From: Tricharina praecox
Taxonomy: Eukaryota
Length of the DNA stretch: 64,000 nt
Direction of reading: 5' to 3'
Assembly (NCBI RefSeq): GCF_024521635.1
Contig: NW_026250412.1
Span: 992,001 to 1,056,000, forward strand
Shown: positions 1 through 64,000 of the stretch, piece by piece
Position numbering within the stretch: position 1 is the first letter of the stretch
How the letters are laid out: the number at the start of each line of letters is the position of its first letter
Notes under the pieces: model-generated
Seen by the model: the letters and a program-made list of their open reading frames with translations, nothing else
Told to the model about the DNA's origin: nothing
Database searches by the model: none
Translations under genes and position numbers: made by a program

Positions 1-523
1 AATATAATCCTCATCTTCCTCCTCATCTGCATCATCCTCCGCATCATCCTCCAGCAGTCTCAGTGTCGAGGCCCTCAATTCCATCCCCAATCTCCTCCTC
101 TTCCCGCTCGGAACCAACATCGGTTGCGTCAACAGCAGCCTATTATTTTGCGCCCCCAGCAGCTTCAACTCCTGTAGTGCCAGTGGCCGAACCCTATCCA
201 CCATCAGCACTTCCCCCTCAACCCTCCACTCTTCCCGGAAGAACTCACGTAATCTCATCACCATCTTGAAACACCGCAAAGACTTTCATGAAATGGAAGA
301 CGATGCACCCATCCTTCTCGACGCGGTAGTCCTCGAGCGCATGGGTTTCGGTTTCGAGCAAGACGCCACTGTTGATGCTGCGTAGTAGGTCCGACACCGC
401 GTAGTAGGGTCCTGCGTCCGGCGGTGGTGACCACAGGATCTTGAGGAGCGGGAGGTTGGGGCGGCGGAGGTGCACGCGGAGGCAGAGGTTGAGCATTGAG
501 CCGGTGGTGGGGGTGAGCGACAT
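1..523 (-). CDS. 5' part of a spliced gene with a fungal coilin-like/ubiquitin-like N-terminal domain followed by an acidic tract; runs off the window
   Basis: Exon 523-249 (LRVHLRRPNLPLLKILW...LEDYRVEKDGCIVFHF...DGDEI); donor GTGAGT at 248, probable acceptor TAG at 140; next exon reads into EDDAEDDADEEEDEDYI. Family assignment is from recalled motif similarity. Confidence 0.55.
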
Positions 524-1167
524 CGCGAGATGTCCGTGTGTTGTGCTTTCGCCAAGCGTGGTGGTGGTCGTGTCTGCGTGGTGAAGGTTTGGAGATATGG
601 GGACTCGAGCGTCGCGCTGGTGGGACTGGGTTTTGGGGGTTTCTAGTTCTCGCTACAGGTGTCAAGGGTCAAGTAGGCTAGTGGGATTAGCGTACCACGT
701 GACTCGATGGGCGCTAACTGGGCTCTTCATGCAGACCGATCACTCGCGCTTGGTTTCGTCTGTGACAGATATCCAAGCGACAGCGTTGAACTTACAGACC
801 CTCGGACGGCGGTAAGTGAACCGCCGCCACCGAGCTGGCTACTCAGAAGGCAGACACGCTACTCGGCGTACGGGTGTCATGCTCATGCTACAGATCGGTC
901 GAATGCACGATGATGAAACAAGCGAAGCGTTTAGGCTGATAACGCTCGGGGCTGTGGCGTCTACACATATCATTAGGCCGTTTCTTCGGTGGAGACGGAG
1001 ATGCCGGGCATCCATGGAACGTACTCCAGAGACGCAACCGAAGGTGGGGTAGGAGTCAAGGTGGAATGGAGAGCGGAATGTAAGCTCATACCGGTCGTTA
1101 ATATGATACATCCTACCTAGATAGCTTGCGCGTGTGGTGTCCTGGTGGTGGGCAGACGAAGTACCTA

Positions 1168-1333
1168 CTGTATAGTGAGGGGGGGGGGGTAAAAAATACG
1201 CTTTTTGGCGTCTCGGGACGGTTAAATAGCGTATAAATACGGTCAAAATACGTATTTTCACCGTATCGATACGCTTTTTTCCGTATCGGCATGGTCACAA
1301 AGCGTATTTTTTACCCTCCCCTTCACTATACAG
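1168..1333. mobile_element. MITE with TA target duplication (Tc1/mariner-like), copy 1, 166 bp
   Basis: ~35-bp TIRs CTGTATAGTGA(A)GGGGG...TAAAAAATACGCT; TA at 1166-1167 and 1334-1335; two more copies in the window. Confidence 0.85.
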
Positions 1334-1576
1334 TACTCAATGAAGCTCCATCGAGTTATGAAATTCCACAACAGCCATGAGGGGTCTATCACTGTATTTT
1401 GTGCGCAGGTCTACGGTGTCGAACACAGCTCTCAAGCATCTAGAGCGAACAAGATATGAAGAGAGAAACACTCTTAGTTGACCGGATAGAGCATGCTGTA
1501 AACCCATGCCTCAGATGATTCTCATCCTGTAGGTGTATCCATACTCCAGAATCCCGTCATTTCATTCTCCCTCCCC

Positions 1577-1918
1577 TCATCCGCCCACAATGATGCCCTT
1601 CCCCCTTGCAGACCCCTTCCTCCTCAGGCTGATCTTCCTTGCAAACCCCTCCTTCTTATCGTCCTCGACAATCTCAAAGATGTCCCGTCCCGTCTTCTTA
1701 CCGCGAGAAATGTCGACCCCGTTCCAGCACTCGCCCCAGCCGCGGTGGACCTCGAAAATAAAGCAACCGGACATCCCCAACAATACCGCGCCGCCAATGC
1801 AGCCCCACAGTAGATCACCCTCGAAGGTGCGGGTAACCCCGGATGTTACCCCGACGACGAGAATTAGAAGGATGACGGCTGGAATTGCTGAACGTTTGCT
1901 GGCAAGTGAGAATAGCAT
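1577..1918 (-). CDS. hypothetical small membrane protein
   Basis: ATG at 1918 (MLFSLASKRSAIPAVILLILVVG...LLWGCIGGAVLLGMSGCFIF), two hydrophobic stretches; no recognised family; 3' end uncertain. Confidence 0.35.
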   Translation of the reverse strand: MLFSLASKRSAIPAVILLILVVGVTSGVTRTFEGDLLWGCIGGAVLLGMSGCFIFEVHRGWGECWNGVDISRGKKTGRDIFEIVEDDKKEGFARKISLRRKGSARGKGIIVGG

Positions 1919-2375
1919 TGTGCTGTGCTGTGTTGTGGTGAAGGTACGCTGTGCGGCTGTGGTGATGGTTGTAAGATGGCGATGGTTGTGTGACGGTTGT
2001 GGTGGTTGTGTGGTGGTTCCGATGATGAGAAGTGCAAGTTGTTTGGAAGTACGAATCTTGCTACAAATTTTGGCCGGCAATCCTTCATTCAATTGTTTTT
2101 CACATCACACGCCAAACTCGCAGTGCCAAGGCCCATCTTTCAAAGAAAACCCATCCATACGCATTTCAACATCACATCACAGTGGGGAGCATAAAATCTC
2201 CCTCTGCAGCACAGACCATCGTATCCTCCTAGCATCCACCATCACCAACCCTAAATCAACGCAAAAGCACAAATGAAGAGCAAGAACACCAGTTCGCCAC
2301 GCAGACCTAAGCTAGAAAGGACAAAAACTCAGTATTAAAATCAAGGTTAACACAATATCCGTTTATGCACAGAAT

Positions 2376-5205
2376 TTAGGACAAGGTAGCAACAGCAGTA
2401 TCAACAGCGGGAACTTCAGTCGAAGGAGTAGGCTCCGGTGGGGGTTCCGAGACCGACGATGGCGCAGCTAAATTAGCCGGCTGAGTAGCTGGAGGTGGAG
2501 AAGACATTTGAACCGTCATGTTCTCAAAAACGCTCGTATTTTCTGCGGCATCCTCGGTTACCGGGTCCCCGGGAAATATAGGTATTGGCAAGCCCTGCGC
2601 AACTGCGGCCGCGATTTGAGCTTGCTTCTGGGCGTTGGTCTTCCATTTGATTCCGCAGGCGTTGCAGACGGTGACATTCTCCCCCTCGATATCAGCCTTC
2701 CGCCATAGTGACGTTTTGGAGGTCTGACAAATGTGGCAGTTTTTGGTTGGGTCTGCGATCCGTCCTTTTCGTGATCGGGGAGGCTTGGGTAGTCGGGGAA
2801 GTCTAGGTGGCGCGGACGGGAGTAAAGGCGGTGGAGGTGAAGAGCCTGTTGGTGTAGCAAAGGAGATAGGAGCGGTAGAAATAGGAATAGATGGAGAATC
2901 AATAATTGTAGCAGGAGGGATATTTGTGGTTGTAGGAATCGCAGAAGTAGTAGTGGCAGTGCTGCTAGAGATGCTAGGGGATTTTTGGATGTGCTACAGA
3001 CACCCTTAGTATTCGATGCATCTTGACAATGCATAAAGGAGCGACAGTGATTGAGGATATTGCGGTGTTTTACATTATTTGTTTTCCTTCGAAGCGAGAG
3101 AAGTACGAACCTTCTTGACGTGCTTCACCCTCGGCCCAGACCGTGGCTGCGTAACGTTGCCGGCACTCTTGGGTTCTCGCATGGGTGTGTTTGGATCTCT
3201 CGGTTCCCTTGGTTCCCTTGGTGCTCTTGGCTCCCTGATCCGAGGCGGTTGTTCGAACCGAGCCTCGATATATGTCTTATCTGGCACCGCCTCTCCAGCT
3301 TCTCTCCGCAGACGATATGCCAGAAACGTGTCATTAACACGCTTCTTAGTCTCCATGATCTTCTTCATGTGCGTCCTCGTCGTCTCCGGATCTGCGACGA
3401 TCATCTTCAGATGCTCCAGAACCCTCGGATAAGCCGACTCCAACGATATGGTAACCGGTACGTAGTACTCTTCATCGAGGCCGGGTGGTTTCTTGGTGAC
3501 GATGAAGGATGCTTTAACAGTTGTGCCCCGACCAAGGTATTCCAGAATCGTAAATTTCGGGAACATAAAGCGGTCACCCTGGCTGTAAGAGTCGATGAAC
3601 TCAAAGACAATACCATACATCTCTTGTTTTGGGGCCTGTGGGAACGCTTTTTTGGACGGCGGACCAGGCCGCTGTTGCACTGGCTGGGGTGGGGAGAATT
3701 GTCGTGCCGGCTGTTGCATCCGAGGCGGCTGTGCTGGCGGTGCATGTTGGTATATTGGTGGAGGAGGGTGCATGTGATGCATCTGCATAGGCATCGGTTG
3801 CTGAGGCTGTCCTTGTTGAGGTAATTTTTGCCGTGGTGGCTGTTGAGGCATTTGATGAGGCGGAGCAGGAGGGCCTGGGCGCGGCTGAGGTGGAGGCTGA
3901 GAATTCTTGTTGCTGGTAGCCGTAAGCATATCGATGTAGCCCTGGAATTCTTGTAGCTGTTCTCTAGATGCTTTTCCGGAGGCGACAATTCGCATCAGCT
4001 CCTTCAATTGCACATCCGTGGCGGCTTTCATGGCAAGGAGCTGGATGACTGGATCCGGCCGAGTAGCAACTTGGAGTTGTGGTTGCTGCATAGTTGGTCC
4101 CTGTTGCATGCCCGGTGGCGGATGCTGCTGAGGAGTATGAGGAGGACGAGGATCCGTAGGAGGGGCATTTTGGACAAGCGGTGCCGGTGGACGTGGCCTA
4201 TTGCTCGGTGTAGTGGTTTGTGCAGCTTGTGGCGCTGGACGCGTAGGCGGGCCAGCCGCGGGTGGACCGTGGTTGGGTTGAGACGTCAAGGGCGGTTGGT
4301 GGAGCATCTGTTGTGGAGAAGCTGAGACCGGCTGTAGCCTGGTCAAAACTGGAGCCGGTATAGGAGCACTAGGCGTAACAGGTGATCGTTGCTGCAGGGA
4401 CGCTGATTGTTGCTGTACAGGTGCCGGTTGTCGAGTCTGGGCGGGAGCTGGCGCGGGAGCCGTCACGGGAACTGCCAGAATTGGCTGTTGAGCCTGCATC
4501 ATCGGCGCCGTAGGAGCCATATTATGCATCGGCGCTGGAGGAGCGACGTTTAGCTGAACGTGTGGCGCACTTCGCAGTGTAGTTGCGGGCTGAGAAGCTT
4601 GTTGTACAGTCGGACCCGACGCTGGTGGTTGTAGTTGTACTGTTGGCTGCAGTGGAGTTGGAGGCGGAGGCGGCGGTGGAGGTGGAGGCGGCGGTGGAAC
4701 ATCTTTCACTGGCCGTAGAACCTGGTAGAGCCGGACATCGAACTTATGCGGCGTAATGTGCATCGTCGCATTGCCCAGCTTCACCATGCAGTCTCTTCCG
4801 GGGTTCTTTTCGAGGATCGCCGGATCGAGTTTTCGCGACTTCAACGGCTTGGTCCAGAACTTCTCGAATATCTCCCCATCGACCCACTCTCGCCGGGAGC
4901 GATTAAGCGATTCTGCAAGTACCTTACTGCGAGACAAAAACATCGATCAGCTATGAGCTTGGAGGGTGAGCAATCATGGCATGGTTCACGAACCTTTCTG
5001 CGACAGACTTGTACTCCTTCAGCGCAAGGTTTGCCGGCTGACATACCGGAAGAACCGGTAGAGCTCCATCTCGAGTGAACGACGTGGGAAACTCAGGCTC
5101 AACCGGAATCGGAGGAGTTGGTTGTGGCGCTGGAGTGATGCTCTGTCGTTTGGCGGTGGAGGGGCGGGCATGCGCGGTGGAGGGGCGTTTCCGTTTCTCC
5201 CCCAT
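2376..5205 (-). CDS. swc3: SWR1-complex subunit Swc3-like protein (3 exons)
   Basis: Exons 5205-4994, 4926-3111, 2993-2376 with GTTCGT donors and CAG/TAG acceptors, frame consistent. Motifs EYKSVAESKVLAESLNRSR..W..GEIFEKFWTKP, DPVIQLLA.KAATD.QLKELMRIVASG.A and IVFEF...GDRF.FPK; P/Q-rich centre. Confidence 0.7.
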
Positions 5206-6777
5206 ATCGCGCTATTTTCGGGCGGCAGAGCCTTCTTCGGAATTGGTGACTGACGAAAGAACAGGCGATTGGGTGATAGGATGCGAGTGAGTTTGGGGGC
5301 GACGTGGATGTTGCTGATGGTAGAGAACAAGTGGGTCTGAGTGTACGCGCTTGGACGTGAAATGTCGGGATGACATGAGCCTCAACGCTGGCCCGTCCGC
5401 AACCGGCTAGATTGCCAAAAGACCCATTGCTTACTAACGTTCACAGAGATCACTCGTCACTCCACTCATGTCGCCGGGATAAATTTTGTTATGTAACTGT
5501 TTAATGTGGGTAAACAGCGGCAAATTCGCTATTGAGATCTCGCGTTGGACACCTCCGACGAATCAGGGCGGTACTGAAATGACCTTCGGGCAATTACCTC
5601 AGTGAAATAACTATGAGCGGCGAGTACTTTCAAGGGCTTGAGGTACGCACTACGTGTGGCCTGTACCAATGGCAGAACTAGGCTGCGCAATCGCCTGGAG
5701 TTCATCTACTCATACCTATCACTCGGTTGACGAATAACAGTGCATTCATGGATGTACTAAAATGTAACTTCAAGTCATACCGTGGTGGTTACCAACGGCG
5801 AAAACAGAACCTTCACTATCTTCGATGGGTGCCATATAAGATCGCTCTAAGAAGTGAATATCAACCGTGGATGGTGATAGAATCATGGACCTAAACTCAT
5901 TGCCGTCCCCAAGCTCAACAAGCACCCGACCTGGAAATTGTGTTTCCTGACGGCATTGAGGACTGCCTTGTCCATGGAGCCACCATTATTTTCGGAGGGC
6001 CGCTGGGGCTGTGGTGAGACTTCCCAGGGAGCTTCTAGATCGTGGCAGATTAGAAAAACCGAAACGGACCTTAGAATCGGAGTTTTAACGGCTGATTCCG
6101 GAGTAAGTAAGGCCGAACTATTGATAGAGGCTTCACAGATCAGACGCGCTTTTATTACGAAAAGAGTCCTGCTACTCGGGAAAGGGCCATATCGCTACCC
6201 ATCACACATTTATCCTCTACTTTTTTTAATAGATTGTTCGTGCTCGGGTGAGCCGGGGGGGCTAAGCGTAGAGGCGAGGACACAGTGATGGCGGAGGCTA
6301 GAGGCTCGAGTCCAGTGAGGATGTGACTGCCGGCTGACTCGACTGCCCTGAGAGCGGAACCACCAGTGGACGTCAGGTATTCAGGATCTTTAGACTACAT
6401 TACAAAGTAGTCTGCACTGGAGGTTTCTCCGTGACATCCAATGTTCTTTCCCGCAACGTCATGAAGAGTACGGCTGGCGCTCTCGAAGTGCTTGGAGACA
6501 CCTTCTAGCAGCTTTTACTGCTGCATATTCATGTGTACATAGTCTCAGCACTGCTGATACCGAAGAGAGAGAGGCCTCAAATCCATTGACATCCATGTTG
6601 GGGAAGTAGGTAGCCTCCGATGGTGTTCACGCTGCCGGGGCGTCTACCATTCTCATTGTAAAAAGCGCCGGCATTGGGGTAGTCGTCGGGTCTTGTCTTG
6701 TGGAGGCGGGGCCGTTGGACCCGCTGGCAAGTAGCAGAGCGGAGGGGGTTTATGACGGTTGACACAAATCTTCACTC

Positions 6778-6899
6778 ACGGAAAAACCCCCCCGCGTAGC
6801 CTTGTCGGCTAGGCCACCGCCTCGGCGCTGAAAGCTCGTCGTTGAACTCCTGGGGAAGAGGGGTTTCCAAGCCACCCACCGGGGGTGGTGAAGGTTTTT
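6778..6899 (+). ncRNA. Family A putative Pol III structured RNA, copy A1
   Basis: ACGGAAAAACCCC...TAGCCTTGTCGG (A-box-like)...GTTGAACTCC (degenerate B-box)...GGGGTTTCCAAGCCACCCACCGGGGGTGGTGAAGGTTTTT; shared flanks extend ~6720-7005. Confidence 0.55.
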
Positions 6900-7297
6900 G
6901 TTCTTTTGCCGCTCCAGTTTTGCTCGCAGCCTGCATCTGATGTCACTCGGACGACGAGTGATTGTACATGCAGCAATCTTCCGAGTCGAGTCACGGTGAC
7001 GACAATGGGGTTTGCCTTCTTTGTTTACTATCACTTTATCTGTCTGGGCTATAGCTGGTGTATCTTCGATAAGGCAATGATGACGAAAATTGAGGCGTCT
7101 CGGCTGTGGCGTTGTGGATCTCGATCACTGCGCGCAGATGGCCCAGACTAGTAATTTCACGGTGAAGCTAACTGCCTGTCTGCAATGAAATAGTGGGCCG
7201 ACTCAAAGTCATCTCACTAGCAGAGCTATTTATTGTGGTAGACGTACATTCATTATCTCTTTGGCGGGCATTACAGACTCCCATCCCGATATCCTAG

Positions 7298-8467
7298 CTA
7301 ATACACCGTCGAGAACTCATACCTCGCATTAAATGTCAATAGACCATCCTCAGGCCCCCAGATCTGCTTTCTCCCCCACTCCGGGTTATTAATACCATCG
7401 ATCCAGTCCTCGGCCTCCATGACCACGCATCCGCCCTCCTGGATCACCGCCGGCCGTCCAGACAAACCCTGCGTACTCTTCCCAATGGGTTTCGTTCCAT
7501 TGGACGCCGCACAGCTGTAGATTTGGAACGCGGCCTGGTCGGTAAACACCTTGACCTCGACGCCGCTCCAAGGGCTGTTCAACCGCGCCACATATTGGTT
7601 CTCCTTGTCGTGGGGACCCACGAGGAACGCGTTATCGTAGAACGAACAGCCAGCGCCACAGTCGGGCCCCCGCTCGGTATCGTTGAGGTGCTTTCCAATC
7701 GCCTTCGGCTGCGACCAGAAGTCCGTGACGCTGCCGTTTTTGTTCGGTAGCAGCTCGCCAGTCGGGATCAGATTGTCGTCGACACCGATCCGCATGCCCG
7801 AGAACGGCAGGTGCAGCTCGTGATCGTACACTTTCTCCGAATCCGGATTGGCAAAGCCGTCGAGGTTCCAGTAGACGTGGCTGGTCAGCAGCAACGGCGT
7901 CTTCTTCGTCAGCGACAGGGCGGTGAGCGTGATGTGCCAGGTGTACGGCGTGAGCGTGTAGGTGCTCGTCGCCAGGACATCCCCGGGGAAGCCCATCTCC
8001 CCGTCGGCATCGAACAGCGAGAAGGTGATGCTCGAGTCCGTCAGCGCGGTGACCGTCCAGTTCCGATAATCCCATCCGTTGCTGCCGCCGTGCAGGGTGT
8101 TGGTCCCGTTGTGCTCGTTCGCGTCGACTTTGTACTCGACGCCGTCGATGGTGAACGACGCATTGGCGATGCGGTTGCCATACCGGCCCGGTACGCTGCC
8201 GTAGTGGTCGTGCCATGGGTCTTCGGTGTAGAACGTTGCGTTTTCCCAGCCTAAGACGACGTCCCGTGTGCTGTTGTGCTTATCCGCAACGAAGAGATTC
8301 GAGATCGCTGCGCCGTAGGGGACGAACGACGCGACAATGCCGGTGCTGCGGAGAGTGTATTTGCCGTTCGCATCGGGGGGAGGGATCGTTGAGTTCCATG
8401 GCAGCACCGCGGCGGAGGCGGTGGTGGCCAGGAGGATTGGAATTGAGGTCTTTGAGAAACGCATCAT
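7298..8467 (-). CDS. secreted aldose 1-epimerase (galactose mutarotase family)
   Basis: Intronless ORF, N-terminal signal peptide, motifs GRYGNRIA, LHGG, GFPGD, TSHVYWNL, DNAF, TDQ.A.QIY. Confidence 0.92.
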   Translation of the reverse strand: MMRFSKTSIPILLATTASAAVLPWNSTIPPPDANGKYTLRSTGIVASFVPYGAAISNLFVADKHNSTRDVVLGWENATFYTEDPWHDHYGSVPGRYGNRIANASFTIDGVEYKVDANEHNGTNTLHGGSNGWDYRNWTVTALTDSSITFSLFDADGEMGFPGDVLATSTYTLTPYTWHITLTALSLTKKTPLLLTSHVYWNLDGFANPDSEKVYDHELHLPFSGMRIGVDDNLIPTGELLPNKNGSVTDFWSQPKAIGKHLNDTERGPDCGAGCSFYDNAFLVGPHDKENQYVARLNSPWSGVEVKVFTDQAAFQIYSCAASNGTKPIGKSTQGLSGRPAVIQEGGCVVMEAEDWIDGINNPEWGRKQIWGPEDGLLTFNARYEFSTVY

Positions 8468-10193
8468 GTCGATATCGATCAATACAGTTTCGTATTGTGT
8501 AGATGGGGAAGCGGATACTTATCATTCCATATCTGCCGTCAATCCCGGATTCCCACATCCCGGATTCCCGTTTGAATCGTACCTTGTTCCTGGAAACCCC
8601 TCGCTATGAATTCCTCCGGCGGCTATGGGCGGAGAAATCCAGCGGGAGTGATGAGGAAGCTGTCTCGATTGACGTCGCTGCCGGCAAAATCCAACGGCTG
8701 TGCGCAAAAGAGCAAGCTTTGTGGCTTGCATGCGGTGGAAGATCGTTGAGAATGCAGGGGCCAACCCCGCGTTGTTATGCCTAAAGAACTCGACATGAGC
8801 CGGGGAAACGTGCGATCTGCACAACAATCATCCGACCCGGTGTATGGGGTATTAGCCGGCTTAGCGACCGCGAGAGTAAAGAAAACAACCGTGCATAGCA
8901 GATAACTTCCCCCTCCTATATCACGCCTCCGACTCGCCTCACCCCCATTCACCCAACCGACTGTGGGTGATACAAAACCTCGCGCTGTTGGGACTTATAT
9001 GGAGGCAAAGCAGATACGCAAGGCCTTCCTTGACACGCGTATGATAACTTCGATAATCAGGCTGGCAATATTCCGGGGACCGGGAATCCCCCACCGCGAT
9101 AGTAGAGGTTGGTAGAATCCTTCCTCTTTTATACGGAGTCTCCTCTCGACACGGTTCATGTAGCCCAGCTACCTAGCTTTTTGCCGGCGAAGAAGCCAGC
9201 ACGACACGCGTCGATAGAGTGGGGCATTACCCGTGTGAGATGACAAAACCAGGAATCGATTATCGCCCAGGCACCCACCCCGCATGGCGCTCCTGAAATT
9301 CATCACATCAATCTAAAAGGGAGCATTGCTGCCGCCAGCTCACGAACGCGGAAAGACTTCCTGTGCCATGGTCGATATGTGTGGAAACCGGGTATGGTTT
9401 GAAAAGGATTCCATGGATATGATATATTTTGGGGTTGGTGGTAGACGACATGAGAAAGGCGGTATTCCTCTCGGTAACTTTTGAGGATGCGCGACACTTT
9501 TGGCTGAAGTTTCTCGGTGAGGGAAGGGAAGTAAAGCAGGAAGCTGTTATCGTCAGCTCGGGAAGATTCTGGCTGTCACAATTGAGATTGTGGATGACAG
9601 GACGTGGTCTAGGACGATGCATGATGCGTGGGAGCTGTGACGGGAAAGTGAGATCCAGGCGGTATTTATCCATTTTTCATCACCAGTGGTGCGCCAACTG
9701 CTGCTGTTACGCTTCGCTAAGCAGCGGAGATACAGGAGCTCGGAGAGCTCAGAGTTATGCTGAGAAGAAAAATATTTCGTCATAGATTTGATTAATGGAT
9801 TTGCAGCGCGAATCGCATCGTGACCCGTTAAGTGCATAGAAAGTTTACATGGATTAGTTTGCTATTGTTTCATCATTGATTGCATGCGACATATCTAGAT
9901 TACGGCAATCTGTGTCCGCTCCCGGGATTGAGGTAGATATTCCGCATACAACCTTTCCAGACTACTCCCTCAATCGCTGATTTTTTTGTTTACTCAGTAA
10001 TTGCCTGCAATCGATGATGATCATGGCAATACATGTGCGCATTCCAGTTCCACGGCACTGTCCAACCCAACTTTCATCAAGCGGCTGTATCGTCACCGTG
10101 ACTTGACTCGCAAGATTAGTGCATGTCCGATCACTCGTATTCCGAGTGACATCGCATGCCGGCTGCTGGCAAAATTATTGCGGCAAAAAAATC

Positions 10194-10318
10194 AAAAACC
10201 TTCACCACCACCGGTGGGTGGCTTGGAAACACCCTCTTCTCCAGGGAGTCGAACGACGTGACTTCAGAGTCGAGGCGGTGGCCTAGCCGACAAGGCCACG
10301 CGGGGGGTTTTTTTCCGT
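10194..10318 (-). ncRNA. Family A, copy A2
   Basis: Reverse complement of the A consensus incl. B-box GTTCGACTCC; compensated CGAC/GTCG stem; TTATAA upstream at ~10341. Confidence 0.55.
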
Positions 10319-11391
10319 GAGTGAAGATTTGTGTCAACCCTTATAAACCCCTCTCCACCCCTCTCCCCGGCTCTATTACCAGCTGGGCTCAACGGCTCCG
10401 CCCCTCACCCAGTGATCTCCCTTCTACATACGTCACTCCTCTTTGATCGCAATGATGAAGAGTCGCAGCACCAAGAGTAACAGGTCTGCTAGTACTAACA
10501 TGCATACACCACCGTCAACACGGGACGTCGTGAGATAGCTACAAATGCATATAGGATTTGGACTACCATATTGCCGAGGATAGGTATTTTATGGCGATGG
10601 TCTGCCAGCGCTTCCAGGAAGCAGTATTTCTTTGAGGTGACTTCGGCGACGCACAGCTAAAGGCATAAACGCTGAGAAGCAACCAGCCCACATCTTATGC
10701 AGGGAAAACTCCTTGAAAACTCCTTGATGATGTCAGCGGAATACAAGGCAATACACTGCACCCAGTCCAAAAAAGCTCTTTTTTGAATTCGGTACCTAGC
10801 GTACTGGTGTTGACGAGTACTACAGTGTGCTGTCCTTACGACTACTGTGGGCTGTAGGCTATAAGTGCACTCACTACTCTACTGGTATGCCACGAAGTTC
10901 ATGCTCCTATTACTACCGGAGCTTGATGATGAGAGCCGGTTTTAATTAATCCCATGCACTTTGCTAAAACAAATGGTTTTTTTCTTCTTTCATCAATCGC
11001 GCGTAGCCTAACCTAAACTGTGGTGATGTACCCACATACAGGTCCAGTTTTTGTGTCTACGCTCGGTGAGGGAAAGGACTCCTGATTCATTGTGTTGCCC
11101 CCTCCCTTAGTTATTTCACCGGTAAGTAATTCTTCCGACCGTAGCATTCGTTGGAGAAAGAGAGAGAGATCTTTCTGCTTTATTTCGCATGCAGCCTATC
11201 TAGACTATGGCTAACCGTCGCACTGCTTTTCTGCCCACTCTGACTGGCCGGGGGTTAGGACCTCGTTACTAGCCAGCACGATGTGGCGCCGGTAGCATTC
11301 GTTAGGGGCGCTTACTGCATGTCCAATCACTCGCCGTCCGTGTAACAATGCATGTATGCCACCTGCAAAACCAATATTGCGACAAAAAATC

Positions 11392-11513
11392 AAAAACCTT
11401 CACCACCCCCGGTGGGTGGCTTGGAAACCCCTCATCCCCAGGGAGTCGAACGGCGAATTTTCAGCGCCGAGGCGGTGGACTAGCCGACAACGCCACGCGG
11501 GGGTTTTATCCGT
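11392..11513 (-). ncRNA. Family A, copy A3
   Basis: Near-consensus copy on the minus strand. Confidence 0.55.
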
Positions 11514-12437
11514 GAGTGAAGATTGGCGTCAAACCTCATAAACCCCTCCCGCTCTGCTACCAGCACGTGGACGGCTCCGTCCCCTACCCGGTGTTCTCCC
11601 CAAAGAGTAACAGCTATGCGGGCACCAACGCACACCATCGTTAACACAGGATATCCATTATGAGATAGCTTCAATTACAGGATATGGACTATTTCCTATA
11701 ATATCTTACAGCGATGGTCTACCAACGCTTCAAAGCCGGATTTTTGGAGGTAAGTTCAGCGGCGTTACGCGTACAGCTGAAGGGATAAACCTTCAGAGCC
11801 AGTCTACCCACTGTGTATGAAAGGAAAACTTCTTGATGAATGTCAGCGGATTACCAGGCAATACACTGCACCCAGTGCAAAAAGCCCGTTTTGGACTCGG
11901 TGGCGTACTGGTTTTGCCAGGGCTCGTTCGCCAATGCCTCTCCAGGATGGAAAGCGGCAAATGGAGAGATAGGGAACACACAAGGAGAAAGAGAAGAGAG
12001 TGGTTGATCGTCTATTCTGTAGATGTCATCGCCCCGCTACAGCGGTACTACTGTGGGCTGTAGGCTTTAGGTGCGCTCCGTACAGGCCTGTCAATACGTT
12101 CGTTACTCTTATTACTACCGAAGCGTGATGGGCATAGTCAATTTCACTTCATCCGAAGCATTGCTGAAACATATCCTTTTTTCTTCCTTCATCAATGCCG
12201 CACAGCCTATCTAAACTGTAGCGATGTATGTACACATACTAGTCCAATTTTCTTGTTTGCACCCGGTGAGAAATAAGGAATCATTACGGAGACCCCCCTG
12301 CCTAAGGTATATCACCGGTAGGTAATCCTTCCGATCGCAGCACCCCCTGTGGCGCCATATGACAATCAAATTATCGCACTCGACTACCGAGTGACATCAC
12401 ATGTATGCCATGCGCAAAACTAGAGCGGCAAAAGAAC

Positions 12438-12532
12438 AAAAACCTTCACCACCCCCGGTGGGGGGCTTGGAAACCCCTCTTCCCCAGGGGAGGCGGTGGC
12501 CTAGCTGACAAGGCGACGCGGGGTTTTTTCGT
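12438..12532 (-). ncRNA. Family A, copy A4 (internal deletion removing B-box; probable pseudo-copy)
   Basis: CCCCAGGG joins directly to GAGGCGGTGGCC; ~25 nt missing relative to A3. Confidence 0.4.
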
Positions 12533-12959
12533 CATTGAAGGTTGGCGTCAACCCTCATAAACCCCTCCCGCTCTGCTACTAGCCAGCGGGTCCCACTGAC
12601 GTCTCCTAATACACACTGCCGTATCGTAATTGGATCCGCGAGACATCCCTCCTTTCCCACTCATTAATATCGCGGATATCGCCCCACTTGTAATATCTCT
12701 CGTCTTATGTAATTTCATGTGAACGAACCTGAGCCAGCTTTCGGAAAGGTCTTTCCTCCTGGCCATGGGTGACAGAAATGACAGAAGTCAAAGGTTGTTG
12801 CTCTGGCCGCTGTGCGAGAGGATGCTATCGGCTTAATGGACTGCACTCTCATCCACGGCTGCCTCCCATGTCCCTGCCAGCACCTAGTCGCGGACCACAG
12901 CAACGGAGTTTTGCTGCACTGGTTGCTGCGCGAGAGAATCGCATTGATTTTACGGGCAT

Positions 12960-14178
12960 CTACAGTGGGTGGTTATGAGCCGTGACAGCGACTAGTTCAG
13001 CCGCCGGCACGCAAGGTACTTCAACCTGTCTCCAACGAGTGGCATGTCACGTTTGCTCGCTCGTTCCATCTGATGAGCAAGTTTTGGTGGGGCCCTGCTC
13101 GCGGGAAATTTACCCCGACTCCGGCGATTGGTGTCACGTTTTGGTGGGGTCTAGCGGTCTGGCGGCGGCGAAAATGCTTAGAACCTAGCGGCTCCTCAAT
13201 CACTTATAAAACCCCCCCTTCTGCTCCTCCTTCTCTCCTTCTCTTTACAACCGTCACAGCTTCCATTGAACGTCGAATATTCGCCTTCCTTCCCCCCATC
13301 CCTCCTACTTTTCCACCCTCCATCCCTCCTTCCTTTCCAGTCACTCCCCCTCCCTCCTTCATTCAACCTGAGCCCGAGCTCAATCCTCGAGGTACGTCAT
13401 TCTCTCTTCCCCACATTTTACTTCCAGGATAACCTTACAGAGCTATCCTGCTCAGCCGTAGTAGCGAGGAACTGAGGTCCGTGCAACCAGTCTACAAAGT
13501 AGACTGTTGCAGCACCAACAGACGGATCCAACCTTCGAGGCTGAGTAGAAAAGATCCGAGGACGGGGTTTTCTCTTCTGCTGCCGGCGAAGTTCTTTCCC
13601 CCTTCCGCCAGGATTCCAAGTCGGGTGAGAGCCGACTTGCTCCCCGTGGATGGCTTCTCCGAAACCGGGTGACAGACGGTTTCGTGTTGACGAGGAAGAA
13701 ATAAACTAAAAAAAGTATAACTTCCGAGTTCTACGCGTATAACCTGGTCTACTATCCCCCCACGTTGTACGCGGAGGTTTTCTTCCTTTGTTGTGAGAGA
13801 GAATTGAGCGAAGGTCTTTCCTCCAGGCCATGTGTGTCATGTGTGAGAGACATGCCACACGTATGGCCAAGGCCCACGCCTCCGAAACTGGGCTACAGAC
13901 GGTTTCGGACGAGCAAATAAATAACCAAAGAAGTATAACGTGGTCTACTACCGCCCCAAGTTATACGCGTATAACGTGGTTTACTATCCCCCCACGTTGT
14001 ACGCGGAGGTCTTCTTCCTTTCATAGCAAAGGTCTTACCTCCTGGCCATGCATGAGTGAGATGCATGCGCCATTAGCGAAATGTTGTTGCTCTGGCTGCT
14101 GTGCGAGAGGATGACATCGGCTTGTTAATCGACTGTGGACTTGTGGTCTGCACTCTCGATCCACAGCTGCCTCCCGTG
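12960..14178 (+). repeat. Family B long structured non-coding element, copy B1
   Basis: TATGAGCCGTGACAGCG...CTTATAAAACCCCCC, CT-rich tract, hairpin-rich body ending TCCACAGCTGCCTCCC; a fragment of the B 3' end also precedes it (~12745-12870). Confidence 0.85.
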
Positions 14179-14904
14179 CTTTAGCCACGGCGGCGGCTAA
14201 CATGTATTATGGTTTCCAAAACTCCATGTTCCATCAATCACCTCTCTTGAAACAACGTTTCTATCGCGTGCGGAACGCTGAATGCAAACGAATTCTTGTG
14301 ATACTGGTAGATGGTTCGATCGTGTCCGAGTGCTTTCCATGATTCGGACTAACGAGCCCTACTCGCGATACTCTAGACGCCTTGCCGCGCTAATACCCGA
14401 TCTACTACTACCTTATCAGGAACTTCTATCATAGTAGAGTACTAGTCGGCGGTGTCGACTGTGGTCAAGTCGTGCTCCTCGGCATGATGCGGCATGCCGA
14501 AGCCGTGCTGTGCCGCTGTTTAAACACATTCCGATACATATGGAGTGAGTAGCGAGCACAGGTCGGCAAGAGCATCGTTCGTTCCGGGCGTTCCCGGCTG
14601 TGTGCGTGTGCGGGTCCATCGCCGGATGGCTGGAGGGATGAATCCGGAGGCATTGATTGAACTTTATGTAGGTCCTGTATATAACAAGGAGGGTGAAATC
14701 TACTCTATTATACTGGCACCTCGCAGGTCTGTGCTTTAACGGGCCTACAGCGCAGTCGTAAAGCTTCACAGGTACTATGAGGTTGCTACTAGCTTGGAGG
14801 GTCGAGCTATCAAATGTGAAGGTATGCAGTCCGTAGTGGCACTGCTTCTGAGTGGCTGTTATGTGTTAGAACGTGCTCATAACCGCGCGCGGAAAATTTA
14901 CAGC

Positions 14905-15025
14905 ACGGAAAAAACCCCGCGTAGCCTTGTGGGCTAGGCTACCGCCCCGGCGCTGAAAGCTCGCTGTTCGACTCCCTGGGGAAGAGGGGTTTCCAAGCCA
15001 CCCACCGCGGGTGGTGAAGGTTTTT
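14905..15025 (+). ncRNA. Family A, copy A5
   Basis: Full copy; GTAGCCT/AGGCTAC compensated stem; B-box GTTCGACTCC; T5 terminator. Confidence 0.55.
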
Positions 15026-17168
15026 GGTTCGAGCCACGGTGAAGGTTTTGTTTTGTTTAATCATCATGGGATTTCGCCTTAGTAGATAGGTCATGGCAGA
15101 TTGCATGTCTGCTTCCACCCGGGTGTCACCGATATCTGGCCACGAGCTCTATGCGGGATCCACATTGCTCTCCGCCCAGCCCTACGCTCGAGCCAAACCT
15201 AAAATGTCGCATTCGATAGTTTACTGTTTACCCTTAGTCGGTGAAGCTACTCATGGCGGCGAAGCATCACCGCCATCACACACTCTCTCGCCAAGGACGC
15301 CACGACGCCACGACGCCAATCGCAGGCTACATCCGATGCTTATCGTCTCGCAACTCGAGTACATACCATTCATCTTCGAGCGCGAGTACGGTCCATCCCT
15401 GACGATAGACCACGGTAGACCGGGGTCGGGGGGGGCAGCACTCCTTTTCCGCTAGACTGGGGAGGTAGGCAGTTCCGTCCGTTCAATCGACCTCGCTGCG
15501 GAGCCCCGTGCCCCCAGAGTACAAGTGTGGGCGAATCCTACTCTATACAGAAGGTCGGAATGTCGACTGTGATGTGATTCGCGTGCTCGTTGGGTACCGA
15601 CCGGTTATGTCGTTAGCATATATCCGTCGCTTCGGCGATACCCTGTAGGGGTGTCTTAATCTCGGTGGTCTCCTACGACGTGGACTTGAGACACGACGTT
15701 AACTCTCGTCTTTCCATTTACTACATAGGGCAAAACGCGTGCACGACGAGGGTGGATTTCGGCCGCCTGCGTTTACGGAGTTTCGAGTACCGTAGATGGG
15801 ATGTAGATCACTTCATGTACAATATAATTGCTCAAGAGTAATAGAGTAGGGTTACTGTGGTGAATCGTTTGTCCGGGCGCCAGTCCAATTCTGTGGAGCG
15901 GGGCCGTCCCGTGCAGGTTCTCCAGAGGACTATGTACTTCCTACTAGGTTGTCCGTCCAATGCGGAGAAAAATTATTTAACGCCGAGAAACCTATTCGAT
16001 TTCACCAGGGAAGTTTGAGGACCCATAATGTAACGCCCAGATAGGTACCCTACGGGTACCCATCGGTACCTGATACCTAACATCAGCGTTCTGTGCTGAC
16101 TAAGTAGTCTTATAGACAACCGTGCAACCCACATGATCTTCCGACTCAATCGCATTCAACCCAGACGCAATGGTTTTCACACCGACACGATGCTGGTAAT
16201 ACGTCGGTACTCAACCTCATTGAAGTTAGACGATCTGGGATGATGTTGATCGACGGTCCGTACTAGAGTACTCTACGCGCAGACGCTCTGTAGCGGTGGT
16301 GCGGGGTAACCACTCTAGAAGGCAGCGCTAAGGATGCGCGCCTCGTTGGACGTCACATCACGTGGTCAGGAGGACCGCCGTCCGTCCAGTCCTCCACCAC
16401 ACCAGACCGGACTGTTTAGCGTCCCCTGAAGAAGCCAACCGGTCTAGGTAGCCAAGTACATATGCCGGACGTGGTAATCCCGCCCGGCTCAACTCAAATT
16501 CCCCAAGGTACCTACTTGGTTCAACGGTTGGTACCTATAAGGTACCGACAGGCCGCATGCAGCCCTCGGCGATGTAGATGCAATCACCGGGGTTCCGGTA
16601 AGAGTGCGAGTTCATGTCACGAATCCCGGCCCCCACCTTGCGCCCGGCTCTCTTTTTCTTTGGCTTTCTCATATTGTGCTTTGCATCCGGATTTTACTGG
16701 ACTTTTCCTTCTCCCGAGACATACACCGGGGGCGCAACTCAAAGTAAAAACCGACTATACAACGAAGGTTGCAGCCGTTCGAGACGATCTTGGGCATCGT
16801 TGAACCCGTCTTCTGTGTACCTTATACTTGTTCGCTTTCTAGATCTGCACTGTACAGTCTGTACTAATGTACTCAGGTTCTAACCCAGTGATACCGCACT
16901 CAGGTACCAGCCCAGCGATACCACTTTTCCACACGGCCGGACCGTCAAAGTGACCCATTCGTCTCATCCTGAAGATTTATCCCTCTTCATCCTCGGAACT
17001 CCCCCTTCGACACCGCTTCGTCTCTCTAATCTTCCAACTGCCTTCCGTACCTACACTTCGACACCCCCGCATTCCTCTTCTGCAACCTCACCATCCTCTA
17101 TTCATCACTCGTCCCATACGAAAAGCAAAATAGAATAATACAACCCTTTCAACACGCACAACGCAAAT

Positions 17169-18291
17169 ATGCTTCGGCTAACGATCGGCCTCTTTGCCCA
17201 GCCGTTTACAACTCTACCCCTTCCTCCCCATGGTACCTTCGCCCGCAAGACAGCTGTGGTTACCGGTGCAAACACCGGCATAGGACTTGAAACATCCCGC
17301 CACCTACTCGCTCTTGGCGCCCCTCGTGTTATCATCGGCGTCCGTAACGCAACTAAAGGGGAGGCCGCGAAAGTCTCCCTCCTCAAGACCCCCGGCATCT
17401 CGGCGGATGCGCAGGTGGAAGTCTGGGACCTCGATCAGAGCTCGTTCGCCTCGGTCAAGGCGTTTTGCGCGCGAGCTGCCGCTCTCGAGAAGATTGACTA
17501 CCTATTCCTCAACGCCGGTGTAATGAGCACGCACTTCAACACCACCGCTGACGGCTGGGAGGAGATTCTGCAAGTCAACGACCTCTCGACGACGCTGCTC
17601 GGGCTTCTCCTCCTCCCCAAACTAATCTTGCAGTCGCGCGCCGCCTCTGCCGCTGCCGGAAACTCCCTCGCGGACGCCGACCTTCCGCGCATGATAATCA
17701 CGACGTCGGGGATGCACGTAGTCGCGCCGTTCTTGGAGCGCAGCGCGCCGAACTGCCTTGCGGTGCTCAACGAGCGCAGCAACTTCGAAAAGAACCGCTT
17801 CGACCGCACAATCCAGTACCAGAACTCGAAGCTGTTGAACGTGTACATCACGCGCGCGCTCGCACGTCTCGTTCCGCACACAGACGGGAAGCCGCTGGTA
17901 ATCGTGGCCACGGTCGACCCTGGCCTGTGCAAGAGCACGCTTGGAAGAGCGGATACGCCTATCCCTACCCGCATCCTGAACAGGCTCACGGGGTACACGA
18001 ATGAGTACGGCAGCAGGAATCTCCTCATCGCAGCTGCGGGCGGGATCGAGGGCCAGGGAGGGTACTATACTTCTATGGGGAAGCTGGGATCGTGAGTTGC
18101 AGACTTGACTTGCGGTCGCGGATCGTGAAGGTTCCCAGCGCATTCGCTAACGTTGTGTGATATACAGGCCGGGTGGATTATCGGTTGGACCGGAGGGCCA
18201 GCTTCTCCAGGAGAAGGTCTGGACGGAGATTACTACGGTGCTTCGCGAGGTTGCGCCGGAGATTGGCCCGGTCGTTGACGGTAGCCTGTAG
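17169..18291 (+). CDS. short-chain dehydrogenase/reductase (retinol-dehydrogenase-like), 2 exons
   Basis: TGANTGIG, LNAGV, YQNSK catalytic YxxxK, VDPGLCKS; intron 18092-18167 (GTGAGT..CTAAC..CAG); exon 2 ends QEKVWTEI...SL-TAG at 18291. Confidence 0.9.
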
Positions 18292-18825
18292 GTGCGGGCT
18301 TGGTTGCGTTGACGGGTTTCTTGCATGTGCTGCGTCGGGTCGAGCGGGAAATTGGTTTATGATTTTTGTTGTTGTCGCATTTATTCTCGTTGTGTTATTT
18401 TTCTTTGGTTATGAATAATGAAGGCGGTTAGGAAGAACTGTAACACAGACAGTGGCTGTGGGGATGGTAGCTATGACGGACAGTGTACGGTGTACGAAAT
18501 ATGGTAGATATCCAAGAATACACTACTATATACTGAATACCCAACCTCAGGTGATCTTCCAAGCCTCAGCGTTTCATAACTCCCGGGGAAGATTGCCGTA
18601 CGGAGGTATTACTGCTGCTGCTGCTGCTTGATGTTCCACACAGTCCGCCGCTCCTCCTTTACCCACCAGTATGCACGATTCAGAAGTACTACATAATATT
18701 CCCCTCTAATCCTGCCCATCACGCAGTGGGCCGATTCCGGAGCAGAAAAGGGTTGGGAGTAGGTGGGTGTAGTGCGTATCCATCGATGTGTTAGGCATCC
18801 GTTAGACCCTGCTGGCAGGTAGCAG

Positions 18826-18991
18826 CAGTGTTCTACATAGTCCGGTCGGGACTGCAGTCGACTGCAGTCCGTCCTGATGTCGAAACCTTTCGGACTAGTC
18901 CGGCCGAAAACCGCTCCCTGACGGACTGCCGAGATACAGTCCATTCCGGTCTGAGGCCTAGGACGGACGGACTGAACTATGTAGAACACTG
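18826..18991. mobile_element. hAT-like MITE, 166 bp
   Basis: 16-bp TIRs CAGTGTTCTACATAGT/ACTATGTAGAACACTG; perfect 8-bp TSD GGTAGCAG (18818-18825, 18992-18999). Confidence 0.9.
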
Positions 18992-19022
18992 GGTAGCAGA
19001 GCGGGATGGGAGGGATTTATAA

Positions 19023-19381
19023 CAGGGCTGTCAACCGTCCGTCCCATCCGTCTTTGAGGTTTCTCGACCCGGGGCGGAATAAGTCGCGTTGAGGAGACCA
19101 AGGACTACAGTCTTCCGGGCTGGAAGAATGAGGACCGATACCCTATAGGGCCCGGAATGGACTGGGACACTAGGACACTGCTAGTGGCGTGGCGCCACAC
19201 CGTGGCGCCGGTGTGCGCACGTGTGGCTGTGCGGCTGTATATCTCAGTGTCTCTCACGGTATAGAACTTTCACACAATCCTCCGGATGGAATGGATCAGT
19301 CCTCTGGAAAGCTTGCCCGGGACGGGACGGGCCTACGGTCCACTAGTGGACTGTAGTCCGGACAGACGGTTGACAGCCCTG
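19023..19381. mobile_element. hAT-like MITE, 359 bp
   Basis: TIRs CAGGGCTGTCAACCGTC.GTCC / GGAC.GACGGTTGACAGCCCTG; degenerate 8-bp TSD ATTTATAA / GTTGATAA (6/8). Confidence 0.8.
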
Positions 19382-19411
19382 GTTGATAAGGGTTGACACA
19401 AATCTTCAATC

Positions 19412-19532
19412 ACGGGAAAAACCCCCGCGTGGCCTTGTGGGCTGGCCACCGCCTCGGTGCTGAAAGCTCGCCGTTCGACTCACTGGGGCAGACGGGTTTT
19501 CAAGCCACCTACCACGGGTGGTGAAGATTTTT
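19412..19532 (+). ncRNA. Family A, copy A6
   Basis: Full, somewhat diverged copy; TGGCCTTGTGG and GTTCGACTCA boxes; T5 end. Confidence 0.5.
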
Positions 19533-20044
19533 GTGTTTTGATGCGACGGCGGAGCACTTGATGTCACTCGGATGCATCACGTGTGTTGCTTTTTCGCCGC
19601 CGGTGAGAAGAGAAGAGGAGAGACCCCGCCGTAATATCTTAAGTGATCAGTGAAGTACATAGTATGCCGATTGGCACCACCACTACACTGTACGTAACTC
19701 CGCTGAGTATTGCTGGTATCGTAAATTTAACGGCAAACGTCTAAAATGCCATGATGTTTTCGATATTTCAAACCCACTATCCCGCATACCCATTGTGGTA
19801 CGCGATGGAGGAGGTGTCGGTAAGAGTAGGATACGAAAGATGTGACCTATGGGTGTGAGGAAACGAATGTAGTCAGTGGTGCGCATCAACGTTGGTGGGC
19901 ATGGCGCCGGGGTTTCTTCTTCTTCTTCTATCTTGATGATCATCTACAGAATAGGTAGACGACCAATCTTCGTATCTCCCCTTTCTTCTGTGTGTGCTCT
20001 CCTATCCATCCTGGTTCCGGCCTGAAAGCGTGTTTGTACAAGAG

Positions 20045-21775
20045 CCGTCTGCAAAAGTACTGGGATAGATAGGAGAATTGGTAGGAAGATAGAAGTATTT
20101 GGTTGCTTGCTTTTTCTTCTTCTCCGAGCCGGTGACCTTCTATATATACATACTATGTCTGCTCTCGGAAGATAGACCCGCCGGCTACACCAGACTGCAG
20201 AACATATATCCTCTTCCGGATACAGTTTGCATGGCTGTCTCTTCTTTGACTCCTTCACAAAATGTTCCTTAAAACTCACCATCGCCAGCTGCCTTACAGC
20301 GAACATTAGGAGAGATCCTTCATGTGCTCCAGATGCCGTAATATGGCAGACGTTGTGTATGAGCACCTGCAGTGGGCGGTTATACGCCATGACAGCGACT
20401 AGGTAGTTGAGCTGCTGGCGCGCGAGGTGACTTCAACAACCACCACTCCCCAGCGAGTGGCGCGTCAGGTGCTATTGTCGCTTGTTTCATCTGATGAGCA
20501 AGTTTTGGTGGGGTCTAGCGGTCTGGCGGGACAGTTCGACCCGTCTCCGACGATTGGCGTCACATTTGCTCGCTCGTTTCACAGGATGAGCAAGTTTTGG
20601 TGGGGTCTAGCGGTCTGGCGGGACAGTTCGACCCGTCTCCGACGATTGGCGTCACATTTGCTCGCTCGTTTCACAGGATGAGCAGGTTTTGGTGGGGTCT
20701 AGCCGTCTGGCGGCGGCAAAATACTTGGAACCTAGCGGCTCCTAAATCACTTATCAAACCCCCCCCCTTCTGCTCCCCCTTCTCTCCTTCTCTTTACAAC
20801 TGTTACAGCTTCCATTCTTCGTCAACTATTCGCCTTCCTTCCACTCATTCTTCCTTCCTTCCTTCCTTCCTTCCACCTGAGCCCGAGCTCAATCCTCGAG
20901 GTACGTATTTCTCTGTCTTCCCCACTTTTTACTTCCAGGACTATCCTGCTCAGCCGTAGCAGCGAAGAACTGAGGGGTCCGTGCAACCTCTACATAGTAG
21001 GCTGTTGCAGCACCAATAGACGAATCCAACCTTCGAGGCTGAGCAGAAAAGATCCGAGGACGGGGTTTTCTCTTCTGCTGCCGACGAAGTTCTTTCCCCC
21101 ATCCTCCGGGAGTCCAAGTCGGTCAAGACTCGACTTGCCGACTTGCTCCCGGTGGATGGCCTCTCCGAAACCGGGTGACAGACGGTTTCGTGTTGACGAG
21201 GAAGAAAAAAACAAAGAAATTATAACTTCCGAGTTATACGCGTATATCGTGGTCTACTATCCACCCAGGTTACCTGTCCGCAGAGGTTTTCTTCCTTTGT
21301 TGTGAGAGAGAATTGAGCAAAGGTCTTTCCTCCAGGCCATGCGTGTCATGTGTGAGAGACATGCCACATGCGTGGCCAAGGCTCATGCCTCCGAAACCGG
21401 GCTACAGACGGTTTCGGACGAGCAGATAAATAACCAAAGAAGTATAACGTGGTCTACTACCGCCCCAAGTTATACGCGTCTAACGTGGTTTACTATCCCC
21501 CCACGTTGTACACGGAGGTCTTCTTCCTTTCATAGCAAAGGTCTTAACTCCTGGCCATGCATGAGAAGCATGCATGCGCCATTGGCTAAATGTTGTTGCT
21601 CTGGCCGATGTGCGAGACGATCACATCGGCTTCTTAATCGACTGCGGACTACACTCTGGATCCATGGCTGCTTCCCGATGTCTCCATGGTTCTTGGCTGT
21701 CAAATATACTGAGATCGATAGGACGATAGGTAGGACGATGTGACTATTCTGTTGCTTCCTTCTTCGTCTCATCGT
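20045..21775 (+). repeat. Family B, copy B2 (modules X-Y-Z-core-X)
   Basis: Collinear with B1/B3/B4; the ~75-nt X block (..GATCGATAGGA.GATAGGTAGGA.GATG..GTTGCTT..) occurs at both ends (~20045-20120, ~21697-21770). Confidence 0.85.
20493..20712 (+). repeat. 92-bp tandem repeat (2 copies identical by eye + partial third) inside B2
   Basis: GATGAGCA(A/G)GTTTTGGTGGGGTCTAGC.. starts at 20493, 20585, 20677. Confidence 0.9.
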
Positions 21776-21861
21776 TGTGTTGCGCATCCTTTGGACCCCG
21801 CTGGTAGGCAGCAGAGCGGAGGCGGCTGGCGGTTTATAGCGGTTGATAGAAATTTTCACTC

Positions 21862-21982
21862 ACGGAAAACATCCCCGCGTGGCCTTGTCGGCTGGCCACC
21901 GCCTCGGCGCTGAAAGCTCGTCGTTCGACTCCCTGGGGAAGAGGGGTTTCCAAGCCACCCACCGGGAGTGGTGAAGGTTTTT
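21862..21982 (+). ncRNA. Family A, copy A7
   Basis: Full copy, TTTATAG ~28 nt upstream, B-box GTTCGACTCC, T5 end. Confidence 0.55.
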
Positions 21983-23455
21983 GTTTTTGACGTGAAGGGT
22001 GTAGCATGTGATATCACTTAGTGGAACCACGTGGCACGACGTTTGCTGCCGGCTTTTTATTTGTTTAATCATCATCGCATTCGACCTACGTAGATCATGG
22101 TAGATTACATATCCGCTTCTATCTGGATGTCACTGACCGCTAGCCTCAGAATATCAGCCTCGCGGATGCACTCGTTGTATTTCCCAAACCAATAGCCGGA
22201 GATCATGTGCAAATAAAAAGTGGGGAACGGCCCAACGCGGATATATTCTACCGTCCGAGATACACGTTTGCACTGTGCTGAAGTGTAGGCGCGGGCTACT
22301 GCACAGAACAGATGCCCACCTCGGTATCAACTAGCGGCTTTACGTCGGCAGTTCTGCATTCGCCAGCGGTGTCGTACTTCATTTGAATCTCCGGTATCTG
22401 CTCGGTTTTATCAAGCGAGATCTATTGGTAAAGCGGCGATATGCGATTGCTCTTTCTTTACTCACTTAGATTATGGACCTATCACTAACTGGACTTCCCC
22501 GCACCGCCATGTCGTCATATCGCCGTGTGCACGCGGCAGGCTCTGGGCTGTAGGGTTTTCGTTGCAAGGCGCGCGGAAGTCGAGGGAAGCCAATTCCGCC
22601 GGCCTCAAGACGAACGAATAAACAGCATCAGGGCCATCTTTACGGACCGATCCGATTGGCGTCTGTGTCTGGGCTCCGCATCGCAGTATCCCACGCCCTG
22701 CTGTAAACGTTAGCGGCAACAACGACCGGGTATCCGAATGAATGCCGATCATGCGTGGGGGCGGGAAAGGATTATCTCTGTAGAGAGTAAACTGGGTTTG
22801 AATCACCCGGTGGAACAAGCTTGTAGTCCGACTTCCGGGGCTTCCAAGTTCCAAACTACCCACTGATTGTGGCGAAGTATGTTTTCTTTGGTCCTGGTCC
22901 TGAGTCCAAGCTATGATCTATTTTGACTGGAGCCGAGCAAGTGCTATCACTCGGCCCCACTGCACGCTACATGGGGATGATATCCGTGCAGCAGAGGGAT
23001 ACCCACCAGTAGAGTACGTCCTACCATGATCTAGATATTTTTTTTTGTGATATGAGGAATCATTATGACCATATCCCCAGGCTTCAGTAGCTACCTCATA
23101 GAATCGATGGCTGAACACTGTCTGCAGACTGCAGACCTGGAAGTTTATATATTGCTTAGAGGACCAACTATACCGCGTGCTTGCCATGATACTCGTCTGC
23201 TTTACCTAATTTAGGATAGTTAAATGATTGATATGAGCGTGATCAAGCGCCCAGCCTTAACTTAGTGAATCGAGATTCGAAACTGTAGGCTTTCATTGCT
23301 TGCCAAGATGGAGCGGCAGAAGGTTTTCCAATGCGAAAGACGACTAGTACTCTAGCATCCTCGGGGCTCGGCGCCACTTACTATTCCTGTGTGCAGATGA
23401 GCGTGTCGCCGTTGAAAAAGCGGGCGGGTTTAAAAGCACAAACGCAATCCATAGC

Positions 23456-23577
23456 GTGGAAAACCGCCTGCGCGGCCTATGCAGTGGTTTAGACTACACC
23501 ACTGGGCTACACACATCGCGGAGAAGCATTGCTCACCGGTTCGTGCTCAAGACACCCACCTCGGCGGGAAGGTTTTT
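23456..23577 (+). ncRNA. Family A, highly diverged copy A8
   Basis: TTTAAAAG upstream, GGAAAACC start, GGTTCG box, CAAGACACCCACC..GAAGGTTTTT end, downstream GATATCACTCG; different interior. Confidence 0.35.
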
Positions 23578-36360: not shown

Positions 36361-36705
36361 AATTTTAATTTTTAATATCTTTCTTTTGTTTAGAAATACT
36401 AATCCGTCCGGATGGAAGACTATTAGGGCCCCGTAGGACCTGGAAATGTTTAGATCAACCTCTGCCTACTCTCTCGCATTGTGTATTCTCGTTCTCACGA
36501 CCCACTTGACAGCCTGGAGAGTGATTGGTGGAAGAGCCCTCGCAAAACTGCTCTGTTCTACATAGCGAAAGCGGATTCAGGGTTGACTCTAGATGACAAC
36601 ACCAACAGATAGCGGACGGCTCACGAAAGGTTTGACTTTAAAAAATTAATTTTATTTCTGAGGAATAGCCAGCTATTCCTTATTCCCCCTCCCCTCCCCC
36701 TTCAG

Positions 36706-37212
36706 TCACACGACTGAGGGCCAGTCCAAGAACCGATGGCAGGCCGGGACCACGATCTCGACCGAGATCGCGTCCGCAGACACCTCCGCACCCTTGGCGA
36801 TTTGGGCGAACCTTGGCGGCAGCCCGTGGATAGTAAGAAGCATGATGGCCTTCACCACCACGGCGGCGATGGTGGTGGTGGCGACGGCGAGCACCGACTG
36901 CACGAGCTCGGCGTACTCGTACGCGGAGGAGAGGAAGCATCGAACACCGTTGACGGCGGCGGCGTACGTCGCGCCGAGAGCACCGACGACATCCGCCGAT
37001 GTTATCAGCGCGCTGCTACTGCTTGTAGACATGAAGATCAGATCATCATCATCGTCGCTCGAGTCATCGCAAGATGACTCGATGGTGGTGGCAGCGCCCT
37101 CATGCCCCTCGGCGAGGGACTTCGGGGTCTCCGGAAGAGTAGCCCCCAGAGGGTCGAAGGTCTTGTGATTGACCATTCGACCACTCTGTTCCAACTCGTT
37201 AATTCTAGGCAT
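36706..37212 (-). CDS. hypothetical protein
   Basis: Open frame from MPRINEL with acidic patch and hydrophobic C-terminal half; CT-rich leader upstream; no recognised family. Confidence 0.3.
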   Translation of the reverse strand: MPRINELEQSGRMVNHKTFDPLGATLPETPKSLAEGHEGAATTIESSCDDSSDDDDDLIFMSTSSSSALITSADVVGALGATYAAAVNGVRCFLSSAYEYAELVQSVLAVATTTIAAVVVKAIMLLTIHGLPPRFAQIAKGAEVSADAISVEIVVPACHRFLDWPSVV

Positions 37213-38916
37213 GGTGTGTGATGGTTCTAGGATGGCGAGGTTGTTATGATATTTCATTCTAAGAGCCGAGATAAACAAACCGGTGTGAGTAAGAGGTCGA
37301 AAAGATTTGCAAAGGAGAAAATTTGTAGCGGGCGGAGGAAGGTGGAGAGTGGAGAGTGTGAAGAGAGAAGGAAAGAGTGGGAGAGCAGTGGGAGAGCAGT
37401 GGGGGTTTTGTAGAGGTTTCTAAACCTCAAACTTGCACTAGCGGAATCACGATCTCCTCTCTTCCCTACGGGCCAACTCGCCCGCTCTTGCCACCTGTGC
37501 TCTGTCCCTTCGTTTGAAGGTTTTCCAAATCCTTTCTATGGGGCTTGCGTGGCTTTTGCCGCCCGGCATTCCTGCTCCCGCCGATGAAGACGGTCACATA
37601 TACGCCGCCCCTGCCGCGAGCACTATCAGGTCATGACTGGAAGCTTCCCTCTCTTCCAAGTCCCGCCATCTCTTCTCCCCTTTCCCTTTCCCTTTTGGAG
37701 CGAATGCGAAATCATGAAGAACCGCCGCGTAGGCTGCAGAAAGGTCGAGTGATAATGTATGACCAGCGGCAGCTGCCGGCAGTTGCAGTCCCAACTCCTG
37801 GGTTCGAAACGCTAGTCTTAAGGCTCAGGCGGCTGTCGCGTGTCCCGTCCATTTTCACCTGACTGTGCATGTCATTCGACTCACCATGCCATGCTCCCCT
37901 AGGTACACAGTGATCGAGATATCCAGGCATGCACGAGACCCGGCTGTGCACCGTACAGCAAGCACAGGAGATTTACGCAGTTCACGCAACATACTACCCG
38001 CTAAATTTCTAAGCGAGCGGCGACATACAACCAGACGACGAAATCGGACAGGAACGGGGAGGAAAGCAGAGTCAACAGCTCGTGGTGGTTGGATTTGAAG
38101 GAAGACGTGGGAAGAAGAATGATGTAGAGGCAAGCGTGGACGCGGACACCAAAACATCGGGCGACCGCGATGGTCAAGAGACCAAGACCCCAGGGCAGGC
38201 ACTTGGAAGTTGGACGAGCAGCTGGCTGAACCCAGAGCTACCTTGGCCTTAGTTGGCAGGGGATTCCAGCAGCTCAGCGGAATCCCGGACTCCCAAAGAT
38301 CGGAGCGTGGCGAGCTGACCCTGAACAAGGAGAACTTGATGGAGGGTGGGGAAATTCGAGAGGCCTCCTCTCTCTCTCTCATTATATACAGGAAAGACGA
38401 TCAAGAACAGCGCGATATCCGCGGTAAGGCCAGCAGCTTATCCACAGCAAGGACAGTGTGGTATCCGTGAGACCAGGAGCGAATGCAGTAAATACCCACG
38501 GCAGAAACCACGAACGACAGCGAAGTCAGTGTGCAATCCGCGGTGAATAGCCTATAGTGTGCATCCACGGTGAGGCAGGCCCGACACAGCAGGACGGCGT
38601 AGGACAACGATGCATACCCGCTGTACGAAGACCAGGGCTGTCTGACAGCGAAGGACGGCGAGTATTGACAACTGCATGTTCCATCATTCATCAGATTTTG
38701 TGCCGTTACCGCAAGTAGTGGAGAATTACAGTGACATTCGCAAGTACTACTATTTGCCGTCAATAGAGACGACAGGTACGCATTCATTACGCCGCATTGC
38801 ATGTATCCTGGGGTATATGGGGACTACATACGATGGTTCAACACCTGGTGTGGTTGATAAGCCTGTTGCGCATGCTGGCGCGACGGGTTCATAACCGCGC
38901 GTAGTAAATTTACAGC

Positions 38917-39027
38917 ACGGAAAAAACCCCGTGTGGCCTTGTGGTCACGCACCCGGCGGAGTTAGCATGGACAACGGTCCATCTATCGGGGTTTCCAAGC
39001 CACCCACCGGGGGTGGTGACGGTTTTT
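38917..39027 (+). ncRNA. Family A, copy A13 (alternative interior)
   Basis: Outer stem and 3' hairpin are consensus, flanks match A5, interior is different. Confidence 0.5.
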
Positions 39028-39207
39028 GGTTCGAGCCACAGTTCGGTTTTTTTTTTTGTTTAATCATCATGGCCTTCGGCCTTAGCAGGTCATGGCAGAT
39101 TAGATGTCTTTTTCCAGCCGGCTGTCACCGACCTCTGGCAGCGAGCTGGATACCAGTTTCCTGTTGCTCGCCGCCCAGCCCTTCCCTCGAGTCAAACCTA
39201 CCCGCTT

Positions 39208-40258
39208 ACCGCTCTGTCAAATATACTAGGATCGATAGGAGGATAAGTAGGAAGATGTAACTGTTTTTTCTATGAGCCGTGACAGCGAATAGTTCAGCCG
39301 CCGGCGCGCGAGGTGACTTCGACCCCGTCTCCGACGATTGGAGTCAGGTCTGCTCGCTCGTTTCGCCGGACGAGCAAGTTTTTGTGGGGTCTAGCCCTTG
39401 GCGGCAAAAACTCGCTTGGAACCTGGCGGCTCCTAAATCACTTATAAAACCCCCCATTCTACTCCTCCTTCTCTTCTTCTCTTTACAACCATCACAGCTT
39501 CCATTCTTCCTCGACTACTCTCCTTTCTTCCTTCCTTCCTTCCCCCCATCCTGCCTTCCTTCCCACATTCCTTTCCTTCCTTCCCTCCCTTCCTTCCACC
39601 TAATCTTGAGATCAACCCTCAGGTACGTCGTTCTCTGTCCCCCGCTTTTTACTTCCAGGATAACCTTACAGGGCTATCCTGCTCAGCCGGAGTAGCGAGG
39701 AACTGAGGGATCCGTGCAACCGGTCTACAAAGTAGACTATTGCAAGAGACGGATCCAACCCTCGAGGCTGAGCAGAAAAGATCCAAGGACGGGGTTTTCT
39801 CTTCTGCTGCCGGCGAAGTTCTTTCCCCCTTCCGCCAGGATTCCAAGTCGGGTGAGAGCCGACTTGCTCCCGGTGGATGGCTTCTCCGAAACCGGGTAAC
39901 AGACGGTTTCGTGTTGACGAGGAAGAAATAAACTAAAAAAAGTATAACTTCCGAGTTCTACGCGTATAACCTGGTCTACTATCCCCCCACGTTGTACGCG
40001 GAGGTCTTCTTCCTTTCATAGCAAAGGTCTTACCTCCTGGCCATGCATGAGTGAGATGCATGCGCCATTAGCGAAATGTTGTTGCTCTGGCTGCTGTGCG
40101 AGACGATGACATTGGCTTCTTGATTGACTGCGGTCTACACTCTCGATGCACGGCTGCTTCCCGGCGTCTCCCTGTTTCTTGGCTATCAAAGATACTAAGA
40201 TCGGTAGGAGGATAGGTGGGACGATGTGGCTGTTTTGTTGCTTCCTTCTTCGTCTACT
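39208..40258 (+). repeat. Family B, copy B4 (X-Z-core-X; single internal unit)
   Basis: X block at ~39208-39270 and ~40183-40258; lacks one ~220-nt internal repeat unit. Confidence 0.85.
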
Positions 40259-40267
40259 ACGGGTTAG

Positions 40268-40594
40268 CAGTGCAGGCAACAGCCCGAAAAGCCCATGGGC
40301 TGGGCTGGGGCTTGTGGGCTGATCTGATAGCCCGGGCTGGCGCCGATGGGCTGGGCAGGCTGGATCCTAGAGTTGGTAGGGTAACTTTACGACAATAGAT
40401 AGGAAATCCGTTGGTCAACGAAGAGTAGCAGTGAGACGAATCACAACAGCTCACTCGCTGCAGCCCACCAGCCCGGGCGCGCCTGGCTGGTGGGCTGCTC
40501 AAAGCCGGGCTGCCAAGACCAGCCCAGCCCGGGCAGGGCTAGACGCGCCGGGCTGCGGGCTGGATTTGATTGGGCTGGGCTGTTGCCTGCACTG
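40268..40594. mobile_element. hAT-like MITE, 327 bp
   Basis: 18-bp TIRs CAGTGCAGGCAACAGCCC/GGGCTGTTGCCTGCACTG; many subterminal GGGCT/AGCCC repeats; no convincing TSD. Confidence 0.75.
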
Positions 40595-40913
40595 TCTGTT
40601 CGTACGTAGTGTTATATCTTTGGTGCGCTCTATAAGCCAGCTGAGAATAGATATGTAAACGACACTGCGTCGTTGTTCTTATCCGTCACGTGGCACACAC
40701 CACTTTATAAGAATCGAATTCATGTTTCTGGTACGGATCTACCGCAGCGTGAGATGGAATAATCATCCAGACGATCAGTTGTGGGGGCCCCGGGGGTGTA
40801 TCGATGAAGCAGGACAGGTTCCGATCTGGCGGGCGTCGCTTCGTTGCCGTTGTTATTGTCCCATCACGGGGTGGAACACACCACTTTATATTTTCCAATT
40901 TGCTGTTTCCATC

Positions 40914-42755
40914 ACGGAAAAAACCCTGCGTGGTCCAGTGGTCCCCTAGGGTACAAGTAATGAGGCAAACTAGCATTTTATGGTCAATGAGGTCGCAAGA
41001 AACACCATCCTAAAATGATTTCACTCAATTAGTGAATGGAATGAGGTCCAAGATGTCGCATTAACGGAGATGTCACTCAATGCAGCAGAATGATGAATGC
41101 GACAAGACGTAGAATGCGCTGGGTTTTGAGATGGTATTGTTGCAAAATGCGATATTTTGGATAATTTGCAGTATTATAAAATGCGTTACATTCATATGTG
41201 GTACTAGTATACGGCTTGTCCTCCTATGCCTTCCTCCATTTGCGCCGCAGCGTACCTCCCTCTCCCGACCGCGGATAGCACACTCTCCTTCCGCAGTCCT
41301 TGCTATACTTGCCGTTCTCGCCGCTGTTCTTGCTGTCCTGCGCTGACTGTCAGCTGTTGGTAGTCCCATACTCTCGCCGCCGCGGGTACCACACTCTCTT
41401 CGCCGCGGATACAACACTGTTGTGGTGGAAGAGTGGTGGAGGAGCGATCTGTGAGGAGGAGCTGTCTGCGAGAGGGGGGACTGTCGGCGAGGAGGAATGT
41501 CTGCGAGAGGGGGGACTGTCGGCGAGGAGGAGTTGACAGCGAGAAAAAAAGCTACTAGCGAGAAGGAGGAGTGGTCAGTGAGGAAGAGTGGTCAGCGAGA
41601 AGGACTTACCAGCGAGGAGGAGTGATCAGCGAGATGAAGAGGAACTGTCTGCGAGAGCAGGAATTGCGGCCCCAGAAGGAGTTGCGGGGGAGTAGGAGCT
41701 ATATGAGAGAGGAGATATCAGCGGGAGTAGCAGTGGCAGTTGCGGCAGGCGGGAGAAGAAGTTGCGGCGGGGTAGGAGTTGCGGCGGGAGTGAGAATTTC
41801 AGTGGCGGCGGGAGTAGCAGTAGCAGTTGCGGCGGGATTTGAGAATAGCAGTTGTGGTGGGAGAAGGAGCTGTGATGATGGCGAAAAGAAGAAGAAGAGG
41901 AGGAGGAGGAGGAGGAAAACCCCACCATGCCCGCCAATGTTGATGCACACCACTAACCACATTCGGTTTCTCCGGCAGATACGTCCTTATCCTGCTGCCT
42001 CCTTCCGCCGACAGCTCTGAGCTCTCTCGCCGGGCCTTGATAGTCTACGGGCCGGCCGAACTATTCCCAGGCCTGGCCGTTTACAAGTCCGTTGTGTGGT
42101 GGCAGACGAGAGTAGATGTTGATCATCTATCCCGTAAATGATGGTGATGACTGGAGAGAGAGATGAGGTGGAGGTTGATCGTGTATTCTGTAGACGATGA
42201 TGAAGATGATGAGAGAGAGAGATAAGGCCTCTCGGACGGCCTTCAAGTTCGCTGCCTGCTCGCTGCCTGCCCGCTGCCTGCTCGCTGCCTGCCTGCTGCC
42301 TGCCTGCCCGCTGCCCTAGCCATCCACACTAACTACATCTGTTTCCTCTCGCCGACTACTTGGGTACTCTTATACATACCACAACGCATTCTATGACAAT
42401 GGCGCATTCATCACCACCACCATCGCAGCTGGTTGCTTGCACGTCTTACGTATTAACTATGAGATTCGCATTTACTAACATCACTGCAATCAGCACGAGG
42501 GAGTTTGCTGCATTTACTAGCAATAATGCATTTAGCACGGCGCGTATCTGTCACCAAATGAGGAGCATCTCATTCTGCGACATTTCGGGTGCAGTCAATG
42601 AGTGATTCACTCATTCCTCGTACCCTAGGGGGTCTAGGGCCACGCAATCGACGAGGGGAGCTGAGGGAAAGACCCCGGTTCAAAACCGGGTGAATACCTT
42701 ATGTATTTAGCTCTTGGGATTTCCAAGCCACCCGCCGGGGGTGGAGATGGTTTTT
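40914..42755 (+). ncRNA. Family A, copy A14, split by a transposon (40914-40942 + 42634-42755)
   Basis: Rejoined sequence has A-box TGGTCCAGTGG, B-box GGTTCAAAACC in a CCCGG/CCGGG T-arm-like stem, consensus 3' hairpin and T5. Confidence 0.55.
40943..42631. mobile_element. non-autonomous CMC/CACTA(EnSpm)-like DNA transposon, 1689 bp
   Basis: 22-bp TIRs CCCCTAGGGTAC(A/G)AG(T/G)AATGAG; 2-bp TSD GT; subterminal AATGAG/CTCATT repeats; interior of simple repeats, no transposase. Confidence 0.8.
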
Positions 42756-43603
42756 GTTTTTTGCATCATGGGTTAAGCACGGAATATCACTCGATAGCAG
42801 TCATCACCTGACATGCTTTGTGATGGCGGCTCCTTTATAGTTTAATCATCATTGCATTCAACCTTGGTAGATCATGGCAGATTACACATCCGTTTCCACT
42901 CGGTCTCTGGCACCGACCGCTGGCTGGAAGCTCGATACTGGTTCCCTATTGCTCTCCGCTCAACCCTCTCCGCTCCGTGCGCTGCAAAAGGAGTCCGTCC
43001 CGTCTATGGGTCCGGACGGACTGGACTTAACTGGACTGGGCTATGTATGTAGAAAACTGCTTTCGCGATGATAAAACGCTAGAGACCTCTAGCTCTTTAC
43101 GGGGCTTTCATCAAAACATTGACCTCAGCCGATGCTGGACTTCCCCGAGGCGTGTAATCTGGAGGTGTCAAATTGTTAGTACCCTTCCATATATACAGAA
43201 TATGTCTGCCATTAGGAGACAGACCCGACAGCGATACCAGACAGCCGAACACATCTCCTCCTCCAGATACAGTTCGCATGGCCGAGTCGTTGACTCCTTC
43301 AGAATAGTGCTCCTTGAAATTCACCACCACCTTACAGCGGTTATGAGGAGAGATCCCCCATGTGCTCCGTACGGCGTAATCTGACATACTCAACCCGCCC
43401 CGCGAGGTTCATCCGTTGCCAACCACGGAACCAAGAACTCGCCGTGATCGTGGTTTTTACGAGTCGATGGCTTGGTGTGCGTTCCGGCTCGGTTCCATGG
43501 TTCATCTAGGTACTATGGCTTTGTCTGCTGGCAGGTTTGAGGCGTCTAAGTGAGTATCAGGTGCGTAGCTACATGTTATCATCGGAATCAACATTCTTCT
43601 TGT

Positions 43604-43714
43604 ACGGAAAAAAAACCCCTGCGTGGTAGGCCACCACCCAGCGCACGGAGCTCCCGGTCCGACTTCAGGGGGAGAGGGGTTTCCAAGCCACCCACCGGGG
43701 GTGGTGAAGGTTTT
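43604..43714 (+). ncRNA. Family A, copy A15 (shortened/diverged interior)
   Basis: ACGGAAAAAAAACCCCT...AGGGGTTTCCAAGCCACCCACCGGGGGTGGTGAAGGTTTT. Confidence 0.45.
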
Positions 43715-44737
43715 CTAGTCGTTCAGTTGGGGCCGCGGTTGGAGCCACGGTTCAGCACGGGTTTACTTAACTATCACTCGCCGCGTGAGATCGCGTGGCC
43801 AGCCCCTGCTCGTGTCCGGACTACGTTTCGCCATAGTCTAGATACCTAGGCTGCATGCGAAATAAAAAGGAAGATCTCTCTCTCTCTCTCTCTGTCCGGA
43901 CTACGTAACTACAAAATCATCCGTTCCCAAGAATACTCTCGAACCCGCCCTACTCTTGAGCTGTTCGGACACTCGGTCCACGGGGGCAACAAGGCCGCAG
44001 CGATGAGCGAGATACCTCGACAGGACCGCATCCCCTCCTCTTCGAACAGGCTGACAAGCAGCCAGTCAAAGACGGATTCACCACCCTCAATCCCGAAGAC
44101 TCTGCTCCCGGAGTCTCCCGGCTCGCAACCACACTCATGGTCCCCAGACAAAGGTGGTGAGCACAGACATCGATCCGGTAGATACGGCATTTTCTCTGGT
44201 AGTGCTGGGGCCGCATCTCGCTTGTAGTAAGCAGTGGCCATTAGTCCCGACCTGCTCTCCCGCCTCCGACGCTCCGGAACCAATCATTCTCGGCTCCATT
44301 GCGACGCCGTCTGCCGCGCACAAGAGCAGTGCGGACCCTCGCATTCCTAGCCGAGCAGATCACCGCTACTCTGACTCTGCACTCCAGACGCACCCAGAAC
44401 CGTATCATCAGGTATATATCCCCCCTCTCCCAGACTGCTATTTGAAAGGCCAAGTCCTAACACACCCCCGAGCGTTCGCGCGAACGATCATCACACTATA
44501 AGACTCGCAAATATAACCTCTATCGCACCATGATTCCTAGCTATGACTCCTCGGGCACCCTCATTGACGATAATTTGTAATATCCGGTGCAGATCCGGTA
44601 CAATAACTGTCCGGAACACCCTGTGTAACGTGAGGTCTTAGCGTGATGCATGTATAAAGACGTACCCGGAGCGCCTTGCTAAGTGGCTACCCCGCCTCAA
44701 TCCATCCGGCATCTACACGCCGAATTGACCTCCAGCC

Positions 44738-46159
44738 ATGGCCCAACACGAGCTCCCGTCGTTCCTCAAGCCTACCCTGCGCGTCTCCCAATTCACTGTC
44801 GCGATCCCTGACAACGACATCGCCGACTTCAAGACGCTTCTCCGGCTCTCCAAGCTTCCACCCGCGACCGCTACAAGTGATGATCGTCACTACGGCATAA
44901 CTGCGTCGTGGATGTCTGAAGCGAAGCAGAAATGGCAGGATTTCGACTGGTGAGCACCCCCCCATCCAGCCCGCCCGAAATTACGCTAAACGACGCCTCC
45001 ATCACAGGAAAGCAACGGAATCAAAGCTCAATTCGCTCCCACAGTTCACCACCGAAATCGACGACTTCACCGTCCACTTCGTCGCCACGTTCTCCGAGGA
45101 TCCGGATGCGGTGCCATTGGTGCTCCTTCACGGCTGGCCCGGATGCTACTACGAATTTTATCCACTAATTACAGCGCTCCGGAAAGACAAGCAGAAGAAC
45201 TACCACATCATCGTGCCCAGCCTACCAGGGTACGCTTTCTCCACCGCCCCGACGGATCGGCAGCTGTTGTTGAGCGAAATGGCAAGCGTGGTGGACCGGT
45301 TGGTTGTGGGATTGGGGTTTCCCGGGTATGTCGCGGTCGGCGGCGATATTGGCTCGCTCGTGGCGCGGGGGTTGTCAGGAAAACCGGCCTGTCGGGGGGT
45401 CCACCGTTCGTTCTCGCCCCCACCCCCGAGGAATTCTCTCTGACAAACAAACTCCAAGTGAACATGTATGTTCTCCTCTCGGAACCACCCACCGCGGTAT
45501 CCTCACTTCCCAGAGTGGATCAAGAGTGTGTCGCGCGCGGTGAGATGCACAAAGAAGATGGCACCGCGTACGCTCTGATCCACGGCACACGGCCCAACAC
45601 CATCTCGCATGTCCTGGCGAGCAGTCCGCTTGCGATCCTGGCGTGGATCGCAGAGAAGTTTCTCGACTGGACGGAGGAGGACCCGTCCATGGAGCTGATT
45701 CTGGAGGTGGCGACGCTCTATTGGTTCACTGAGAGTTTTCCCAGGGGGATTCATCCGTACCGCGAGGTTGCTCCCGGCCCAATGCTTCTTTCCGGTGGGT
45801 GTGTCGCTAACGGACGGGACACTGCGTGGTGTGTACATAGTACCACAACATCAGAACCACAAAAACCGACTGGACAGATACTATCACGATCAGATCTCCC
45901 TACGGCTATTCGTGGTTTCCGAAGGAGATAATCCAGAAGCCACTGGAATGGATCGAGCACGATAATAAGGATGTTCCGCTAGCGGTCTTGAAGAGACACG
46001 ACAGGGTACGTACGCACACACACTCCTGATGGGCCACTGTTGATGATGATGGCGGGGGTGAAGTGTGGCCATTTCCCCGCGTTCGAGTGCCCGTACATTT
46101 ATGCGGAGGATATCCACGCGTTTGTGGAGGCGTTGGTGATGATGGAGAAGAAGATGTGA
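44738..46159 (+). CDS. microsomal-type epoxide hydrolase (alpha/beta hydrolase), 5 exons
   Basis: N-terminal ..WQDFDW, LLHGWPG, VPSLPGYAFS, GGDIGS nucleophile, WIAEKF, YSWFPKE, GHF.AFE.P; introns 44950-45007, 45406-45458, 45767-45840, ~46006-46063. Confidence 0.9.
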
Positions 46160-47149
46160 TATCCAAGAACCGAGCGCCAGTTACATACATCGGAACATTA
46201 GTTTGTTGTTTCTGCTTTGCGGGTCCGGTTTCCAACGAAAATTGAGTTGCCTCGAAACGAAACCCTGGTAACTGCTAGCCCTTTCTTACATCCGGAGCGC
46301 GTGATGCACAGGCAGACGGCTAGTCCCCACCAACTAACTCCTTAGTTGACGTCCACCGGCAACGGTCCCTCTTAGCTTCGCACTGAGCCATACCCGTGAG
46401 ACACCAATTGGAACACCGTTATTTGGAAAACATAGATCGAGATACGGAGGAGCAGCCGCTCTCCACCTCTGCGCGATCAGAGCTAGCTACGCGTAAATGA
46501 GATTCTATACGAGTTACCCCACAATCAGGGAGGGGCTTCACTATCATACTAGTACTAGTACTGATGCCTGGACGGCTGATCGGCATGAGCATCACCACCT
46601 TCGGCTCTTGACCAATCATCAATGGCCACTCAGCCGAGGCGGTTGATTTTGCCTGTCGATGAAAGACACCGATGTCCCAGACTTCCAGACTCCCAGCTGC
46701 GCAAATTCGCCTAGATGTGCAGCGGGAAGGCCAACGGGACCGCATTGTCCCACTCCCCTCCGATCCCCTCCCTCCCAGGTCCGGGAGAGAATCCTCGGCT
46801 CGCTCTCGCTCTCTCGCTGAGCCTGGCCTGAAGAAGCTAGCCACGGAGCGCGGAAGGAAGATGCCGTCGTTCCCCACATTTCCACCAACCACTCTAGCGA
46901 CGTAGATATGTAATCGATTGGGGAGGGATCGGTTACTGCTCGTGCATATTCATAGAACGGTCCGGTCCGGTTCTCAAAGTGCACTTATTCAAGACACGTT
47001 CGCTGGCATACCCTATTCTATGACTGCACACTCATTACTTAAGGGCGGGCGAGCGGGGCTTTCTTGCAGTGATCGATCTTGACTTTTCTCTTCCCGCCAC
47101 TGCCGACACTATAGTACTCGACATATCTACATACACGCAAGAATCGAGA

Positions 47150-49088
47150 ATGGCTACTTACAGGTCTATCATCGAGGTCGATCCTCACGTTGCGACGATA
47201 TGCAACCCGACCAACACCGAGCCAGAGGTAGGTCACCCGGAAATATCGACAGGCATCGGTCCGACTATCTAACCTGCGCGGCGTAGTTCCGGGATAACGA
47301 CTATCAACCACCAGGGTATACACAGCCGGTTGCCGACGTCCCCCCCTCCCCCACTGCCTGCGAGCGCGCGTTAACCACGAAGGCGCTTGTCAAGATCCGC
47401 CATCAGCCATGGCACACTGAGCTTGACGGAGTCGATCCAGGAGTACCTGATCATGAACGGTACCTATGCATCCCACTCCCACGCCGGCGACCTAGTACCT
47501 AACCCCCACCCGCAAGGACGGAGTTACCACAAATACTTTGGCGACGAGAAGAACTACATGCCGACGGACGACCGGGAGCAGGACCGGTATGTATCTTAGC
47601 AGGATCTCTGTGTTCTCGCTCCTCCAACTAAATTTCGTGCAGGATGGATATTCACCACCAACTCATACTCCGCATCCTGAACGAGGAACTGCACAAAGCT
47701 CCGGTGGAGAATCCAAGAAGCGTGTTGGATGTCGGCACAGGCACCGGCGCCTGGGCTATCGATATGGCGGATAAGTGGCCTAGAGCTAAGGTTACGGGGA
47801 TCGATCTGAGGTGCGTGGGTGCGTGGTTGGGTGGATGAACAAGTGCGTCGCGGAAGGGGTTGCTGACGAGATATGAGTATGTACATAGCCCGATTCAACC
47901 GAAATGGTGCGCGTCCTGGTGGACGCGATGGCGATGATGGCGATGGCGATGTTCTTGCTGATATGGAGCCTATCAGGGTCCCGCCGAATTGGTGAGTCTA
48001 CCGTACCATGGCCCCTCTGGAGCTTTCCGTTGCATGCCAACCTAACATGTACTGACCCGGCCAGTATCTTTGAAGTCGACGACGTGGAGCGCGAATGGAC
48101 AGACAATAACGTGAGCTGCCCCGAGCAAAACAGAAAGCTCACTCGCTCACGCTTACCTGACCGCTCAACAGGACGCATTCGACTTTATCCACTTTCGCAA
48201 TGGTAGCTCACAGTCTCCACTACTTCCGAGAATCGAGGATCTCTTGCTGATGCTGCAAAATCAGTCGCCCAGGGAATTACCGAATGGGACTACGTATTAT
48301 CGGAGGCATACCGGTAAGCTTCCCCCACCTCACCCGTCTACACACTACGATACTAACCCCGCCACTGCAGCTGCCTCGAACCCGGCGGCTTCGTCGAGCT
48401 CTCCGAAACGGGGGGTACCTTTCCCGCCTCCCCGTCCCCTCCCCCTGCCTCGCACCACTAACCCCTACCCCCACAGCAATGGCCTACTGCGACGACGGCA
48501 CGATGTCGGCGACCAACGCGACGAAGTACTACTGCGACCTGATCGCGCGGGCGATGACGCTAGTGAACCGACCACCGATCACGTCGGGCGTGCTCCCGGC
48601 GCGCCTGCGCGCCGCCGGCTTCGTCGATATCCACTCGTTCGAGCTGAAGCAGCCGTTTGGCGTGTGGGCGAAGGAGGAGCGGCTCAAGCTTGCGGGAAGG
48701 TGCCTCCTGGAGCAGGCGGAGACGCTGTTTCATTCTTACGGTAAATAAAAAGAGTGTTGGTGCGGGATGGGGAGGGATGGTGCTGATTGGTGATGCGAAC
48801 ACTACCTAGGTATGGCCGCGTTCACGAGGATTCTGGGAATGGACGATGAGGAGGCGGACCAGATCTGCCGCGAGGGCTGCGAGGCGGCTAGTGATCCCAA
48901 CACGCACATTTATTCTATACAGTAAGTCGGCTCGTGAATCATGATTGGTGCTACCTACTATGACAGGATAGCGCGGACTGGAGTGGACTAGACCGCTGAT
49001 TTCAATTTTCCGGTGCTGCAGCTATATCTCGTACGGCCGGAAGCCGCGGCCGGGAGAAAATGTGGAGAATTGGGATGACGGGAGATAG
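47150..49088 (+). CDS. class I SAM-dependent methyltransferase (LaeA-like fungal family), many introns
   Basis: SLTESIQEY..NGRSYH, MPTDDREQDRMD..H, VLDVGTGTGAWAIDMAD, GIDLSPIQPKWVPPNC.FEVDD, L.PGGFVELSE, AAGFVDI, terminal YGRKP; TAG at 49086-49088. Confidence 0.9.
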
Positions 49089-49844
49089 ATGTTTGAATGA
49101 AGTCGAGTAGACGCCTGCCGTACATGACGTGTCGTCGAGTGATTCTTGGGATTCGGTTTTTTTTTTCCAGTGAGCTTGTCTGGGTCCGTAAAAAGAAGGG
49201 CTTCCAATAGGTACTGTATCACGTGCCATCACTCGCACGGCGAATTTAGACCTCCACTCGTTTATATTAGGCGCTTGATTCTTTCTCTCTCATTTCTATT
49301 AGATACATGGAGAGAACATGTACCTTACATATGGACGGCGCGGGAGACTTAACGGAGTGGGATCAATACATACAACTGCTTTATGTATGACCATGTTCTC
49401 CGTCTTGACTGTTCACCCGTGACCAAGCCCCCCGAATCCCCCCTGGATCACCCCCAAGAAAAAACGTTACATTATATGATCCCTGAAAGTTGAAACGGCG
49501 CCGCCGATCTGCCTGCCTTTTAATTTTCGCTTAACTACTACCTGGTATATGGCGCTTTAATAATAATAACTCTATTTCAACCGCGGTGCTTGCTCCCCAT
49601 ATATCTACCGTGATTGTTGCAACTGGTGGCGACTTTGCTCGTTTTCTCGGCGGTTGATCTGGACTCTGGAGACTCTGCTTTGGACGTGTGGACGAAAGTG
49701 GTACATGGATGTACAAGGTACCTAAGTAGGTGGATACTGAGGGAAACCCGGCCCCGGCAGACACCCACCCAAAGTTCAAACCCACGATACCTAAATATTT
49801 GGGCACGCGTTAAAATAGCGTAGCGCAAATAGTTATAGGGCGGC

Positions 49845-51014
49845 CGGATCATATGAAGGATCTCTCCTCATAACCGCTGTAAGGTGATAGTGAAGTTTTA
49901 AGGAGCACTGTTCGGAAGGAGTCAACGAGTCGGTCATGCGAGCAGTATGATGAGTCCGGAGGAGGAGATGTGTTCTGCTGTCAAGTCTCGTTGTCGGGTC
50001 TACCGGTATCTCACAATGGCAGCCATATTCTGGATATATAGAAGGGCACCGGCTCGTAGTAGACGAAGAAGGAAGCAACAACATGGTCACAACTTCCTAC
50101 CTATCCTCCTATCGATCTCAGTATATTTGACAGCCAAGAACCAGGGAGACGCCGGGAAGCAGCCATGGATTGAGAGTGCACCCCGCAGTCAATTAAGAAG
50201 CCGATATCGCCCTCTCGCACAGCGGCCAGAGCAACAACATTTGGCCGATGGTGCAAGCATGCTTCTCATGCATGGCCGGAGGAAAGACCTTTACTCTGAA
50301 AGGAAGACGACCTCCGCGTATAATGTGGGGGGTTCGTAAACCACGTTATACGCGTATATCTTGGGACGGTAGTAGACCAAGTTATACTTCTTTGGTTATT
50401 TATGTACTCGTCCTAAACCGTCTGTAGCCCGGTTTCGGAGGCATGTAGTGGGCCTTGGCCATGCATGTGGCATATCTCTCACACAAGCGCATGCATGGCC
50501 AGGAGGAAAGACCTTTGCTCAATGCTCTCTCACAGCAAGGGAAGAAAACCTCAGCGCATAACGTGGGGGTTAATAAACCACGATACACGCGTACAACTCG
50601 GAAGTTATACTTTCTTTATTTTTTTCTTCCCCATCAACACGAACCCGGCTGTCACCCGGTTTCGGAGAGGCCATCCACCGACTGGGAGCAAGTCGGCTGT
50701 CACCCGACTTGGACTCCCAGAGGAAGGGGAAAAGAACTTGTGCCGGTAGCAGAAGAGAAAACCCCGTTCAAGTTGGATCTTTTCTACTCAGCCTCGAGGG
50801 TTGGGTCCGTCTATTCGTGCTGCAACAGTCTACTTTGTAGACAGGTTGCACGGATCCTCAGTTCCTCGCTGCTACGGCTGGGCAGGATGGCTCTGTGAGG
50901 TTATCCTGGAAGTAAAAAGTGTGGCGGGAGAGAGAAAAACTTACCTCGAGGTTTGATCTCGAGATCAAGTGGAAGGAAGGAAGGAAGGGAGGAAGAAATG
51001 GGAAGGAAGGAAGG
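49845..51014 (-). repeat. Family B, copy B5 (core-X-Y), 5' part interrupted by a TA-MITE
   Basis: Reverse complement of the B body, then X (~50140-50060) and Y (~50060-49845); a diverged CTATAAAACCCCCC block lies at ~51284-51297. Confidence 0.85.
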
Positions 51015-51016
51015 TA

Positions 51017-51114
51017 CTGTATAGTGAAGGGGAGGGTAAAAAATACGCTTTGTGGGCGTACCGTATCGGTACGGCCACAAAGCGTATTTTTTACCCCCCC
51101 CCTTCACTATACAG
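51017..51114. mobile_element. TA-TSD MITE, copy 3, 98 bp
   Basis: Same TIRs; TA at 51015-51016 and 51115-51116. Confidence 0.85.
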
Positions 51115-51848
51115 TAGCGTTACTGCCAGTACCCCTATTGTCGATATCGGACCGTGGAAAATAATTAAACTAGGTAATCTAAGTCGGTAGCATGAATCAC
51201 TAATTAGTATCAGACGGGAAAGAAGGAGAAGAAGTTAATGAGTGGAGGGAGGAAGGAGAAAGAGAGGAAGAGTTGGGAGGAAAGGGGGGTTTTATAGGTG
51301 AAGCGGGTGGAATTCTAAGCAACCACTTCTAGCGCAGTAGCCGCGACTCAAAAGTTTGTTGTGCAGAAATCACCACTACATTCCAAGGTGTTGACAGATG
51401 TTTGACATCACACGAAGTCATTCCAGCTCCGAGTGAGTCATTATGAACACATTCCCATAGCTAGGAATAGCGACAAACCCGCAAACAATTACATACTTAC
51501 TGATTAAACAAAAAAAGAATAGCGACAAACGTGAGATGGTGGCGACCAAGTTTGTTACTTTCCATACGCAGCTCTCCCACGAGCAGGCGTGTGCAATTTG
51601 ATGCTGCCACACCAGCCAACCTAAATAGACACACCGAGATGACAGTTGGGCGGGGGTTGCACGAGGAAGCTCCATGTATTCGCACTTGGAAGCAATAAAT
51701 AAACCAAAAAAGAGAGCGTCAACGAGGGAATGGTGATAGTTACTTCAATTGAATAGAAACAGACCGGCAAGGGTTGTTACAACTCACTATCCGCGACATA
51801 ACCCACTCCCAGGTAGAAGTACTTACTCACTTAGCTATGGGAGGATCT

Positions 51849-52100
51849 TCAATCCAAATACCTATGAAACCTCCACCGCAACACGACTATAGCCGCCAGA
51901 CTCCCCGCGCACCCGCACGGCAACTTTCGGTCTCTAAGTCTCCTCATCTCGCTCCTCCATTGCTGTAGACACACCGGGTGGAGCATGTGTTTCCTGCGAC
52001 ACGGCATCCGACACGCTTCTGGACTGCCCGGTGCATGTGGCCCGCAGATGTACGGGCAGTAGCAGTCGTCGAAGACTTCCGTTGCTAGGCGCTTCGGCAT
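51849..52100 (-). CDS. small RING-like zinc-finger protein (83 aa)
   Basis: CYCPYIC...PCRRKHMLHPVCLQQW...LPCGC resembles RING-H2 ligand spacing. Confidence 0.4.
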   Translation of the reverse strand: MPKRLATEVFDDCYCPYICGPHAPGSPEACRMPCRRKHMLHPVCLQQWRSEMRRLRDRKLPCGCAGSLAAIVVLRWRFHRYLD

Positions 52101-53045
52101 TCTTTGGTAGTGTGTAGGTAGACGGATATTTGGGCAGTAGTATGTGATGGAAGAAAATAGGATGGTTCGTGAGACAGGAGACTTGCCGCCCACAGAGTCC
52201 GGATGGGCTGGCTGTGTTTATTTTTGTCAGGGGCTGCATTTGAATGCAAAGGTCTTCGTGTTGACTTAACTGCTTACCTGGTGGTTGGCCATTCTATTAC
52301 AGAAGAGCACCGGCTTCCCGGTTGATGGCTTGCCCTTTGATTCTGGCCTTCAAGAGGACGCCTGCGAGCGCCAACACGCTGTGTTCATGAGTAGCTGTAG
52401 CAATGGGAAATAGGCTCGTTGGGACATCCTCCTGGCTCATGTTGTATCGAGAAGGATGGCTCATTGTCACGAGAGTCCCTCCATACATATCACACGGGGG
52501 ACAATGAACCTGAAATTATGTCTTCAGAATCCGTCTTCAATTGCTTCTATTAAACAGCCATGGGGTTTATCGTACGCATGCATCTGGCAAACGTATCATG
52601 TTGAGTGATATCCTGAGATCATGCACCATAATCCCGCCACTGCCGCCGGAAAGGTAATCAGCGCCAGATAGCCGCAGTCTCTCACGCTAATTGCCACACA
52701 GGTTGACGACAGGCGCCCGCACACCAAGTGCAGAAATAGCCACATTCCAGGATTACACCCCATATATCTACCGTACATATAGTAGGATTCAAGATGCGAC
52801 GAGCTTTTTGCCATTTGATTCTTTTTTTTGGTTTCTCGAAATTGACCTCGTGGCTACCGTTTGGCCATTGCATCCTTCCCGTTGATCCACACCTGAAACA
52901 ACGCGACGTCACATCACAGCACACGCTAGCACGTGTCCCTGCAGGCTGCAACTGCAACCCCGCCGCCAAAAATCCCACGCCGCCACCACCAGCCCATCGC
53001 CGCCCATCGCCGCCTCCCTTCCAGTCACCCGCACACCTACCAAGA

Positions 53046-54791
53046 ATGGCCACCCAATCCGTGCCCTCTGCTGACCCACGGACAGACCCGTTTTCCAAGC
53101 ACTTCACCGGGCCCTTCCAAGGCATCCCTACACGAGTCCTCCCCAGCGACACCCTCGCCTTCACGGCGCACCTCCTCGCGCCCCACGCCTCGGCCACCGC
53201 CCTCACCTCCCTCCGGGACACGATCCTCTCCATCGCACACGCCTGGACGCACAGCTACATCTGGCAGCGCACCTCGGCATTCGACATCTCGCTCTCCGCC
53301 TCGGGCACTTACCTGTCGGGCACACTCGAATACGGCGACGCAATCGACGACGAATGGCTGGCAGTGTCGATCCTCCTCGAAGCGGCGCGCAAAGCCCCGC
53401 ACGCCTGGATCCGCGTCTGCGACTCGGACGGGGAGTTCCTGCTGATCGAGGCGGCGCACGCGCTGCCGCGCTGGCTCAATCCCGACGTCGCCGCACACCG
53501 CGTCTGGCTGCACCAGGGCCGCCTGCTGATCATTCCCCCGGCGGCTAAGAAGACCGCGAAGAAGGAGATCTCGCTTGATGAGGCGCTGAAATTCCTGGCT
53601 GGGTGCGATCCGGAAAGCTTGGTCCGCGATAAGCGGGTGGAGACTGAGGCGCTCGCGAGGACGAGGGAATACCCGGCTGCGGCAGAAAGGCACGCACATC
53701 GTGCGAGGATTGTGGTCCCGAGGAAGATTGCGGGCGTGCTGCATAGCAGCCCGGGGAGTATTGCGGCGGCCGTGGAAGCGTTCTATGTTCGTGATCCGGT
53801 CTCGCTGAGGGCACTGCAGAAGAGCCCCGCGACGACTAGGTTTCCGTGGAGGGATACGGTCGAGATCAGTGCCCGGTTCACGAAGGTCCTGTTTGCGCAG
53901 CTAAAGGGTCAGGTGTGGCTACCGCCGTACGAGGCCAAGTTTCCGATGACCGAAGAGGGGCGGACGGATGTTGGTGTCAAGGTTACCGCCGGCTTCGAGA
54001 TGTTGCTTGCGGAAGCGAGTGAGGTGCTCTTAACTAGCGAGACCCGCCGGACGCTGGTTCGTGAGATAAGGGCGATGATTGATTCAGGTTATGCCGGTCC
54101 GACGGATGCAGAGATCGCGACATGGAGCAATGAAGAAGACGGCGAGGACTGGCTACAGATCGACTTTACCGAGTTTGAGAAGGGATTGAAAGGTGCGCCG
54201 GCGGCGGGTGGCTGGGGAGGCGATGCGGACCAGGAGGGGAAGTTGAAGCGGATGGTGGAGCGGTTCGAGGAGTTTCTCAACGACGACAAGGCTGGTCCCG
54301 ATGGTGTCACGTTTAGCGACGACGAGGAGTTGAACTCGGATGATGACATCTCCGATGAGGATGATGAAGTGGTTGGAGAGGACAAATCAGTGTCCTTCAA
54401 CGAAGACGAGTTTGAGCGTATGATGCGGGACATGATGGGACTTCCGCCGCCATCAGCGGACGCAGAAGAGGAAGCTGCTATTCGCCGTGCTCAGGACCAG
54501 ATAGAGAAGGAGCTCACGGAGGCCGGCGCTATCTCAAGGGACACTGTGCCGAAAATCCAGGAGATAAAGGAGGATGATAATGATCACGATAGCGAAGATG
54601 ACTACGACGATAATGAAAAAGAGGTGGTGGATATCGACTACACTCTGGCAAAGAACCTTCTCGAGAGTTTCAAGGGACAGGGAGGACTCAGTGGGCCTGC
54701 GGGGACACTTTTGGCGAGGATGGGAATGATGTTGCCGAGAGATGAGCCGGAGGCGGAGGTAGAGGGGAAGGGGAAGGAGGTGGTGAGGTAA
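53046..54791 (+). CDS. Ecdysoneless/SGT1 (Ecd)-family protein
   Basis: YIWQR, YGDAIDDEWL, DSDGEFLLIEAA..LPRWLNP..A.HRVWL..G.L, FTKVLFAQL, G.KVTAGFEML, NLLESFKGQGG.SGPAG.LL. Confidence 0.9.
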   Translation: MATQSVPSADPRTDPFSKHFTGPFQGIPTRVLPSDTLAFTAHLLAPHASATALTSLRDTILSIAHAWTHSYIWQRTSAFDISLSASGTYLSGTLEYGDAIDDEWLAVSILLEAARKAPHAWIRVCDSDGEFLLIEAAHALPRWLNPDVAAHRVWLHQGRLLIIPPAAKKTAKKEISLDEALKFLAGCDPESLVRDKRVETEALARTREYPAAAERHAHRARIVVPRKIAGVLHSSPGSIAAAVEAFYVRDPVSLRALQKSPATTRFPWRDTVEISARFTKVLFAQLKGQVWLPPYEAKFPMTEEGRTDVGVKVTAGFEMLLAEASEVLLTSETRRTLVREIRAMIDSGYAGPTDAEIATWSNEEDGEDWLQIDFTEFEKGLKGAPAAGGWGGDADQEGKLKRMVERFEEFLNDDKAGPDGVTFSDDEELNSDDDISDEDDEVVGEDKSVSFNEDEFERMMRDMMGLPPPSADAEEEAAIRRAQDQIEKELTEAGAISRDTVPKIQEIKEDDNDHDSEDDYDDNEKEVVDIDYTLAKNLLESFKGQGGLSGPAGTLLARMGMMLPRDEPEAEVEGKGKEVVR

Positions 54792-54936
54792 AATTGACGG
54801 GCTGTATGAGTTGGATATGGTGCATAGACCATTGACGTGGGCTGGGTGGGTTGGATATGGTGCATAGACCCGGCGTTTGGTGAATGAATATGACATTGCT
54901 GCTTCTCTCCCTGTACGCTCTAAATGTGATATGCCT

Positions 54937-56610
54937 CTACTGCTTCTCCTTCTCCGCCACGATTCTCCTCCCCTCCTCAACCTCATCCCATTTCTCGTCC
55001 CCCTTCTTCTCATCTTCCGTCTCCAATATTTTCAAAACATCCTGCTGCTTCGCCGCCTCGTCGACCTCGATATCCCCCTCAAGCAGATCCTTTAGCAAGC
55101 CTCCCACCGCAAACCGGTATCTCAGATGTCCAGCCACTGTTTCCCCGGCATCGACATTTTCGACACCCGTCACCTCAATCTTCTGTAGTCCGGCAACGCC
55201 CAGCTGGATGCTGCTCGTCCTGTACAGAAACGCGAGGACATAATCCTGCTCGCTGAAGACATTGACCACCCTGCCGGAAACCACCATCCTAATCCTCTCC
55301 CACGCAGATTTAGTCGCCGGCACTGGTGAGCCCATGAGGACGACATTCTCGACGAGCCCAAACGCGCCCCTCTCCGCCAGCTCCAGCAAGCAAGTATAAA
55401 CCACCCTCGCACCCAGCGAGAACCCCACGAGCGTCACCGGCCGCTCACCTTGCGCACGGTTCACAATCGCATCGGCCAGCACCAGCCCCGCCTTCTCGCT
55501 GCGTCTCATGGCGATCGAGAACGGATTATCCACGAGCTTTGCCGCCTTCATCAGACCCAGCGGCCAGAGCGCGGAGTACAGTGTTGCAAAGACGGTGCGC
55601 TTGATGATCTCCCCCTTGACCTTGCCGTAGACATAAGCGCCCAGCATCGTCCTGAGTGCGTTCCCCAGCTCCTGCTGCGCCTCCACCTCCCAGCGGAGCG
55701 CATACGCCTCCACTCCATGTCCGCCGAGACACCTCCACGGCGCGACCACATCCTCCTGCGCATCCACCACCCACCCCGTAACCCCCACTGCAACCCTTAG
55801 CCTCCTCCCCTCCTCCCCCTCCTCCTCCGCACCCCCTACAGGCACAAAACTAAAATCCTTCACCTCAGCCGCATACTTCTCCACCATTCTCCCAGTCATC
55901 CTGCCCCCATACGCACCAAACAGCGTCCCTACCAATGCGCCACTGCCGGCCAGGGCACCCAAATACCCGGCGGCAGCCGTAGCGCCCAATCCCACCGTCC
56001 CCAGCACCGTGCTCAACCCGGCGGCCACCAGCGGCGCTGCCAGTCCCCCCGTAACACCGATCAACGCCGCCCCCGCCACCGACGCAATACCCCACTTCCA
56101 CTTCCGACCTGCGCGCGCCGCGTCCGCGCGGCTGGCGGTCTCGGCCTCGGCGGACATGTGCCGTGCGGCCGCTAGCAGCGACGCCGCGGTGGAAGCCTCG
56201 AGCTCGGCCAGCTTCTGCACGGAAACCCCCAGCTCCGCACACAGCCTCGTCAGCAGCACCCGCGAGCGCGCGTCGTAGCGCTCTGTCGATAAAACCAACA
56301 GCAGGAGCGAGGAGAGGATTAAATCCCCGTGCTCTGCTAGCCCGGCTTCGTCCTCGGAGGTGGAGAAAGGCTCCGCAGCTCCTAAGACCGAGGAGATCCG
56401 CGCGCGCAAAGGGTTCGCCCACGAGGTGAAGCTGCCCACTGCCGCCGTGCGCAGTGAGGTGGTCTCGGCGGATTCGCCGGCGGTGTGGCCCATCTGCTGG
56501 CGCATCGAGTGCGTGGTCGTGTCGAGGAGGCGGAGGAGCGCGTGCCGCTGGGTGGGGGTGAGCGCGCTCTCGAGGGAGGGCTCGTGCTCGTGGGGTTTCG
56601 AGGTCGGCAT
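54937..56610 (-). CDS. DUF726 / TMCO4-like alpha/beta-hydrolase-fold protein
   Basis: YDARSRVLL, GAALIGVTGGLAAP, DNPFS.A..R..KAG..LAD, GERPVTLVGFSLGARV, D.VLAFLYR, GH..Y. Confidence 0.9.
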   Translation of the reverse strand: MPTSKPHEHEPSLESALTPTQRHALLRLLDTTTHSMRQQMGHTAGESAETTSLRTAAVGSFTSWANPLRARISSVLGAAEPFSTSEDEAGLAEHGDLILSSLLLLVLSTERYDARSRVLLTRLCAELGVSVQKLAELEASTAASLLAAARHMSAEAETASRADAARAGRKWKWGIASVAGAALIGVTGGLAAPLVAAGLSTVLGTVGLGATAAAGYLGALAGSGALVGTLFGAYGGRMTGRMVEKYAAEVKDFSFVPVGGAEEEGEEGRRLRVAVGVTGWVVDAQEDVVAPWRCLGGHGVEAYALRWEVEAQQELGNALRTMLGAYVYGKVKGEIIKRTVFATLYSALWPLGLMKAAKLVDNPFSIAMRRSEKAGLVLADAIVNRAQGERPVTLVGFSLGARVVYTCLLELAERGAFGLVENVVLMGSPVPATKSAWERIRMVVSGRVVNVFSEQDYVLAFLYRTSSIQLGVAGLQKIEVTGVENVDAGETVAGHLRYRFAVGGLLKDLLEGDIEVDEAAKQQDVLKILETEDEKKGDEKWDEVEEGRRIVAEKEKQ

Positions 56611-57532
56611 CGTGGTGTGTATCGTATATCGTACGTCGTCTACGGTGTTGCGGGTGGTAAAGAGCTTGAGAGAGCTCGAGAGCGGATTGTTACATAGTGA
56701 TAAACAAGTACCTGCTCAGCCAGAGCTCGGACGGATCATGGATGACGTCAGTGATCCGAGCACGGGAAACAGGGAAGTGCACACTGCGCACGCCGCAAAC
56801 CCGTCATCTGAGACGGCACACTATGGACACGATGAGTTGGTTGCTTTTTTCGAAACAGGACGAGCGCCAGCACGCGGGAAATAGACGCAGGCGGGCGCCA
56901 GAGTGATGGGCTGGTGGGTAGACATGAATAATCACTCACGGTGATATGTAGTGATAGATAGTGATCCGATTTGATCGGGCACTTAGGTACATTGTAGGAT
57001 GCGTGATGTCTCCCAGTAGTTATCAATGGTGAGCGTAGCAAAGAAGGGAGTGTAGCCCTGGGAGCTGAGCGGGAGTGCCTAGACCATGTTTTCCATAAAC
57101 AGGAGAGATAGCAAATAGCAAATAGAGCCAGTCATTACTTAAGTACGTTCAATCAGAGCGAGGTCACTGGCTCTCGATACCTAGAGTATACATACATCCT
57201 CTCATAATCTCACTCGCTTTTCACACCCTCAGCCACTCGGGTCCGATTCGTCCACCTATCTCACGACGGAGGCCAGACGGGCAGAGAGAAAAGGAAATTG
57301 TCGACGAGTGTCGCATTGAAGCACATCTACCCACCGCCGCCAACAAAAGGAAAAATTTCCCTGCCTTTCCCGTGCCTTTCCCCGTCATCATCAAAACATC
57401 AACGGTTCAAATATAGAGCAAAGTAAAGTAAAGTAAAAAACCACAGCACAAACACGCTCCCCATAAAAGAAAGAAAACGATAGTGAAATAAAAAGAGAGA
57501 AGAGGGAAACAAAAAAAAATCCATCCATCAAA

Positions 57533-60529
57533 TTACTCAGCCTTATTCAACCCCTTAAGACTGCCCAGACTCAACGCCAACCCCTGCGATCTCGACCGGA
57601 TCCTTACGAATCCCGTGACCGGGCCGTCGTCGCCGTCCTTTTCTATGCTCAGGTTTGCCAGAGCATCCTCGCCTGTGTATCACAATCAATCAGCATCAGC
57701 CGTGCACTATCCAACCAGTCGCTAAGGGAAGGGAAGGGGGGGGGGTATGCATACCGAAAACACTCTTGGCATACAGATTCGCGGAAAGGAATCTGCAATC
57801 GCCCTCCAGACTGGCCTCGGGGGTGAGACACGCCATATTGGTCGCCTTCATGAGGCCATCCAGGAACTCGCGCAGACTCTTGGCCTTGGAGTTGATGTTG
57901 ACCTTGTTCTCCCACTCAAATTCGGTCCACATGGTGCGGAACTGCGTCTCGGTGCAGTGCGCGGGCTGGATGTAGTCCATGATGTCGACGTGCACGTCGT
58001 TCAGGATTACGACGTTGGTTTCGGTGCTGGACGCGCCGTCGTACACCACGTTGCCGAAGATCACGCCCGTGTCGGTGGAGGAGACTTTGATGGTCGACTG
58101 GACGGATTGGAAGGCGTGAGGTCCGAGGTTTTGGGTGGTGGGCCGCTCGACCACTTTGAGGTCACCAAGGGTAGCAAATTCGACGGAGAGATTTTGGAGG
58201 GTTTCGGTGGTCTGATTGACGAGAAGGACATCGAGGATGATGTCGAACTGGTGGACCTTGACGTAGGCCTCGGCGTAGACGGTGTCAGAGAAACCGGTGA
58301 GCTGGACAACGCGGGAGAGTTTGCTGGACAGATCCTCGCTGCCGGCGTCACCGCCAGTGGCTTTCTCGAGGTCCTGGCCGAGCTCATCGGCGCCGTCGGT
58401 GGCGGACTTTTTGCTGAGCTGACGGATGTTGATCACGTCGTCTACCTGGGTCATGTTCCGTCCCTTCTCGGCCTCTTCCTTGGCGGTGCGCTTCTTCTCC
58501 TCTGCTTGGACCATAGCACGGAACGCAGCTCTGGTGTCCTCCAGGAAGACATTCTTGACATCCTTCTTGGTCTCAAACTCTGCGAGCGACCGCACGCAGG
58601 ACATGATACGGTCGATGCTGTCTTCATCGATGGGAGCCTTGGCGAACTGACTTTGACCCACGCGGATGACACTGATCATAATCAACATCGCCTCAGCTTT
58701 GAGAGCGTTTGTCCGTTCAATGTCGTCGGAGATCTCGGCGTGGCGGATTACCAGCTTCGTGAGCGTGGAGGCGAGCACGGTTCCGAGGTAGTAGTCGCCA
58801 TCGAGGATCAACGAACGGAGTGGAGGCTTCGACGCAGCTTTGACCGCCTCGAGCCTGGCGGCAACAGCGGAATCACTGGTGAGAGCGCTCTCTGTGGCAT
58901 AGGTACCATCGGCCAGGACCTTTCGCGAACCGGACGGGACCGATTGCTTCGCTCCGGCGGCCTGTTCTGCGTCTCCTTCGGGTTGCTCGTCCAAAAGCCG
59001 CTGCTCGGAGGCCAGGATGGGGATCTCTCCCAGGTTGGCGCGTATCCGCTTCCATACCTCTCGGATATCCTTCTCCTCGACGCAGTACTCCCCCACAATC
59101 CACATCACACCACGGTATACCTTCCCAGATCGTACCTCTCCCAGCGTCAACATGAGGCGCTCGATGATGGGCGCGCGCAAGTTGGGGAACTTCTCGACGA
59201 CCTCCTTGACAAAGGTGATGACATCGACCGCGGACGCACTGTTGAACTCGCTGATGAAGTCCATGAGCAAGCCGACGACACTGGCTGCCACCTCCGAGAA
59301 CTTGATCGCGCAGGTGTGGATGGCATGGATCAGGAGTTGACGGTATTCGTTGTTCTTCTCGTAGTCCTGGTCCACGGTCTTTGCCAGCTCCTTCTTAAGC
59401 AGCATCACCACCTCCTCGACGTTCTTGCTCGACACCATGTCCATTGCGATATCCAGCGCCTTCCGGCGGACATCAATATCGGGACTCGACAGTACCCGCA
59501 GGATCTCCATAGCCAGCCCATCCAACACGCCCTCATTCTTCTTCCTCAGCAGATCCACCTTCTCCAACACGATGAGCTTGACGTTGTTATCCGACACCTT
59601 GATGCACAGCTCGATAAACTTCCCAGCAGCCGCCTTGATGGCGACGGGGTTTGCCGTTAGCGCCGTCAAGCTCGTTGCCGCCTCGTAGACCACAGTGTTC
59701 GATGACGCCTCGAGAAGATCGAATATTAACCGCAGGTACCTCGACTGCGAGGCATTGATCAGCACACAATGGACCGACCCGGATATCCGCAGACGGCACA
59801 AACCTTATTCCCGGGGTTCATCACCGCATCCTTCCGGATAAACTCAATCAGCGCCAGCTGTGTCAACTCGTCCAGGCTCGAAATCTCATCGAAGACCAGG
59901 GTGAGATAATCCAGCGCCTTCTCGTGGGAGATCGAGCTCAGCGCTACGAACGCATTCCGCTTGCAAGTGTTATCGTTCTCCGCCTGGATGAAAGTGTAGA
60001 TGAGCTCCGGAGCATCGGGGATGAGGTGTTCGGAATGCTGGAATATCGAGCTAACAGCGAGCACGGCGTTCTTCCGGACATACGCATGTCTATGCTCCAG
60101 ACACAGTCTTGCCGAGGAGAGCAGCGGTTCCAGGAGCTCCGCGTCCTTAATCTTGCACAGGAACCTAAGCGTCGCACCACGGATGTACTCGTTCGGATGA
60201 AGCAGATCGTTCCTGATGCCATTGCAGACCAAGATCATTTCCTGCTTCAATTTCCCGCTCGCATCGTGTTTCGGACATATCTCGTAGTAGAAGTAGAGCA
60301 GCTTCTTGAGGGCTTTGCTTTTGCTAGGCATCACGAACCGGATGATGTGCATCAGCAGCTGCGGTAAGGGGTCGCCGTTCAGCATCACTGTGAGAATGTT
60401 GCGCATCGTGTCAATCTTGCCGTCGTCGGTCCCTTTCTCGAGTTGTTGCTGCAGCTGCTGGACGGACGGCTGGTCGGCCGTGTTGTCCATGTGCACCATC
60501 GAGTAGGCGCTCTCGAGGAAGGACGTCAT
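57533..60529 (-). CDS. sec26: coatomer (COPI) subunit beta, 3 exons
   Basis: [91 protein letters not shown]; exons 60529-59804, 59744-57755, 57672-57533. Confidence 0.97.
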
Positions 60530-61039
60530 GCTGGGCGGTAATGTGCGGGATGGTGGGAGCTATCGGGAGGGGGGTGCGCAGCTGCCGAGTGCTCGAGGTG
60601 AGGTCGTGAAAGGAGGGTGTGTATGGGTAGATGGGTATGGATGTTTGGTAGCTGGTTTAGTGTGGTGGTAGTGGGGGGTGAGAGACACTCTGGTCAATTG
60701 TGGTGCTTCCCCCTGCTTCCCGCCAAGACTGTCATGACCACAAATACGCTTTCACGGGGGTTGCGATTGAGAATTGAGCGAGTGCTATACAGTGAATGTA
60801 ATCTATTTGGAAACTGTACAGAACGCAATCCAACGAGAAAAGCAATAACAAGCACTGACTCTGACCCTTCCACCACAGGAGCTATTCGCGCGTAATTCCA
60901 ATACCAAATGCCTCTTACCAGCCAATGTAACCAACTCTAACGAACTCTAACCCGCCTACAAATTAACTCCTATACAGCTCACTTGACTCACTCAAACGTA
61001 TCTATACTTCTTCAATTCTCTCCGACAATACACGCTCTG

Positions 61040-62504
61040 CTAGAGCTTGAATCCCCCCAGTTCATTAACACGACTAACCATCGCGAGAATCGCCGAATTT
61101 GCCACAGCGTTGACAGGCACGGGGGTGATGATCGATGCCGCCGGTAGTCCTGCACAGATGGTGATTCCACCTCGAAAGCTCATTTTCGAGCTAGAATAGC
61201 TACTGCTGAGATAGCAGCTGCCACTTGAGGTAGTAGAACCGGTTGTTGTCCCTGTCCGGACCGAGGAAGACTCGGATTCACCCGTGTTACTGCCCACTGA
61301 TGGGGCAATACTGTATTGGGAACGTCTAGCTTTGGCTCGGAAGAAACTTAGAGGTGGTGGTGTCTTGCGATATTTCTTGGAGGAGGGGAGGGGAGGTGTG
61401 TCCAGTCTCGTGAGCGCGATGAAGGGCTTGTTGATACTGTCGCCGCCGATTATCCGTATGTGAGTGGCTGGAGAAGTTTCCGGCTAGGAAACAATACAGT
61501 CAGTATTCCAGCCACCACAATGCCGGAAAGAAGAGAAGTACCATGACCAGATCGCCATGCACAACAACATGAGATATCTCTTGCGACGCCGCAAGCGGGG
61601 GATGTGGTGCAACAGGTGCCTCTGAGTCCGAACTACTCTCCTCGGTCTCCAAAGACCGATCCTCATGAACCACCTCACTTGGGTTCTCCTCATCCGATTC
61701 CGTCTCGCTCTCCTGCGCATCCTCCTCATCCCCACCAGCCACATCACCCGCGGGCTCCTTCGCCTCCCCCACTCTAAACCTCGAAACCAAATCTCTGACC
61801 GAAATCTTCGGCGGCGTGATCCGTCTCTTCCACAGACTACCCGTAGTCCCCTGCCTCCGAATCCTAAACTTCCTCGAATCGACCTTGACCATCTCCTGAA
61901 CAACCAGCAACGCCTCATCCTCACTATCAGTGAACACCCCCGTCCTCTGCTGTGGGGGCGCCTCCTCGACGACTAACTGCCTAAAAAATGACGAGGGAAC
62001 AATCTTCGCCACGGGCGGAGCCAGAGCCTCAGACGTAGCCTCAGACGCCGACGTATCAGACGTAGACACAGATTCCAGCGGGACCGACATCGGCACGGGC
62101 CCGTCAAGTTCCTCACTGACGACCCTCCTGGCAGCAGCAGCAGCCGCCAGCACCGTCCTCTTCTGCTCCGGCAAGCTGACCCTCCTCCTGCCGGCCACCA
62201 TCCGCGCCTTCCCTTTCCTGATGATCCGCTTGGGCGGGGGCGTGATCTTGACTACCGGCCGCTCCACATCCTGGACCTCCCAGCGTGCAAACGTCTTCCG
62301 GATCGACCGCCGGATTTGGGAGCGGGGGAGCGTGCTGGCCCCTGGCGTGACGATACTGGCAATGGTCCGTTTCCGCGGCAGCGGAGATTTGCGGGTTGCG
62401 GGTGTGGATGATAGGGCTTCGAATTTGGCGATTAGGCTGGATACTCGCGCAGCGACTTTGCGGGTGAAGGAGGGGCGGTTGGGGATGGGGGGTATGGGCG
62501 CCAT
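61040..62504 (-). CDS. hypothetical low-complexity protein (probably 2 exons)
   Basis: 334-aa ORF (KVAARVSSLIAKFEAL, SVRDLVSRF) plus a downstream S/T-rich frame ending at 61040; probable intron ~61541-61484. Confidence 0.55.
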
Positions 62505-62860
62505 GACGATGGCTGCTGGGAGGCTAACGGATGGAGATGGGGTTTATGATGGTGGTGGAGAGTGGTGGAGAGTGGTGGAGGAGAGGGCAAGACATGGGAA
62601 ACCAGTGGTAATGGGCGACGTCAATAGTCGCTGCAGGGCCGTCCTGTTTGGGACACTGGTGGATGTTGGCCACAGTGGTAGCAGTAGACGGCAACGGGAG
62701 GATGGGAGGATGAATGATCCGAAACTCTGCTGTACAAGACCAAACTCCAAATGAGGTAAGGAAGCAGCAGAGCAGATACACAAATCTACACCCAAATCGA
62801 AAACATAATCAATAACGAGGGCATAGCAATCCTCAGTAGTATAAATGCATCAGTCATTCA

Positions 62861-63925
<1,065 letters not shown>

Positions 63926-64000
63926 GATTGGATTGGGCGGGCGTGTGTTGGGTGAAGAAGACGATTGAGTTTGAAATTGAAGAAGATGGAAGCAGAGGGC

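Follow-up and report, generated by a model that had tools for sequence, protein, structure and literature searches.

[quoted passage not shown] Among the tRNA-derived SINEs, Mg-SINE and Foxy are fungal examples. The available part of one source describes the rodent 4.5SH and 4.5SI RNA genes as being of SINE-type origin, as having A and B boxes inside the gene and as needing a TATA-like box that is kept at -31/-24 in the genes and replaced by random sequence in SINE copies (PMC7279448). According to the same part, 4.5SH occurs in hundreds of copies, each within a long tandem repeat (PMC7279448), which implies that it was amplified as DNA, promoter flank included.

A unit of about 120 nt recurs approximately 15 times on both strands of the 64-kb window (the whole stretch of DNA analysed here), which comes from a fungus with Pezizomycetes as its closest named kin. 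As far as 4.5SH and 4.5SI are described in that source, the unit resembles them as a small lineage-specific RNA candidate having A/B boxes and a TATA-like box, apparently amplified as DNA with its promoter flank; it differs in lacking any sequence relation to them, in its fungal host and in its copies, some of them dispersed, which occupy both strands and form only a short 1.1-kb tandem array. The likeness to vault and Y RNAs is architectural only, and no Rfam vault, Y or other model matches the unit. With tRNA-derived SINEs it shares a tRNA-like head, A/B boxes, many copies in both orientations and variants whose body is rebuilt, but its copies keep an untranscribed promoter and a conserved internal terminator and are without A-rich tail or target duplications. 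The anatomy of the sequence, the way conservation is distributed, its persistence in a second organism and the geometry of LINE insertions are observed; transcription of the unit, its polymerase, its RNA ends and any function are inferred. We give somewhat better than even chances to a family of Pol III small-RNA genes that is lineage-specific and derived from a tRNA.

The recurrence of the unit on both strands, at the sites listed by the original prediction, was confirmed by word search, BLAST and a covariance model (Table 1). Allowing up to three mismatches, a 26-nt word of the 3' part matched eight times (0.00 expected from 100 shuffles), and BLAST with a single copy as query returned 10 full copies plus partials in the window. 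The covariance model, built from aligned copies as had been proposed (11 training rows) and run on the window with filters off, gave 16 matches at E<=1, comprising 12 full or near-full copies that span the whole model (11 of them training rows), two 3' fragments (33118-33148 and 42716-42753, plus strand) and two weak antisense matches inside copies (E 0.3), which arise because the hairpin is palindromic. Two further copies are recognisable by alignment only. Counted from the CA start through the last T of the T5 run, full copies are 121-125 nt long. Its deletion leaves copy 4 with neither inner hairpin nor B-box-like motif, and the copy 12 fragment consists solely of terminal hairpin, T-run and downstream region. 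Copy 8, too diverged for a model match at E<=1, retains TTTAAAA near -30, a 5' GGAAAA, the CAAG..CACCCACC word and GGTTTTT, and is probably a decayed copy. Copy 14 is 78-82% identical to metagenome loci L013, L014, L006, L008 and L017, and the upstream region of copy 15 is likewise closer to the metagenome family. The units sit within a gene-poor, repeat-rich 37 kb.

Table 1. Positions in the window of the unit copies, of the landmarks of copy 1 and of the interrupting elements
Feature	Position	Strand	Basis
Whole homologous block of copy 1 (RNA unit with its upstream and downstream regions)	6702..7002	+	BLAST extents against other copies; alignments
Copy 1, TATA-like box TTTATGA (TTTATAA in most copies), -29..-23	6749..6755	+	read from sequence
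Copy 1, predicted 122-nt RNA	6778..6899	+	model 134.7 bits
Copy 1, A-box-like motif at +19	6797-6808	+	read from sequence
Copy 1, B-box-like motif near +64..+72	6841-6849	+	read from sequence
Copy 1, 3' domain (closing-stem 3' strand and terminal hairpin)	6860-6894	+	structure model/RNAalifold
Copy 1, T5 run	6895-6899	+	read from sequence
Conserved imperfect palindrome containing GATGTCACTCGG, ~35-75 nt past T-run	6931..6973	+	inverted repeat; motif recurs beside copies
Copy 2, 125 nt, tandem array unit 1 (period ~1.1 kb)	10194..10318	-	model 127.4 bits (match 10194-10316)
Copy 3, 122 nt, tandem array unit 2	11392..11513	-	model 143.7 bits
Copy 4, tandem array unit 3, 25-nt internal deletion	12438..12534	-	model 93.4 bits
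Copy 5, 121 nt, flanks in common with copy 13	14904..15025	+	model 143.6 bits
MITE splitting copy 6 upstream region, 359 bp	19023-19381		22-nt inverted ends, 95% complementary
Copy 6, upstream region split at TATA box by MITE	19412..19532	+	model 131.2 bits
Copy 7, 121 nt	21862..21982	+	model 141.1 bits
Copy 8, strongly diverged	23457..23577	+	alignment only
Copy 9, 121 nt	28420..28540	-	model 142.2 bits
Copy 10, 123 nt, 364 nt from copy 9	28782..28904	-	model 126.8 bits
Copy 11, 121 nt	31611..31732	-	model 143.2 bits
Copy 12, fragment	33118..33238	+	BLAST; model 16.6 bits, model positions 87-117
Copy 13, different centre, 5' and 3' ends intact	38916..39027	+	model 44.1 bits (match 38916-39022); outside training set
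Copy 14, older type resembling metagenome family, interrupted	40914..42753	+	alignment; 3' part model match 42716-42753
Element interrupting copy 14 in hairpin 1, 1.69 kb	40943-42631		35-nt inverted ends
Copy 15, ~111 nt, hairpin 1 shortened	43605..43715	+	model 98 bits (match 43606-43715)

In 10-12 copies a TATA-like box stands before a CA start, the predicted RNA has A- and B-box-like motifs, a closing stem and a terminal hairpin, and a T5 run ends it; the consensus first proposed holds in sequence and in spacing (TATA-like box at -29..-23, A-box-like motif at +19, B-box-like motif at ~+64..+72, terminal T5). The copies show the predicted layout of a type-2 Pol III gene with a TATA box, the landmarks of which also persist in the sister family of a second organism. 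In the mechanism that we propose, TFIIIC would bind the internal A-box-like (~+19) and B-box-like (~+64) motifs, the TATA-like box (~-29) would receive TFIIIB, and Pol III would initiate at the A of CACGG, the predicted start of copy 1, and terminate in the T5 run, often backed up by a second T-run. The resulting RNA would measure 121-125 nt (~135-145 nt in the related organism) and be closed by pairing of 5' GGAAA..CCCC with 3' GGGG-UUUCC around an A-box-region hairpin and a fast-evolving central arm, and continued 3' of the closing stem by a terminal hairpin that hardly varies (CCACCC / GGGUGG) and then by an oligo-U tail. Support for this folded form, which the original prediction had put forward, is divided: across the proposed helices, 90.4% of 324 cells can pair versus 36-56% with partners slid, and RNAalifold arrives at the same fold (closing stem, hairpins, terminal hairpin), but single-sequence folding energy has no advantage over shuffles (z +0.12 sense, -1.22 antisense) and covariation is weak, two-sided changes affecting 4 of 26 pairs, a number also reached by 46 of 500 shuffles, in a test where kin sequences can outdo shuffles without structure and where the structure itself was derived from the same sequences. 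The best-conserved helices are uninformative on pairing because they are invariant. Deletions of the central arm occur in some copies (copy 4; metagenome L006 and L008).

Mean pairwise identity among nine copies (36 pairs) is 0.52 far upstream versus 0.82 in the TATA box (9 columns) and 0.77 in the spacer, then 0.80 for the 5' part of the RNA and 0.77 for its centre, rising to 0.93 over the 3' domain and 0.96 at the T-run; right after the T-run it is down to 0.42 over 46 columns. Conservation has its limits at the TATA box and the T-run, as in a transcription unit. Within the 39-nt 3' domain, 37 of 1248 cells are variant over 32 copies from both sources, 20 of these 37 falling on five loop positions and 16 of those 20 representing one shared change. 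The region of the downstream palindrome stands at 0.59 versus 0.42 just 5' of it, and the sequence downstream of the T-run, palindrome included, is kept in both organisms; the Pol III gene model leaves this conserved stretch without explanation.

The sister family is present in 20 of 20 metagenome loci, with the first ~25 nt and the last ~40 nt nearly identical to the unit, a rebuilt centre and ~65% identity overall. The relatives carry the TATA-like GTTTATGA at the same distance as in the window copies although the spacer has diverged, as well as TGGCCTAGTGG, which we take to be a full match to the A-box consensus, and GGTTCGAC, presumably a B-box consensus match, the latter within a T-arm-like hairpin. 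Most likely, to judge from these motifs, the family derives from a tRNA or from the head of a tRNA-type SINE while being a member of neither; this tRNA-like ancestry, visible in the relatives, was overlooked in the original prediction, whose other statements about class fared better. ARAGORN rules the unit out as a tRNA, as had been claimed, and the suggested search of Rfam 15 found no family matching a unit that had not been recognised as any known one. Taken together, the earlier interpretation stood as to Pol III layout, non-tRNA and non-SINE nature and DNA-level spread, and fell short on folding, on covariation and in missing the tRNA ancestry. By its sequence features the unit probably encodes an undescribed small RNA, and its conserved ends and variable centre suggest, by analogy with vault, Y or rodent 4.5SH RNAs, a protein-bound scaffold; SINEs, too, combine conserved head and tail sequences with a body that varies, which counts against the small-RNA-gene reading. 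In two sequencing runs guessed to be RNA, a neighbouring aldose-epimerase transcript shows no difference and almost nothing lies over the units, these being assembled contigs that cannot settle a small RNA.

The available part of a further source reports that the TRE5 elements of Dictyostelium insert 40-54 bp (also given as ~44-54 bp) upstream of tRNA genes, in opposite orientation and via TFIIIB, and that for NLTR-B the distance upstream of tRNA genes is 39-64 bp (PMC5911963). A comparable arrangement surrounds the relatives of the unit, on metagenome contigs of another organism, such a LINE being absent from the 64-kb window. Of the 12 metagenome loci whose upstream sequence reaches 200 nt or more, ten have a non-LTR retrotransposon immediately 5' of the unit, 46-65 nt away and with its 5'-truncated end toward it; all 18 LINE BLAST segments are in opposite orientation to the unit, and no LINE sequence was found past its far side. 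Truncation points vary (LINE positions 848, 1265, 1291, 1571, 1580, 1789, plus the longest copy, L017), and exact 14-nt target duplications of differing sequence occur in L011 (-60..-47) and L014 (-61..-48), where nested insertions re-used the same upstream spot. Distance, re-use of the spot and differing target duplications recall TRE5 and NLTR-B, and the opposite orientation recalls TRE5; by contrast, the target here is no tRNA gene and the host is fungal, and the LINE, of APE type, has a CCHC motif as well as an RNase H domain. By analogy, the insertions fit a transcription complex sitting there, and the LINE could instead be specific for the unit repeat itself.

How the family spread bears on two further explanations. 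A non-autonomous retroposon, tRNA-derived SINE or SINE-like, in which the head is a promoter, the tail hairpin a recognition site for LINE reverse transcriptase and most copies dead insertions, would account for the A- and B-box-like motifs and tRNA-like ancestry, for conserved ends around a variable body, for a 3'-only copy at 33118 as expected of 5' truncation, and for the many copies (summed contig depth of ~55-120 over unit stretches versus ~7 over flanking single-copy DNA in the soil run with the organism, a depth that is not a copy number). LINEs also adjoin the relatives' units, and one 8-nt word, TCCAAGCC, possibly by chance, is common to the LINE 3' end and the unit 3' domain. We nevertheless hold this unlikely. 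Every copy, diverged ones included, is homologous upstream of the start, TATA-like box included, to at least -75, which a Pol III transcript is unable to carry; copies have no poly(A), A-rich or simple-repeat tail, and the A-run of some relatives lies within a longer shared flank and not at an end; the T5 run, strictly conserved and often doubled, is internal to the homologous block; and the flanking LINEs lie in opposite orientation at the untranscribed side. Copies 2-4 stand in tandem, 1.0-1.2 kb apart, with homologous spacers at copies 2 and 3, and larger duplicated segments also carry units, 14871-15201 (copy 5) matching 38883-39200 (copy 13). The retained promoter, the 1.1-kb array and the lack of poly(A) and, at three blocks tested, of flanking direct repeats therefore place the spread at the level of DNA, not SINE-type, so that the predicted cassette mode, homology beyond both transcript ends and exclusion of a classical SINE are borne out. 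Under the small-RNA-gene reading, growth would have proceeded by tandem and segmental duplication of a ~300-bp block with its own promoter, without retroposition. Such a block, which exceeds the RNA in length, would also suit a DNA transposon (MITE, Helitron, other) with the unit as its cargo or end piece, or a passive segmental duplicate with boxes left over from an old tRNA pseudogene, in a window that is a patchwork of duplicated segments and where other DNA transposons were active and two inserted into copies; this seems very unlikely to us, as the three blocks have neither terminal inverted nor flanking direct repeats, identity is uneven along the block (0.42-0.96), and in the second organism both ends are near-unchanged while centre and flanks diverged.

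It is also conceivable, though quite improbable in our judgement, that the DNA itself is selected, as a TFIIIC/TFIIIB-binding module serving as chromatin boundary or safe landing pad for retrotransposons, with the RNA a by-product: the best-conserved internal motifs are promoter elements, RNA-structure covariation is weak, the 37-kb setting is poor in genes and rich in repeats, and the relatives' LINE insertions are heaped at one upstream point, nested in L011 and L014. Such a module leaves unexplained that conservation is highest in the 39-nt 3' domain, outside both boxes and directly 5' of the terminator. Least credible of all is a Pol II snRNA-type gene or a piece of a longer transcript with the U-run as a protein-binding site, with which a TATA box at -30 is compatible, as are a U-run beside a hairpin, presumably loosely Sm-site-like, and a conserved palindrome 3' of the T-run; the A- and B-box-like motifs at tRNA-like spacing, the collapse of conservation immediately 3' of the T-run, the motif GGUUUUUGU, which we take to fit the Sm consensus poorly, and an Rfam search that matched no snRNA family all speak against it.

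As to the two copies that received DNA transposons, the MITE at copy 6 has the 8-nt flanks ATTTATAA / GTTGATAA, and the matches at 40914 and 42634, paired as one copy in the original prediction, are indeed copy 14, split by the 1.69-kb element.

The family described in the original prediction is multicopy, as claimed: a 26-nt word of the ~120-nt unit occurs 8 times in the window at ≤3 mismatches against 0.00 expected, and by BLAST there are, counting both strands, 10 full copies as well as several partial ones. With filters off, a covariance model trained on 11 copies finds all 11 again together with the diverged copy at 38916 and two 3' fragments, at 42716 and 33118; only alignment shows the copy at 23457. 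Between the A of CACGG and the last T of T5, full copies span 121-125 nt, and the pair at 40914/42634 is, as had been supposed, a single copy (copy 14), whose two parts lie on either side of a 1.69-kb element with inverted ends of 35 nt.

Each unit lies in a block of homology that extends on both sides of the predicted RNA, and this block is conserved like a transcription unit, from promoter box to terminator (see table). The type-2 layout with an upstream TATA, proposed from the sequence, agrees with the profile, identity being 0.82 in the box versus 0.52 further upstream and 0.96 in the T-run, after which it falls to 0.42. Despite a diverged spacer, the distance of the TATA-like box near -30 is unchanged in the related units that we found in metagenome contigs, and in the window copies degenerate A- and B-box-like motifs stand at +19 and ~+64, a tRNA-like spacing at the level of motifs only. 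The TTTT of the 3' domain is invariant in 32/32 copies from the window and the relatives; over the same 32 copies from both sources only 37 of the 1248 cells of this 39-nt domain are variant, 20 of them in five loop positions, and one inherited change accounts for 16 of these 20. Past the T-run, copies 2, 3, 4, 9, 10 and 12 have an imperfect palindrome at the position that it occupies in copy 1, and in the metagenome family a related word, GAATATCACTTG, is found at the same site.

Features of the unit, of neighbouring repeats and of the LINEs at related loci (window coordinates unless stated otherwise; identity values are means over all pairs of nine window copies)
Feature	Position	Strand	Detail
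TATA-like TTTATGA, copy 1	6749-6755	+	-29..-23
Predicted RNA start, copy 1	6778	+	
A-box-like motif, copy 1	6797-6808	+	
B-box-like motif, copy 1	6841-6849	+	
3' domain, copy 1	6860-6894	+	
T5 run, copy 1	6895-6899	+	
Imperfect palindrome	6931-6973		35-75 nt past T-run; outer GCATG/CATGC, inner TCACTCG/CGAGTGA
Profile, far upstream			identity 0.52
Profile, TATA-like box			identity 0.82
Profile, spacer			identity 0.77
Profile, RNA 5' part			identity 0.80
Profile, RNA centre			identity 0.77
Profile, RNA 3' domain			identity 0.93
Profile, T-run			identity 0.96
Profile, 46 columns after T-run			identity 0.42
Profile, downstream palindrome			identity 0.59
Predicted RNA, closing stem			GGAAA..CCCC with GGGG-TTTCC
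Predicted RNA, hairpin spanning A-box region			
Predicted RNA, small inner hairpin			
Predicted RNA, terminal hairpin			CCACCC / GGGTGG
1.0-1.2-kb repeat family	13135-14365, 20683-21769, 29793-31041, 39375-40255	+	
1.0-1.2-kb repeat family	50061-51014	-	
92-nt tandem unit (family D11)	20448-20703		also 13027, 29742, 39324
Word around GCATGC..TATCTAGA	11156-11216, 9869-9900		~30-55 nt
359-bp MITE	19023-19381		22-nt inverted ends, 95% complementary
1.69-kb element	40943-42631		35-nt imperfect inverted ends
LINE-bearing loci	L001, L002, L004, L005, L007, L009, L011, L013, L014, L017		
Example LINE spans (unit-oriented coordinates)	L011:4709-5506; L014:847-1089		
LINE truncation positions	848, 1265 (L002, L004, L007, L011), 1291, 1571, 1580, 1789		plus 2.1-kb copy in L017

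The relatives are 20 loci, named here by L numbers, that a degenerate 25-nt pattern picked out in a single scan of JGI metagenome contigs; the window covariance model matches 20/20 of them. In this sister family the RNA is near-identical to the window copies over its first ~25 nt and its last ~40 nt, the centre differs and is longer, and overall identity is ~65%. The sister units contain TGGCCTAGTGG, which agrees in full with the A-box consensus, and a T-arm-like hairpin around GGTTCGAC, the B-box motif; with these two features the unit family appears visibly tRNA-derived. The split copy 14 is of the older, sister-family type (78-82% identity to five loci), from which the 121-125-nt form derives by shortening. 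Units aside, the loci have a single 100-nt repeat in common with the window; they represent different genomic locations and, probably, a different species. Two loci from different samples, L012 and L015, are 99.8% identical over 634 nt starting 16 nt before the 3' hairpin and unrelated upstream of this point, a breakpoint that could be either a rearrangement inside the unit or an assembly chimera.

That the unit is no tRNA holds for both sources, since ARAGORN reports 0 genes for the 64-kb window and likewise 0 for the 20 related loci; an Rfam tRNA match is absent at the gathering score in the window, at E≤10 for copy 1 and at E≤1 for 8 loci, and the unit has the box motifs without a recognisable cloverleaf and anticodon arm. 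At the gathering score, Rfam 15 gives 0 matches in the window to 5S, U6, 7SL, RNase P/MRP, vault, Y or 7SK RNAs, and relaxed searches return chance-level matches for copy 1 (ctRNA_p42d, E 1.2; PVT1_4, E 8) and, for 8 loci, mir-434 (E 0.25) within an unrelated tandem repeat. The Rfam 15 search, without a match above chance level, is in keeping with the unit not having been recognised as a described family, and in the open literature we found no description of it and no match to a 17-nt unit word. The closest in kind are the rodent 4.5SH genes and the closest in architecture the vault and Y RNAs; the unit family is a member of neither.

How the family has spread bears on its nature. A SINE-like retroposon would be in line with a tRNA-derived sequence, and we consider it unlikely: as the original prediction held, SINE-type retroposition is at odds with an upstream region that is kept, with the lack of an A-rich or simple-repeat 3' tail in the alignments of copies and with the lack of flanking direct repeats at the 3 of ~10 full blocks tested. 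All aligned window copies, and likewise the relatives, have the TATA-like box and homology to at least -75; the diverged copies too share sequence before the predicted start, their upstream regions aligning better with the sister family. A rodent 4.5SH/4.5SI paper separates genes from SINE copies along the same line: at -31/-24, where the sequence of SINE copies is random, 4.5SH/4.5SI genes retain a TATA-like box, and 4.5SH lies in hundreds of tandem 4-5-kb repeats (PMC7279448). An A-run ~110 nt past the T-run in some relatives was considered as a SINE poly(A) end and dropped because homology runs on beyond it, so that it is internal to a longer shared flank. By BLAST the relatives' downstream regions share one 33-nt match with the reference of the LINE (a non-LTR retrotransposon) found upstream of their units (L001, E 8e-4), and none at the tail itself; one 8-nt word common to LINE and unit was noticed by eye. 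DNA-level spread, the other half of the claim, is borne out by the homologous spacers of copies 2 and 3 (copies 2-4 lie at 1.0-1.2-kb spacing) and by 330 bp of flank common to copies 5 and 13; copies 9 and 10 are 364 nt apart. The family has spread by duplication, at the DNA level, of a block that includes the promoter, rather than by SINE retroposition. Passive or transposon cargo would also multiply as DNA, and we judge it very unlikely: the ends of 3 blocks have neither terminal inverted repeats nor target-site duplications by a method that finds true TIR elements in the window. A guide or primer role was also considered and set aside, 11-mers of the RNA in sense and antisense giving only 8 scattered word matches elsewhere in the window, with no primer-binding-site-like or target-like cluster among them.

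For the predicted RNA, RNAalifold agrees with the proposed stem and hairpins, four structural elements being common to both, but single-sequence folding is no better than that of shuffles (z +0.12 sense, -1.22 antisense), and among 13 related sequences two-sided changes are confined to 4 of 26 pairs, a number that 46 of 500 shuffles also reach. In the same 13 sequences the proposed helices are paired in 90.4% of cells versus 36-56% with slid partners, a figure that is partly circular because the structure was derived from these sequences; the best-conserved helices are invariant and therefore uninformative on pairing. The weak covariation would suit a DNA-level TFIIIC/TFIIIB module whose RNA is incidental, a reading that we regard as quite unlikely next to a 3' domain so nearly invariant up to its terminal TTTT. 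A Pol II snRNA-type gene could be proposed from the fixed upstream box, and is barely plausible beside the tRNA-like spacing of the internal motifs and the conserved T-run.

Another line of evidence comes from what lies upstream of the relatives' units. Among the 12 loci with ≥200 nt upstream of an intact unit, 10 have a degenerate non-LTR retrotransposon directly upstream of it; the exceptions are L015 and L006, which looks like an empty site. Reading frames of L017, whose stretch 300-2400 serves as the LINE reference, contain reverse-transcriptase, RNase H and CCHC motifs; the Pfam match to RVT_1 is weak (E 2.4e-5, below cut-off), and a 1354-aa homologue with 44% identity has endonuclease, RT and RNase H domains. 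The LINE is oriented opposite to the unit in 18/18 BLAST segments, with its 5'-truncated end towards the unit and truncation points that vary. Junctions fall between -62 and -98 by BLAST ends and between about -46 and -65 by reading the sequence, and exact 14-nt target duplications, unrelated in sequence, lie at -60..-47 (L011) and -61..-48 (L014); in both loci an older LINE fragment follows just past the younger one, a nested re-use of the spot. Insertion of the unit into LINEs was rejected because no LINE sequence is found past the unit in loci with 0.5-3.5 kb downstream. In the window the same LINE is absent by blastn and tblastn, and the repeats next to window units on the upstream side belong to no consistent family and lie at no consistent distance. 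This geometry matches that of Dictyostelium TRE5, which according to a 2018 review inserts ~44-54 bp upstream of tRNA genes, in opposite orientation, through TFIIIB (PMC5911963), here in a fungus and at the unit. The review's table restricts position-specific non-LTR targeting of Pol III genes to social amoebae (PMC5911963), and the accessible part of a yeast transposon review mentions none (PMC7175516). The LINE pattern, seen in another organism's metagenome contigs, fits a Pol III initiation complex on the units; the LINE could also be specific to the unit repeat rather than to Pol III complexes.

On balance, we lean towards reading the units as a family of Pol III small-RNA genes, multicopy, specific to the lineage and tRNA-derived, that multiplies at the DNA level. 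A bolder version is possible and, to us, doubtful: an undescribed fungal class of closed-stem Pol III RNAs of ~120-145 nt, nearly invariant at the ends and free to evolve in the centre, present in at least two Pezizomycete-like fungi and acting as a protein scaffold like vault, Y and 4.5SH RNAs, its genes being specifically targeted by an APE/RNase H LINE whose nick falls 46-47 nt before the start. If that were true, the LINE would be the first fungal non-LTR retrotransposon position-targeted to Pol III-type genes, independent of Dictyostelium TRE5. To our knowledge, few Pol III products are known in filamentous fungi besides tRNAs, 5S, U6, 7SL and the RNase P/MRP RNAs. If transcribed, the unit would be a high-copy, lineage-specific Pol III RNA whose strongly conserved ends point to a new ribonucleoprotein to seek, and a fungal case, comparable to rodent 4.5SH, of a tRNA-like sequence becoming a DNA-multiplying gene family. 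The LINE pattern in the relatives may serve as a cheap proxy for Pol III occupancy, and position-specific non-LTR targeting of Pol III genes would then reach fungi, beyond the social amoebae to which the 2018 review's table confines it (PMC5911963). In fungal genomes such units are liable to be annotated wrongly as SINEs, or not at all.

Expression was looked for in assembled contigs of 4 runs, none of them on record as RNA. The organism is present in two soil DNA runs; in two further runs, putatively RNA, the neighbouring aldose-epimerase gene (7176-8789) is covered with no differences, and over the units the same two runs have only one 151-nt contig at depth 2.1 (14986-15040), which, these being assembled contigs, leaves the presence or absence of a small RNA undecidable.

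The genomic setting is fungal. Long ORFs of the window encode housekeeping domains of fungal type (Swc3, SGT1, DUF726, coatomer beta, aldose 1-epimerase, short-chain dehydrogenase), and the best named relatives of the DUF726 protein are Pezizomycetes (Sphaerosporella, Pyronema, Wilcoxina, Morchella; 52-58% identity), which places the host among the ascomycetes, close to this class. The stretch from 6.7 to 44 kb is a mosaic of repeats with few genes, and ten long ORFs of the repeat-rich 8.5-52 kb are without Pfam domains. The 1.69-kb element, which splits copy 14 in hairpin 1, is non-coding, with no Pfam domain in its ORFs; its end motif CCCTAGGGTAC also occurs downstream of units in L006 and L009. 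The 359-bp MITE, which we take to be hAT-like, has the 8-nt flanks ATTTATAA / GTTGATAA. Another repeat family, of ~1.0-1.2 kb, recurs every 7.5-9.6 kb at 83-92% identity, with short tandem repeats inside and no Pfam domain in its tested ORFs. Immediately upstream of this repeat sits the 92-nt D11 tandem unit, which has a CTGATGAG-like word and no Rfam match, hammerhead or other, at the gathering score. Finally, the short word around GCATGC..TATCTAGA reaches a summed contig depth of hundreds to thousands in all four runs, against ~7 in its flanks, and in the two putative RNA runs it is located where long contigs terminate; it could be a short repeat of very high abundance, or else a transcript end that is shared.

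Follow-up and report, generated by a model that had tools for sequence, protein, structure and literature searches.

We read the gene-poor part of a 64,000-nt stretch of fungal nuclear DNA (the window, meaning the whole stretch analysed) as a nest of repeats, in which four or more non-coding families, each independent of the others, occupy the same intergenic islands, and not as one unit; the probability of this reading is about 0.5. The copies of a small-RNA-type family, A, would have multiplied as DNA with their promoters carried along. A retroposon tail, D, would have inserted via target-primed reverse transcription into T-rich tracts, four times just behind A terminators. Family B would be a TATA-driven, protein-free transcription unit, consisting of a Z promoter region and a highly structured core of ~1 kb, that was copied at the DNA level from head-to-tail dimers, and MITEs have landed at the same places.

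The ORFs of the window matched Swc3, SGT1, DUF726, coatomer beta and aldose epimerase, and among the matches listed for the coatomer ORF the closest came from Pezizomycotina (79% identity). The segment from 8.5 to 52 kb was gene poor, with an SDR and an epoxide-hydrolase fragment as its only recognisable coding sequences. All 170 stop-to-stop ORFs of at least 100 aa in the whole window were examined, and none of them contained a transposase, RT, Rep/helicase or recombinase domain, in agreement with the first-pass annotation. The stretches between the islands had no homology to each other at the DNA or protein level, and thus duplication of large blocks was not seen.

Family A looks like a family of Pol III-type small-RNA genes that is not in Rfam. 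Each gene is ~130 nt long, with a TATA-like box ~29 nt upstream, a closing stem, a 3' hairpin and a T-run, and the window holds 11 long and 4 partial copies on both strands (7 on the plus and 6 on the minus strand among 13 aligned copies). The positions are as follows.

A1, 6707..7002, plus strand: A copy (body 6777-6900) with the conserved TATA-like box upstream and a block downstream; no B copy lies close by.
A2, A3 and A4, 10090..12596, minus strand: three A copies (bodies 10319-10190, 11514-11388 and 12530-12437).
A5, 14871..15044, plus strand: A copy (body 14904-15029, T-run 15021-15025).
A6, 19381..19570, plus strand: A copy (body 19415-19533).
A7, 21788..22053, plus strand: A copy (body 21850-21986).
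A8 and A9, 28348..29121, minus strand: two A copies (bodies 28541-28416 and 28905-28778).
A10, 31570..31800, minus strand: A copy (body 31730-31612).
A13, 38883..39048, plus strand: A variant (body 38906-39042) with a diverged middle part.
A14, 42616..42830, plus strand: a different A subtype.
A15, 43604..43714, plus strand: partial A.

A2 and A3 sit within a 1.2-kb tandem duplication (10090-11218 / 11312-12342), the A4 body carries an internal deletion, and A8 and A9 have an extended upstream block in common with A2 and A3. A14 matched the main A type only in the 3' 47 nt, and its body resembled the A-like genes of another fungus, which is represented by metagenome contigs. The A copies have in common a conserved GTAGCAGAGCGG motif and TTTATAA on the upstream side, and the body, hairpin and T5 are likewise conserved; the alignment contained three compensatory pairs. 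When 21 sequences from the two fungi were compared, the 5' ~20 nt and the 3' 47 nt were nearly invariant and the middle varied. A also contains putative box-A- and box-B-like motifs, picked by eye against the consensus; ARAGORN found no tRNA in A, and Rfam gave no known family. The copies in the window have common upstream promoter blocks of 70 to 250 nt, as well as downstream blocks, and neither a poly(A) tail nor a target duplication was present at them. Because the promoter blocks were copied along and both of these marks were absent, we conclude that A multiplied as DNA and was not retroposed. A SINE bounded by the transcript ends was rejected for A on the same features.

Block D corresponds to the 3' end of a non-LTR retroposon of the poly(A) type, with a common tail, a variable 5' end and target duplications. 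Target-primed reverse transcription of the L1 type gives 5'-truncated poly(A) copies of this kind. The following copies were found.

D5, 15046..15238, minus strand: 193-nt retroposon copy, antisense to A5; the A-rich tail of this copy adjoins the T-rich tract that follows A5.
D7, 22054..22144, minus strand: tail copy, about 95 nt of which align with the other D copies.
D13, 39049..39200, minus strand: tail copy whose A run is 11 nt long (T11 on the plus strand).
D14, 42831..42967, minus strand: retroposon tail copy.
Tail copy, 51479-51516 within 51465..51530, plus strand: 38-nt copy ending in ...CTGATTAAAC plus an A7 run.

A shared block behind A5, A7, A13 and A14 had already been annotated, and we located it at 15055, 22063, 39058 and 42840. 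It lies antisense to A, and on the minus strand all four copies end in ...GGTCGAATGC..ATGATGATTAAAC followed by an A-rich run. At least 95 to 150 nt could be aligned; the tail end was common and the far ends were variable. D5 is flanked by an 8/8-nt duplication, CGGTGAAG (15037-15044 / 15239-15246), placed exactly at its T-run, and the 38-nt copy lies between perfect 14/14-nt target-site duplications, GAATAGCGACAAAC (51465-51478 / 51517-51530). Target duplications were also sought at D7, D13 and D14, where nothing convincing was found. The annotated transitions from D into B modules were likewise real: D13 is separated from the X of B4 by 13 nt, and between D14 and Y lie about 200 nt, which include the right end of the MITE family seen at 18826-18991. 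An X start follows D in two of the four copies (at that distance past D13, and as the X-like CTGCAAAAG directly past D14), so D and X-Y may together make up a longer element, in which case part of B would be linked to the retroposon. In the other fungus, about a dozen sites carry the D tail with a run of 7 to 10 A and unrelated flanks behind it, and the ...ATGATGATTAAAC tail of the window differs from the tail found there at two bases.

The MITE family that contributed the fragment behind D14 is represented by one further feature.

MITE, 18826..18991, no strand assigned: 15-nt terminal inverted repeats and an 8-bp duplication, GGTAGCAG; high copy in the DNA runs.

This MITE sits inside an A-type promoter, with the GTAGCAGAGCGG motif and TTTATAA at 18992-19023.

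Family B is a non-coding unit of ~1.0 to 1.7 kb with its own TATA and a strongly folded, transcribed core, and the window contains five copies and one X-Y fragment.

B1, 12745..14441, plus strand: Z 12951-13141, TATAAAA 13205-13211, (CCTT)n, core to 14176.
B2, 20052..21769, plus strand: X 20052-20136, Y 20136-20351, Z 20363-20713, core about 20650-21690, second X 21692-21769.
B3, 29460..31110, plus strand: Y 29460-29659, Z 29666-29823, core to 30843, block b to 31110.
B4, 39214..40261, plus strand: X-Z-core-X.
B5, 49845..51340, minus strand: core 51014-50150, X, Y to 49845.
Y43, 43165..43395, plus strand: X start (X deleted) fused to Y, a fragment of the B family that lies between A14-D14 and A15.

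Self-BLAST and alignments of B1 to B5 supported the module orders and permuted starts given in the first-pass annotation: the modules keep the cyclic order core-X-Y-Z-core, and the start points differ. B1 opens, as that annotation had noticed, with a piece of its own core 3' end, a 128-nt copy (12745-12872, matching 14028-14178) ahead of Z-core, and it ends in an alternative 3' block b (14177-14441) common to B3. The Z of B2 contains 2.6 copies of a 92-nt repeat (20478-20713), one of two internal repeats of ~223 nt is missing from the B4 core, and B5, which has a diverged promoter with its own TATAAAA at 51296-51290, is interrupted by an insertion that includes a palindromic MITE (51015-51116). 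X starts at an identical TGTCAAAT in three copies with unrelated DNA upstream, and it follows the core in three copies. Tail-to-head joints run from core to X in B2, B4 and B5 and from the core 3' end to Z in B1. Additionally, three of the five copies show a terminal redundancy of 80 to 130 nt that involves different modules (X...X in B2 and B4, the core 3' end in B1), and B5 is about one unit in another phase. Judged from their sequence, these joints imply copying from dimers arranged head to tail, or from an equivalent template, a signature retained by B only, and we infer that this was how B was copied; such copying would account for each copy starting elsewhere on the cycle core-X-Y-Z. The earlier proposal of propagation via tandem multimers or circles thus stands in part, since the head-to-tail junctions are real for B and do not extend to a unit of A plus B.

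Identity between B copies was 87 to 95% in the core and 71 to 84% in the X/Y flanks. The core changes comprised 110 transitions versus 65 transversions, which is not RIP-like. Folding of the core gave z=-8.2 for the sense and -5.0 for the antisense strand, and several stem changes were G-U compatible only on the sense strand; true compensatory changes were few (2/92 and 2/52 pairs). No target duplications or fixed termini were found for the five copies in the window, and a single metagenome scan gave no B match outside the source organism. A retrozyme or viroid-like circular RNA was also considered and rejected, as Rfam gave no match at the gathering score and only MITE hairpins up to E=5, and the CTGATGAG in the Z of B1 was not conserved in B2 to B4.

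Both families are transcribed. RNA run X3 represents real RNA, because its SDR contig skips a 60-nt GT..AG intron, and it contained a B-core paralogue contig at a depth of 14. The summed contig depth was 706 in the A7-containing bin (21639-22305) versus 33 for the SDR mRNA, and A appears to be abundantly transcribed. In the DNA runs, contig depth was roughly 8 to 12 times baseline for A and 5 to 7 times for B. The assembled contigs of the four runs contained many paralogue-paralogue joints, none of them readable as a circle junction. The annotated combination of a Pol III-type RNA (A) with a Pol II-type RNA (B) agrees with these families, both of which look like such non-coding units (TATA, T-run, folded core).

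In the other fungus, none of the 17 contigs with A-like genes (46.5 kb) matched X, Y, Z or the core, and B may have diverged there. Of the A-like loci, 11 have 300 nt or more of sequence upstream, and 9 of these 11 carry RT/RNase H relics of one LINE. These relics run antisense; their 5' ends point to the gene and are cut at five or more different points against a fixed edge of the A unit, and beyond their 3' ends the flanks are unrelated. They end in (TAAA)n, a tail unlike that of D, and some A-like heads are followed by a LINE-type tail and poly(A).

A is independent of B, and this speaks against the central claim of the first-pass annotation that A, D, X, Y, Z and the core form one protein-free unit of ~3 kb, propagated via tandem multimers or a circular or rolling-circle intermediate. 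Four of five B copies had been described as flanked on both sides by A; we found A within 0.9 kb on both sides of three of the five and on at least one side of four. When the A positions were kept fixed and the five B intervals were placed randomly 20,000 times, at least three B copies were flanked on both sides with P=0.0026 (6707-51117) or P=0.0006 (whole window), and four or more had A on one side with P=0.17 and 0.025, respectively. This above-chance flanking would suit a single unit, as would the similar size (2.8 to 3.5 kb) of the islands with A on both sides of B (12362-15201, 19381-22144 and 28348-31800) and the orders A13-D-X-Z-core-X and B2-X-A7, which fit a cycle. Indeed, B2 runs straight into the upstream flank of A7 as annotated, its second X ending at 21769 and the A7 repeat beginning at 21788. 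However, clear X-to-A and D-to-X junctions occur only once or twice each, and the joint between A and D is a retroposon insertion junction. Among seven A-B adjacencies, the promoter side of A points towards B in four and the 3' side in three; the orientation of A relative to B is mixed, namely (-,+), (+,+), (-,-) and (+, none); and the spacers have no mutual homology and no common junction sequence. A1 to A3 stand without B, 0.2 to 5.7 kb from any B copy, A occurs without B in the other fungus as well, and A exceeds B about 2.5 to 1 in copy number within the window and also in DNA depth. Searches for the proposed unit turned up no ribozyme, no terminal inverted repeat, no LTR hallmark and no Rep gene, and no recombinase in the window. 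A single circularly permuted replicon of A plus B is therefore highly improbable. Quite unlikely, too, is that B is a protein-free mobile element made from a circular or head-to-tail template, with Pol III-type A genes as its landing pad. Each B copy would then be slightly longer than the unit, terminally redundant and in arbitrary phase, A would not be part of the element, and A transcription complexes or T-runs would mark the target.

Three further explanations were weighed. The antisense strand of B, together with X, Y and D, might be a single non-autonomous non-LTR retroposon with the D tail as its end, copied in trans by a LINE through target-primed reverse transcription. The copies beside A (D, D-X-Y and D-X-Z-core-X) would be a 5'-truncation series, and a tandem source locus or template switching would have produced the doubled X. 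The four D copies do share one end at a T-rich tract and differ in how far they extend (about 95 nt and about 193 nt in two of them, about 560 nt if Y43 is included and about 1.2 kb if B4 is), X follows D in two of four, the tail family clearly was active (14-nt target duplications), and antisense ORFs of 100 to 293 aa are present in B copies. These frames are, however, broken by indels, and the 293-aa ORF is without relatives; B1, B2 and B3 lack D, the 38 nt of tail-like sequence near B5 were inserted separately and have duplications of their own, and a search at the far ends of B4 and Y43 found no target duplication. The conserved TATA and the folding asymmetry of B favour the opposite strand as the functional RNA. 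We consider this explanation fairly unlikely. It is also unlikely that A and B are selected host non-coding RNA genes in a birth-and-death cluster with gene conversion, in which only D and the MITEs are mobile. The conserved promoters, the higher identity of the core than of the X/Y flanks, the retained stems with changes that fit one strand only, the transcription of both families and the A ends that are invariant between two fungi would be expected of such genes, but B had no match outside the source organism in the one metagenome scan, true compensatory changes are few, and the unrelated flanks, which lack block homology, are unexplained by local duplication alone. Alternatively, B alone could be a non-autonomous rolling-circle (Helitron-like) or tyrosine-recombinase (DIRS, Ngaro or Crypton-like) element that moves via a DNA circle, each copy being slightly longer than one unit with short direct repeats from different unit parts at its ends. 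The terminal redundancy of three B copies and the phase of B5 are in line with this, and PMC5148889 describes Helitrons of fungi in which ends are joined and 5' termini repeated. Against it, B2 and B4 carry no terminal or subterminal inverted repeat, the unit start (TGTCAAAT) is not of the Helitron type, an end hairpin was not found, the window has no Rep/Hel or recombinase, and the insertion site is not fixed; we regard a DNA circle as improbable.

With the region read as a nest of independent families, the ~3-kb protein-free circular replicon with two RNA genes largely dissolves: D is an ordinary retroposon tail and A stands by itself. What remains of A is a Pol III-type small-RNA family absent from Rfam, with ends that are invariant in two fungi and a middle that changes. 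B appears to be a lineage-restricted, TATA-driven RNA unit of 1 kb with very strong folding, which multiplies with no coding capacity of its own and still shows its tail-to-head joints.

The known systems resemble single families of this nest. LTR retrotransposons and TRIMs are marked by TG..CA repeats, a primer-binding site, a polypurine tract and target duplication. B is like a TRIM or solo LTR in that X (about 85 nt, with a TG start) brackets a non-coding interior in B2 and B4, and B5 corresponds to the tandem form with a shared repeat. Unlike in these elements, X has no CA end, a primer-binding site, polypurine tract and target duplication are absent beside it, and the B promoter lies in mid-unit, outside the repeat; an LTR retrotransposon or TRIM was thus rejected for B. 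D shares with truncated L1-type copies a common 3' end with an A-rich run, variable 5' ends, T-rich sites and, across its family, target-site duplications (14/14 and 8/8 nt), and differs in that its autonomous partner is absent from the window. The X...X arrangement of B is like Fusarium FoHeli, for which PMC5148889 describes repeated pieces of the 5' terminus, joints from tail to head and short derivatives that are non-autonomous. Unlike FoHeli as described there, B has no asymmetric terminal inverted repeats, terminal hairpins or defined insertion site, and no Rep/Hel partner within the window. A Helitron or Helitron2 was rejected for B on features taken from the same paper, since the ends of B2 and those of B4 share no inverted repeat.

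For A, PMC5063351 describes tRNA-related SINEs in filamentous fungi, for example, AfuSINE2 of Aspergillus fumigatus. A resembles fungal SINEs and Pol III small-RNA genes in its length of ~130 nt, low copy number, tRNA-unrelated part, T-run and transcription; unlike the SINEs, it shares 70 to 250 nt of upstream promoter and has no poly(A) or target duplication. Retroelements are reported to integrate beside Pol III-transcribed genes in yeast (Ty) and Dictyostelium (TRE5-A) (PMC5911963, PMC3159450 and PMC5006619). B in the window has no fixed distance or orientation to A, unlike Ty3 or TRE5, and D lies in T-rich tracts behind the terminator, where ordinary poly(A)-primed insertion suffices and no targeting factor is needed. 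A hot spot would explain the flanking of B by A (P about 0.003) only qualitatively, and the LINE-relic evidence for one comes from the different fungus. As in the Ty and TRE5-A nests, several repeat families lie within a few hundred bases of Pol III-type genes, and the LINE relics of the other fungus lie directly against a fixed edge on the upstream side of the A-like genes. We read the excess flanking of B by A as repeats piling up around Pol III-type genes, which would act as an insertion hot spot. Overall, the retroelement debris around A-type genes in two fungi suggests that insertion hot spots centred on Pol III genes, so far best known from yeast and Dictyostelium, also occur in Pezizomycotina.

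Self-BLAST and alignments bore out the repeats and nearly all of the coordinates of the first-pass annotation, which had joined two families, the small-RNA-type genes A (A1 to A15, approximately 130 nt) and the noncoding repeat B (B1 to B5, approximately 1.0 to 1.7 kb), into one circularly permuted, protein-free unit of approximately 3 kb. The copies of B are built from the modules X, Y, Z, and core, with an alternative 3' block (block b) in two of them.

Copies of B and a related fragment, in window positions
12745-14441, plus strand: B1; core-3' fragment, Z, core, block b
20052-21769, plus strand: B2; X, Y, Z, core, X
29460-31110, plus strand: B3; Y, Z, core, block b
39214-40261, plus strand: B4; X, Z, core, X
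51340-49845, minus strand: B5; promoter, core, X, Y
43165-43395, plus strand: X(deleted)-Y fragment (Y43)

The cyclic order core-X-Y-Z-core was kept wherever two modules touched; X directly followed the core in B2, B4, and B5, and block b stood in place of X in B1 and B3. Block D was confirmed after A5, A7, A13, and A14 (as D5, D7, D13, and D14), with a gap of 13 nt from D13 to X, and the second X of B2 lay 19 nt from the A7 repeat. A copies within 0.9 kb on both sides had been claimed for four of the five B copies; we found them for three, and four had A on one side or more. When A positions were fixed and B was placed at random 20,000 times, at least three doubly flanked B copies were obtained with P values of 0.0026 inside 6707-51117 and 0.0006 in the whole window, and at least four B copies with A on one side were obtained with P values of 0.17 and 0.025, respectively. 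Thus, the association of A with B exceeds chance. A decayed duplication of large blocks (8 to 9 kb) was ruled out as the source of the regular 7.5- to 9.6-kb spacing of B1 to B4, since the stretches between the islands had no homology at either the DNA level (E ≤ 1e-4) or the protein level (1026 ORFs of at least 40 aa).

The observation behind the one-unit model was largely right, and its module map is useful. A single circular composite replicon of A and B was unsupported, with the D linker being a separate insertion. No fixed orientation was found, as, of the 7 A-B adjacencies, 4 had the promoter side of A toward B and 3 had its 3' side, with A orientation pairs around B of (-,+), (+,+), (-,-), and (+, none). 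Nor were junctions shared, the spacers of 19 to 480 nt being unrelated, and A1 to A3 occurred without B. X, Y, Z, and core had no matches in 17 contigs of another fungus that carry A-like genes, a weak point in that B could be diverged beyond recognition there. Visual inspection had suggested homology of the A 3' end with the beginning of Z; this was rejected, with local alignment no better than shuffles (P of 0.13 to 0.94). We propose that the arrangement is a nest, with copies of B, retroposon tails, and MITEs having piled up in the intergenic islands that harbor the Pol III-type A genes. Its pieces would be of known kinds: Pol III-type small-RNA genes, poly(A) retroposon copies, MITEs, and an unclassified noncoding repeat of tandem origin. 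The hot-spot idea accounts only loosely for the significant excess of B copies with A on both sides.

The GC content of the window was 49 to 58%, and its large ORFs encode Swc3, aldose epimerase, SDR, SGT1, DUF726, coatomer beta, and a Ras-type GTPase. The coatomer fragment was 79% identical to Pezizomycotina proteins, and this match and the gene set assign the window to the nuclear genome of a filamentous ascomycete. In the interval from 8.5 to 52 kb, nothing was recognizable apart from an SDR (17139-18092) and part of an epoxide hydrolase (44901-45440). No transposase, RT, Rep/helicase, or recombinase domain was found among the 170 stop-to-stop ORFs of at least 100 aa in the window, ARAGORN found no tRNA in it, and no Rfam family reached its gathering score there, with E values of up to 5 yielding only hairpins of a palindromic MITE. 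Sequencing runs were compared as assembled contigs, with depth summed per contig and only covered stretches taken as evidence. The RNA run is spliced, its SDR contig skipping a 60-nt GT..AG intron (16817-16876); a second joint skips 18092-18167, and the SDR gene (16715-18489) is transcribed and spliced. An RNA contig at 25591-26133, a stretch without a Pfam-recognizable ORF, had a depth of 124, four times that of the SDR mRNA. At 44901-45928, the epoxide-hydrolase/alpha-beta-hydrolase match was confined to residues 1 to 157 of an ORF that is overlapped by another one continuing in a different frame; this reflects an intron or else a pseudogene with a frameshift.

The A copies, 11 long and 4 partial, lie on both strands. 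Thirteen aligned copies shared the upstream motif GTAGCAGAGCGG, TTTATAA approximately 29 nt before ...CACGGAAAAAACCCCGCG, a CCCC/GGGG closing stem, and a 3' hairpin (CCACCCACC...GGTGGTG) followed by T5. Within the body are candidate box A- and box B-like motifs, recognized by eye. GTAGCAGAGCGG was considered as a candidate initiator-tRNA primer-binding site, which it may resemble; lying immediately before the TATA-like box, it is better suited to be a promoter element. RNAalifold predicted 43 pairs in A, with compensatory changes in 3, and in the stems of both A and B informative changes were too few for covariation to prove structure. Because 70 to 250 nt of promoter and flank were copied along with A, the copies arose as DNA and not by RNA retroposition. 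In the RNA run, the bin containing A7 had a summed contig depth of 706 versus 33 for the SDR mRNA, a figure that applies to the bin and not to A7 alone. DNA contig depths, which are rough because they are summed per contig, suggested, at 90% likeness, roughly 8 to 12 copy equivalents of A and 5 to 7 of B, so there are more copies elsewhere but no large arrays. Scans of viral contigs with the A and B patterns gave no matches. At 18992-19300, a promoter of the A type (GTAGCAGAGCGG and TTTATAA, 18992-19023) precedes sequence unrelated to A, which may be another small-RNA gene with the same promoter. A2 and A3 are included in a 1.2-kb tandem duplication (10090-11218 and 11312-12342) that is 68 to 72% identical.

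A MITE at 18826-18991 splits an A-type promoter motif; its terminal inverted repeats are 15 nt long (CAGTGTTCTACATAG...) and its duplication is 8 bp (GGTAGCAG), and a fragment of the same family is present at approximately 43000-43060. Its DNA contig depth of 110 to 200 indicates a high-copy family, and an RNA contig with a depth of approximately 200 was found near 18952. A second MITE of approximately 100 nt, almost perfectly palindromic (51015-51116, 34437-34536, and 1163-1336), gave weak miRNA-like Rfam scores, and the copy at 51015-51116 breaks up the (CCTT)n leader of B5.

All five B copies kept ...CACTTATAAAACCCCCC (in a diverged form in B5); next come a variable (CCTT)n tract and the core. 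The core, approximately 1 kb with a duplicated block of approximately 223 nt and many hairpins, was 87 to 95% identical among copies, with 110 transitions versus 65 transversions; at this ratio of approximately 1.7, and with no CpA bias, RIP was ruled out as the cause of divergence. The core folded much better than shuffled sequences did, with z values of -8.2 for the TATA-sense strand and -5.0 for its complement. Several stem changes (U-G/U-A or C-G/U-G switches) pair on the sense strand only, and true double changes were few (2 of 92 and 2 of 52 pairs). Coding capacity was ruled out, as indels break all frames; the longest antisense ORF, 293 aa in B3, had no Pfam family and no relative in the near-length range among 5.8 billion proteins. 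In the RNA run, a B-core paralogue had a depth of 14 and Y of B2 had a depth of 3.8; a 26-nt pattern from the B core had no matches in a scan of metagenomes. Z of B2 contains, upstream of the promoter, 2.6 copies of a 92-nt tandem repeat (20478-20713, 95% matches), each with the motif GTTTTGGTGGGGTCTAGCGGTCTGGCGG, which is kept once before the TATA box in all B copies.

The four copies of D terminate, on the minus strand, in ...AGGTCGAATGCGATGATGATTAAAC; next come A-rich runs (11 A residues, AAAACAAAAC, AAATAAAAA, and TATAAA), which adjoin the T-rich tract behind A. They share this tail end and differ in their far ends, with approximately 95 nt of D7 alignable versus approximately 150 nt of D5, D13, and D14. 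About a dozen sites in the other fungus terminate with ...GGTCGAAT.C....ATGATGAAAC and 7 to 10 A residues, beyond which the sequences are unrelated. D is the 3' terminal part of a family of poly(A) non-LTR retroposons. A 38-nt tail copy (51479-51516, ...CTGATTAAAC plus 7 A residues) lies between perfect 14-nt duplications (GAATAGCGACAAAC), and D5 (15046-15238) lies between CGGTGAAG copies at 15037 and 15239, the left one directly at the T-run; by our own estimate, chance is approximately 0.01 in windows restricted to those positions. The plus-strand order of a T-run and then GTTTAATCATCAT... is that expected from reverse transcription primed at a T-rich nick. Given the tail, the A-rich runs, and the duplications, the A-D junction is an insertion junction and not a joint within a unit. 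Two candidates were rejected: the tail-like GTTTAATCA upstream of B5 is not B5's own end but an independent 38-nt insertion flanked by duplications, and the 8-mer ACGTTTGC (22039 and 22264) as a target duplication for D7 was within chance for the searched span. Two further tail relics on the minus strand (897-925 and 9867-9900, ...GTCGAATGCACGATGATGAAAC and ...GTCGCATGCAATCAATGATGAAAC) lack a poly(A) run.

X starts with TGTCAAAT/TGCAAAAG at 20052, 39214, and 43165, with unrelated DNA upstream of the three, and in two of the four D copies this start comes after D, as expected if X-Y and D were parts of one longer retroposon of which B4 and Y43 are longer members in a 5'-truncation series. We regard this as unlikely, however, because B1 to B3 have no D, a search for far-end duplications found none, and the promoter and folding of B indicate the opposite strand. 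As for B itself, three of the five copies are bracketed by 80- to 130-nt direct repeats from different modules, and B5 is approximately one unit in another phase; from these alignments, the copies look like what would be cut out of head-to-tail dimers or copied off a circle. We searched B for inverted terminal repeats, LTR hallmarks, a ribozyme, and target duplications and found none. The FoHeli elements are fungal rolling-circle elements with repeated 5' ends (PMC5148889), but B had none of their terminal features, and a circle-based mechanism for B alone is more improbable still.

In the second fungus, A-like genes lie amid remnants of retroelements; its 17 contigs (46.5 kb) were retrieved by a metagenome-contig scan with the A 3' module. 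Between the two fungi, A hardly varies over its first approximately 20 nt and its last 47 nt, and the middle differs, resembling in the other fungus that of the odd window copy A14 (42616-42830); such constant ends around a variable middle suggest a protein-binding or processing scaffold. The variable middle of A14 and of L001 to L017 is replaced by more tRNA-like sequence, with no Rfam family. Of the 11 loci having at least 300 nt of upstream sequence, 9 (L001, L002, L004, L005, L007, L008, L009, L011, and L014) retain remnants of a single LINE, antisense and upstream of the A-like genes (RNase H, E = 2.5e-7; RVT_1, E = 2.4e-5, which is below the Pfam threshold). The 5' ends of these remnants are cut at at least five different points, with one cut point identical at four loci, against a single fixed A-unit edge approximately 25 nt before the A body. 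The LINE 3' end reads ...GTATGAACAATAAA(TAAA)n and is followed by unrelated flanks, and some loci have a poly(A) tail copy approximately 130 nt downstream. This pattern looks like position-specific integration upstream of a Pol III-type gene and resembles that described for retroelements integrating next to Pol III-transcribed genes (PMC3159450, PMC5911963, PMC5006619).

What the first reader, a model, noticed from the sequence alone, without database searches (positions are those of the whole stretch)
12960..14178. Family B: TATA-led, ~750-nt densely base-paired non-coding element present five times
Seen in B1 and in B2-B5. CTTATAAAACCCCCC and a CT-rich leader are followed by continuous stems: CTGCTCAGCC (13448)/GGCTGAGTAG (13539) enclosing GCAAC-CAGTCTAC-AAA-GTAGACTG-TTGC; CAAGTCGG/CCGACTTG (13617-13639); CGAAACCG/CGGTTTCG (13660-13684); GTATAAC/GTTATAC and GCGTATAAC/GTTGTACGC; GGCCATG.../...ATGGCC. 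The last stem covaries: GGCCATGTGTG/CACGTATGGCC (B1), GGCCATGCGTG/CATGCGTGGCC (B2), GGCCATGCATG/CGTGCATGGCC (B3), perfect in B5. All pairs are WC or G-U on the TATA-sense strand. In B2 the CAAGTCGG hairpin gains an inserted CAAG..CTTG extension that preserves pairing. No ORF is conserved across copies. Inference: a Pol II-transcribed structured lncRNA, or the RNA form of a non-autonomous mobile element.
Basis: partly seen in the sequence, partly recalled or inferred. Interest (0 to 1): 0.82.

Follow-up and report, generated by a model that had tools for sequence, protein, structure and literature searches.

The report
Palindrome-rich non-coding repeat, likely retroelement relic
The five "Family B" copies are real and full of hairpin-forming palindromes, but they behave like decaying copies of a non-coding mobile repeat in a soil cup fungus, not like a conserved structured RNA gene.

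Summary
Five copies of a ~1.2-kb non-coding element exist, 78-85% identical by BLAST and 87-94% on gap-free core columns. Each has a TATA/C-run, a CT-rich leader and a ~750-nt body that is mostly palindromes. All five bodies fold far better than dinucleotide shuffles, but on both strands (z -4.4 to -13).

The covariation claim fails:
- Double changes and covariation score match shuffle controls.
- In strand-neutral stems, G-U (25) and A-C (22) departures are balanced.
- Substitutions are strand-symmetric (C>T 36, G>A 38).
- Rfam gives no hit, and no ORF is conserved.

The units sit head to tail, separated by a ~330-bp module (T'+X) that has its own TATATATA box. Direct T' repeats bracket B2 and B4. 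B starts with GGTTATGAGCC, an 11-nt complement of the initiator tRNA-Met anticodon loop. This is the primer-site type reported for Ty5 and fungal Copia/TRIM elements. A purine tract follows each B tail.

Best reading: relics of a non-autonomous LTR-type retroelement, arranged in tandem arrays in a repeat-rich, gene-poor island of a Pezizales fungus (Tricharina-like). No target-site duplications or clean LTR ends were found. Transcription could not be tested. Interest is low to moderate.

The parts
12951..14176 (+). B1, the copy named in the finding (head, TATA, CT leader, hairpin body, tail)
   Evidence: blastn; alignment A1
12971..12981 (+). GGTTATGAGCC, an 11-nt complement of the initiator tRNA-Met anticodon stem-loop (candidate primer-binding site). 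The same 11-mer is at 29686-29696 (B3). B2 has 2 mismatches at 20378-20388. B4 keeps only TATGAGCC at its 5' junction.
   Evidence: yeast Met-tRNAi northern probe in PMC11230868 ends ...CAGGGTTATGAGCCC
13020..13165 (+). Upstream sub-repeats (~50-90 bp unit: 2 copies in B1, 3 in B2 at 20478-20713, 1 in B3 and B4)
13203..13218 (+). CTTATAAAACCCCCCC, a TATA-like box plus C-run
13219..13390 (+). CT-rich leader with a variable (CCTT)n tract; its length differs between copies
13425..14176 (+). Hairpin-dense body. About 200 Watson-Crick pairs in the 739-nt consensus. Includes two tandem ~220-bp units of five hairpins each (13657-13879 and 13880-14068).
14177..14441 (+). Z, an alternative 3' continuation shared only by B1 and B3 (30840-31110)
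   Evidence: 13135-14441 vs 29793-31110
12745..12870 (+). Remnant of a B tail (like 14028-14178) lying upstream of B1, i.e. in head-to-tail arrangement
20049..20351 (+). T'+X module upstream of B2. T' holds the purine tract at 20068-20089. X has a TATATATA box.
20363..21677 (+). B2
21698..21769 (+). T' downstream of B2 (purine tract 21717-21738). It ends where a family A repeat begins.
29460..29659 (+). X module upstream of B3 (89% identical to the one upstream of B2)
29666..30839 (+). B3
39215..39270 (+). Partial T' upstream of B4 (purine tract 39234-39255), joined directly to TATGAGCC of the B4 head; X is absent
39271..40163 (+). B4 (has one internal unit instead of two)
40184..40261 (+). 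T' downstream of B4 (purine tract 40203-40224). It ends within about 3 nt of the place where B2's 3' T' ends, and the flanks beyond are unrelated.
43155..43389 (+). Isolated T'(deleted)+X copy preceded by a degenerate B-tail remnant; contains GGTTATGAG at 43339
49845..50132 (-). T'+X module downstream of B5 (purine tract 50113-50092; GGTTATGAG at 49875-49867)
50153..51014 (-). B5 body and tail
51117..51300 (-). B5 TATA/C-run (51298-51283) and CT leader, cut off from the body by the palindromic insertion at 51015-51116

Best explanation
Family B is a set of old, neutrally decaying copies of a non-coding, non-autonomous mobile repeat. Most likely B is the ~1.3-kb internal domain of an LTR-type retroelement of the TRIM/LARD kind. 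In this model the unit is: terminal direct repeat (T', possibly T'+X, with its own TATATATA box), then a primer site of the tRNA-iMet anticodon-loop type, then B, then a purine tract, then the repeat again. RNA made from such a unit would be copied in trans by an autonomous Copia-type element and re-inserted. Unequal recombination would then give the head-to-tail arrays seen here.

The dense hairpins are palindromes inherited from the ancestral element. They may have served as packaging or dimerisation structure in its RNA. They are not maintained in the present copies.

Shown: the repeat family; the palindromes; the absence of coding, covariation and strand bias; the head-to-tail order; the flanking direct repeats; the motifs.

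Inferred: retrotransposition, the primer, the helper element, and any role for the hairpins.

The confidence given (0.5) is for the LTR-type retroelement reading. The broader statement, that these are decaying copies of a non-coding repeat and not RNA genes, I hold at about 0.85.
For: 1. Multi-copy and diverged.
- There are five copies in 40 kb with a star-like spread of identities, 86.8-94.1% on 548-798 gap-free core columns.
- Short contigs in four public runs carry several different variants at the same positions, including the B2-type arm duplication.

2. Neutral, strand-symmetric decay.
- Substitutions: C>T 36, G>A 38; 117 transitions and 68 transversions.
- Stem departures: G-U 25 against A-C 22.
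- Pairs with both columns variable: 3 observed against 2.7 expected.

3. No conserved ORF, and no Pfam family for ORFs inside B.

4. Head-to-tail order.
- B tail then T' in B2, B4 and B5.
- T'+X then B head in B2; X then B head in B3.
- B-tail remnants lie upstream of B1 and of the 43-kb T'+X copy.

5. Direct repeats and shared boundaries.
- T' repeats bracket B2 (20049-20140 and 21698-21769) and B4 (39215-39270 and 40184-40261).
- The two 3' T' copies stop within about 3 nt of each other, with unrelated flanks beyond.

6. Candidate primer site.
- GGTTATGAGCC sits at the start of B. It is exact in B1 and B3 and has 2 mismatches in B2.
- It is complementary to the anticodon loop region of yeast initiator tRNA, according to the probe sequence in PMC11230868.
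- Passages of PMC10886601 state that most fungal Helenus TRIMs, and fungal Copia families, use primer sites complementary to the tRNA anticodon loop, tRNA-iMet among them.
- A Ty5 primer site of this kind is described in 10.1101/2025.04.25.647736.

7. A purine tract, GATAGGAGGATAGGTAGGAAGA, follows the B tail in 3 of 3 copies that keep that region. It also lies in both upstream T' copies.

8. Precedent. Tandem LTR-internal-LTR arrays and strong predicted RNA folds are described for the non-autonomous LTR elements Cassandra (PMC7215508 passages) and Wukong (PMC4528315 abstract).

9. Context. The neighbourhood holds another short non-coding repeat (family A) with a TGGTAGCAGAGC motif, also in ~1.1-kb tandem spacing.
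Against: - No target-site duplication was found at the ends of B2, B4 or the 43-kb copy (read by eye).
- The LTR ends could not be fixed. Every T'+X copy is preceded by B tail, so no clean junction with unique DNA exists in the window.
- The purine tract lies 15-40 nt inside T', not directly before an independently defined LTR start.
- B2's 5' T' is only about 75% identical to its own 3' T'. By contrast, the 3' T' copies of different units are 89-91% alike. This is not what the two LTRs of a single insertion should show.
- The primer-site match is 11 nt against a yeast tRNA. The species' own tRNA was not available (0 tRNA genes in the window).
- GGTTATGAG with up to 1 mismatch is not enriched in the window: 14 matches against 12.75 expected. 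The exact copies are homologous rather than independent.
- A similar motif occurs in sense orientation in a family A variant (14874-14884 and 38886-38896, minus-strand matches). The B motif could therefore be a borrowed fragment.
- B carries its own TATA box and leader inside the supposed internal domain, which a simple LTR model does not need.
- No reverse transcriptase, integrase or gag remnant was found among 133 ORFs of 90 aa or more between 8.5 and 52 kb.
- B1 and B3 share the B|Z junction, which points to DNA-level duplication for at least that pair.
Confidence: 0.5

Rival explanations
1. B is another class of transposable-element relic. It could be a long solo LTR of an autonomous retrotransposon (U3 sub-repeats, TATA, long R-U5). 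Or it could be a non-autonomous rolling-circle or other DNA element that tends to insert in tandem.
For: - Sub-repeats upstream of a TATA box resemble an LTR U3 region.
- The family is multi-copy.
- Units are arranged in tandem.
- Palindromes are common in transposon ends.
Against: - No terminal inverted repeats: 6 inverted-repeat pairs were found in 12600-14600 and none is terminal.
- If B were the LTR, the sequence after B's end and before B's start should carry the primer site and the purine tract. In fact they lie the other way round.
- About 950 nt downstream of the TATA box is long for R-U5.
- No Helitron-type ends were seen by eye; this was not formally tested.
- No transposase or RT remnant is nearby.
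Confidence: 0.2
2. B is not mobile. It would be a palindrome-rich intergenic or promoter-like module, spread locally by segmental and tandem duplication and homogenised in patches by gene conversion.
For: - Four of five copies have the same orientation within 40 kb.
- B1 and B3 share the B|Z junction; B2 and B3 share X at 89% while their bodies are less alike.
- The flanks are mosaic.
- The palindromes (CCG...CGG, GCATGC-type) could be protein-binding sites.
Against: - Sequence between the copies is not shared apart from other small repeats.
- Small sequencing runs of one organism hold several diverged variants assembled at depth, which suggests many copies genome-wide.
- Two independent ends coincide at the end of T'.
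Confidence: 0.13
3. B encodes a functional, Pol II-transcribed structured long non-coding RNA family.
For: - A TATA box and CT-rich leader are conserved in 5 of 5 copies, with 0-2 mismatches.
- A GTACGT/GTAAGT...CAG segment after the leader looks like a short intron.
- Folding z is -7.1 for B1 sense.
- Helix 17 (GGCCATG...) keeps all 44 cells paired on the sense strand.
Against: - Covariation is at control level and the alifold covariation term is positive.
- The antisense strand folds as well.
- G-U 25 against A-C 22 in strand-neutral stems.
- There are many indels, including loss of a whole 220-nt unit in B4 and a mutated TATA in B2.
- Rfam gives no hit in 3 E-value scans and 1 whole-window scan.
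- The candidate intron is only 36 nt and has no clear branch site.
Confidence: 0.07
4. B is the DNA copy of a retrozyme- or viroid-like highly structured RNA replicon (tandem units, rod-like or branched fold).
For: - Head-to-tail units.
- Very strong folding.
- A CTGATGAG motif in the B1 head.
Against: - CTGATGAG is not conserved: B2 has GGATGAG, B3 has TAACCAG, B4 has GGACGAG.
- No hammerhead or other ribozyme family appears in Rfam at E up to 1.
- Flanking helices for a hammerhead cannot be drawn.
Confidence: 0.03

Closest known systems
TRIM / LARD non-autonomous LTR retrotransposons (e.g. Cassandra, Wukong, fungal Helenus)
   Same: - Non-coding internal domain.
- Flanking direct repeats.
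- Tandem LTR-internal-LTR arrays.
- Strongly folding RNA.
- A primer-site motif of the tRNA-iMet anticodon-loop type, as reported for fungal Helenus and Copia (PMC10886601 passages).
- A purine tract near the 3' repeat.
   Different: - Size lies between the two classes. The unit is about 1.7 kb, whereas TRIMs are under 1 kb according to PMC10886601.
- No target-site duplication was found and no clean TG...CA ends could be defined.
- The 5' and 3' repeats of one unit are less alike than repeats of different units.
- The internal domain has its own TATA box and CT leader.
- No tRNA- or 5S-like part was found in the repeats (Rfam and ARAGORN both negative).
Ty5 / copia-type priming by a half initiator tRNA-Met
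   Same: An 11-nt complement of the initiator tRNA anticodon stem-loop lies at the 5' end of the presumed internal domain.
   Different: - No coding element is present.
- The motif lies about 30 nt from the nearest candidate repeat end, or about 8 nt for a degenerate second copy.
- The motif recurs in X.
- The Ty5 paper itself (Ke et al. 1999) was not held. I saw only its citation in the reference list of PMC10886601.
Foldback / MITE-like palindromic repeats
   Same: Dense inverted repeats, non-coding, multi-copy.
   Different: B has many short local hairpins (8-13-bp stems) in series, not one long terminal inverted repeat. No terminal inverted repeats were found.
Retrozymes (non-autonomous LTR elements with hammerhead ribozymes)
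   Same: Non-coding, structured, tandem or LTR-bounded units.
   Different: No ribozyme is present: Rfam is negative and the CUGAUGA-like motif is not conserved.

Membership tests
Non-autonomous LTR retrotransposon (TRIM/LARD) | Two terminal direct repeats (LTRs) flanking an internal domain | tested here: inconclusive
   T' repeats flank B2 and B4, and T'+X lies between head-to-tail units. However, B2's own pair is only about 75% identical, and arrays blur which part is the LTR.
Non-autonomous LTR retrotransposon (TRIM/LARD) | LTR ends TG...CA | tested here: inconclusive
   T' starts with TGTCA and X ends with TGGCA or TGACA. No junction with unique DNA defines these ends.
Non-autonomous LTR retrotransposon (TRIM/LARD) | Primer-binding site complementary to a tRNA just inside the 5' LTR | tested here: inconclusive
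   GGTTATGAGCC is exact in B1 and B3, has 2 mismatches in B2 and is truncated in B4. It matches the complement of the yeast tRNAi anticodon loop region. The species' own tRNA was not available.
Non-autonomous LTR retrotransposon (TRIM/LARD) | Polypurine tract just upstream of the 3' LTR | tested here: inconclusive
   A 22-nt purine-rich tract is present in all 5 T' copies, but it lies 15-40 nt after the start of T'.
Non-autonomous LTR retrotransposon (TRIM/LARD) | 4-6-bp target-site duplication | tested here: not met
   No matching 5-mers flank B2, B4 or the 43-kb copy (sequences, read by eye). The copies are old and their ends uncertain.
Non-autonomous LTR retrotransposon (TRIM/LARD) | No coding capacity | tested here: met
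   Frame-breaking indels between copies. ORFs inside B have no Pfam family.
Non-autonomous LTR retrotransposon (TRIM/LARD) | An autonomous partner sharing LTR or primer site | not testable with these tools
   No genome is held for the window. No RT or integrase was found among 133 ORFs in 8.5-52 kb.
Conserved structured RNA (Rfam-type family / lncRNA) | Compensatory base changes above background | tested here: not met
   4 pairs against a shuffle mean of 3.1 (179 of 500 reach it); 3 against 2.7 expected. Only 4-5 sequences were available.
Conserved structured RNA (Rfam-type family / lncRNA) | Structure specific to the transcribed strand | tested here: not met
   both strands fold equally well. 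G-U 25 against A-C 22.
Conserved structured RNA (Rfam-type family / lncRNA) | Discrete sense transcript | not testable with these tools
   No run on record as RNA was available to lay.
Hammerhead ribozyme / retrozyme | Conserved catalytic core (CUGAUGA...GAAA) with three helices | tested here: not met
   No Rfam hit at E up to 1. The motif is present in B1 only.
TIR DNA transposon / MITE | Terminal inverted repeats | tested here: not met
   none of the 6 inverted-repeat pairs is terminal.
Helitron | 5' TC and 3' CTRR ends with a subterminal hairpin, inserted in AT | not tested
   Looked for by eye only at the T' and B boundaries; nothing obvious.

The most novel reading that the evidence does not exclude
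The ancestral B RNA was a functional, almost fully base-paired non-coding domain: about ten consecutive hairpins, 54% or more of its nucleotides in Watson-Crick pairs. It would have been carried by a fungal retroelement lineage that is so far undescribed. Possible roles are a modular packaging or dimerisation array, a hairpin cluster feeding the host small-RNA machinery, or a tandem-forming, viroid-like RNA without a known ribozyme. Active master copies might still exist elsewhere in the genome.
Probability: 0.1. Interest if true: 0.55.

Novelty: new member of a known kind. Interest (0 to 1): 0.25.

Why it matters
Mainly as a caution. Palindrome-rich transposon relics can look like covarying structured RNAs when only a few copies are read by eye, most of all when the copy read most closely (B1) happens to carry mostly G-U departures.

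If the retroelement reading holds, it adds a non-coding LTR-type family to the Pezizales. That family would have a half-tRNA-iMet primer site and an unusually hairpin-dense internal domain. TE content in this group is studied mostly in truffles. Such a family would be useful for repeat annotation and for asking what RNA structure non-autonomous elements need in order to be packaged.

Tried and rejected
- Whole-genome search: no genome is held for the window.
- Expression: the look-up of sequencing runs listed 8 holders in 3 studies, and no RNA holder was listed. This says nothing about expression. In read laying no joint was seen at the candidate intron 13391-13426. All laid runs are contigs and none is on record as RNA (X6 is only guessed to be RNA), so this is uninformative too. 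Parts of 12700-14700 without cover are also uninformative.
- Related copies elsewhere: two pattern scans of metagenome contigs found 0 stretches.
I did not repeat it. I listed 220 ORFs of 60-89 aa but did not scan them, so short degenerate RT or gag remnants may have been missed.
- Hammerhead idea from CTGATGAG in B1: rejected, because the motif is not conserved and Rfam is negative.
- TIR search: none found.
- Flank comparison after the B2 and B4 3' ends: unrelated (score 31 against control scores of 21-28).
- Upstream of B2, B3 and the 43-kb copy against the B tail: only weak, gappy similarity.
- tRNA genes in the window for a species-specific primer test: 0 found.
- Ke et al. 1999 (Ty5 primer): not held.
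- Family A as tRNA-like: no Rfam or ARAGORN support.
- Supplements of PMC10886601 (the primer-site figures and consensus sequences of fungal Helenus) could not be seen and might bear on membership.
- No search of Repbase or Dfam was possible, so 'not a known family' is untested.
Full report
WHAT IS THERE

The window is eukaryotic. Pfam finds Swc3, aldose 1-epimerase, a short-chain dehydrogenase, SGT1, DUF726 and coatomer beta in its long ORFs. The coatomer ORF is 99% identical to a protein that NCBI names from Tricharina praecox, and the next hits are other Pezizales. No whole genome is held for the window.

Between about 8.5 and 52 kb the window is gene-poor. Of 133 ORFs of 90 aa or more, only the epoxide-hydrolase-like ORF reaches a Pfam cut-off; one other has a weak DUF6399 hit below its cut-off. 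None is a reverse transcriptase, integrase, gag or transposase. The dehydrogenase in the same stretch was found.

This stretch is full of short repeats. They include family B, a ~250-bp family A with at least 12 copies, and a 102-bp perfect palindrome present twice.

THE OBSERVATION

Five B copies are real:
- B1 12951-14176
- B2 20363-21677
- B3 29666-30839
- B4 39271-40163
- B5 51014-50153, minus strand

BLAST identities are 78-85%. On gap-free aligned core columns they are 86.8-94.1%.

The TATA/C-run motif is present in all five copies with 0-2 mismatches. B2's box has become TATCAAA. B5's box is separated from its body by the palindromic insertion at 51015-51116.

B4 has one internal ~220-bp unit where the others have two (13657-13879 and 13880-14068 in B1, 71% alike).

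The body is strongly self-complementary. B1 13400-14180 folds at -298.6 kcal/mol, against -239.6 +/- 8.3 for shuffles (z -7.1).

STRUCTURE: REAL, BUT A PROPERTY OF THE DNA

- The reverse complement of B1 folds at -289.1 (z -4.8).
- For all five copies both strands beat 15 dinucleotide shuffles by z -4.4 to -13.0. The sense strand is better in B1, B2 and B4 by energy; the antisense strand is better in B3 and B5.
- A majority consensus of the body folds to -298.6 (sense) and -289.8 (antisense). With Watson-Crick pairs only it folds to -269.9 and -270.8, with 200 pairs common to both strands in 739 nt.
- So the ancestor was a chain of near-perfect palindromes, and the fold does not identify a transcribed strand.

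COVARIATION: NOT SUPPORTED

- RNAalifold on B1, B2, B3 and B5 (B4 was left out because of its deletion) predicts 216 pairs. Four have a double change, and the covariation term is +2.06.
- In the count of structure pairs, pairs with a change on both sides number 4 against a shuffle mean of 3.1 (179 of 500 shuffles reach it). The covariation score is 0.092 against 0.087 (75 of 500). Cells paired are 95.9% against 95.7% (82 of 500).
- Among pairs predicted on both strands, 3 have both columns variable, against 2.7 expected.
Across the five copies there are 25 G-U, 22 A-C (which would be G-U on the other strand) and 29 other mismatches (p 0.77). B3 shows 6 to 8 and B5 shows 7 to 8.
It is one of 29 helices and was chosen after the fact.
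- Substitutions are strand-symmetric (C>T 36, G>A 38), with 117 transitions and 68 transversions. This is as expected for unconstrained decay.
- The B2 'extension' of the CAAGTCGG hairpin reads as a duplication of the 3' arm. The same variant occurs in a contig of run X4.

NOT A KNOWN RNA, NOT CODING

- Rfam gives nothing at gathering thresholds over the whole window.
- It also gives nothing at E up to 1 over B1 and B2 with their flanks.
- A CTGATGAG in the B1 head is not conserved in the other copies, so a hammerhead is excluded.
- Indels of 1, 2, 4, 5 and 8 nt separate the copies.

ANATOMY AROUND B

The tail of B is followed by a shared segment T' in B2, B4 and B5. T' reads TGTCAAATATAC..., then a 22-nt purine-rich tract, then ...CTTCGTCTACTACG. 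In B5 this continues into X, which is about 240 bp and has a TATATATA box.

T'+X also lies directly upstream of the B2 head. X lies upstream of the B3 head, and a partial T' lies upstream of B4.

Remnants of a B tail lie upstream of B1 (12745-12870) and upstream of an isolated T'+X at about 43155-43389.

The units are therefore arranged head to tail...B-T'-X-B... B2 and B4 are each bracketed by T' copies. Their 3' T' copies stop within about 3 nt of each other, with unrelated sequence beyond. B1 and B3 instead share another continuation, Z (14177-14441 and 30840-31110). That pair must have been duplicated as DNA.

A PRIMER-SITE-LIKE MOTIF

B begins with GGTTATGAGCC. It is exact in B1 (12971) and B3 (29686), has two mismatches in B2, and B4's junction starts at TATGAGCC.

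The same 11 letters stand in a northern probe that PMC11230868 describes as specific for yeast initiator Met-tRNA (passages). [quoted passage not shown]

Three papers bear on this:
- Passages of PMC10886601 state that most fungal Helenus TRIMs and several fungal Copia families have primer sites complementary to the tRNA anticodon loop, tRNA-iMet among them, and that they make 5-bp duplications.
- A passage of 10.1101/2025.04.25.647736 describes the Ty5 primer site as complementary to the initiator tRNA half molecule.
- The original Ty5 paper was not held.

Weaker copies of the motif stand at the T'/X junction (TACGAGCC), near the end of X (GGTTATGAG in two of four X copies) and at the X/B junction (GTATGAGCAC).

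CAVEATS ON THE MOTIF AND THE MODEL

- The match is short and is against a yeast tRNA. With one mismatch allowed, the 9-mer is not enriched in the window (14 against 12.75 expected).
- The exact copies are homologous, not independent.
- A family A variant carries the same letters in the opposite sense (14874-14884 and 38886-38896).
- No target-site duplications were found.
- B2's two T' copies are only about 75% alike, while 3' T' copies of different units are 89-91% alike.

OTHER EVIDENCE

Public runs: contigs identical to B1 (13360-13692, 13982-14110, 14258-14408) stand in a soil-metagenome run. Three very small runs of one coded organism hold several diverged B variants at the same positions. 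This fits a family with many genomic copies.

Precedent: tandem LTR-internal-LTR arrays and strongly folding transcripts are described for the non-autonomous LTR elements Cassandra (PMC7215508 passages) and Wukong (PMC4528315 abstract).

VERDICT

Family B is a genuine, palindrome-rich, non-coding repeat. The evidence for a conserved, strand-specific RNA structure does not hold up.

The best-supported reading is a relic of a non-autonomous, LTR-type retroelement arranged in arrays, at about even odds for this specific class. The broader statement, that these are decaying copies of a non-coding repeat rather than RNA genes, is much more secure. Other TE classes and purely local duplication remain open.

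It is a new member of a known kind in a little-studied fungal order. It is interesting chiefly for the unusual hairpin density of the ancestral sequence.

Noticed in passing
window 6707-7002, 10090-10356, 11312-11560, 12377-12596, 14904-15029, 19381-19568, 21788-22018, 28348-28611, 28718-29000, 31574-31800, 43604-43714: Family A, a ~250-bp non-coding repeat in both orientations. Its conserved block starts with CTGGTAGCAGAGCGG, which has one mismatch to the plant tRNA-iMet primer site TGGTATCAGAGC quoted in PMC7215508. It ends in a T-run. Three copies at 10.1-12.6 kb are spaced about 1.1-1.2 kb apart and their spacers are also alike, which looks like a tandem LTR/internal-type array. It gave no Rfam or ARAGORN hit.
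   Followed up: partly
window 14871-15201, 38883-39200, 42716-42967: A longer variant of family A. It begins with CTCATAACC, the sense form of the initiator-tRNA anticodon loop motif. It carries GGTTCGAGCC and a long T-run. One copy abuts the T' upstream of B4.
   Followed up: partly
window 51015-51116 and 34440-34536: A 102-bp perfect palindrome (foldback or MITE-like) present twice. One copy is inserted in the CT leader of B5.
   Followed up: no
window 8500-52000: A gene-poor, repeat-rich island of about 43 kb. Only a short-chain dehydrogenase (17139-18095) and an epoxide-hydrolase-like ORF (about 44901-45440) have clear Pfam matches. It is flanked by ordinary housekeeping genes.
   Followed up: partly
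window 10340-10355, 11535-11550, 12554-12569 vs 13203-13218: The B TATA/C-run (CTTATAAAACCCCCCC) resembles, with 3 mismatches, the reverse complement of the GGGGTTTATAAG block of family A. The two families may share a promoter-like module.
   Followed up: no
window 20478-20713: The ~92-bp sub-repeat upstream of the B2 TATA is present three times (20478-20621 against 20570-20713, 96% identical). This is much younger than the divergence between B copies.
   Followed up: no
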